In this document: positions 1 to 30,796 of the stretch, one piece after another
Numbering within the stretch: the stretch's first letter is position 1
Layout of the letters: every line of letters begins with the position of its first letter
Source: Bacteroidota bacterium
GTDB lineage: Bacteria > Bacteroidota > Bacteroidia > AKYH767-A > 2013-40CM-41-45
Reading direction: 5' to 3'
NCBI GenBank assembly: GCA_043753795.1
Contig: JAYUWA010000534.1
Span: forward strand, 1-30,796
Length of the DNA stretch: 30,796 nt
The notes under the pieces: generated by a model
The model's database searches: none
What the model was told of the DNA's origin: nothing
The model's input: the letters and a program-made list of their open reading frames with translations, nothing else
Position numbers and translations under genes: made by a program

Positions 1-29
1 CCTGAGTTAATGTATTCTTTAATATCCAT
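1..29 (-). CDS. Probable anti-sigma factor, N-terminal fragment only (runs off the window edge)
   Basis: ATG at 29-27 overlaps the sigma-factor stop codon (TAATG) and reads MDIKEYINSG... to the window edge. This resembles the usual N-terminus of Bacteroidota anti-sigma factors encoded after ECF sigmas. Not in the ORF track. Confidence 0.6.
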
Positions 30-577
30 TACTTACTAGGTTCAAAATATTTTCTTAATCGTTGTATTGCAGCTCGAGACCGGGTCTTGACCGTTCCGAG
101 AGGTATGTTTAGTTTTTCCGCAGCTTCTGACTGTGAATACCCTTCAAAGAAGAGCAAATCGATGATCTGTTTATATTCCGGTTCCAATTTCTTCACAATA
201 TCTCGAACTCCAATCAGATCAGGATCATACGAGTTCTTGTGATCTGAAATAGATACGGCATTATCAATAGATTGGTTTTTGTTTTGATTTACAAATTCCT
301 TTGAACGCACCTTATCGATAGAAAGATTCCTGCAAAGATTAACCATCCAGGTAAATAAACGTCCTTTTGCAGAATCATATTGCATGAAATTATTCCAGAT
401 CTTCAGGAAGGCTTCTTGCAAGACATCTTCGGCAATTTCATCTTTCTGGACTATCCTGTGGATGACACCATACAAAGCAGAAGAATAATTGTCATAAAGA
501 ATCTCAATGCCACGCTTGTCACGATCGACAAGTAGCTGTATTAATTCTTCTTCTTCTATTTTGGTTTTTCTTCCCAC
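29..577 (-). CDS. ECF-type RNA polymerase sigma-70 factor (SigK-like)
   Basis: 182 aa. Region 2 (AEDVLQEAFLKIW...FTWMVNLCRNLSID) and region 4.2 HTH (YSQSEAAEKLNIPLGTVKTR). Confidence 0.95.
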   Translation of the reverse strand: MGRKTKIEEEELIQLLVDRDKRGIEILYDNYSSALYGVIHRIVQKDEIAEDVLQEAFLKIWNNFMQYDSAKGRLFTWMVNLCRNLSIDKVRSKEFVNQNKNQSIDNAVSISDHKNSYDPDLIGVRDIVKKLEPEYKQIIDLLFFEGYSQSEAAEKLNIPLGTVKTRSRAAIQRLRKYFEPSK

Positions 578-627
578 AAATAGTATTTTGGTTTAGGCGA
601 TACAAAGAAACAAAAAATAATGAATTC

Positions 628-1422
628 TCATTTCCGGCGAAGAGTAATAATGAAGTGATCCGCCATCCGATCAAACGGAAAAGTGAATCTTACTGCATTT
701 TCAACCTTCTTAAGGAATTTGAATGTGTTAGGTAATCTTTTTGGAAAAAACTCAAAATAAGGCGGTGGGACAAAAGAACAGAGCCCTTCCATTTTTACCT
801 TCGAAAATTCTTCGCCAAAAACCCTATGTATATACATTTGAGAGAAGTAAAATGTTTTAAAAAACTGACCTTCAAGATGACTTTGTGCTCCATCTTTTTT
901 AAATCTCCTGAAAGCAACTTTGAAATTTCCTTTCAATGCAAGTAACATTTCCCATGGACAAACTTTTGGCATTACCACCAGTGTTACAATTCCGCCGCTT
1001 TTTAGATTCTTTTTGATCCCTTCCACGACCGGTTGCAGGTCAGAAATGCAATTTAATCCACCGAAATCAGAGAATACAACATCAAATGGGCCTTCCGGAA
1101 ATTTTGGCAAATCAGTATAAGAGCATAATTGCGTAGTTATACTTCTTTCAAGCTTTTGTTCCTTGATCTTTATTTTCAATGTGTGAATCATCCCCGGAGC
1201 CACATCCGTCGCCAACGTTTTCATGCCATAGCTTGCAAAAAAAACTGAATCGATTCCGGTACCACAATTCAACTCCAGGATCTTTGCATTCGCAGCAAAA
1301 TGCCGAAGACAATGTTCATGGATCCTTTTGCGCATATATTGCAATATGAGATTCTCTTCTTCGATCTTATCGAACGATGAACTTTGTTTTGTAAATGCTA
1401 CTGCCGGACCTTCCTGAATCAT
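628..1422 (-). CDS. Class I SAM-dependent methyltransferase
   Basis: Motif I variant ILELNCGTGID, post-I acidic ATDVAPGM, motif II FDVVFSDFGGLNC. Start overlaps the upstream stop (ATGA). Confidence 0.9.
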   Translation of the reverse strand: MIQEGPAVAFTKQSSSFDKIEEENLILQYMRKRIHEHCLRHFAANAKILELNCGTGIDSVFFASYGMKTLATDVAPGMIHTLKIKIKEQKLERSITTQLCSYTDLPKFPEGPFDVVFSDFGGLNCISDLQPVVEGIKKNLKSGGIVTLVVMPKVCPWEMLLALKGNFKVAFRRFKKDGAQSHLEGQFFKTFYFSQMYIHRVFGEEFSKVKMEGLCSFVPPPYFEFFPKRLPNTFKFLKKVENAVRFTFPFDRMADHFIITLRRK

Positions 1423-2888
1423 GCGGGTCTGTTCTTGTCCATTACACCAAGTTTATAACCATTGACCAATTTATAAAAAGCATGCAAAGGTAAAAGCACA
1501 CTGGTTCTGACTTTCGACCTGGAAATTGTTGAAGGCGATATCAACATTTGCGAAAGTGTTTCTTTTCCTTGTTGCATCCTGAACATCCGGTGTACATAAC
1601 GCTGAAGAACTTTGTAATAATTTCGCGGCAGATCTTTATTGAACATCAATGCAAGTTCATCGGAATCTTCCCAGTTTGATTTTTCACCAAGTTGGTCTTT
1701 AACTCTTTCGTAAAAAACTGTTCCCGGAAGTGGATATGAAACGGAGATTCCGATATCGTCAGGTTTTAAGTCAGATAGCATCTTCAAGGTTAACTTCACA
1801 TCATTTTTATTTTCACCGGGATAACCAAACTGTAAAAAAAATGCTGCCTTCACTCCTGCTTTCCTTAGGCCAATTGATGCATCACGGATCTGTTTAACTG
1901 TAATTCCTTTATCCATTGCATCGAGAATTTTTTGTGAACCGCTTTCTGCACCCATCCATACAATTTCACATCCTGCTCGCGCAAGATCAGAAATAGCATT
2001 GTCGTTTGTCAGCAGATCAGCGCGTGACTGGATTTTGAATTTGAATTTCAGTTGAGATGCTTCTATAAGGTCAGCAAATTCTTTTACCCATCCCGGCTTT
2101 AATCCAAAAATGTCGTCAGTCATCCAGAAATGACTCGCACCAAATGTCGACTGCAAAAATTTTATTTGTTCAACAATACGCAATGGACTGTGAACATTGT
2201 ACCTGTTTCCATAAATTGGTTTTGCACACCAATTACAATGGAAAGGGCAACCTCTTGTTGTACTTAAGTTAAGCGAAAAATATCCGGTACTTGCAATCCA
2301 TCGATCTTTGTACTCACTCATATTTATCAGATCCCATGCAGGAGTTGGAAGATCATCGATCGATTTCAAAACATTTCGCTTCGGTGATTTGAATAAACCT
2401 GTTGGAGTCATATAAATTAACCCCGCAATAAAATCCGGTTGTTGATCTGATACAGAAAGATGATCGGCTAATTCACCCAAAGCTTCTTCTCCTTCTCCGT
2501 ATATTATATAATCAGCCCCGGCAGATAAATATTTTTCAGGGTGATCTGTTGAATCACTGCTATTAACGATAACTTTAATATTACGGGCTTTAGCAAAATG
2601 GATCATTTGAAATGCAGCCTCACGCATATTAGTGAGACACATTTTCGTCAGGTAATTAAATCCATCATCATAGATAACAAGATAATCAGGTTTATCTTTT
2701 GCTAAAAAAGGAATGATCTCTTCAGCAGAATGCGCAAACATTGAATCGAAAAGTGAAATTGAATAGTTTTTACTTTTAAGAAAAGCAGCGGCAGAAATTG
2801 TTCCTAGCGGAGGATAGGGTTGTTGCATTTTCCATTGTTTCGGATCGAAACGAAGGAAGTAGCTATGCGCAAATAGAATTTTTTTCAT
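1419..2888 (-). CDS. B12-binding domain radical SAM protein (class B-like)
   Basis: N-terminal cobalamin-binding-like domain (PYPPLGT...GEGEEAL), CxxxCxxC in TRGCPFHCNWC, FWMTDDIF, GAESGSQKILDAMDKG, GYPGE. Confidence 0.92.
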   Translation of the reverse strand: MKKILFAHSYFLRFDPKQWKMQQPYPPLGTISAAAFLKSKNYSISLFDSMFAHSAEEIIPFLAKDKPDYLVIYDDGFNYLTKMCLTNMREAAFQMIHFAKARNIKVIVNSSDSTDHPEKYLSAGADYIIYGEGEEALGELADHLSVSDQQPDFIAGLIYMTPTGLFKSPKRNVLKSIDDLPTPAWDLINMSEYKDRWIASTGYFSLNLSTTRGCPFHCNWCAKPIYGNRYNVHSPLRIVEQIKFLQSTFGASHFWMTDDIFGLKPGWVKEFADLIEASQLKFKFKIQSRADLLTNDNAISDLARAGCEIVWMGAESGSQKILDAMDKGITVKQIRDASIGLRKAGVKAAFFLQFGYPGENKNDVKLTLKMLSDLKPDDIGISVSYPLPGTVFYERVKDQLGEKSNWEDSDELALMFNKDLPRNYYKVLQRYVHRMFRMQQGKETLSQMLISPSTISRSKVRTSVLLPLHAFYKLVNGYKLGVMDKNRPA

Positions 2889-3846
2889 GTCTCAAAACAA
2901 TATCGTGCTGTTTTTCAAAATTGGCGAATTTAATGTCAAGTTCCCGGAGAATTTTCTCCTGAAACCCATTGGGATGATGTTTGGAGACATTCTTTTTTGT
3001 ACGCATCCGCAGATCAAATGTTGATGCATCAAAATCCTTGAATTTTTTCTTCCAGTGTTTTAGTGTGAATTTGAAAAAATAGTTATCAATAGCCTCACCT
3101 AAAGATCCGGAAAATATTTTTTCGAGAAATGATTTTATCCGAGGAAATTTTTCATCGACTAAATAGTATTCATTCCTCAGAGGGAAGTTTGGATAAAATG
3201 TTTTACTCCATATATTTTCATTCATGAAATTCAAATATTCAGAATAGTTGTATACAGGAATGAGATAACTAACTTCTGTAGCAGTAAAAATATTTCTATC
3301 AGGAATGGAAAGCTGATCTTCAGAAACAAAGTAATTCACACAAAAGTTCTTTTTTGAGTTTAACAAAAAGAGTTTTTTGTATAAAACTAAAAATGTTCTT
3401 GTCAACCAAAGTCTGTTCCGGGAAGTGATAATAAAATAGTCGATATCCGAATTTTCGTCCATAAAATTTTTTGACAGTGAACCACTGATCGTCACAGCTT
3501 TTACAAATGGGAACGAAGCGATCAGGCTGCTGAACTTTTTCATCCGGTCAACCATCTTCTTTGCAAACTTTTCACCGGCAATTCGTCTATGCATATTGAA
3601 TACAGAAGGGAAAACTGAATAATATCCTTCGTGAAAATAAATTTTCTGTTCATCGACTAATTCCAAAAGTACTTCCGGCAATTCATTTTCATCCTTCAAC
3701 TCTATTTGAATAAGATCATTGATCTCATTTATTGAAAGTGGATGATTGAAGATGTCAAAATAAAGAAGCACGCGAATCACTGCTGCTGACATTTCAACAT
3801 TTTGCTTAGTACAATTCCGATACGAACTTGTGGGAGAGTAATTCAT
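2863..3846 (-). CDS. Nucleotidyltransferase-domain protein (Pol-beta superfamily) with a possible N-terminal winged helix
   Basis: GS-x(9)-DxD signature: VTISGSLSKNFMDENSDIDYFIIT. N-terminus FNHPLSINEI...LLELVDEQKIYFHEGYY is wHTH-like. Confidence 0.7.
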   Translation of the reverse strand: MNYSPTSSYRNCTKQNVEMSAAVIRVLLYFDIFNHPLSINEINDLIQIELKDENELPEVLLELVDEQKIYFHEGYYSVFPSVFNMHRRIAGEKFAKKMVDRMKKFSSLIASFPFVKAVTISGSLSKNFMDENSDIDYFIITSRNRLWLTRTFLVLYKKLFLLNSKKNFCVNYFVSEDQLSIPDRNIFTATEVSYLIPVYNYSEYLNFMNENIWSKTFYPNFPLRNEYYLVDEKFPRIKSFLEKIFSGSLGEAIDNYFFKFTLKHWKKKFKDFDASTFDLRMRTKKNVSKHHPNGFQEKILRELDIKFANFEKQHDIVLRHEKNSICA

Positions 3847-3882
3847 CTGGGAGAAAGGAAGTTTTAAAGATAGTAATTTTCC

Positions 3883-4641
3883 CTAAACTGTAATTTTAAA
3901 AATGTATAGGTTTTCAGTAATAAATTGTTTGACGGAAACTGCCTTTATCGCAAGCGAATTTTCTTTAGCTAATCCGAATATTTTAGTGAAATTACAATCT
4001 TCAGATAAAACCATATACATTTCTGAAGAAGCATCCATATGCGCTTTGCATTGTACAAACAATTTTTTAAAATATTCGAAATCCTTTCCTGCATACCATG
4101 CATGATCGGAAGGTTTTCTTGCAATACCCGGATAAAAAGGGGGGTTAACAATGAGAATATCAAAAATTCCATTTGTTACATTATCAAAAAGATCCGATTC
4201 AAACACTTCAACACTTCCTGAATTCTCATTTATTCTTTCTGAATTCAGAGAAACATTCAGTTTTGTATTTTCCATGGCTAATGGACAAATATCAATAGCT
4301 GTAACATTGGCACCTTCTTTTGCGGCTACTATTGAGATAAGACCTGAGCCCGAACCTATTTCTATTACTTTCTTTTTAGAAAAATTCATGAATTCCAAAA
4401 ATTCAAGCATAAAGCTTGTGCTGCTGAAGAATCGTGGATGAAAAACTCCGGGTTTTATCTTCAAAGCTATATCCTGATATTTGTAATTGGATTCTTTCGA
4501 TGTATACCACTCAACAAACGGCTTATAAATAAAATTCAAAATCCTTTTTTCAAGAAATCGCACCGGTCTCTTAACTGCCTTCCGATTAAGAATCTGTTCC
4601 ATTGTTTTTACTTCTTTCATTTGAATAACATAATATTTCAA
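3883..4641 (-). CDS. HemK/PrmC-related class I methyltransferase (NPPF motif)
   Basis: GVFHP, VIEIGSGSGLIS, TAIDI, SDLF, DILIVNPPFY. TTG start abuts the upstream stop; alternative ATG at 4620. Confidence 0.85.
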   Translation of the reverse strand: MKYYVIQMKEVKTMEQILNRKAVKRPVRFLEKRILNFIYKPFVEWYTSKESNYKYQDIALKIKPGVFHPRFFSSTSFMLEFLEFMNFSKKKVIEIGSGSGLISIVAAKEGANVTAIDICPLAMENTKLNVSLNSERINENSGSVEVFESDLFDNVTNGIFDILIVNPPFYPGIARKPSDHAWYAGKDFEYFKKLFVQCKAHMDASSEMYMVLSEDCNFTKIFGLAKENSLAIKAVSVKQFITENLYIFKITV

Positions 4642-6147
4642 TTAAAAGCCCTCAATTTCTGGTTGCCGATACTTCCATAATTTTTGAATTGCCTTTATCT
4701 CATAAGGGAACGAATACACTTTATTCTTATATCTGAATGCAGAGATCTTTTTCAGGATTTTAATCTTAGTATCATTTAATCTGATGTCAGAATAAGTCGG
4801 AAAATAACCATTCAAAACTGTTTCAAAATTTCGGATATAATCAATCATTTCAGCTGTCAACCAAGGTGTCAAAGGATTCTTACGGAGGTCGAACTTTTCC
4901 CATGCCGATGAGATCCAATCTTCCAGTTTCTCCGGATAATGAAATCCGGATGCCTGCACTTTTTCATACAACTCACTTCCTTCAACAGGCACAGGTGAAT
5001 ACACATAAATGATAATTTCCGTATCCGGATTTATCTCTTTGATCTCTCTGATAAACTCTACATCTCTCCTGATCTGTTTCCAAGATTCTTCTTCCGTTTC
5101 ACCGGGCATCCCCAGCACAAAAGAATATTCAGGAATAATATCGAACTTTTTCATTCGAGCAGCAAAAGAACGGATTTGAGCAGCACTTTGTGTTCCGCCT
5201 TTGTCCATCCGTTTCAAGATATCATCATTGCCTGTTTCTGCTCCGAAGAAGATCATCTTGCAACCTGACTCGCGCATGATTGCAAGTGACTCATCAGAAT
5301 ATTTATTGATGGTATCGATACGGCCTTCACCCCACCAGATCATGTTTTCTTTTTTGATGAGGTTTGAAAACTCTACTGTTCTTTTTTCAGAAACAAAAAA
5401 ATTGTTGTCGTGAAATTCAATAGCATTTCCACCAAAAGTATTTTTAAGATAGAGAATGTCTTTATAAATTTTCTCTGCTGATTTTCCTTTCCAACGTGCA
5501 TTATAAATTGGAACAACAGCACAGAAACTACACGTAAATGGACAACCAAAACTGGAATGATATGCAATTGTTTTTGTCCCCAGACAAGTCTTTCCAAGAT
5601 ACCTGCGCATATCATAAAATTCATTGAGTTGAGCATATGGAAATGAAGGCAAAAGATCCTGATCGTAGATCTCATCTTTTTTTGTTGTGATTATCTCTCC
5701 GCTTTCATTCTTAAAGATCAGATTCGGCAAAGAAGAAAAATTTCGTGTTCCTGTTTCAAGTTCTTTCAGTAATGCAGGAAAAACTTTTTCACCGGGACCA
5801 TTCACAACAAAGTCGACAAAACCGGAATTCAAAACCACTTTGGAGTGGTTAGAAGGAAAATATCCACCCCAGATGATTCTGACTTTTGGAAAAGACTCTC
5901 TGACTTTTTTAGAAAAAGGAATTGCTTGCTTCAGTTGTGGTCCGGGCATGACGGTTGATGCAAATACAAAGAACTCCCCTGAATCCAGGTACTTTTCAAT
6001 TTTAGTCCAGGGATCAACTTCCAGATTTCCATCTACTATTACCCATTCATAAAGTCCATTCAAAGTAGCAGCCACCGACAAAATCGAATTCGGGATCCTA
6101 GGTTTTGTATTTGCAGCTCTGGGGTTGAATAAAAGGACTTTTTTCAC
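4642..6147 (-). CDS. B12-binding domain radical SAM protein (class B-like)
   Basis: LLFNPR, IWGGYFPS, VVNGPGE, CxxxCxxC in SFGCPFTCSFC, FHDNNF, GAETGNDDILKRMDKG, GMPGET. GTG start. Confidence 0.92.
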   Translation of the reverse strand: MKKVLLFNPRAANTKPRIPNSILSVAATLNGLYEWVIVDGNLEVDPWTKIEKYLDSGEFFVFASTVMPGPQLKQAIPFSKKVRESFPKVRIIWGGYFPSNHSKVVLNSGFVDFVVNGPGEKVFPALLKELETGTRNFSSLPNLIFKNESGEIITTKKDEIYDQDLLPSFPYAQLNEFYDMRRYLGKTCLGTKTIAYHSSFGCPFTCSFCAVVPIYNARWKGKSAEKIYKDILYLKNTFGGNAIEFHDNNFFVSEKRTVEFSNLIKKENMIWWGEGRIDTINKYSDESLAIMRESGCKMIFFGAETGNDDILKRMDKGGTQSAAQIRSFAARMKKFDIIPEYSFVLGMPGETEEESWKQIRRDVEFIREIKEINPDTEIIIYVYSPVPVEGSELYEKVQASGFHYPEKLEDWISSAWEKFDLRKNPLTPWLTAEMIDYIRNFETVLNGYFPTYSDIRLNDTKIKILKKISAFRYKNKVYSFPYEIKAIQKLWKYRQPEIEGF

Positions 6148-6286
6148 GAGTGGAAGATATTGGTTTTAGGGCAATATAATGTAGTTTTTCATCACGAAAT
6201 AAGTAGACTTGGAGTAGACATTCTGGCAATTCAATAATTTTAAACACATCTTTAATTGCTTTATCCTTTTATTTCCTGCAGTCAAG

Positions 6287-6392
6287 ATCTGCGATCTTAT
6301 CTGCGAATTTATCTGCGCAATCTGCGGGAGAAAAACACACTGTAATTTCTCCCGCAGATTGCGCAGATAAATACGCAGATAAATACGCAGAT
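6287..6392. repeat. 106-bp imperfect palindrome made of mirrored ATCTGCG/CGCAGAT units
   Basis: ATCTGCG at 6287, 6299, 6311, 6320 and CGCAGAT at 6353, 6362, 6374, 6386. Perfect 27-bp inner arms 6307-6333 and 6346-6372 around a 12-nt loop. Confidence 0.95.
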
Positions 6393-6396
6393 TTGG

Positions 6397-6415
6397 AGCT
6401 ACATTAATTGTAGCT
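6397..6415. other. Small hairpin AGCTACA-TTAAT-TGTAGCT downstream of the GT87 gene
   Basis: Perfect 7-bp stem with no clear U-tract, so not called as a terminator. Confidence 0.4.
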
Positions 6416-6462
6416 TGCTTGTCCTTGTATCAAAAACTTATTGAATCTTAATGTTAAAATTT

Positions 6463-7704
6463 TTATGCATCACTCCTTGCATATTTCACTACAAAAATTG
6501 CAGTCATCACAAAAAACAAATTCAACAAAATCAATCTGTAAAACTGAAATGGCAGAAATGAAATCTTCGAATTGACAAAATCAAAAACAATCCCACTGAA
6601 ACCAAATACAAAAAGCGAACAAATAAGAAACGCTATGAAACGCTCATTCTCTTTTTGCAATCCGATCAAAAGTGCAACCGGAAATAATAGAAGCAACAAA
6701 TGATAACTGGCAGATGCAGGTGAAAATGCCAGTGCGCATAATGAAAGGAAAACAACTGAGTAAGCAGACAGGTCAGGGTGATTGTTTAATCTGTGCAAAG
6801 TATAAATCAGCGTTGAAATCAATCCTACGAAAACGATTGCCTTTAGGATTATCACACCATTTGGCCAATCAAATACAGGATTTGGATTAATGATCGAATC
6901 ATTCGAAAACAAATTCAACGCAAGTGAATTCCACGATTGAAATGCAAATGCATACGGATTCTGTCCTTCGAGCTTACCATTCAAATGATCAAACAAAACT
7001 GAATTTATAAAATCATTACAGGGCTTTGTGCCGATAATGATAATTGAAAGTAAAGCAATGCCGATCAAGGAAATTAAGGTTGCGACAATTGCTTTGAAAT
7101 TTTTTCTGATCAGGAATGCCGGTAATGTTACTACCGGAAAATATTTTATGGCTATACCGGAAGCAAGTAAAAATCCTGACCAACCGGATCTTTTTTCGGC
7201 CTGCATCCATGCAATCATCCACATTAAAAGCACCAAAAGGTAAACTTGTCCAAGGTAGAAGTTGTTGTATAAAGCAATACCAGATAACAAAACAACAGAT
7301 GCACTTTGCTGCAAATTGAGTTTGGAGATCTTCGAGAAAAGAACAATCACTCCATACAATAAAAGGATATTGATGCATGTCCAGATCCTCTTAGCAGTAA
7401 TTGGCGGAAATCCGGCAACCGGCAACATAACAAATACTGTCGGCGGTGGAAACGGAGCAAACTTCCCTTCCTGATCTATTCCATAGCTGTGAATCAGATC
7501 ATTAAAGGTAGTATTGGAATAGATGCCTGATAAATCCTTTCCTTCGAGTAACAATTTGGATGAAACATAGTAATTAGGGAAATCACTGCGGACATCAGTC
7601 ATTGCCGGATAGATACCTTTCCAAATTTGAATTAAAACCAACATTAACAAGAAAATTCTGCCCGAAACGGAATTCGAGAAAAGCAGATTTTTGAACCACA
7701 TCAT
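6463..7704 (-). CDS. GT87/DUF2029-like membrane glycosyltransferase (GT-C fold)
   Basis: SDFPNYY near the N-terminus, FAPFPPPT, NNFYLGQVYLLVL, GIAIKYFP, and many hydrophobic segments. Confidence 0.85.
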   Translation of the reverse strand: MMWFKNLLFSNSVSGRIFLLMLVLIQIWKGIYPAMTDVRSDFPNYYVSSKLLLEGKDLSGIYSNTTFNDLIHSYGIDQEGKFAPFPPPTVFVMLPVAGFPPITAKRIWTCINILLLYGVIVLFSKISKLNLQQSASVVLLSGIALYNNFYLGQVYLLVLLMWMIAWMQAEKRSGWSGFLLASGIAIKYFPVVTLPAFLIRKNFKAIVATLISLIGIALLSIIIIGTKPCNDFINSVLFDHLNGKLEGQNPYAFAFQSWNSLALNLFSNDSIINPNPVFDWPNGVIILKAIVFVGLISTLIYTLHRLNNHPDLSAYSVVFLSLCALAFSPASASYHLLLLLFPVALLIGLQKENERFIAFLICSLFVFGFSGIVFDFVNSKISFLPFQFYRLILLNLFFVMTAIFVVKYARSDA

Positions 7705-7751
7705 CGGGCTAATTTAGGAGAATTCGGGAAGAGATGTTGGTGAAATTCTGC

Positions 7752-7759
7752 TAAATTTG
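7752..7759 (+). promoter_or_regulatory. Bacteroidota sigma-A -7 element (TAAATTTG) for the acyl-CoA dehydrogenase gene
   Basis: Exact TAnnTTTG match in the divergent intergenic region. No clear -33 element. Confidence 0.55.
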
Positions 7760-7772
7760 CTACGCCTTTTTG

Positions 7773-7937
7773 AAGGTCAAAGGTCAAAGGTCAAAGGTCA
7801 AAGGTCAAAGGTCAAAGGTCAAAGGTCAAAGGTCAAAGATCAAAGATCAAAGGTCATAGATCATAGATCAATGGTCAATGCATAAAGTTTAAGCCAAGTC
7901 AAACCGCAAATAACCTTTTACCCTTGACCCTTGACCT
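7773..7937. repeat. Heptamer tandem array (AAGGTCA)n with an inverted partner arm
   Basis: 9 perfect AAGGTCA copies at 7773-7835 plus 6 mostly variant units to 7877. Reverse-oriented arm TAACCTT-TTACCCT-TGACCCT-TGACCT at 7911-7937. Confidence 0.97.
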
Positions 7938-7985
7938 AATGAAGAGGGTAAGTTTAAGTAAAAAGAAAAAAGAAAAAAGAAAAAA

Positions 7986-9164
7986 ATGTCAAAAGACCGC
8001 TACCAATACCACGATTACTATTTAATGGATGAACTTCTTACTGACGAACATCGGTTGGTTCAAACAAGTGTGCGCGATTGGGTGAAGAAAGAAGTTTCAC
8101 CAATTGTTGAAGAAGCATGTCAGAAAGCAGAATTTCCCAAACAGTGGATCAAAGGTTTGGCTGAGATCGGTGCATTCGGTCCTTACATACCTGCAGAATA
8201 TGGTGGTGGTGGAATGGATCAGATCGCTTACGGTATTATCATGCAGGAATTAGAGCGTGGCGATTCAGGTTTGCGTTCGACTGCATCCGTTCAAAGTTCA
8301 TTGGTGATGTATCCGATCTACACTTATGGTAGTGAAGAACAACGTAAAAAATATTTACCAAAACTTGCTTCCGGTGAAATGATGGGTTGCTTTGGATTGA
8401 CAGAACCGGATCATGGTTCGAATCCGAATGGAATGATCAGTAACATCAAAGAAAAAGGTGATCACTTTATTTTGAACGGGGCAAAGATGTGGATCAGCAA
8501 TGCACCATTTGCAGACATAGCAGTTGTGTGGGCAAAAGACGAACAAGGAATTGTTCGCGGATTGATCGTTGAACGTGGAATGAAAGGATTCACAACTCCG
8601 GAAACACATGGCAAATGGTCGCTGCGTGCAAGTGCTACAGGCGAACTTGTTTTCGACAATGTTATTATTCCGAAAGAAAATATTTTACCGAATGTAAAAG
8701 GCTTGAAAGGTCCATTGGGTTGTCTGAATTCTGCACGTTACGGAATTTCATGGGGAGCAATTGGTGCTGCTCTTGATTGTTACGATTCAGCATTAAGATA
8801 TTCGCAGGAAAGAATTCAATTCGGAAGACCGATTGGTGGTTTCCAGTTGACTCAGAAAAAACTTGCCGAGATGATCACTGAAATTACAAAAGCACAACTG
8901 CTTACATGGAGATTAGGTGTTCTTAAAAACGAAAACCGTGCAACACCGGCGCAGATCTCAATGGCAAAAAGGAATAACGTGAACATGGCATTGCAGATCG
9001 CAAGAGAAGCAAGACAAATTCACGGTGGTATGGGAATCACCGGCGAATATCCCATCATGCGCCACATGATGAATCTTGAATCAGTAATTACCTATGAAGG
9101 AACGCATGATATTCATCTTTTGATTACGGGGATGGATGTTACGGGGTTTAATGCGTTTGAGTAA
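7986..9164 (+). CDS. gcdH: Acyl-CoA dehydrogenase, most likely glutaryl-CoA dehydrogenase
   Basis: ELERGDSGLRSTASVQSSLVM, CFGLTEPDHGS, LNGAKMWISN, LRASATGEL, QIHGGMGITGEYPIMRHMMNLESVITYEGTHDIH. These are GCD-type motifs. Confidence 0.88.
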   Translation: MSKDRYQYHDYYLMDELLTDEHRLVQTSVRDWVKKEVSPIVEEACQKAEFPKQWIKGLAEIGAFGPYIPAEYGGGGMDQIAYGIIMQELERGDSGLRSTASVQSSLVMYPIYTYGSEEQRKKYLPKLASGEMMGCFGLTEPDHGSNPNGMISNIKEKGDHFILNGAKMWISNAPFADIAVVWAKDEQGIVRGLIVERGMKGFTTPETHGKWSLRASATGELVFDNVIIPKENILPNVKGLKGPLGCLNSARYGISWGAIGAALDCYDSALRYSQERIQFGRPIGGFQLTQKKLAEMITEITKAQLLTWRLGVLKNENRATPAQISMAKRNNVNMALQIAREARQIHGGMGITGEYPIMRHMMNLESVITYEGTHDIHLLITGMDVTGFNAFE

Positions 9165-9264
9165 TTTCAGGTTAGAAGTCAGAGATCACATCGCAATGGT
9201 CATACGAGTCAAAAGTCGAAAACTTTAGGTTAAAGGTCAGTGGTCAAAGCCATTGACCTTTTTT
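9165..9264 (+). repeat. Degenerate GTCAAAG-period heptamers ending in a terminator-like hairpin
   Basis: TAGGTTA-AAGGTCA-GTGGTCA at 9226-9246. Stem GGTCAA (9242-9247)/TTGACC (9253-9258) followed by a T-run at 9259-9264. Confidence 0.6.
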
Positions 9265-9381
9265 CTGCGGATAGTATGTGTAAATCTGCTGGAAATAAAA
9301 CACAGAGAACATAGATTTCACAATGAGACCATAGAATTTTTCTGCGGATATTCTGCGTGTTCTGCGTAGCTCTGCGGGAAA
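9261..9381. repeat. TCTGCG-family repeat cluster
   Basis: TCTGCG at 9264, 9341, 9352, 9361, 9371. 13-bp direct repeat TTTTCTGCGGATA at 9261 and 9338. Confidence 0.8.
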
Positions 9382-9521
9382 TTATTTTTTTTACAACCAT
9401 TTATCGTCTGTTCACTATTCCAATTTTTCATTTGGTCACAAATTTATTTTTCGGTTTATCATAAAAAGTACATTCAATCATTATTATTAGTGATGTAGTT
9501 CTCCCATTTAATCTACGTACT

Positions 9522-11099
9522 ATGAAAACCATATTTTTAATTTCAATTTTATCATTGATATGTGTTCATGAAGCATTTTCTCAGGCAAATTGTTCCAGCC
9601 CTCTCTCTGTTGCAGTTTGTCCGGATACTTTATTAATGTATCAAACAAATGCCGGTATGGGCGATGATGCGCCGGCAGGAATTAATTATACAGGAGAGGA
9701 TCTGGTTTATAGAATAACAGTTCCGGTTACAACGATAAAAATTTTCATATCGATTGCAAATGCAACAGGGCTGATCAGGTCAAGACTCGTAAAAGACAGT
9801 TGTACCAGTGTTACCGGACCAGGCTTTCCTTTCAATACAGGAACAAATTCATATACTTTTAGTGTAAGCAATTCGACAACGTACTATCTGTGGCTGGATG
9901 CAGCAACCACAGTTACTTTTGATATCGGTATCGGAGCTGATACAAGTTCGACAGTTGTTAGTCAACCTGACACACAGGGAAACTGGATGCCCGATCAATC
10001 CGGTTGTTACGTACCTGTCTTTCATCCAGCTAAACCATTCTATCAGGTAAAGTTTAATAACGTTTTTCAGACTGACCCTATGACTTTAGCACCATTAAAT
10101 GTAGCCGGTTCATTTTGTATTAATACTATCTTAAAGAATACAACAGGCGATGAAGGTGTACGAAAATTTGAATTCTCATTTGGTACAGGGTATATCAACA
10201 TTCAGGCGCCGGACAGTATTGCAGGAACATACAATACTGGTTACTGGATAAAATCAGGCATAGGAAATTTTATCAAATATATATTCTATGAAGCAGCTTC
10301 AACAGGTCGAGGTGATTTTGATGGTTCACCAAATTCGTGTTTGAGTTATGAGTTCTGTTTTACTCTTATACCGGTTTCAAACAGTCCTTCTATTACAGAA
10401 GTTGATGTTTATGTTGAAAGTGATGGATATGGCGCAGCATACACTGGTAATTTAAATTCCGGTTGCTGTCCTGCGTTTTTCCCAAATTGCCATTTCAACC
10501 AAGGAGGTAGTAGTTCAGGAGTAAATGGATTTGGATTTGGAGTCAATGATCCCGGCGGTTCATTACCTGTTGAATTAGTAAAATTTGATGTCGTTGATGA
10601 AAATAATATTATCCGTATAATATGGACTACTGCTTCAGAAATAAACAACGACTATTTTACAATAGAAAGATCCATCGATGCAATGAATTGGAAAGAATTA
10701 GAACAGACAGATGGCAGTGGCAACTCAACTCAATATTTAGATTACGCTATCATCGATCCATTTCCTTTAAGTGGTACTTCCTATTACAGGCTTAAGCAAA
10801 CAGATTTTGATGGTAAAACTTCAGCCTTTCCTCCTAAATCAATTCATCATGATGGAGCAAAAGATTTTGATGTATACCCGAATCCGGCAAAAGAAAAACT
10901 AACTGTAAGAAATTTTTCAGCAGCTGAATATGAAGCGGAATTGTTTTCTGCAATAGGAATGGAAATGTATGTTCCGGCCCATGCGACATCAAAAGAAAAA
11001 ATATTTGATACTTCACAAATTTCGTCAGGTATATACTTCCTGATCATCAGATCAAAAAATGAAATTAAAAGAAGTAAAAGAATTGTAATCATTAAATAA
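9522..11099 (+). CDS. Secreted protein with T9SS type A sorting domain
   Basis: Signal peptide (MKTIFLISILSLICVHEAFSQ), LPVELVKF module with YYRLKQTDFDGK, and CTD VYPNPAKEKLTV...GIYFLII...KRIVIIK. Confidence 0.9.
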   Translation: MKTIFLISILSLICVHEAFSQANCSSPLSVAVCPDTLLMYQTNAGMGDDAPAGINYTGEDLVYRITVPVTTIKIFISIANATGLIRSRLVKDSCTSVTGPGFPFNTGTNSYTFSVSNSTTYYLWLDAATTVTFDIGIGADTSSTVVSQPDTQGNWMPDQSGCYVPVFHPAKPFYQVKFNNVFQTDPMTLAPLNVAGSFCINTILKNTTGDEGVRKFEFSFGTGYINIQAPDSIAGTYNTGYWIKSGIGNFIKYIFYEAASTGRGDFDGSPNSCLSYEFCFTLIPVSNSPSITEVDVYVESDGYGAAYTGNLNSGCCPAFFPNCHFNQGGSSSGVNGFGFGVNDPGGSLPVELVKFDVVDENNIIRIIWTTASEINNDYFTIERSIDAMNWKELEQTDGSGNSTQYLDYAIIDPFPLSGTSYYRLKQTDFDGKTSAFPPKSIHHDGAKDFDVYPNPAKEKLTVRNFSAAEYEAELFSAIGMEMYVPAHATSKEKIFDTSQISSGIYFLIIRSKNEIKRSKRIVIIK

Positions 11100-12216
11100 A
11101 AAGATCCGTAGATACTCTGTCTGCAAAGTATTTACCTTTATCACTTAGAGTAAATAGGTTATTATTGTGCAGAACAAGGCCAGCCTTAATTTGAGAATCA
11201 AGTCTGCTCAATAATTCGGAACTCAGTTGATCGCCAAATTCTTCTATGACAAAATTCAAATTCACACCCCAATTGGTTCGCATAGAAGTTAAAATGTATT
11301 CATTGAACTTATCTTTCATAGAAAGTTCTTCAACCTCCGCCGGAATTATATTTTCAGCAAGTGAACGAATATAAACCGGATTATTCGAAACATTCCACTG
11401 TCGACTATCGCCATTGTATGAATGTGCCGAAGGACCAACGCCTAAATATTTTTCTCTCTTCCAGTAAGATGTATTGTGACGAGAGTATTTTCCATTGCGC
11501 GCAAAGTTGCTGATCTCATAATGTTCAAAACCGTTTTCTGCGGCGGCTTTCATCAGCATTTCAAAATGAAGTGCTGCAGCACCATCATCAATGTCTTTAA
11601 CTTTATTTTGTTTGATCATTGATGCCAATGCAGTTCTTGGCTCAACTGTCAACGAGTAACACGACAAATGATCAACACCCAAACCAAAAGCTGTTTTCAT
11701 GTTTTCTTGCCAGTCCTCCGGAGAAAGTTCAGGCAAACCGTACATCAAATCAATTGTTATATTTTCAAATCCTGCTGCATTCGCATCGCTTACACATTGC
11801 AAGGCTTGCACAGCATTGTGTGCGCGGTTCATCAACAACAGATCCTTTTCTCTGAATGATTGTATTCCTATACTCAAACGATTGACTCCGGCCGATCTCA
11901 ACATTTGCAGAAGTTCAATTGTAAGGTCATCTGGATTGGATTCTAATGTAATCTCTGCCTCTACCTCCACTACAAAATTTTCCTTTATGGTATTTAATAA
12001 AAGGTCAAGCTGATTTCTGTTCAGCAACGATGGAGTTCCGCCGCCAAAATAAATTGTTTCGACTCTTTCACCTGCCAAATAATTCTTTCGAAGAATAATT
12101 TCCCCGGAAATGGCCTGAACCATATCATTCATCAATTCCTGCGAAGTAGAAAAATGGAAATCACAGTAATGACAAGCTTTTTTGCAAAAAGGGATATGAA
12201 GATAAATACCGGACAA
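11092..12216 (-). CDS. hemW: Radical SAM family heme chaperone HemW
   Basis: IYLHIPFCKKACHYCDF, TIYFGGGTPS, EITLESNPDD, NRLSIGIQSF, YEISNFA, SRHNTSYW, YLGVGPSAHS. Confidence 0.93.
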   Translation of the reverse strand: MSGIYLHIPFCKKACHYCDFHFSTSQELMNDMVQAISGEIILRKNYLAGERVETIYFGGGTPSLLNRNQLDLLLNTIKENFVVEVEAEITLESNPDDLTIELLQMLRSAGVNRLSIGIQSFREKDLLLMNRAHNAVQALQCVSDANAAGFENITIDLMYGLPELSPEDWQENMKTAFGLGVDHLSCYSLTVEPRTALASMIKQNKVKDIDDGAAALHFEMLMKAAAENGFEHYEISNFARNGKYSRHNTSYWKREKYLGVGPSAHSYNGDSRQWNVSNNPVYIRSLAENIIPAEVEELSMKDKFNEYILTSMRTNWGVNLNFVIEEFGDQLSSELLSRLDSQIKAGLVLHNNNLFTLSDKGKYFADRVSTDLFI

Positions 12217-12260
12217 AATCTAGTGTGGAGTTTGAGTGTGTGGTGTGAGCAACTCACAGC

Positions 12261-12292
12261 AATCCGAAATCCGAAATCCGAAATCCGAAATC
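12261..12292. repeat. Heptamer tandem repeat (AATCCGA)4
   Basis: Four perfect copies plus AATC, abutting the histidine kinase stop codon. Confidence 0.95.
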
Positions 12293-13469
12293 ATTTCTTC
12301 AATACGATCCTGAACGTCGTTCCTTTATTCATCTCAGAATTCTTAACGAAAATTTGTCCATCGTGATATTCTTCAATGATTCTTTTACTTAGAGAAAGTC
12401 CAAGTCCCCAACCACGACTCTTTGTTGTGAATCCGGGTTTAAAAATTGTTTTGTACGATGATTTCGGAATTCCTTTACCTGTATCACAGATATCAATGTA
12501 AACAAACTGATGCTGATTAGTAATGTTCACATCAATTTTTCCATTCCCGCTCATTGCATCGATGGCATTCTTTAGAATATTTTCAATGACCCAATCGAAC
12601 AAAGGTACATTCAATGGAGCCCATACTTCAGTTGGCGGTGTTTTCAGATCAAAGATCACTTTATCAGAACTTCGTGTTTGAATATACTCCACAGAATGTT
12701 TGAGCACCTCATGGATATTCACTTTAGTAAGTGATGGGGCTGAACCAATCTTAGAAAAGCGTTCAGTGATTGTTAGTAATCGGTTAATGTCTTTCTCAAT
12801 TTCATTGGTATAGTCGCTGCTCATTCCTTTGAGTCGCAAAAATTCCAGCCATGCAACCAATGATGAAAGTGGAGTTCCCAATTGATGGGCAGTTTCTTTT
12901 GCCATTCCAACCCACACTTGATTTTGTTCCGCTTTTCTTGAATTACTAAATGCCAGATAAGAAACAAGTAAAAACAATGCAATGACTGCTAACTGGAAGT
13001 ATGGATAATAGCGTAGACGAATCAGTAATTCTGAATCGCGATAAAGAATATATTGTTTAATGGTTCCGATATGAATTTCAATCGGATCATGCACAGCGCG
13101 CATTTCTAAGATCTGCTTTCTCAAATAGTCTTCCCTCAGCGATTGCACCGAATCAAGATTCCGTGAAGAGATCGGATTAAACTTATCGTCGGCCCAGATA
13201 ACAGGAATTGTATTGTTGTTACTGATCACATTTGATAAAAAATTAATATCGGTATTCAACTCGCTAACATCAGCAAGCCGGCGAGTTGCCTCTGCCCAAA
13301 GTTCGATCTTCTTGCGTTCTTCAACTGCAAGTTTATTGACCAAACGATTGGTATACCATAGGGAAGCGGTGCCGATCATTAAGGCTGCCAGGAGCAGCAA
13401 TAATTTCCAACGTTGTTTTTGAGTATAAATATTCACGTAAAACTTGGTATTTGAATAATCTCCAGGCAC
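12291..13469 (-). CDS. Membrane sensor histidine kinase (no cognate regulator in window)
   Basis: Two TM segments, H-box ETAHQLGTPL, N-box ENILKNAIDA, G1 DTGKGI, F/G2 FKPGFTTKSRGWGLGL. The true start may be the GTG at 13436. Confidence 0.93.
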   Translation of the reverse strand: MPGDYSNTKFYVNIYTQKQRWKLLLLLAALMIGTASLWYTNRLVNKLAVEERKKIELWAEATRRLADVSELNTDINFLSNVISNNNTIPVIWADDKFNPISSRNLDSVQSLREDYLRKQILEMRAVHDPIEIHIGTIKQYILYRDSELLIRLRYYPYFQLAVIALFLLVSYLAFSNSRKAEQNQVWVGMAKETAHQLGTPLSSLVAWLEFLRLKGMSSDYTNEIEKDINRLLTITERFSKIGSAPSLTKVNIHEVLKHSVEYIQTRSSDKVIFDLKTPPTEVWAPLNVPLFDWVIENILKNAIDAMSGNGKIDVNITNQHQFVYIDICDTGKGIPKSSYKTIFKPGFTTKSRGWGLGLSLSKRIIEEYHDGQIFVKNSEMNKGTTFRIVLKK

Positions 13470-13532
13470 TTACCTAAAGCATTCTCCTGATCCGATTGCG
13501 CAAAGATGCGGGAAATTCTTAGAATAGAAAAA

Positions 13533-16055
13533 TCATTCTCCATCAGAACTCCAATCTATCTGCATTTCATCCTTCTTTTTTGATTTTGAGGTCTTTACAG
13601 TGTCCTTTTTAAATAATCCAAACTCTTCTTTTAACATCGATTTCAGGTTCTGACTCTCCTTATTGATCTCGGTTTTGATCTTTTGTCCGGCAGCTTTGCG
13701 GTCGTAGGCAAACTTTGGATTGTCAACCGGACCTTTCATTGATAACATCAGCATTGTTCTTCCTAATCCGTCATCTTCAATTTCTCCAAATTCAGTCGAG
13801 TTGGAACGCATTTTTTTACCAAGCACATCCGACAATAATAATTGAATATGGTAATCAACTATATTATCGAAACTATGGGTTCCATTTCCGGAAATGTTTA
13901 TCGCATTTGACTTGATCTCCATATTAGGAATAAAAATCTTCCTGTCTTTGATAGCAATCTTATTTGTGAGTGTAGAGAATTTTATTCGATTCAGATCAGG
14001 CACCTTTATATATTTTGCCAAAGCCTGAATCGGTGTGAAATTATTCAGCTCACCATTTTCAATTTTAATATCGCAAGTAGAAAATACCCGTGCCGGATTA
14101 ATAGTAAGATCTTTCGACCACATACTTGAAAATTGAACATCGGCACTGATCACTCCTTTTACATTTTTATCGGTCATAGTGGTCTGGCCAAAATTCTCCA
14201 GTTCAAAAAACAAACGTGTGATATCAAGTTTAGCAAACTTTGCATCTAAATTCATTTGTATACTATCGCGGCGAGAAGCGTTGATCGTAGCATCCATCTG
14301 AATTTCTCCATCCATTGTTTTAAACCGAAGTGCTCGGCTACTGATCACCTGACGTTCAAGATGAATGTGACCCCTTACAGCAGACGCTTCGAATTTCCTG
14401 AACTTCATATTTCCTATCGATACATTTAATTCGCAAGTAAGACGAGGATTGAACTTCATAATATATGAAGTATCATCAGCTGAAACAGTTGTGGATTTAT
14501 TCACTAGGAATTCGTCCATTGCAAGATTATTTGACACAACATCGGCAATAAAATCTCCGGGTTGATCACGAATGAGAATGAAGGGAATGAAATTTTTGAA
14601 GATGCCATCAAGTTTGAAATCAGTTGAAGAAATTTTTCCTGAGAAATTTTCAATTGCTACATCTTCGTTTTTGAGTACAAAATTTCCGCTAAGGTTTGTG
14701 AACGAAAGCGGATTATTTTTCAGTTTGAAATAAACATGACTGATATCGACATTACCCGAAGCCTTTACTTCGTAGAGCTTGTCTTTTGAAACATTTTGCA
14801 ATTGGCTTACCTTACCGCTGTAATAAACATTCATAGCAAGATTTCCGGAAAGCTGTTCGAGTGTATCGGCATTTATGAATGGCTTTACCTGTGCCAGATC
14901 AAGTTGTGTTGAAGCATGTATTGTCAGGTAAGCATTTTCAAGATCATCAATTCTGATCTCTGCTTTAATTTTGTGTCCACTCAGACTGGCAGAAAGTGAG
15001 GGGATATTCAAAAAACTCTTCCGTTTAGAAGTAGCATTGTGAAATGTTCCTGAAAAATTTATTGCCGTCAGTTCAACAGGATTATCTTCCGTAGAAAGTT
15101 TTCCATCAGCAATAGAGAAATCCACTTTTACATCAGGCGATCTGCTTCCTGACACTTCTCCATTGATTGTAGAATGAAAAATAAAGCGGCCCTTGCTTTT
15201 GAAGGATTTTAGTCTGGCCGAAAAACCGGGCGGCAATAATGAAATGAAGGATGCCAGATCTGCCTCATTCGATTTTACATCAAGATCTACAACAACAGAA
15301 TGTGGCGGAGCTTTAATTTTTCCGTTCAGATCAAATTTTACGTCTGCGATCTTTACTGAACTTTTTTCGAAAGTATAAATATCTGTTTTTGTATTAACTT
15401 TCAGATTACTCAAAACTTCCACTTCTTTGTGATCGATATAGTTTACATTTTTCACTAGTAGTCTATTCACAAAGAGGCTTGCTGTGGTCGTCAGAGTGAA
15501 TTCATCACTTGAAAATCTACCGGACAATTGAGCATCTTTTGCGAAAGCATTATAGTCCTGCTGATTTTTTTTATCAAAGTAAGTAACGGAAACATCTTTC
15601 AGAATTATTTTCTGCAGATCGATCACACCGCTACTTGTTGTATCACCAGAAGTCTTCCAGAATTTATAATTTCCTTTTCCTGAAGTATCAATTCTGATAT
15701 TCAGATTTCCTTTGTCTAAAATTATTTTTCTGACGGTTACGTCTTTATTAAAAATTCCGGTAATGTTAAAAAGCAATGCAAGACGATTCGCAAAAATGAG
15801 GGTATCCTTTTTCGGGGAATCCGTGACATCATAGATCAGGACATCATCCATATCGATTGAAGCGAAAGGAAAATGGCGGATAACAGAAAAGTTGAACTCT
15901 TTTACTTTAATCTCAGTAGCCAGATGTTTATTCAGTTCACCGATGACCAGTTGTTTGATCTCCTTACTATAAAAAAGGCTGATCGTTGCAGCCAAGACGA
16001 AAATTCCGATGACAGCAATTGCGATGACTTTTAATAAGACCTTAATTACTTTCAT
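13533..16055 (-). CDS. AsmA family / AsmA-like C-terminal region protein
   Basis: N-terminal membrane anchor, long beta-rich body, and C-terminal EIKSNAINISGNGTHSFDNIVDY...LSMKGPVDNPKFAYD typical of AsmA-like proteins. Confidence 0.8.
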   Translation of the reverse strand: MKVIKVLLKVIAIAVIGIFVLAATISLFYSKEIKQLVIGELNKHLATEIKVKEFNFSVIRHFPFASIDMDDVLIYDVTDSPKKDTLIFANRLALLFNITGIFNKDVTVRKIILDKGNLNIRIDTSGKGNYKFWKTSGDTTSSGVIDLQKIILKDVSVTYFDKKNQQDYNAFAKDAQLSGRFSSDEFTLTTTASLFVNRLLVKNVNYIDHKEVEVLSNLKVNTKTDIYTFEKSSVKIADVKFDLNGKIKAPPHSVVVDLDVKSNEADLASFISLLPPGFSARLKSFKSKGRFIFHSTINGEVSGSRSPDVKVDFSIADGKLSTEDNPVELTAINFSGTFHNATSKRKSFLNIPSLSASLSGHKIKAEIRIDDLENAYLTIHASTQLDLAQVKPFINADTLEQLSGNLAMNVYYSGKVSQLQNVSKDKLYEVKASGNVDISHVYFKLKNNPLSFTNLSGNFVLKNEDVAIENFSGKISSTDFKLDGIFKNFIPFILIRDQPGDFIADVVSNNLAMDEFLVNKSTTVSADDTSYIMKFNPRLTCELNVSIGNMKFRKFEASAVRGHIHLERQVISSRALRFKTMDGEIQMDATINASRRDSIQMNLDAKFAKLDITRLFFELENFGQTTMTDKNVKGVISADVQFSSMWSKDLTINPARVFSTCDIKIENGELNNFTPIQALAKYIKVPDLNRIKFSTLTNKIAIKDRKIFIPNMEIKSNAINISGNGTHSFDNIVDYHIQLLLSDVLGKKMRSNSTEFGEIEDDGLGRTMLMLSMKGPVDNPKFAYDRKAAGQKIKTEINKESQNLKSMLKEEFGLFKKDTVKTSKSKKKDEMQIDWSSDGE

Positions 16056-16156
16056 CTGATCAAGCAGTTCGATTAGGGAACGCTATCGGCAATTTGAAAT
16101 TGTACGACTGTAAGAATTGATAATAGAAAACGAAAAAGCACAGAAAAGGTTGCTTA

Positions 16157-17443
16157 CTACTTCAGATTTAAGATTTTCACTGAAAAATTTTCCTGATTGT
16201 CCGAAAGATTTAAAAAGTACACCCCGGATTTGAGACCAGAAAAATCAATTGCTTCGGAAAATTCACCAGGGGAAGTAAAATTCTTTGTAAACGAGAATAC
16301 TTCCCTTCCAAGCGCATCTGAAACTAACCCTGTTAAAACACCAGAACGTGCCACTTTAAAGCGAGCGTAAAATATTCCATTTTCAAAATAGCCCCATATG
16401 TTCGAATTTGAACTAACATTTTCAGTTTCGTCGGAAGAAAGTACAATTCCATTTTCATTAAAAATCAATAAACCATAATAAGTTCCCATAAACTTATTTC
16501 CATTTGACTCGGTTAGAATCGTCACAACAGTTTGTATTGGATTAGGGAATGGAATTACAGTTGAATCAAAAAATGTCCAGGTCTGATCATCATACATAGC
16601 AATTCCTGACAACGAGGAAACCCATTTGGTTCCTAAATGATCAATTTCCGGTTTACAATACTGAAATGATGCCTGTGTTGAAACTGAGTTTGTATCAAAC
16701 GTCAACCAATTAGAATCATCAAATTTATATAGTGTTCCTTCTAATTCTGTGATCCACTTATTACCAAATTGATCAATTGTTACTCGCTGAGGAAAGCGAC
16801 CAAGCCCGGAGTTTGAAGTGTCATATAGAGTCCAATTTATGTCATCAAATGAAACAAGAGCGCCTATACTCGGTGGGCCCGGCGTATTATCGATCCCACA
16901 TATCCATTTTTTCCCAAAAGGATCTATATCAATAGACCACACATTTCCGATTGGCATTCCTGTATTTGCCATCGTGAAATTTTCAAGCGTTGTTCCATCC
17001 CATTTAAAAAGTCCATACTGGTAGGTGCCAATCCATAAATTATCACCATCTACTTTTAAACTAGTTGAATTAATATTGAATACGATGGGTGCATAAGGTG
17101 CGAAGATGGAGACTTGTCCATTACAACAACGCACTAATCCATGTACGGTTGCTACCCAAATAATGGAATCCTGAGATTCAATCGCTAAACAAGCATCGTT
17201 AAAAGTAATATTAGGAGTATGAAAGACCTGCCATTGATTTTGCCCAAGAAATTTTGCAAATCCTTCCCCTGTTGAGACCCATATATCACCATTCTTGTCC
17301 TTAGTTATATCAGTGATGTAGTTACTTGGCAGGTTTGAATTACTAGTGTCAATCACCATCCAATTAACAGCAGTATTGCTCTGCAATTGCGAGTAACTTT
17401 CAAAACAAAAAACCAATAAGAAAATCAATAAATAAAATTTCAT
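16157..17443 (-). CDS. Secreted beta-propeller (two-component regulator propeller-like) protein with T9SS-like CTD
   Basis: Repeated D-x-x-G-x-x-W blades (DKNGDIW, DPFGKKW, DQFGNKW, DHLGTKW, ESNGNKF). Signal peptide from the ATG at 17443 (ORF track starts at 17464). C-terminus DALGREV...LKSGVYFLNL...VKILNLK. Confidence 0.8.
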   Translation of the reverse strand: MKFYLLIFLLVFCFESYSQLQSNTAVNWMVIDTSNSNLPSNYITDITKDKNGDIWVSTGEGFAKFLGQNQWQVFHTPNITFNDACLAIESQDSIIWVATVHGLVRCCNGQVSIFAPYAPIVFNINSTSLKVDGDNLWIGTYQYGLFKWDGTTLENFTMANTGMPIGNVWSIDIDPFGKKWICGIDNTPGPPSIGALVSFDDINWTLYDTSNSGLGRFPQRVTIDQFGNKWITELEGTLYKFDDSNWLTFDTNSVSTQASFQYCKPEIDHLGTKWVSSLSGIAMYDDQTWTFFDSTVIPFPNPIQTVVTILTESNGNKFMGTYYGLLIFNENGIVLSSDETENVSSNSNIWGYFENGIFYARFKVARSGVLTGLVSDALGREVFSFTKNFTSPGEFSEAIDFSGLKSGVYFLNLSDNQENFSVKILNLK

Positions 17444-17466
17444 TTCCTTTGTATGTAAAGCCAAGT

Positions 17467-17474
17467 CAAATTTA
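17467..17474 (-). promoter_or_regulatory. -7 promoter element TAAATTTG for the propeller gene
   Basis: Exact TAnnTTTG on the minus strand, 24 nt upstream of the ATG at 17443 and just after the upstream terminator. Confidence 0.6.
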
Positions 17475-17475
17475 T

Positions 17476-17505
17476 AAAAAAAGGCCTCACCCTCGTGAAG
17501 CCTTT
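17476..17505 (-). terminator. Intrinsic terminator of the DUF885 gene
   Basis: Minus strand AAAGGCTTCACGAGGGTGAGGCCTTTTTTT: GC-rich stem plus U-tract immediately after the stop. Confidence 0.8.
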
Positions 17506-17508
17506 CAA

Positions 17509-19254
17509 CTATTTAATTTCTTCCAGCATCAACTGCCTGATGTATTTCACCGGAGCGCTGCCATAGCTTAAGAATTTCTCATGCCAGTCTTTTAATTTGA
17601 ATTGATCCCCTTGTTTCTTTTTCATCTCTTCACGCAGATCGTAGATCTCTGTGTAGCCGGTAAAATAGCAGCAAAGCTGAACTTGTGTCAATGAAACCCG
17701 ACGCCATTTGTTTTCTGCTTCTGTTTTTTGCTGGAAGGCTTCATTCATCAACAGGTTCAAAGCATCTTCCTTCGACATATTTTTTGTATGGACACTGTTG
17801 TCGAGAATGAAATTGCAAGTACTTCTCAAATTCCATTTGTAGTACATCAACCACATTTCAGGTTCGTTGTTACCATAGCCTTCTTCAAGCATCATTCTTT
17901 CAGTATAAACTGCCCAACCTTCGATCATAGAACTTGCACCTAACAGAGATTTGATCAGGCTTGGGGATTGATTAGCATAGACAAGCTGCGTGTAATGTCC
18001 GGGAATAGCTTCATGGATATTAAGAATCTGTAAAATGTATTGATTGTATTCACGCAAATAACTTTCTGCGCGGTCTTTATCCCATCCTGACAAACTACCA
18101 ACATTGTAGTACGTATTTCCGGTCTTATCATAAGGACCGGGAGCAGATATTGATGCACCTGCAACTCCGGCCATGTAATCAGGTTCTTTTCTGACTACAA
18201 GCGGCTTTGATGGATCAATGTAAATTAGGTTTTTTTCTTTGATGAAATCAACAAGAACCGGAATTTGCTTTTCAATTGCAGATTGGAATGAATCAGGCTC
18301 AACGTGAGTTAGTGAAAGCTTATCGATCATCTGACGAATCATTTGCAGACTGTCTTTTGGCATCTCTTGTCCTGCGAAATATTTCGGCCAAAGCTTCACT
18401 GAGATCTCAGCCATTTTCTGATGCAATTCAGTTTTATGCGCAATTGCTTTTGCAAGAACTTCATCGGCAGTATAACCTGATTGAATATCGAATTCAAATT
18501 TCTTTTTGTAAAGCTCATCGCCTAAGCGGAAATTTCTTGGTGAATCATTTTTCATCGACTTCAGAAATTCAACATAAGATTTTATAGCATCGATTGTAAG
18601 TTTTGCGCGAGTAGTAATTTCGGTTTTTTCCGCGACCGGAAGTTTTGACACTTTCAGAGCATTCACAAGATCATTTTCAAAAACAGAAATTCCACCGAGG
18701 TTCTGTTCAATGGCAAGTTGTGTATGTTCAACAGTTGGATTCTTGATATTTTTCTTTGCCGCTTCGTAGTATGCAGGAACATTTACGAGTTTCATTCCCA
18801 GATTATGTAAACGATTATCAAGCGAATCATAATTGTTGTTGATCATCTCAGCAAACTCTCCTGAAACATTGTAACCGGCAGGATTCCATTCTCCGGATTT
18901 CATTTCCTTAATTGACCATATGATTGACTTCAACTGGTTCTCTATCATTTGAAGATCGGTCTTATTGTTGTCAGATAAATTCTTAAGATCATACGACTTC
19001 AGTGAATCCAGATTTGCATTTGCAAAAGCAAGTTGTTTAGCATCGTACTCAGCATTGGGTACCATTAAAACATTATCAAATTTGTGATATCCCTGACTAC
19101 TGGCCCAACCCGGATAAATTTCCCACATTCTTTCAACGAAACCATTCTTGAATAGATCGAATTGTTGATTCTGATCTCCGCTCGTTTCAGTTTTTTTTGA
19201 ATTACAACCAAAACCTGCTATGATCAATAGCGATAGAGTAAGTATCTTTTTCAT
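17509..19254 (-). CDS. DUF885 family lipoprotein
   Basis: Lipoprotein signal MKKILTLSLLIIAGFG-C from the ATG at 19254 (ORF track 19290). HEAIPGHYTQL and IEGWAVYTE motifs typical of DUF885. Confidence 0.88.
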   Translation of the reverse strand: MKKILTLSLLIIAGFGCNSKKTETSGDQNQQFDLFKNGFVERMWEIYPGWASSQGYHKFDNVLMVPNAEYDAKQLAFANANLDSLKSYDLKNLSDNNKTDLQMIENQLKSIIWSIKEMKSGEWNPAGYNVSGEFAEMINNNYDSLDNRLHNLGMKLVNVPAYYEAAKKNIKNPTVEHTQLAIEQNLGGISVFENDLVNALKVSKLPVAEKTEITTRAKLTIDAIKSYVEFLKSMKNDSPRNFRLGDELYKKKFEFDIQSGYTADEVLAKAIAHKTELHQKMAEISVKLWPKYFAGQEMPKDSLQMIRQMIDKLSLTHVEPDSFQSAIEKQIPVLVDFIKEKNLIYIDPSKPLVVRKEPDYMAGVAGASISAPGPYDKTGNTYYNVGSLSGWDKDRAESYLREYNQYILQILNIHEAIPGHYTQLVYANQSPSLIKSLLGASSMIEGWAVYTERMMLEEGYGNNEPEMWLMYYKWNLRSTCNFILDNSVHTKNMSKEDALNLLMNEAFQQKTEAENKWRRVSLTQVQLCCYFTGYTEIYDLREEMKKKQGDQFKLKDWHEKFLSYGSAPVKYIRQLMLEEIK

Positions 19255-19355
19255 AGTGCAATGATATGAAAATAATGATACTATGAACACCTTGAATGAC
19301 TCAATACACCCCTTAATTATCTTAATAATTTGTTAAATTATGTGAATTGAGTCCA

Positions 19356-19382
19356 TAAAAAAAGCCCCACAATGTAGGGCTT
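19356..19382 (-). terminator. Intrinsic terminator of sod
   Basis: Minus strand AAGCCCTACATTGTGGGGCT followed by a T-run, about 20 nt after the stop. Confidence 0.8.
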
Positions 19383-19402
19383 GGAATTAGTATTCATTCA
19401 GA

Positions 19403-20014
19403 TCATTTTGATGCATCAGCAAATCTGCGATTCACTTCATCCCAGTTGATCAAATTCCACCATGCAGACATATAGTCAGGACGACGATTTTGATAATTCA
19501 GATAATATGCGTGTTCCCATACATCACAGCCAAGGACCGGAGTTCCTTTTACTTCAGCCACATCCATAAGCGGATTATCCTGATTAGGAGTGGAAGAAAC
19601 CGCAAGTTTTTTATCAGCGCCAACGATCAACCATGCCCAACCACTACCGAAGCGTGTTGCTCCTGCTGTGTTAAACTTTGTTTTGAACTCATCGAATGAA
19701 CCGAATGCAGAATCAATTGCAGCAGCGATTGCACCTGTAGGATTTCCGCCACCATTTTGTTTCATCACTGTCCAGAAAAGTGAATGGTTGTAATGTCCAC
19801 CGCCATTATTTCTGACAGGCATTGGGTATTTGGAAATATTTTTACAAATATCTTCAATGGATAATTTCTCAGCATCAGATCCGGCGATAGCACCATTTAA
19901 ATTTGTAACATAAGCCTGATGATGTTTTCCGTGATGGATCTCCATCGTACGTGCGTCGATATGTGATTCAAGCGCATTGTATTCGTAAGGAAGTTTTGGA
20001 AGTTCGAATGCCAT
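19403..20014 (-). CDS. sodA: Superoxide dismutase, Fe/Mn family (Mn-type signatures)
   Basis: [45 protein letters not shown] and NQD residues point to the Mn type. Confidence 0.93.
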
Positions 20015-20077
20015 TTTTATGTGTTTAAATTTTCAGTAAAGATATGGGTAAATAGCCTTCAATTTCTGCTCTCAAAT

Positions 20078-20176
20078 AAAAAATTAAACACTGAGAACAC
20101 TAAAATTCGTCACAAGAACACGTCACTCGTGTCCCGATAGCTATCTAGATTGTGTTAAAAACTTAGTGTTAGTGTT
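20078..20176. repeat. Dispersed ACACTAA-type repeat element with inverted arms
   Basis: AAAAAATTAAACACTGAGAACACTAAAATTCGTCACAAGA closely matches 30564-30605. TTAGTGTTAGTGTT at about 20163-20176 is the inverted arm. Internal CCCGATAGCTATC. Confidence 0.7.
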
Positions 20177-20204
20177 GAAATTTAAGCTTAAAATACTCTG
20201 CCTT

Positions 20205-20942
20205 CTAATTCCTATGTAAAGAAGCCATTAAAAACCCATTTGCAATTCCAACTATCAATCCTGCAGCAATATCAGTAGGAAAATGTTTACCCGCTCTGTA
20301 GCGTAGGTAGCCGGTAGTGATTGGAATTGCAGCGGCTGAAATATACAAATATGGCAATGCTTTGCTTTTCGGATAATAAATACTGTATGCCGTAACAGTA
20401 AATGCCGCAGCAGAGGCAGTCATAGCAGTATGTCCTGAAAAAAAAGAGGCATTGGCATCGGCTTTTCTTTTCGCACTCATTGGCGCAGCCGGATTATATA
20501 CAAAAGGGCGTGCGCGATCCAGCAGACCTTTCACAAACTGAATTTCTGCTCCGGCCATTAATGTAGTTTGGATGTAAACTAATGTAAGAGCTCCAAAATC
20601 TTTTCGGATTTCTTTATCTGCTAAAAGTACTGCCGGTAAAACGATAGACGAAACTAACATTACATCAGATGCTTTTGCTGCCTGAATAGAATAGTGTGTC
20701 GCAGCCCTTCTATCTAATGAATTGATGTTCGAAATGGAAAGCGAATTAATTTCCGCTTCAGTAAGCGGTGCTTTATGCCGATAAAAATAATTTCCGCCAA
20801 TAAAAAGCGAGACACTTGCGGCTGATACTATATAATCGTCAGGTATCGATAAGTTAATTCTTCTCTGAGCAATTCCGTTATTCCCAACCAAAATCAGTTG
20901 GGCAACGAGAATAAAAACAACTTTTGAAAATCGTTTTTGCAC
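20205..20942 (-). CDS. PAP2 family phosphatase
   Basis: KGLLDRARP, SFFSGHT, RYRAGKHFPTD. GTG start directly after the S41 stop. Confidence 0.9.
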   Translation of the reverse strand: MQKRFSKVVFILVAQLILVGNNGIAQRRINLSIPDDYIVSAASVSLFIGGNYFYRHKAPLTEAEINSLSISNINSLDRRAATHYSIQAAKASDVMLVSSIVLPAVLLADKEIRKDFGALTLVYIQTTLMAGAEIQFVKGLLDRARPFVYNPAAPMSAKRKADANASFFSGHTAMTASAAAFTVTAYSIYYPKSKALPYLYISAAAIPITTGYLRYRAGKHFPTDIAAGLIVGIANGFLMASLHRN

Positions 20943-22562
20943 TTAACTCCCTTTTACAGCAACCTGCTTTTTATCGATCAGTTCAAGTGCTTTCTTCAGA
21001 GTGTTGTCGAGTGATTGTATCACCGGATAGAATCCATCATTTTTCCAAACCTGGCGGGCGATAAGCGCTTTCATTTGTGTTCGCATGATCTCATCCGAAA
21101 TTTTCATCCCTTCAGCATTTGGCTTCACTCCACTTTTCTCTGCAAACGAAATGAAATCATTATAGATCGTTTCGTTTATTTTAAAGCCTGTATTGAATTC
21201 TTCAAACGTTTTGAATTTATTTAAAGTCGTACGATTGTTATCTACATATTTATAGACAAATTCAGTTATAAGTCCTTTGGAAGATACATCGGAATAATAT
21301 TGAGACACACCACTTGTATCGAGCGACACAAAAATATCTGGCATGATTCCACCGCCGCCATAAACTACTCTTCCACTAGGGGTTGTAAATTTTAGTGAAT
21401 CACTGAAACGAATACTATCTGAACTCAAAAGTTCACCATGTTTAAGTCGTAGTGCAAGTTCATTCTCATAATCATCATAAGTGCCATCGTAAGGCTTCTG
21501 AATACTACGACCGGTTGGAGTATAATATCTTGCTATAGTAAGACGAATAGCTGATCCATCCGGAAATTCACTTTGTTCCTGCACGAGACCTTTACCGAAA
21601 GAACGACGACCGACAATTGTTGCTCGATCCCAATCCTGCAGAGCACCTGAAACAATTTCACTTGCTGATGCGCTGCCTTCGTCGATCAATACAACAAGAG
21701 CACCTCTTTCGAAGAAACCATTTTTAGTTGCCGAGTAAGATTCTTTTGGACGTGATCTTCCTTGTGTGTAGACGATCAGTTTCTCTTCAGGTAAAAATTC
21801 ATCCGCCAATTGAATTGCCGTTTTTAAATAACCACCCGGATTACCACGAAGATCCAATACAAGATTTTTCATGCCCATTTCCTTGAGCTTCACAAAACCA
21901 TCGATGTATTCTTCGTAGGTCTTATCACCAAAATGACTGACTTTTATATAGCCTGTTTCCGGACTAAGCATGTAAGAAACATCAACACTATAGATAGGAA
22001 TTTTCCCGCGTGTAATAGCATAGTCGATCTGCTTACCTTTTCTGTAAACGGTAACTTTCACTTTCGTTCCACTAGGTCCGCGAAGATTTTGCATGACCAT
22101 CTGATTTGTGATCTCTATGTTTGCAACATTTTTTCCATCAACTTTGATGATCCTGTCGCCGGGTTGAATTCCTAATGCATCTGAGGGTCCACCTGAAACT
22201 GCTGTAACTACCATGATCGTATCTTCCTGAATATGGAACTCAACTCCAATACCGTCGAAATTCCCTTCCAAAGGTTCGTTTGTTGACTGAAGTTCATCAG
22301 CAGGAATGTAAGCAGAATGCGGATCAAGCTTATGCAGCATTTCTTCAATTGTACTTTCAACCAGTTTTTTCTGATTCACAGTATCAACATATTCCTGATT
22401 TATATAATTGATTACATCATTCAGTTTATTGAACTGACCTGTTCGAAAAGAAAAAAAAGCGTTTTCATTTTTCGTCGACTGATTTAATCTCAGTCCAACA
22501 TAAATTCCCACTGCAATAAGTCCACCGAAGATTAGTGGCAACCAGATTTTTAATTTATTCAC
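20943..22562 (-). CDS. S41 family carboxyl-terminal processing protease (PDZ)
   Basis: LDPHSAY, FDGIGVEF, PDZ, DLRGNPGG, GSASASEIVSG, SFGKGLVQ, GGGIMPD. Confidence 0.95.
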   Translation of the reverse strand: MNKLKIWLPLIFGGLIAVGIYVGLRLNQSTKNENAFFSFRTGQFNKLNDVINYINQEYVDTVNQKKLVESTIEEMLHKLDPHSAYIPADELQSTNEPLEGNFDGIGVEFHIQEDTIMVVTAVSGGPSDALGIQPGDRIIKVDGKNVANIEITNQMVMQNLRGPSGTKVKVTVYRKGKQIDYAITRGKIPIYSVDVSYMLSPETGYIKVSHFGDKTYEEYIDGFVKLKEMGMKNLVLDLRGNPGGYLKTAIQLADEFLPEEKLIVYTQGRSRPKESYSATKNGFFERGALVVLIDEGSASASEIVSGALQDWDRATIVGRRSFGKGLVQEQSEFPDGSAIRLTIARYYTPTGRSIQKPYDGTYDDYENELALRLKHGELLSSDSIRFSDSLKFTTPSGRVVYGGGGIMPDIFVSLDTSGVSQYYSDVSSKGLITEFVYKYVDNNRTTLNKFKTFEEFNTGFKINETIYNDFISFAEKSGVKPNAEGMKISDEIMRTQMKALIARQVWKNDGFYPVIQSLDNTLKKALELIDKKQVAVKGS

Positions 22563-22689
22563 TTTATCGAAGTTTGTATTATACTCACCATTAAACTGAT
22601 TTTTCCTGAAAATGTTTTGAAAAAGGACGAATTAACACCATTATAACATCTCCTAAAACATCTGTTTTTGCTTTTAAATCGTGGTATAA

Positions 22690-23169
22690 TCAAGACTTAG
22701 CTGAAAGTTGTTCTTTCTGCTGATATCTTTCAACCTGAACTCCAAATTGTTTCAAAAACGCTACACCTTCATCGATCCCTATACCTTTATATTCAGCATA
22801 GCTATTCAGATAAATAACTTTTTTTATACCCATCGTGAAAATGATGCGCGCACAAGGCAGACAAGGAGAAAGTGTAACATAAATAGTACACCCTTCAATA
22901 GGAACACCATTTTTCGAAGCATAGAGTATGGCATTTTGCTCGGCATGCAAAGCGAGGGAACAACTGCCTTTACTATCACGAGGACAACCGACTTCCGGCC
23001 ATTTTTCATCACAATTATGGGTACCGGCAGGTGGGCCATTATAACCAAGCGAAACGATTCGGGTATCTTTAGTCAGTACAGAGCCGACTTTTATTTTTAC
23101 GCAATGTGATTTATGGGCCAGATTCTGGGCCAGCTCCATATAGATCTCATCAAAACTAGGACGATGCAT
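22690..23169 (-). CDS. dCMP deaminase (ComEB-like)
   Basis: SLGYNG, HAEQNA, TLSPCLPC. Likely start is the ATG at 23169 (MHRPSFDEIYMELA); ORF track starts at 23202. Confidence 0.92.
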   Translation of the reverse strand: MHRPSFDEIYMELAQNLAHKSHCVKIKVGSVLTKDTRIVSLGYNGPPAGTHNCDEKWPEVGCPRDSKGSCSLALHAEQNAILYASKNGVPIEGCTIYVTLSPCLPCARIIFTMGIKKVIYLNSYAEYKGIGIDEGVAFLKQFGVQVERYQQKEQLSAKS

Positions 23170-23173
23170 GCGG

Positions 23174-23181
23174 CAAATGTA
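23174..23181 (-). promoter_or_regulatory. -7 promoter element TACATTTG for dCMP deaminase
   Basis: Exact TAnnTTTG ending 5 nt before the ATG at 23169. Confidence 0.55.
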
Positions 23182-23231
23182 GGGATTTTTAGACAGGGAC
23201 ACATTAAAACCTTTTCTGCTATTATAGCGAC

Positions 23232-23738
23232 TTAGGCAATGACAGATTTTACTCTCTTTCTTTCAGATGTCCTTATACTTTTATCATTTATGATTTCTAA
23301 TTCCCTTTTCTTTTCTAAAACACGATACCAATATAAAGCAGGTATCCAATTATTTGAATGGATCTCTAACCTAACAAAAATCGTTTTGTTAGGTTCCTCC
23401 TTATTATTTAAAATTCGACTTAACCTGGTAACATGTAAACTTATTTCTTTAGAGAATTCATTATCCTTTTTATTTATAGAATGTATATACTCTCTCAAAA
23501 AGTGACTAAAAGAATATTTAGCGTCATAGGTATTACTTCTAAAGTAATCTTCCATCGTATACTTTATTTGCAGTATACGTGAATAAAGTTTCTCCCTTTC
23601 AGACATGTGCTTTAGACGGTTCAAACGAAAAGTAGAAAACTCTTTATCAGCCTCTTCTTGTTGCTCCTGTGATAATTTGCTCGGTAAAATATGTGAGTCG
23701 GCAGGCACGTCACTTGTATGTTTTTTTTGAGTTTTCAT
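23232..23738 (-). CDS. XRE/Cro-like HTH protein (HigA-like antitoxin or regulator)
   Basis: FSHFLREYIHSINKKDNEFSKEISLHVTRLSRILNNKEEP reads as a Cro/C1-type HTH. AT-rich gene. Confidence 0.65.
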   Translation of the reverse strand: MKTQKKHTSDVPADSHILPSKLSQEQQEEADKEFSTFRLNRLKHMSEREKLYSRILQIKYTMEDYFRSNTYDAKYSFSHFLREYIHSINKKDNEFSKEISLHVTRLSRILNNKEEPNKTIFVRLEIHSNNWIPALYWYRVLEKKRELEIINDKSIRTSERKRVKSVIA

Positions 23739-23749
23739 TTCTTAGTTAT

Positions 23750-23968
23750 TTAAATATTCTTCTCCTCTTCAAAATACTTCAACGAAATCAAACCTAATAT
23801 GGTTTTTGACTCAAGCATCTGAAGTTTAAAAACTAAATTCTTTTTCTCAAGTTTCCAGTCAAAGCCTGGAAATCTTGCGCTTTTTGAAATTATATTATAA
23901 TCACCATTCTCAATTGGTTCAATCCTTACTTCTATTCTATCACCAGAATCCGTTTGAGAAATATACAT
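23750..23968 (-). pseudogene. Short 72-aa ORF, probably a truncated partner (putative GNAT-like toxin) of the HTH gene
   Basis: Reads like a real protein start (FDWKLEKKNLVFKL...ILGLISL) but stops abruptly 11 nt before the HTH ATG. The family assignment is from recollection and was not searched. Confidence 0.5.
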
Positions 23969-24038
23969 ACGTAAATATACAAATGTTTATCAATTTTGTC
24001 AAGATAATTTATCATTATTATCAATTAAAAAATACTAA

Positions 24039-24074
24039 ATTTAGCGAAAATTGTACATTTAGGGATAATTGTAC
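24039..24074. repeat. 18-bp tandem duplication (candidate operator)
   Basis: ATTTAGCGAAAATTGTAC followed by ATTTAGGGATAATTGTAC (16/18 identical). Confidence 0.7.
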
Positions 24075-24106
24075 TCCTAAGGTAGGTTTTTGAATCTTTA
24101 ACTAAG

Positions 24107-24114
24107 CAAATATA
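24107..24114 (-). promoter_or_regulatory. -7 promoter element TATATTTG upstream of the 72-aa ORF/HTH pair
   Basis: Exact TAnnTTTG on the minus strand, in very AT-rich DNA where chance matches are likelier. Confidence 0.45.
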
Positions 24115-24188
24115 AAATTGGCTTAACTCATTGTTTAATAAAATCAAAATACTTCACCATCGACTTTATTTCCGATGCGATCAATTAC

Positions 24189-26216
24189 TCAATTGCTACC
24201 AATTCTATTAAGCCACATCTGTGCATCTGCATAATCGGGCTTTAATGTCAATGCCTTCTGCCAGTTTTCACGGGCGAGCTGATTGTTTTTTCTGAAAAAA
24301 TAAATTCCACCCAGATTATAGTAGGCTTCTGCATTAGCAGGATTAATTTCAATTGCAATTGTATAAAACCGTGACGATTCGTCTACTTGATTTTTTGCAA
24401 ATGCTGCATTACCTAGTTTAACCAACTGAGAACTGACCAATGTTCTGCCGGCGGAATTTGAAACAAGTTTGTCCGCTGTATTCAACGCAAACTTCGCCTG
24501 AGGAATTGAATCAAGGCTTGCATACGAAAGTGCCATGTAAACAAAAGAATCATGGTAGTCAGGAATTATCTCAATCGACTTTTTATAATAGTAAATTGCA
24601 TTATGATAATCTGAAAGTTTGAAGTATGCTGACGCGCAATCGTAATAAGCTTTCGCATGATCCGGCTTAATTGATATCGCCATTTTATAAAAGATTATTG
24701 CAGAATCGTTTTTATTCAAATTAAAATAGAGATTCCCACGGTTGACCAAAGCATCAGAATTTTCAGGATCGTTGAGCAGCGCTTTTTCATTATCTAACAG
24801 TGCATTTGCAAGATCATTTTTCTGATAAAAGATCACAGCCCGATTATGATAACCATCCGGACGATGGGGTGCAAGTTTTATTACTTCTGTAAAATCAGAA
24901 AATGCTTTATCAATTTCGCCTCTCGATTCGAAATATTGTCCGCGATTCATATATGCAGTTGGTACAGTGTGATCTTTTTCAATTATATCAGTCCAGAGGG
25001 AGATACTGTTTTTCCAGACCGGAACTCTTGCATACGTAAGCCCGATAAACATCAAACCAATACCAGCCATAACAATTGCGAACTTTTTTTCCAATTCAGG
25101 TTTATTCTCAACAAGGCAAAAGATAGCCATGAAAATCCCAACGGCTGCCAGGTAGGTAAACCGTTCATAGATCAATGCTGAATTTACGGCTACAATATGC
25201 AATACCGGAAAGATGCAAACTGCGAAAAATAATATACTTCCTGCAAGTCGTGGATTCTTTTTATACGAAAAGAAAATTGCCGCTGTTACTGTTGCTAAGG
25301 CAACTATCCCGATAACAAGTCCTGTGCTATATTCTGAACTTCCACTGAGCGGAAACTGATGTATCGCTATCTGATTTACAGGCATCATTATTTTTACGAT
25401 GTACAATCCAAATGCTATCGTTGAATACAAAAGTTTATCAAGGAATGTAAGCGGTGTAGAAAATTTATCGGCTACCAGTTCTCCTTCCCCGGAAATTGCA
25501 ATTACTCCAATTAATAAAGTCATGATCAAATAAGGAATTTTATTCACAAATCTTTTTGCATCAAACTTTTTATCCAACATGAGATCAGAAATAATTAAAA
25601 CAAAAGGTAGCGTGATTGCCTGAACTTTTGATAGCAGAGAAATCGCACCAAAAAACAAACTGACTATTAAAAATAATTTTTTTTTAGTGTGATAATATTT
25701 CAAATAAGACAACCAGGACAATAAAAAGAAAAACGAATAAACGACATCTTTCCTTCCGGCAATCCACACAACCGCTTCAGTGGCTAATGGGTGAATTGCA
25801 AAAAGCAATGTTATTATGAGAGAGGCTAGATCTTTAAACTTAAGTTGCCTAAGACAAAAGAAAAGAAGTAAAACATTCAGAAGATGAAAGAACAAATTTA
25901 CACCATGGCTCCATCCAGGGTTCAGTCCTGACATTTCAGAATCGAAAGCAAAGGTGAGCATCACAACTGGGTTGTAACTCAACATAAACTTTTCGGTAAA
26001 AATTTTTTTTGTCTTTTCGAAATTGATATCTCTTATATAAGGTGCTTCTTTCAGGTAAGCTTTATCGTCCCAATTAGTAGAATCAAAACCTGTGACCGAT
26101 TGATAAACTAAAAAGGTTAACAGCAAAATAACAACAAGTCCGGCAGCAGTATAAATCCTGTTATTTGATACTTTCTCAATCGACTTTTTTTCAGCTTTAG
26201 AAGCAATTCGGGACAT
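24189..26216 (-). CDS. TMTC-like GT-C membrane protein with C-terminal TPRs (putative protein O-glycosyltransferase)
   Basis: NWDDKAYL, HGVNLFFHLLN, FAIHPLATEAVVWIAGRKD, LLSKVQAITLP, ERFTYL, VWKNSISLW, then about 8 TPRs. Likely start is the ATG at 26216 (ORF track 26306). Confidence 0.85.
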   Translation of the reverse strand: MSRIASKAEKKSIEKVSNNRIYTAAGLVVILLLTFLVYQSVTGFDSTNWDDKAYLKEAPYIRDINFEKTKKIFTEKFMLSYNPVVMLTFAFDSEMSGLNPGWSHGVNLFFHLLNVLLLFFCLRQLKFKDLASLIITLLFAIHPLATEAVVWIAGRKDVVYSFFFLLSWLSYLKYYHTKKKLFLIVSLFFGAISLLSKVQAITLPFVLIISDLMLDKKFDAKRFVNKIPYLIMTLLIGVIAISGEGELVADKFSTPLTFLDKLLYSTIAFGLYIVKIMMPVNQIAIHQFPLSGSSEYSTGLVIGIVALATVTAAIFFSYKKNPRLAGSILFFAVCIFPVLHIVAVNSALIYERFTYLAAVGIFMAIFCLVENKPELEKKFAIVMAGIGLMFIGLTYARVPVWKNSISLWTDIIEKDHTVPTAYMNRGQYFESRGEIDKAFSDFTEVIKLAPHRPDGYHNRAVIFYQKNDLANALLDNEKALLNDPENSDALVNRGNLYFNLNKNDSAIIFYKMAISIKPDHAKAYYDCASAYFKLSDYHNAIYYYKKSIEIIPDYHDSFVYMALSYASLDSIPQAKFALNTADKLVSNSAGRTLVSSQLVKLGNAAFAKNQVDESSRFYTIAIEINPANAEAYYNLGGIYFFRKNNQLARENWQKALTLKPDYADAQMWLNRIGSN

Positions 26217-26382
26217 ATAAGTTGGTTTGACCGTAATTTGGTGGTAGTGTTGATAAGAATTGCAATTTATAACGAAAAACCTGTAACACAAAACGATAAC
26301 TATCAACGTGTTGCGCTATCTGTCCTGTAAATGACAATAGTTCTCGTTAAGAGTTTTTCCTTTGAAATTACGCAATGATTTC

Positions 26383-26390
26383 TATTTTTG
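26383..26390 (+). promoter_or_regulatory. Sigma-A promoter (-7 TATTTTTG; TTTG at 26361-26364) for the lipoprotein gene
   Basis: TAnnTTTG plus an upstream TTTG 18 nt away. ATG at 26407. Confidence 0.65.
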
Positions 26391-26406
26391 CATCAAACTA
26401 TCTTAT

Positions 26407-27264
26407 ATGAAAAGGTTCTTAACACGCTCACTGGCATTTGGTATGATTGCAATGATTGCTGTTTCTTGCAGTAATAACAAACCTGAGCAAACAACTGATG
26501 AATTTGCAGATACGACTACAGTTGTTGACACAGCAAAACAAAAAGCCAGAGAGAAACTAGAATTTAAATTCTTTTACACAATTGCCAACCTTCCATCACC
26601 GATGGAAATGATAAATGCCATTTATGAGAATAATGTTCCGTTCAACAGAGATTTGCTAAACTCATCATCGAAAGCATCCAACTATAGTACAGCCTATAAA
26701 AAAGCAGTCAACTATGGTATTTATGGAATTGATATGGCCTACACAGCTTTTTATGGACAAAATCAAGATCTGCTGGACTATTATTCTACAACAAAAAAAA
26801 TGGCAGAGAAGTTAGGAGTTCAGGAAACTTTTGACAATTTCACTTCCAGCTTCCGTGAAAATTCGGATAACAGAGATTCATTGGTAAAGATAATTGATCG
26901 TGCATATACAGAAACTGATTCGTATCTGAGAAGTAATCGCCGGCTGGAAGTTGCATCGCATGTATTAGCCGGATCCATAGTAGAAGTTCAGTATCTGAGT
27001 ATTGAGCTTTTGAAAAACATGGAATACGGGCCGTCGAATGCAGATCTTTTTGAGCGCGTGTACAATCAAAAACTTTATCTTGACAATCTGATCAATTTAT
27101 TTTCCGATCTTAATAACTACCCAAGTTCTGCGCAATTGCTTGAGCAGTTAAAAGGCGTAAAAGTCGTTTTTGATGAAGTCAAAGAACCAAAACAACTTAC
27201 AAAAGAAAACCTAGCAAAAATGAGTGCAGCAATGGGCGCTGTGCGAGCGGATATGATTAAATAA
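26407..27264 (+). CDS. Lipoprotein of unknown function (alpha-helical)
   Basis: Signal MKRFLTRSLAFGMIAMIAVS-C (ORF track starts at 26362). LPSPMEM...KKAVNYGIYGIDMAY. No catalytic motif recognised. Confidence 0.8.
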   Translation: MKRFLTRSLAFGMIAMIAVSCSNNKPEQTTDEFADTTTVVDTAKQKAREKLEFKFFYTIANLPSPMEMINAIYENNVPFNRDLLNSSSKASNYSTAYKKAVNYGIYGIDMAYTAFYGQNQDLLDYYSTTKKMAEKLGVQETFDNFTSSFRENSDNRDSLVKIIDRAYTETDSYLRSNRRLEVASHVLAGSIVEVQYLSIELLKNMEYGPSNADLFERVYNQKLYLDNLINLFSDLNNYPSSAQLLEQLKGVKVVFDEVKEPKQLTKENLAKMSAAMGAVRADMIK

Positions 27265-27270
27265 TTGATC

Positions 27271-27466
27271 AAGGGCAAGGGTCAAGGGTCAAGGGTCAAG
27301 GGTAAAAGGTCAAAGGTCAAAGGTCAAAGGTCAAAGGTCAAAGGTCAAAAGATATTAGTTAAATTTTATCCTATAATATTAAAGGAGGAATTTGTTCCTC
27401 CTTTAATATTTATTGAATCAAATTAATTGCAATGTCATTAACCTTTGACCCTTAACCATTGACCCT
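27271..27466. repeat. (AGGGTCA/AAGGTCA)n array, central hairpin and inverted heptamer arm
   Basis: About 11 units at 27271-27347, including 6 perfect AAGGTCA at 27306-27347. Reverse arm TAACCTT-TGACCCT-TAACCAT-TGACCCT at 27439-27466. Confidence 0.97.
27375..27410. terminator. Perfect 16-bp hairpin (possible terminator)
   Basis: AATATTAAAGGAGGAA-TTTG-TTCCTCCTTTAATATT. Confidence 0.6.
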
Positions 27467-27508
27467 TTTGTTTTAAATATTTGACTTTTCAGCTTATACG
27501 TATTTTGC

Positions 27509-27516
27509 TATATTTG
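27509..27516 (+). promoter_or_regulatory. -7 promoter element TATATTTG for the ABC gene
   Basis: Exact TAnnTTTG ending 8 nt before the ATG at 27524. Confidence 0.55.
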
Positions 27517-27523
27517 ACTACCT

Positions 27524-30500
27524 ATGAGTGAAAAAATACTCCAGGCTCTGATGCAACTTTTTGCGATCGGAGCCGCACTGGAACGATTAACATTACAAAG
27601 CCGATCTGTTGTTGAAGCTTTTTTAAGACAGCAAGTTAGCTTGCAGCGAGTCGACGAATATCTGCGACTTTTTGATGAATACATGGAAAAGTATTCAGGT
27701 GGTGGCGATGATATTACGCGCACACGAAAAAAAATTGCCTTCAGCTCGGTACGTGCATTGCGGATCTGTACTGAGATCAACAAGGAATTAAATACTCGCC
27801 AAAAGTACATCGTTTTTTTACGTCTTGCAGAATTTATGCAATCATCGGAACTTGAAATCACGGAGCCGGAAAAAGAATTTTTAGAAACGGTTGCAAATGT
27901 TTTTAATATCAGCAACGAAGAATATTCACTATGTCAATCGCTTGCTTCATCAAAATCTACTCTTAAAGATTTTGATTCACAAAACGTATTAATAGTAAAT
28001 GCAAGAGAGAACATCGATATTCAAAATGCGCATCAGTTGTTGCATGACGATCTTGATGGAATAATGATCTTTCTATATCTGAAAAATGCAGGCATATTTT
28101 TCTTATCGTATCGTGGTCAGGACTCATTTATCGCAAATGGACAACCTATCGACAGCATCCGTGCAGCAGTTATTACACAAGGAGCTGTTATCAGATGTTC
28201 ACGTTTAAAGCCGATCTATTACAGAGACATCATCAGACCATTTCTTTCGGCAAATGAATCTGATACATTTCAATTTTCTGCAAGAAATATTGACTATGTA
28301 TTTAGCAATGGAAAGAAAGGATTACACAATATCAATTTCACTGTAAACTCAGGCAACTTAACCGGAATAATGGGTGGCAGTGGTGCAGGGAAATCTACAT
28401 TACTGAATGTTCTGAATGGAAGCATGAAGCCTTCATCAGGACAGGTTCTGATCAATGGAAAAAATATTTACGAAGGAAATATTGCTGAAGGACTCATTGG
28501 AAATATTCCGCAGGACGATCTGTTGATAGAAGAACTGAGTGTCTTCCAGAATTTATTTTACAATACAAAATTATGTTTCGGCGAATTGAGTGATGAAGCC
28601 ATCAATACGAAAGTACTGGATGTGCTCGATTCACTAGGATTGATGGAGATCAAAGATCTTAAGGTCGGAAGTGTTTTAAACAAGACGATAAGCGGCGGAC
28701 AAAGAAAGCGGTTGAATATAGGATTGGAATTAGTAAGAGAACCTTCTATTCTTTTTGTTGACGAGCCAACCTCCGGTCTTTCATCTCGGGATGCTGAAAA
28801 CGTAATGGATCTTCTTAAACAACTTGCATTAAGTGGCAAGTTGATTTTTGTTGTTATTCATCAACCATCTTCAGACATATTCCGTTTGTTCGATCAGCTT
28901 TATATGCTGGATACCGGTGGTTATCCGGTATACTTCGGAAATCCTGCTGATGCCTTGATCTATTTCAAGCGTCAAGTACACCTCACAGATGCTGAACAAA
29001 GTGAATGTTCAGTTTGCGGAAATATTAATCCGGAGCAGCTTTTCAATATCATAGAACTTCATGAAGTAGATGAATTCGGCAAGTCAACCAACAATAGAAA
29101 AGTTACACCAAAAGAATGGAATGAGCTGTACAAAAATGTTGAAGCATCAACTGTTGAAGACAGTAAACTGGAATTGTCCGTAAAGAGAAATAAAAAAGCC
29201 AGCCCATTTGCTCAATGGAAAATTTTCTCCACCAGGGATTTGCTATCTAAACTCAGTAACAAACAATACATGCTGATCAATTTACTGGAGGCACCTGTAT
29301 TGGCTTTGGTACTTGGTTTTATTCTTCGTTATTCATCCGCATCAAACTATGAACTGATCTCCAATCCAAATTTACCTGCTTATCTTTTTATCTGCGTCAT
29401 TGTTTCATTGTTCATGGGATTGTCTGTTAGTGCGGAAGAGATCATCCGTGACAGGAAGATAAGACAGCGGGAGAAGTTTTTACATTTAAGTAAAACGAGT
29501 TACTTTCTCAGTAAGGTAAGTTTGCTGTTTATCATTTCAGCAATTCAAACATTATGTTTTGTGTTGATTGGAAATGCATTGATGGGAATTCACGATATGA
29601 ATATGACTTATTGGATGATCTTATTCACAACAAGTTGTTTTGCAAATTTACTTGGATTAAATATTTCAGCAGCTCTTGATTCTGCAGTTACTGTCTACAT
29701 ATTGATTCCATTTCTGCTGATACCACAAATATTATTAAGTGGAGTGATCGTCAGATACGATAAATTACATCCACTGATAAATTGCAATGAAGGAGTTCCT
29801 TTGATTGGAAATGTAATGACTTCACGTTGGTCGTATGAAGCACTCACAGTTGAGCAGTTCGCCAACAATCCATTTGAAAAACAATTTTACGCAGAAGAAG
29901 CTGCTATGAGTCAGGCAACCTATAAAAAAGACTGGTGGATAGCAGCAATGCGTGAAAAGACTGATCGATTGGAAAGAATGATGCTGAACAAAGTCAATAA
30001 AGATTCAATCCTGGTCCCAATAACAATTCTGAAAACAGAATTAAGCAATGAACATTCCCTAAATGCTTCAAAAAAGTCGCAACTTATCTTACAACTCAGT
30101 TATGAAAAAGTAAATAGCGGTACGATACCTCAGCTTCGCGCTACACTAGATGGATTGAGAGAATTCTACATAGATAAATTCAACAAAGCCAATGAAGCAA
30201 AAGAATTGAAGATTGCGCACATGACATCAGGTCAAAACGGAGAATCAGAATTTCTCTTCATGAAAAACCGCTATGAAAATGAAAGTCTGGAAGAGATGGT
30301 AAGAAATAGTAATCAGGTAGAACGTTTAGTTGTTACTGACGAAAAGATCATTCAGCGATTCGAACCTGTTTTCCATAATAATCCAAATGAGGAATTTTCA
30401 AAAGCTCCAATGTTTTCATATTCAAAAAATGTCTTTGGAAATAAAACAAGTACCTTATACATAAACATGCTGGTAATCTGGCTTATGTCACTTTCACTTT

Positions 30501-30565
30501 ATGTGACGCTGCAGTTTGATGTTTTCAGGAAGGTGATTGGAATGTTTTCAAAACGAAAGCAGTAA
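27524..30565 (+). CDS. Fused ABC transporter (NBD plus ABC2-type TMD, ABCG-like) with a TerB-like N-terminal extension
   Basis: Walker A GGSGAGKS, signature ISGGQRKR, Walker B ILFVDEPTSGLS, H-loop VIHQP, and multi-TM ABC2 domain with SRWSYEAL. About 250-aa N-terminal extension (TerB-like call is inferred). Confidence 0.9.
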   Translation: MSEKILQALMQLFAIGAALERLTLQSRSVVEAFLRQQVSLQRVDEYLRLFDEYMEKYSGGGDDITRTRKKIAFSSVRALRICTEINKELNTRQKYIVFLRLAEFMQSSELEITEPEKEFLETVANVFNISNEEYSLCQSLASSKSTLKDFDSQNVLIVNARENIDIQNAHQLLHDDLDGIMIFLYLKNAGIFFLSYRGQDSFIANGQPIDSIRAAVITQGAVIRCSRLKPIYYRDIIRPFLSANESDTFQFSARNIDYVFSNGKKGLHNINFTVNSGNLTGIMGGSGAGKSTLLNVLNGSMKPSSGQVLINGKNIYEGNIAEGLIGNIPQDDLLIEELSVFQNLFYNTKLCFGELSDEAINTKVLDVLDSLGLMEIKDLKVGSVLNKTISGGQRKRLNIGLELVREPSILFVDEPTSGLSSRDAENVMDLLKQLALSGKLIFVVIHQPSSDIFRLFDQLYMLDTGGYPVYFGNPADALIYFKRQVHLTDAEQSECSVCGNINPEQLFNIIELHEVDEFGKSTNNRKVTPKEWNELYKNVEASTVEDSKLELSVKRNKKASPFAQWKIFSTRDLLSKLSNKQYMLINLLEAPVLALVLGFILRYSSASNYELISNPNLPAYLFICVIVSLFMGLSVSAEEIIRDRKIRQREKFLHLSKTSYFLSKVSLLFIISAIQTLCFVLIGNALMGIHDMNMTYWMILFTTSCFANLLGLNISAALDSAVTVYILIPFLLIPQILLSGVIVRYDKLHPLINCNEGVPLIGNVMTSRWSYEALTVEQFANNPFEKQFYAEEAAMSQATYKKDWWIAAMREKTDRLERMMLNKVNKDSILVPITILKTELSNEHSLNASKKSQLILQLSYEKVNSGTIPQLRATLDGLREFYIDKFNKANEAKELKIAHMTSGQNGESEFLFMKNRYENESLEEMVRNSNQVERLVVTDEKIIQRFEPVFHNNPNEEFSKAPMFSYSKNVFGNKTSTLYINMLVIWLMSLSLYVTLQFDVFRKVIGMFSKRKQ

Positions 30566-30605
30566 AAAATTAAACACTAAGAGTGCACTAAAATTAGTCA
30601 CAAGA
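30564..30605. repeat. Second copy of the ACACTAA-type dispersed repeat
   Basis: AAAAAATTAAACACTAAGAGTGCACTAAAATTAGTCACAAGA versus 20078-20117. Confidence 0.7.
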
Positions 30606-30646
30606 GCATGCATTCTTACTTGTAAACCCTTTGTTCGAAATTATTG

Positions 30647-30718
30647 CCCCTCGACTTCGCTCGGGGACCGCCCTTCGACTTCGCTCGGGGACCGCCCTTC
30701 GACTTCGCTCGGGGACCG
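30647..30718. repeat. Three tandem 24-bp REP-like units
   Basis: CCC(C/T)TCGACTTCGCTCGGGGACCG x3 with no spacers. Each unit can fold into a GC hairpin. Confidence 0.95.
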
Positions 30719-30740
30719 TCTTATAAGTGGTAATGTGTGA

Positions 30741-30796
30741 ATTTTTTGCGAAGAAAATTTAACTTCAATTTTAAGGGAATTTTCTTCGCAAAAAAT
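30741..30796. repeat. Perfect 19-bp inverted repeat with 18-bp spacer
   Basis: ATTTTTTGCGAAGAAAATT (30741-30759) and AATTTTCTTCGCAAAAAAT (30778-30796). Confidence 0.9.

Follow-up and report, generated by a model that had tools for sequence, protein, structure and literature searches.

ArnC/ArnEF/ArnT and GtrABC are examples of three-component extracytoplasmic glycosylation. Such systems, which also include the pentofuranose system of the Citrobacter youngae O-antigen, combine a lipid-linked donor synthase, a flippase and a GT-C enzyme, with auxiliary enzymes that act on the lipid-linked sugar (PMC11127046). Lipid-bound sugars are also the substrates of HpnJ, from the hopanoid side-chain tailoring pathway HpnI/HpnK/HpnJ, and of the archaeal calditol synthase Cds, two B12-domain radical SAM enzymes (rSAMs) that contract the sugar ring (PMC13459092). 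Among the class B rSAM methyltransferases, Fom3 has a nucleotide-activated substrate, cytidylyl-2-hydroxyethylphosphonate, while GenK/GenD1 modify the sugars of aminoglycosides (PMC12931638 and general knowledge).

We analyzed a 30,796-nucleotide stretch of Bacteroidota DNA (the window), for which an earlier note had reported six co-oriented genes. An ORF check of the window sequence found all six intact, on the minus strand and at the positions given below, and every family assignment was reproduced. They encode, in order, a GT87 glycosyltransferase, an rSAM (rSAM_A), a methyltransferase (MT_A), a nucleotidyltransferase (NTase), a second rSAM (rSAM_B) and a second methyltransferase (MT_B). 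As in three-component systems, a GT-C enzyme (GT87) heads the cluster and, in the nearest relatives, is followed by an MOP/Wzx-type flippase and then by cytoplasmic tailoring enzymes. Unlike those systems, the cluster has no recognizable donor synthase of the GT2 or UbiA type and its flippase is missing in this genome; its GT-C enzyme is a GT87 and not a GT83 or GT136, and its auxiliaries are B12-domain rSAMs, methyltransferases and a winged-helix NTase in place of epimerases or deformylases. In the most likely reading, the cluster modifies a lipid-linked sugar of the cell surface. To the fuller reading, that a conserved envelope-glycan tailoring cluster of Bacteroidota is present here in reduced form and works by the mechanism proposed below, we give a probability of about one half.

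The phyletic profile covered 401 Bacteroidota genomes from 180 genera. NTase was present in 48 genomes and rSAM_B in 46, and 45 had both; three of the four discordant genomes had NTase only and one had rSAM_B only. The genomes with both genes span about 40 of the 180 genera. Co-occurrence across taxa, which the earlier note had named as a check, is thus borne out, and rSAM_B is an obligate partner of NTase. The grouping is not due to chance, because it recurs in many genera. Of 91 loci, 76 have NTase directly before rSAM_B (median gap −4 nt), and the two overlap in 50. One carrier of the pair, Acidiluteibacter ferrifornacis S-15 (locus L128), is in culture. Partner genes were counted in the 59 loci flanked by 8 kb or more on each side (well-flanked loci): MT_B was found in 48, rSAM_A in 33, MT_A and a third rSAM in 29 each, and GT87 in 15. 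The five core genes occurred together in 20 of these loci and all six genes in 10. Although the six genes had been presented as one set, the invariant core is NTase and rSAM_B, usually with MT_B.

Where the nearest relatives have the complete cluster, its genes lie on one strand in the order GT87, Wzx-like flippase, MT_C, a small ORF, rSAM_A, MT_A, NTase, rSAM_B, MT_B and the third rSAM. A search of this genome with the relatives' proteins found neither a dedicated flippase nor the third rSAM, and the cluster here is a reduced version that lacks the flippase, the third methyltransferase and the third rSAM. Library and literature searches matched no named pathway, in line with the earlier note, which could not place the gene set in one, and retrieved no published characterization of the cluster; it is a widespread, uncharacterized Bacteroidota gene cluster.

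At least one recognized glycan-assembly gene (GT4, GT87-like, Wzx-like flippase, Wzy_C, EpsG/PMT_2-like, GT2, GT9, Bac_transf or ABC exporter) lay within 10 kb of the core in 45 of the 59 loci and none in 14, as raw counts that include any chance occurrences. Genes for GT4, flippase, Wzy/EpsG-like, GT-C and phosphoglycosyl-transferase proteins are found repeatedly in the vicinity, and the Wzx-like flippase of the relatives reaches TM 0.82–0.88 to Polysacc_synt flippases. The NTase domain also occurs fused to a phosphoglycosyl transferase (Bac_transf; P0133), to a methyltransferase (P0134) and to GT4 (P0136). The neighboring genes and these fusions support the proposal of a glycan or glycolipid pathway on polyprenyl-phosphate carriers. 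No conserved sugar-nucleotide biosynthesis gene was found in the neighborhoods, and no cytoplasmic glycosyltransferase in the cluster of this genome. The relatives' gene order, with GT87, flippase and tailoring genes in succession, suggests the layout of a pathway with a lipid-linked donor, a flippase, a GT-C enzyme and auxiliary enzymes, of the kind reported for three-component systems (PMC11127046).

The GT87 gene (6463–7704) encodes a polytopic membrane glycosyltransferase of the GT-C fold, 413 aa in length. It is placed in GT87 by its Pfam score (PF09594, 106 bits, 3e-30; cut-off 25), its polytopic topology (7–9 TM-like segments in relatives) and an acidic residue in the first extracytoplasmic loop, D41, which is present in 20 of 21 relatives; the loop-1 motif D41-F-x-N-Y-Y is found in 18–20 of the 21. 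Identity with PimE was rejected (25 bits vs. 413). The gene shares the strand of the core in all 14 loci of its family. It recurs in one lineage, in which the Wzx-like flippase comes after it (directly after GT87 in loci L071 and L078). Here, a 315-nt spacer (6148–6462, minus strand) lies between GT87 and rSAM_A. It contains a 106-nt palindrome of ATCTGCG units (6287–6392), whose hairpin has an RNA fold of −80.9 kcal/mol (z −14.7), and about 95 nt of highly conserved leader/promoter between the palindrome and the rSAM_A start. The palindrome motif and the proximal 95 nt are kept in the related locus L001, and relatives hold the flippase, MT_C and the small ORF at the position of the spacer. 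In this genome GT87 is probably a separate transcription unit behind this strong hairpin, and it keeps company with the core in only a minority of the well-flanked loci.

The other five genes had been described as tightly coupled. This held for a 36-nt gap between MT_A and NTase (3847–3882), a 26-nt overlap between NTase and rSAM_B (2863–2888) and an ATGA overlap between rSAM_B and MT_B (1419–1422), but the abutment of rSAM_A and MT_A hinges on a TTG start at 4641. ATG codons at 4620 and 4602 are further candidates. As the alignments of relatives begin only at residue 5–11, either ATG may be the true start, and the gap between rSAM_A and MT_A would be 0–39 nt.

Both rSAM_A (4642–6147, 501 aa, GTG start) and rSAM_B (1419–2888, 489 aa) contain the Radical_SAM Pfam domain (54–69 bits). 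The B12-binding domain PF02310 is borderline: rSAM_A sits exactly on the cut-off with 32.1 bits, and rSAM_B falls short of it with 29.4 bits. Alignments of both proteins to NCBIfam B12-rSAM models cover nearly the full length and support the architecture. The CX3CX2C motif (C202-x3-C206-x2-C209 in rSAM_A, C214-x3-C218-x2-C221 in rSAM_B) is kept in 46 of 46 rSAM_A, 90 of 90 rSAM_B and 44 of 44 third-subfamily sequences. With this motif and an N-terminal Rossmann-type domain, the two proteins fit, by sequence, the class B radical SAM architecture and are predicted to bind cobalamin. AprD4-like look-alikes of B12 rSAMs do not bind it (PMC12931638). The genome also has a marker of B12 uptake, which had been suggested as a point to check: a TonB-dependent receptor gene is preceded by a cobalamin riboswitch.

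The best NCBIfam scores of the rSAMs, 115–128 bits against cut-offs of 360–750, reach no curated family. BchE scored 128 bits for rSAM_B and 116 for rSAM_A (cut-off 481), HpnJ 106 and 115 (577.6), and TIGR04072, a lipid-biosynthesis B12 rSAM, 114 and 55 (360); these three equivalogs were ruled out, since both proteins fall under the curated cut-offs. Among the methylase families, the best scores came from PhpK, at 98 bits against a cut-off of 600, and HpnR, at 66 bits against 650, and no characterized methylase family (PhpK, HpnP/HpnR, GenK, TsrM, Mmp10 and others) was matched above its NCBIfam curated score. Among the best partial likenesses are three enzymes that are not methylases, BchE, HpnJ and AprD4. 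B12-domain rSAMs also catalyze ring contractions and other reactions. Non-methylating members are listed in reviews (PMC12931638, PMC13459092). The earlier count of four methyl-transfer-type enzymes, and with it the idea of poly-methylation, took both rSAMs as methylases; it was overstated, because their likenesses include non-methylases and no family cut-off is reached. A methylase function of the rSAMs is possible.

As with HpnJ and Cds, a B12-domain rSAM would act on a lipid-linked sugar beside a glycosyltransferase, and HpnJ is among the best partial matches. In contrast to them, the cluster has no hopanoid genes, its scores are far under 577.6 bits, ring contraction is only one possibility, and its NTase and methyltransferases have no counterpart in the HpnI/HpnK/HpnJ and Cds pathways. 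The same likenesses could point to tailoring of a non-glycan membrane lipid, in which the rSAMs would methylate, cyclize or cross-link alkyl or isoprenoid chains or head groups, and NTase would make a nucleotide-activated lipid intermediate. TIGR04072 is the second-best NCBIfam likeness of rSAM_B, HpnJ likeness is shared by both rSAMs, and B12 domains occur in many lipid-modifying rSAMs (PMC13459092). In addition, the cluster adjoins an envelope-stress-type ECF sigma/anti-sigma pair in its lineage. We consider this explanation unlikely: all the rSAM scores are far under the curated cut-offs, genes for fatty-acid, isoprenoid or glycerolipid synthesis do not recur around the core, and the genes that do recur are those of glycan assembly, with domains of this kind also among the fusion partners of NTase. 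Analogues named for such lipid tailoring are HpnP/HpnR, GDGT-modifying enzymes and ladderane-type B12 rSAMs. The ECF sigma factor gene itself (29–577, minus strand; SigK-like, Pfam Sigma70_r2 and r4) lies 50 nt downstream of MT_B. It is also beside the cluster in close relatives, where an RskA-like anti-sigma factor follows, and was found in only 9 of the 59 well-flanked loci, as a lineage-specific neighbor outside the core.

MT_A (3883–4641, 252 aa as the longest ORF) is HemK/PrmA/MTS-like, with Pfam scores of 58.5 bits for MTS and 45.7 bits for PrmA. It falls under every NCBIfam cut-off, scoring 104 bits against 162 for the PRK14968-type putative methyltransferases (PRK14968.1-3) and 59 bits against 199 for PrmC. 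It carries the motifs ExGxGxG and N166-P-P-F, and NPP[FY] is kept in 42 of 42 sequences. It is a putative amino-group N-methyltransferase and at most a candidate member of HemK, and the NPPF motif suggests an amino or amide nitrogen as the target. MT_B (628–1422, 264 aa) is a class I SAM-dependent methyltransferase (Pfam Methyltransf_25/11/31) with a SAM-binding motif conserved in relatives.

The HemK/PrmA likeness and the NPPF motif would also suit a peptide or protein modification, RiPP-like or by protein methylation, with the rSAMs as peptide C-methyltransferases and MT_A methylating amide nitrogens, in the manner of proteusin pathways. The rSAMs are partly like RiPP C-methyltransferases (ApyD, 93–98 bits; rSAM_ocin_1, 76–81 bits), and 12 of the 59 loci contain a SPASM-domain rSAM. 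These scores are, however, far under the cut-offs, and we saw neither a conserved gene for a precursor peptide nor a leader peptidase or RiPP recognition element; the sole small ORF of the spacer falls in a stretch where L001 and the window diverge. With neighbors and fusions that are glycan enzymes, peptide modification is improbable.

NTase (2863–3846, 327 aa) consists of a winged helix, a Pol-beta-type nucleotidyltransferase domain and a helical C-terminal domain. Its NTP_transf_2 Pfam match (22.2 bits) is just over the cut-off, and the NCBIfam scan gave no match. In the AlphaFold model (pLDDT 92), the winged helix (residues 12–80) has a Z of about 9, and the best solved likeness of the NTase and helical part (residues 93–299) is ANT(4') (Z 8.4). 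A 38-sequence alignment has G122, D134, D136, C169, N171, E191, N211 and W213 invariant; the first three form the GS...DxD signature, and FCxNY and SKHHPxGFQ are invariant motifs of its own. The family comprises 2735 clusters at 50% identity (E ≤ 1e-10) and is new and uncharacterized.

ANT(4')/KNTase, LinB and AadA nucleotidylylate sugar hydroxyls of antibiotics. NTase shares their two-domain layout, in which a helical domain comes after the Pol-beta NTase, and differs in its extra N-terminal winged helix, its own motifs and its genomic role; sequence similarity is not significant, and Foldseek gives E > 0.01 against PDB. As LinB and AadA are also among the Foldseek matches, this layout would agree with a secreted natural product, such as a modified pseudo-oligosaccharide or an aminoglycoside-like or nucleoside-like compound, for which NTase would be biosynthetic or confer ANT-type self-resistance. 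AprD4, of apramycin biosynthesis, is among the closest solved relatives of both rSAM cores, one locus (L109) has a nucleoside transporter, and the combination of B12 rSAMs and methyltransferases is characteristic of antibiotic clusters (PMC12931638). Nevertheless, the NTase likeness is at the domain level only, and scaffold-forming genes, such as those for a cyclitol synthase, an aminotransferase or a dehydrogenase, are not conserved. The partner proteins serve envelope assembly (Wzx-like, Wzy_C, GT-C, Bac_transf), and the module occurs in about 12% of the sampled Bacteroidota genomes with synteny that looks vertical, unlike sporadic antibiotic clusters. A natural product is unlikely.

In common with the Fom3 and GenK/GenD1 pathways, nucleotidyl transfer would be linked with a B12 rSAM reaction, SAM methyltransferases are co-clustered and the substrate would be sugar-like. 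Unlike in those pathways, the NTase has a Pol-beta fold and is not of the GlmU/IspD type, the rSAMs are below the family cut-offs, and the context is envelope glycan and not antibiotic. A phosphonate or P-methylation pathway (PhpK/Sden_1168 type) was rejected, as the genome (94.9% complete) has no match to TIGR02320 (PEP mutase).

Amino groups of bases are common targets of NPP[FY] methyltransferases. An RNA/DNA modification or defense module, with the winged-helix NTase as the nucleic-acid binder and an exocyclic base amine as the methylation target of MT_A, could build on this, on the resemblance of the winged helix to nucleic-acid-binding ones and on the likeness of the NTase core to MNT and HalB-type NTases (Foldseek). 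It is nonetheless highly improbable: PADLOC matched only generic methyltransferase domains, there is no HEPN partner, the neighborhood is glycan-related and NTase is fused to membrane glycan enzymes. MNT-HEPN type VII toxin-antitoxin systems have a minimal NTase of about 100–150 aa and an adjacent HEPN gene; this identity was rejected for the three-domain protein found here, whose profile matches to MNT chains are weak (E 0.19–0.7).

For the tailoring of a lipid-linked envelope sugar, we infer substrate, step order and chemistry from the gene content, catalytic motifs, co-occurrence, fusions and neighborhood that were observed. The core is the winged-helix NTase translationally coupled to rSAM_B, with MT_B as the usual companion and with rSAM_A and the NPP[FY]-type N-methyltransferase MT_A as a frequent second module. 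A polyprenyl-phosphate-borne sugar would first be made at the cytoplasmic face, by a phosphoglycosyl transferase or GT4 of the cluster in other lineages and by an enzyme encoded elsewhere in this genome. NTase would then put NMP on the lipid-linked sugar or transfer a phospho-alcohol from an NDP-alcohol. By means of a 5'-deoxyadenosyl radical, rSAM_B would abstract hydrogen from the NTase product and either C-methylate it via methylcobalamin or rearrange it. Further O-, N- or C-methyl groups may come from MT_B, MT_A and rSAM_A. The tailored unit would be flipped across the membrane, in relatives by the dedicated Wzx-like flippase that is missing here, and GT87 would move it in the periplasm onto a surface glycan, glycolipid or protein.

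A LicD/fukutin-type phospho-alcohol transferase was rejected for NTase, which had no LicD-type phosphotransferase likeness in the Pfam scan at E ≤ 0.01. In candidate-phyla-radiation bacteria, the NTase domain occurs in a cluster of fusions with a cytidylyltransferase-like domain (CTP_transf_like-NTase), and there is also a fusion protein named HldE; this is an indirect hint at CDP-alcohol donors.

Window positions 1-7704 carry seven intact ORFs on the minus strand. They encode a GT-C membrane glycosyltransferase (GT87, 6463-7704), a B12-binding-domain radical SAM enzyme with a GTG start (rSAM_A, 4642-6147), a HemK/PrmA/MTS-like methyltransferase (MT_A, 3883-4641), a winged-helix Pol-beta-type nucleotidyltransferase (NTase, 2863-3846), a second B12-binding-domain radical SAM enzyme (rSAM_B, 1419-2888), a class I methyltransferase (MT_B, 628-1422) and, 50 nt downstream of the latter, an ECF sigma factor (29-577). 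The family assignments that the earlier note had made for the first six were all reproduced by Pfam and NCBIfam. Their motifs are conserved in relatives: CX3CX2C in both radical SAM enzymes, ExGxGxG and NPPF in MT_A, GS...DxD...E in the NTase, and D-F-x-N-Y-Y in loop 1 of GT87. The tight junctions previously read from the sequence (a 36-nt gap, a 26-nt NTase/rSAM_B overlap and an ATGA overlap at 1419-1422) were confirmed in it. The claim that rSAM_A and MT_A abut holds if MT_A uses a TTG start; since its relatives align only from residue 5-11, the true start may be the ATG at 4620 or 4602, and the two genes would then be separated.

The occurrence of the NTase and rSAM_B was determined in 401 evenly sampled Bacteroidota genomes from 180 genera. 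The NTase was present in 48 genomes (40 genera), and an rSAM_B orthologue (E<=1e-90; 42-57% identity) in 46. Both occurred together in 45 genomes; three had only the NTase, two of them as a weak match, and one had only rSAM_B. The co-occurrence across taxa on which the proposal of a cluster depended is thus borne out for this pair. In a pattern scan of the species representatives in GTDB, at least 500 loci were recovered. Almost all bear Bacteroidota-type labels, and they include Acidiluteibacter ferrifornacis S-15 and records labelled Dokdonia, Crocinitomix, Lewinella, Chitinophagales, Candidatus Pollutiaquabacter and Candidatus Kapaibacterium; the few with names from other phyla are probably mis-binned. 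rSAM_B lay directly 3' of the NTase in 76 of 91 loci, with an overlap in 50 and a median gap of -4 nt.

Gene content was counted in the 59 loci whose flanks reach 8 kb or more on both sides. rSAM_B was found in 58 of them, MT_B in 48, rSAM_A in 33, MT_A in 29, and a third B12 radical SAM subfamily, about 30-35% identical to rSAM_B, also in 29. GT87-like enzymes and one GT4 family were each present in 15 loci; MT_C (a third class I methyltransferase), a SPASM radical SAM protein and a Wzx-like membrane protein in 12 each; and Bac_transf in six. All five core genes were present in 20 loci and all six genes in 10. These counts show that the invariant unit is the NTase with rSAM_B, and that the six-gene set, which does recur, is one common elaboration of it rather than the unit itself. 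rSAM_A and MT_A look dispensable relative to this core.

The two nearest relatives with full clusters (loci L071 and L078) have, on one strand, GT87, a 398-aa protein with 8-9 TM segments, MT_C, a small ORF, rSAM_A, MT_A, NTase, rSAM_B, MT_B, a third radical SAM gene, an ECF sigma factor and an RskA-like anti-sigma factor. In structure comparison, the 398-aa protein resembles Wzx/MOP oligosaccharide flippases (TM 0.82-0.88). Measured against this layout, the window cluster is a reduced version: flippase, MT_C, small ORF and third radical SAM gene are all missing from it. Searches of its genome (94.9% complete) with the relatives' proteins found no flippase elsewhere and no third radical SAM enzyme beyond the two in the window; in 29 of the 59 loci a member of this third subfamily follows MT_B (for example L071:13332-14780, L119:13137-14522, L069:13190-14599). 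The small ORF (L071:6810-7172, L078:6303-6707) is conserved at 120-134 aa and has no family match; its sole hit, to prokaryotic STING at an E-value of 0.04, is probably noise.

The genes that recur around the core include GT4, GT2 and GT9 glycosyltransferases, Wzy_C proteins with and without TPR repeats, EpsG/PMT_2-like polytopic proteins, GT22/GT87 GT-C enzymes, Wzz, ABC exporters and WbaP/PglC-type phosphoglycosyl transferases. At least one glycan-assembly gene lay within 10 kb in 45 of the 59 loci, a lower bound and a raw count made without a comparison with random windows. Synthesis of a secreted small molecule is considered unlikely. A further family, of 387 aa and without a Pfam match (L119:6591-7754), was present in 10 of the 59 loci, and its predicted fold resembles beta-propeller-like, cytochrome-associated proteins.

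The NTase structure was modelled from an alignment (pLDDT 92, pTM 0.89), the single-sequence prediction having reached only pLDDT 34. In the model, residues 12-80 form an N-terminal winged helix that matches many others at a Z of about 9. It is followed by a Pol-beta core and a helical C-terminal domain, for which ANT(4') is the best solved likeness (Z 8.4, residues 93-299). No solved structure matched the whole protein; Foldseek gave no match in the PDB at E<=1e-3, and only domain-level likeness to GlnD and MNT in the Swiss-Prot AFDB. The same architecture was seen in predicted structures of Bacteroidota, Chloroflexota and candidate-phyla-radiation clusters, and the family, which has no name, comprises 2735 50%-identity clusters at E<=1e-10. 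NTase domains are fused to Bac_transf, to a class I methyltransferase and to a GT4 glycosyltransferase (P0133, P0134, P0136), and a cluster from candidate-phyla-radiation bacteria has a fusion with a CTP_transf_like cytidylyltransferase. The fusions suggest that the enzyme acts close to the membrane, where assembly of a lipid-linked glycan begins. Two chemistries would fit them: transfer of NMP onto a sugar or a phosphate, or, as in LicD, transfer of a phospho-alcohol whose donor is an NDP-alcohol; the Pfam scan found no sequence support for the LicD-like chemistry.

Our preferred reading, to which we give a probability of about 0.5, is that the substrate of the cluster is a sugar linked to polyprenyl phosphate, which its enzymes tailor on the cytoplasmic side of the membrane. 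The sugar would be modified by the NTase, and the product would pass to rSAM_B for radical C-methylation via methylcobalamin or for rearrangement. MT_B, rSAM_A and MT_A, the last by N-methylation of an amine or amide, would add further groups before the unit is flipped across the membrane and transferred by GT87 to a surface acceptor. The same logic is found in three-component extracytoplasmic glycosylation with auxiliary enzymes (PMC11127046), but the cluster differs in its auxiliary chemistry and has no obvious donor synthase.

OxsB, a B12 radical SAM enzyme, acts on deoxyadenosine phosphates, which offers a parallel for ribose remodelling, and HpnH, HpnG and HpnJ act on an adenosyl-derived side chain. 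A more speculative alternative, which we regard as a long shot, is that the NTase itself forms the donor by placing NMP on polyprenyl phosphate or a lipid-linked sugar; rSAM_B and rSAM_A would then rebuild the nucleotide by ribose remodelling or C-methylation, MT_A would methylate the exocyclic amine of the base, and GT87 would deliver the unit to the cell surface. If true, the lipid-linked donor would belong to a new class, and the decoration on the surface would likewise be of a new kind. Modification of a peptide or protein by the same methyltransferases and radical SAM enzymes is judged very unlikely. A role in nucleic-acid modification or defence is also very unlikely: PADLOC returned nothing specific, and a defence system was rejected because the only matches were to generic methyltransferase domains.

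The match to the B12-binding domain is borderline in both radical SAM enzymes: rSAM_A scores 32.1 bits, equal to the cut-off, and rSAM_B 29.4. Both align nearly full-length to NCBIfam models of B12 radical SAM families, and neither reached a curated cut-off, so the scores put them outside every curated NCBIfam family. The best partial likeness was to BchE (128 bits for rSAM_B, 116 for rSAM_A), followed by HpnJ (106 and 115 bits, respectively), and rSAM_B scored 114 bits with TIGR04072, a lipid-biosynthesis family; tailoring of a non-glycan lipid is nevertheless considered unlikely. PhpK- and Sden_1168-type P-methylases gave 95-98 bits and ApyD 93-98 bits; a phosphonate pathway was set aside as unlikely, since a search of the genome turned up no PEP mutase. 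The nearest solved chains were 9ccb, an unnamed radical SAM protein, and AprD4. The enzymes with B12 domains include the non-methylases BchE, HpnJ, ThnL and BzaE, and AprD4 and ArsL are look-alikes that bind no cobalamin (PMC12931638); contraction of lipid-bound sugar rings has been proposed for HpnJ and Cds (PMC13459092). With scores below all cut-offs and non-methylases in the same group, the "poly-methylation" of the earlier note is plausible and not established. As to the B12 uptake genes that the note proposed to look for, the only cobalamin riboswitch detected in the genome (contig C22:1575-1761) lies upstream of a TonB-dependent receptor, a pair consistent with import of B12 rather than synthesis. 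Damaged copies of rSAM_A were seen in two loci, one reduced to the C-terminal 63 residues beside GT87 (L003:4040-4228) and one broken into two ORFs (L008:1516-3034) that is intact in the near-identical L007.

The cluster is real, conserved and uncharacterised: our literature search turned up no study of these genes as a set. We take it to be a so far undescribed form of pathway for tailoring surface glycans, centred on an orphan NTase-rSAM pair. If this view holds, roughly one in eight of the sampled Bacteroidota genomes (48/401, 40/180 genera) decorate their envelope with a sugar-derived unit whose chemistry, radical C-methylation or rearrangement plus O/N-methylation, is undescribed for surface glycans. 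The carriers are mostly environmental (Chitinophagales, Flavobacteriales, Saprospiraceae, and MAG groups from sludge or sediment) and include several cultured organisms. The supply of vitamin B12 would then bear on how the cell surface of abundant environmental bacteria is built, and the cluster could account for methylated sugars of unusual kinds in environmental organic matter. It also gives a testable entry to two orphan families, the winged-helix Pol-beta NTase and its obligate class-B radical SAM partner.

GT87 and rSAM_A are separated by a 315-nt spacer. It contains a 106-nt palindrome (6287-6392) of ATCTGCG/CGCAGAT units, whose predicted fold is an almost perfect hairpin (-80.9 kcal/mol, z -14.7). 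L001, the closest relative (81-95% protein identity over the six genes), has the motif too, with the units spaced differently. The final 95 nt or so ahead of the rSAM_A GTG start (6148-6245) are near-identical between the two, and the remaining spacer is divergent; this segment is likely the promoter or leader of a five-gene operon. On these grounds the five genes from rSAM_A to MT_B are predicted to form an operon that has a leader or promoter of its own and may run on into the sigma gene, 50 nt beyond MT_B; GT87 is read as a neighbouring unit. In relatives, the position of the palindrome is occupied by the flippase, MT_C and the small ORF, so the palindrome may mark the scar left by a deletion or insertion, or else be a terminator or repeat element. 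The sequencing runs found for the locus were of DNA from sediment, sludge and wastewater, with no RNA run containing it among those listed. A long heptamer tandem array of AAGGTCA-type units was observed at 7773-7937, within the intergenic region from which GT87 and an acyl-CoA dehydrogenase gene diverge.

Follow-up and report, generated by a model that had tools for sequence, protein, structure and literature searches.

Hairpin-forming heptamer repeats of a Bacteroidota contig as probable cargo-less members of a genome-wide class of extragenic elements

The intergenic repeats of this contig from an uncultured Bacteroidota are, on balance, best read as cargo-less members of a genome-wide set of hairpin-forming extragenic elements, in the stems of which short units, for the most part of 7 nt, are repeated in tandem. 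The window, meaning the whole stretch of DNA that was analysed, is 30,796 nt long. Elements of this kind favour sites that follow a stop codon or separate genes of like orientation, and they are depleted between divergent genes. Between close relatives they appear, disappear and change size, and some families are dispersed whole with conserved cores. An earlier sequence-only reading had taken the window sites for empty cassettes. That reading stands insofar as arms pair and gene-bearing kin occur elsewhere in the genome; it falls short in that no filled allele was found at the window junctions, several families are dispersed, and some sites have the form of a terminator or leader.

Repeat sites within the window

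All repeat sites of the window lie between protein-coding ORFs, with no ORF broken, in agreement with the description given from the sequence alone; none is situated in a 23S rRNA helix. Several begin near stop codons, as had also been noted (9165, 12261 and 30566). The five heptamer families originally proposed are retained in part: AAGGTCA, AATCCGA and GAAAAAA form true period-7 arrays, the TCTGCG type has a 7-nt core but a period of 9–12 nt, and the ACACTAA type is a dispersed palindrome rather than an array. Pairable inverted tandem-repeat arms are present at 6287–6392, 7773–7936 and 27271–27467, and the arrays at 12261–12292, 7956–7985 and 9261–9378 are solo, so that the proposed inverted-arm arrangement applies to the former three sites and not to the latter three. 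The features, found by TRF, direct reading or RNA folding, are as follows.

6287–6392, no strand assigned: TCTGCG-type palindrome, four ATCTGCG cores facing four CGCAGAT cores
7773–7878, forward strand: AAGGTCA array of 15.1 copies, long left arm (TRF and direct reading)
7920–7936, forward strand: short inverted arm, ACCCTTG in 2.4 copies, complementary to the AAGGTCA array (TRF)
7956–7985, forward strand: GAAAAAA array of 4.3 copies, adjoining the ATG at 7986 of the acyl-CoA dehydrogenase gene (TRF)
9165–9231, forward strand: degenerate AAGGTCA-like run, beginning at the acyl-CoA dehydrogenase stop codon
9232–9264, forward strand: 13-bp hairpin of AAGGTCA/TGACCTT units followed by a T-run (fold −18.4 kcal/mol, z −5.6)
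9261–9378, forward strand: TCTGCG-type direct array, terminating in CTCTGCGGGAAA (TRF and direct reading)
12222–12249, no strand assigned: AGTGTGG/GTTTGAG run (TRF and direct reading)
12261–12292, no strand assigned: AATCCGA solo array of 4.6 copies, overlapping the histidine-kinase stop codon (TRF)
20087–20177, no strand assigned: ACACTAA-type dispersed palindrome of about 100 nt, two units per arm (fold z −2.3)
27271–27349, forward strand: AAGGGTC/AAAGGTC (AAGGTCA/AAGGGTC) array of 11.3 copies, left arm (TRF and direct reading)
27376–27411, forward strand: 16-bp hairpin within the 88-nt inter-arm spacer (fold)
27438–27467, forward strand: inverted arm TTAACCTTTGACCCTTAACCATTGACCC (TRF and direct reading)
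30566–30624, forward strand: ACACTAA-type half copy, beginning at the ABC-transporter stop codon
30646–30796, no strand assigned: three 24-nt GC-rich units GCCCTTCGACTTCGCTCGGGGACC, then a palindromic end reaching the contig end

The window hairpins fold at z −5.6 to −13.7, with the ACACTAA-type palindrome as the exception. The strongest is the near-perfect palindrome of about 50 bp at 6287–6392 (RNA fold −74.9 kcal/mol, z −13.7), which is flanked by a radical-SAM/B12 gene and a GT87 gene, encloses no cargo and has its ATCTGCG cores spaced at 12, 12 and 9 nt. The genome contains 49 occurrences of the core of this family, TCTGCGGGAGA, and one-armed copies such as 9261–9378 are numerous genome-wide.

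The acyl-CoA dehydrogenase gene (gcdH) carries repeats at both ends. A TAAATTTG box upstream of the 7773–7878 array was read by eye as a candidate −7 promoter motif; if this reading is right, the array lies in the 5' leader of the gene. Folding of 7800–7940 pairs the AAGGTCA and ACCCTTG arms (z −6.5), and the array is also present in three relatives (G008, G006 and G014) with differing copy numbers and unit variants. No inverted partner was found for the adjacent GAAAAAA array, which is likely to be an A-rich leader for translation that lacks secondary structure. It is kept before the ATG at the same position in G008, G012, G006 and G014 (five species in all), and at least seven comparable A-rich arrays adjoin start codons elsewhere in the genome. 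The AAGGTCA site first placed at 9226 proved to be composite: the degenerate run at 9165–9231, at whose position nearly all relatives compared hold a different heptamer family, is followed at 9232–9264, where gcdH ends, by a hairpin and T-run shaped like an intrinsic terminator. G006 and G014 possess an equivalent hairpin and T-run.

The 12222–12249 run is what is left of the left arm of a heptamer hairpin, of which G006 and G014 have the complete form. For the neighbouring AATCCGA array, no inverted partner was found; G008 and G012 carry an equal-length degenerate stretch at this position, and a four-helix-bundle gene of G012 (L069) is flanked by AATCCGA arrays. The ACACTAA-type palindrome at 20087–20177 is carried at the same junction by G008 and G012, is missing from G006, and has dozens of copies in related genomes. 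At the third paired site, folding of 27322–27470 joins the two arms (z −8.8). The hairpin between them resembles a terminator stem but is without a clear U-tract, and a hairpin with a T-run is found at this junction in G006 and G008. The units at 30646–30796 belong to a REP-like family of another kind, outside the heptamer system; on contig C554 the same sequence adjoins a Y1 transposase gene, as in REP/RAYT systems, and it has copies in G008 at 96–98% identity. Two insertions unique to this genome, encoding a type IX secretion-sorted protein (16157–17464) and a pair of ORFs of 168 and 72 aa (23232–23968), are ordinary gene insertions with no heptamer arms.

Genome-wide census of period-7 arrays

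TRF arrays were counted at score thresholds of at least 30, 40 and 50, with coding status taken from crude ORF calls. The period-spectrum check proposed from the sequence alone returned a clear period-7 excess, with 582, 272 and 111 arrays at the three thresholds, against 156, 14 and 5 for period 6 and 166, 15 and 2 for period 8; the assembly of 681 contigs breaks at arrays, so these counts are incomplete. Block-shuffling of the genome left 2 period-7 arrays at a score of at least 40. At that threshold, 230 of the 272 arrays (85%) fall within the roughly 12% of the genome left non-coding by the crude gene calls. Periods divisible by 3 are present in coding DNA and periods 7 and 14 are not. About 140 different heptamer units coexist in this genome.

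An inverted partner within 4 kb was found for 132 of the 272 arrays, with a median gap of 28 nt. Array density per kb of intergenic DNA is highest in convergent regions (0.93), followed by tandem (0.65) and divergent (0.15) regions, and a length of 10 nt or less is seen in 32% of the gaps on the stop side versus 7% of those on the start side. Strict hairpins without cargo number at least 56. Inverted AAGTTCA arrays lie on both sides of each of the 13 GCTTCGTAG-N4-CTACGAAGC cores, and at least two families, the AAGTTCA family with this core and the TCTGCGGGAGA family, are themselves structured elements with a dispersed distribution, for which the label of empty site is too narrow.

Four-helix-bundle genes and their junctions in relatives

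A family search of the whole genome identified four TIGR02436/PF05635 four-helix-bundle genes (contigs C403, C107, C531 and C561), none in the window and no remnants beyond these four. At least three of the four lie between inverted heptamer arms (contigs C107, C531 and C403/C501), and gene-bearing hairpins occupy the operon junctions nuoF/nuoG and sufB/sufC. Across the genus, the two flanks have at least three inverted 10-mers in common at 17 of 26 four-helix-bundle loci (65%), compared with 6% among 1547 control genes, although the genomes of the genus are related and these counts are not independent. The association that the sequence-only reading had put forward is thereby borne out for this gene family. 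The four-helix-bundle gene and its upstream gene are co-oriented in 20 of the 26 loci.

The nuoF/nuoG junction is filled in eight species with cargo of a single clade (orthologous), while the arm units differ by species (GGTCAAA, GAGGTCA, AAAAAGM, AAGTAAT, AAAGTCA, GAATTCA and AAGGTCA), the arm pair having switched unit together around the orthologous gene. A decayed gene is present at this junction in G015 and G016, arms only in G017, and a clean 19-nt junction in G006. At nrdB/nrdA, this genome has arms only, of an AAAGACT-type unit; the junction is filled in two relatives (G017 and G015), where the gene is flanked by the AAAGACT-type unit, and holds a pseudogene in G018. At an sdhA/sdhB-like junction, filled in six relatives, only the right arm and the 3' spacer of the cassette are left here. 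The sequences of the junctions compared are too diverged to align, and neither a duplicated target site nor a clear edge of insertion was recovered from them.

Polymorphism between filled and empty states, as had been predicted, is thus found at these three junctions and not at the junctions of the window in the relatives examined. No filled allele was seen across the syntenic block in G008, G012, G006, G014 and G010, nor at the two gcdH junctions in 20 relatives, nor at strain level on contigs of four sediment metagenomes compared over 7601–27600. The sole real indel on the metagenome contigs (23191–24180) is unrelated to heptamers; an apparent joint at 27312–27437, whose shorter side is 27 letters, most likely represents another AAGGTCA hairpin elsewhere. 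A search of RNA sequencing runs found none that contains this DNA. Cargo-less hairpins and solo arrays outnumber the four-helix-bundle genes more than 10-fold and no further gene remnants were found, so descent of most of them from cassettes is not demonstrable. The GxxExxY genes also named as likely cargo are ruled out in this genome: none of its three TIGR04256 genes has heptamer arrays beside it, and two of the three lie near a different palindrome, GTCTGAACCGGGATTT..CTGATT.

Competing explanations and known systems

On the preferred reading of the window repeats as cargo-less hairpin elements, the sites would be transcribed non-coding DNA, namely 3' ends, intercistronic spacers and, at 7773–7985, a 5' leader. 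Arrays would grow and shrink through replication slippage, and arm complementarity may be kept either by selection on the stem or by intramolecular template switching between the arms. By analogy with rRNA intervening sequences, the stem may act at the RNA level through RNase III-type processing, or alternatively by terminating or stabilising the transcript. Copies with arms only could derive both from cargo loss and from independent spread of hairpins.

The repeats could instead be ordinary slippage-prone simple sequence, with 7-nt units favoured by the polymerase and kept outside frames divisible by three, and the link to four-helix-bundle genes a by-product of shared intergenic space. This explanation accommodates the variation in copy number and unit at single sites among close relatives and the distribution of periods between coding and non-coding DNA, and earlier papers (PMC4679880 and PMC4692102, citing Mrazek 2007) report that heptanucleotides are in excess across bacteria. 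It is nevertheless improbable in view of the close inverted partners of half of the arrays, the conserved non-repeat cores of dispersed families, the gap between four-helix-bundle loci and controls, divergent regions 4–6 times poorer in arrays and the joint unit switch of arm pairs around an orthologous gene. A selected regulatory role in the host, in which the hairpins serve as intrinsic terminators acting in both directions, as 3' stem-loops that stabilise mRNA or as leader elements and have an incidental repeat make-up, is compatible with the main explanation, and as an account in its own place it is rather unlikely. The enrichment of arrays in convergent regions and just past stop codons, the gcdH hairpin and T-run with its counterparts in relatives, the A-tract, stem and U-tract symmetry given by A-rich/T-rich units of the AAAGGTC/GACCTTT kind, and the GAAAAAA array kept in five species all fit such a role. 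Many hairpins, including 6287–6392, are however without a U-tract, others sit within the essential operons nuoF/nuoG, sufB/sufC and nrdB/nrdA, where termination would be harmful, and their presence, unit and length vary among close relatives, some of which are clean at the junction.

Mobilisation in trans as REP-type elements by the Y1 (RAYT/IS200-like) transposases of the genome, with the four-helix-bundle gene as a passenger, is the least probable of these explanations. The genome does carry five strong PF01797 genes, the elements are extragenic with the 3'-end preference of REPs, and the GTAG...CTAC of the AAGTTCA family core presumably recalls REP heads. However, three of the five Y1 genes have GC-rich palindrome families of their own in their flanks, a fourth has none within its short contig flank, and no heptamer hairpin was seen beside any of the five; mobilisation by RAYTs was rejected because the repeats beside Y1 genes belong to these other families.

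A broader proposal, made tentatively, goes beyond the reading of the window repeats as cargo-less hairpin elements. Heptamer hairpins and the PF05635 gene may together form one widespread, self-maintaining class of element, in which gene-bearing copies are 'autonomous', arms-only copies are derivatives and both arms are rewritten together by an RNA or single-strand-DNA hairpin mechanism. The activity of such a class might be a main cause of the bacterial intergenic heptanucleotide excess, and the rRNA intervening sequences that bear an ORF might have arisen from it. To our knowledge, heptanucleotide repeats have been recognised since 1990–2007 as the most frequent long simple repeats in bacterial genomes, with no accepted cause, and the PF05635 'intervening-sequence' proteins are widespread and of solved structure, with a function known only within diversity-generating retroelements. 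Repeats and gene are linked within the genus by a natural series at nuoF/nuoG and nrdB/nrdA, from gene-bearing through decaying and arms-only to clean; this series and the joint change of arm units open the question to experiment. There is also a practical side, as the arrays break this assembly into its contigs and repeat finders may mistake them for other repeat systems.

Like Rho-independent terminators, the elements place a stem-loop after a stop codon, at times with a T-run (9232–9264), but most copies have no U-tract, many of the stems are far longer (about 50 bp at 6287–6392), and copies also occur in a leader and inside operons. With REP/BIME sequences they share abundance as extragenic palindromes, a 3'-end preference, lineage-specific families and gain and loss between relatives. 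They differ in that their stems consist of units repeated in tandem, with a copy number that varies, and in that the REP families seen beside the Y1 genes of this genome are other, GC-rich ones.

The layout of the gene-bearing hairpins resembles that of an ORF-bearing rRNA intervening sequence set between protein-coding genes. In the 23S rRNA intervening sequences (Ralph and McClelland 1993, PMC47033, as cited in PMC3936711), a PF05635/TIGR02436 gene likewise lies inside long complementary stem arms, embedded in and co-oriented with the host transcript, and ORF-less versions exist too. The elements described here are instead located between protein-coding genes, have arms of 7-nt tandem arrays that vary by site and, in the window, carry no ORF; processing by RNase III would extend to them by analogy. 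PF05635 genes have also been reported inside cas operons (PMC3936711), and no paper linking heptamer repeats with PF05635 genes was found.

Intergenic heptanucleotide repeats themselves are known as long simple-sequence repeats, for which polymerase slippage favouring 7-nt units was proposed (Mrazek et al. 2007, as cited in PMC4679880 and PMC4692102), as cyanobacterial STRR sequences, as TAACTGA arrays (MacGregor 2015, PMC4679880) and as the GGGAATC arrays of Xanthomonas with 70–75 convergent pairs (Rehm 2015, PMC4692102). The repeats of this genome are similarly of period 7, almost all intergenic and variable in length among relatives, with some convergent pairs and some copies abutting start codons. 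In those papers one unit is described per genome or lineage and no cargo gene is reported, whereas the roughly 140 units found here are accompanied by conserved cores and enclosed four-helix-bundle genes.

Repeat sites of the window and their counterparts in relatives

The window, contig C534, belongs to a metagenome-assembled genome (3.46 Mb, 681 contigs, 37.7% GC) of an uncultured Bacteroidota organism from sediment, and two window proteins with type IX secretion sorting domains are consistent with this placement. The AAGGTCA, AATCCGA and GAAAAAA sites named in a sequence-only reading were verified with TRF and by direct reading, and all of the repeat sites it named fall between genes. The TCTGCG and ACACTAA types also exist as repeats; the former has a period of 9-12 with a 7-nt core and hence forms no period-7 array, and the latter is a dispersed palindrome of ~100 nt with two units per arm. 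Folding supported arm pairing at 7800-7940 (z -6.5) and 27322-27470 (z -8.8).

Repeat sites and inserted ORFs of the window (forward-strand positions)
6287-6392: TCTGCG-family palindrome of ~50 bp (-74.9 kcal/mol, z -13.7)
7773-7878: AAGGTCA x15, inverted short arm at 7920-7936
7956-7985: GAAAAAA x4.3, abutting the acyl-CoA dehydrogenase (gcdH) ATG
From the gcdH stop codon (9165): degenerate AAGGTCA-like run, ending in a 13-bp hairpin and T-run at 9232-9264
9261-9378: TCTGCG-family one-armed array
12261-12292: AATCCGA x4.6, overlapping a stop codon
23232-23738: 168-aa ORF, no Pfam hit, C-terminal half HTH-like by eye
23750-23968: 72-aa ORF
27271-27349: AAGGGTC/AAAGGTC x11, inverted arm at 27438-27467, 88-nt spacer holding a 16-bp hairpin

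The comparison of window junctions covered a syntenic block in five relatives (G008, G012, G006, G014 and G010) and, for the two junctions of gcdH, 20 relatives. The filled alleles that had been anticipated here, with a small four-helix-bundle gene (TIGR02436/PF05635) between inverted arms, were found neither in these relatives nor in contigs from four sediment metagenomes, and no insertion boundary of the hairpin elements was recovered. Directly 3' of the gcdH stop codon, nearly each species has its own heptamer family, including GTAATTR, GAGAATT (>50 units), ATTCTGA (a perfect hairpin), TAATTAG and ACGAATC. The AAGGTCA array upstream of gcdH is common to four species, with differing copy number and unit variants, and is preceded by a conserved TAAATTTG box; to the eye this box looks like a -7 promoter motif, which would put the array in the 5' leader. 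In the window, the AATCCGA array has four perfect units; an equal-length degenerate stretch represents it in G008 and G012. The AGTGTGR hairpin is whole in G006 and G014, and the window retains its left half only. The junction between window genes g21 and g22 contains arms and a central hairpin in the window and G006; in G008 it has just two AAGTCAA units and a terminator. Another junction, bare in the window, carries a CAGGTTT hairpin in G008. The G008 counterpart of 6148-6462 (L072, contig C9, ~97260-100100) spans 2.8 kb with copies of a 24-mer/palindrome element and additional genes, versus the TCTGCG palindrome alone in the window.

Other elements lie in the same stretch. Positions 30646-30796 hold three 24-nt GC-rich units and a palindromic end, identical to C554:1-173 of this genome, a stretch at the contig start that adjoins a Y1 (IS200/RAYT-like) transposase gene; several copies with 96-98% identity are found in G008. 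The element resembles a classical REP-RAYT family, and its presence is probably the cause of the contig end. A 990-nt insertion (23191-24180) without heptamer arms is absent from G008, G012 and a related strain of two sediment metagenomes, and its two ORFs may form a toxin-antitoxin-like pair. A 435-aa type IX secretion-sorted protein (16157-17464; Por_Secre_tail and Reg_prop hits) is encoded only in this genome, and five relatives have a 241-617-nt spacer with assorted hairpin repeats at this position.

Period-7 arrays across the genome

In the genome-wide test that the sequence-only reading had proposed, period 7 leads the tandem repeats, with 582, 272 and 111 arrays at TRF scores of at least 30, 40 and 50, compared with 156, 14 and 5 for period 6 and 166, 15 and 2 for period 8. 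A block-shuffled genome yielded 2 period-7 arrays at a score of at least 40. Approximately 140 distinct units occur, several differing by one substitution, and the most frequent are AAAGGTC (80 arrays), AAAGTTC (51), AACGAAT (39) and AAGGGTC (26). By crude ORF calls, 230 of the 272 arrays fall within the non-coding ~12% of the genome, unlike periods 12 and 15, which are mainly in coding DNA. Density per intergenic kb is 0.93 in convergent, 0.65 in tandem and 0.15 in divergent regions, the last being 4-6 times sparser, and gaps of 10 nt or less separate arrays from 32% of neighbouring stop codons versus 7% of start codons. An inverted partner was identified within 4 kb for 132/272 arrays (median gap 28 nt), so hairpins with a repeat-array stem are the typical form.

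At least two families spread as structured units. The core GCTTCGTAG-N4-CTACGAAGC, with four variable apical bases, is bounded by inverted AAGTTCA arrays in 13/13 genome copies, and the 49 copies of TCTGCGGGAGA mostly have 3-4 ATCTGCG cores ahead and often the mirror image behind. The heptamer hairpins are more than independent slippage products.

Four-helix-bundle genes between inverted arms

Widely spaced arm pairs in the genome contain small genes. On contig C107, a 138-aa ORF between nuoF and nuoG has GGTCAAA/TTGACCT arms on both sides and matches TIGR02436 (E 7e-27) and PF05635 (E 8e-23). The whole-genome search identified four such loci: C107; C531, a frameshifted copy between sufB-like and sufC-like genes with GTTCAAG/AACTTTG arms; C403, where one flank has a TGAAAAG arm and the partner array, ACTTTTC, opens contig C501, which bears the orthologous neighbour gene; and C561, truncated by the contig end. 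Twenty genus genomes gave ~100 matches (0-11 per genome, at least two in 19/20). The majority of 30 fetched loci have inverted-orientation tandem arrays on both flanks, mainly of period 7 but also 5, 8, 9 and 10, with units varying between cassettes. Under a strict test (at least three inverted 10-mers common to the two 400-nt flanks), 17/26 loci pass versus 6% of 1547 control genes of this genome; no formal P value is given since the genus genomes are related. The gene has the orientation of its upstream neighbour at 20/26 loci.

GxxExxY genes had also been proposed as cargo, but none of the three TIGR04256 genes of this genome has heptamer arms. A long palindrome, GTCTGAACCGGGATTT..CTGATT...AATCAG..AAATCCCGGTTCAGAC, adjoins two of them (C137:17780-17910 and C102:13100-13210); it is a separate repeat family and a possible companion of this gene. 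Another possible kind of cargo is a 67-aa ORF (C427:3363-3566; L003 464-667) enclosed by inverted TGACCCT-type arms with 424 nt between them; it matches NF033532, a family associated with type VII secretion, weakly and below the cut-off (E 3.6e-10).

Filled/empty polymorphism was observed at three orthologous junctions outside the window. The nuoF-nuoG junction is filled in eight species, in each of which the two arms share one unit in inverted form.

Arm units at the filled nuoF-nuoG junction
This genome: GGTCAAA
G008, G012: GAGGTCA
G014: AAAAAGM
G013: AAGTAAT/AAGTATG
G001: AAAGTCA
G004: GAATTCA
G002: AAGGTCA

In the tree, the cargo proteins group into a single well-supported clade, within which one extra locus and a long-branch group are nested; this may be compatible with a single origin. 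Between this genome and G008, the cargo is 61% identical versus 98% for NuoF. In G015 and G016 the right arm survives with a 3' piece of the gene. G017 carries arms without cargo, a hairpin in which (AATCAAC)x~17 faces (GTTGATT)x4. G007 is without arms, and the G006 junction is 19 nt. At nrdB-nrdA in this genome, AAAGACG/AAAGACT units form a hairpin with no gene inside (C452:2126-2236); this family bounds the four-helix-bundle gene in G017 and G015. G018 has a pseudogene, G031 is clean, and most other species have arms-only hairpins of other units. A ~260-aa ORF with heptamer arrays beside it, which by eye looks methyltransferase-like, lies at this junction in G004, G003 and G010 (L122, L121, L126). 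The sdhA-sdhB-like junction is filled in six relatives, and only the right arm and cassette 3' spacer are left here. From this series, the arms-only hairpins and solo arrays of this genome can be states of the cassette element.

Interpretation and comparison with known repeats

On the best-supported reading, the window repeats belong to a single class of hairpin elements with repeat-array stems; they lack cargo, and the four-helix-bundle cassette is the gene-bearing form. Their host DNA is non-coding and probably transcribed. Arrays would change by slippage, the two arms could be matched by arm-to-arm correction, and the stem may be processed by RNase III. Weaknesses of this reading are that the assembly breaks at arrays and that cargo-less copies, in which the whole-genome family search detected no gene remnants, outnumber four-helix-bundle genes >10-fold.

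Individual copies look as if they are used by the host, and the 9232-9264 hairpin has the form of a terminator. GAAAAAA-like arrays recur before start codons in the genome, which fits the A-rich leaders that occur in Bacteroidota. A-rich heptamer arrays (GAAAAAA, AAAAACA) end exactly at the start codon or overlap it at C401:9337-9391 and C631:229-310 and on C95, C316 and C506, like the array at 7956-7985.

The literature search found no paper connecting heptamer repeats to the PF05635 gene. Heptanucleotide excess and slippage are attributed to Mrazek 2007 in PMC4679880 and PMC4692102, GGGAATC convergent pairs are reported in Xanthomonas (PMC4692102), and PF05635 genes within cas operons are described in PMC3936711. 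TAACTGA arrays are known from Beggiatoaceae, Cyanobacteria and Bacteroidetes, and the A-rich arrays at start codons here recall the start-codon-proximal arrays of Beggiatoaceae (PMC4679880). The four-helix-bundle cassette resembles an rRNA intervening sequence.
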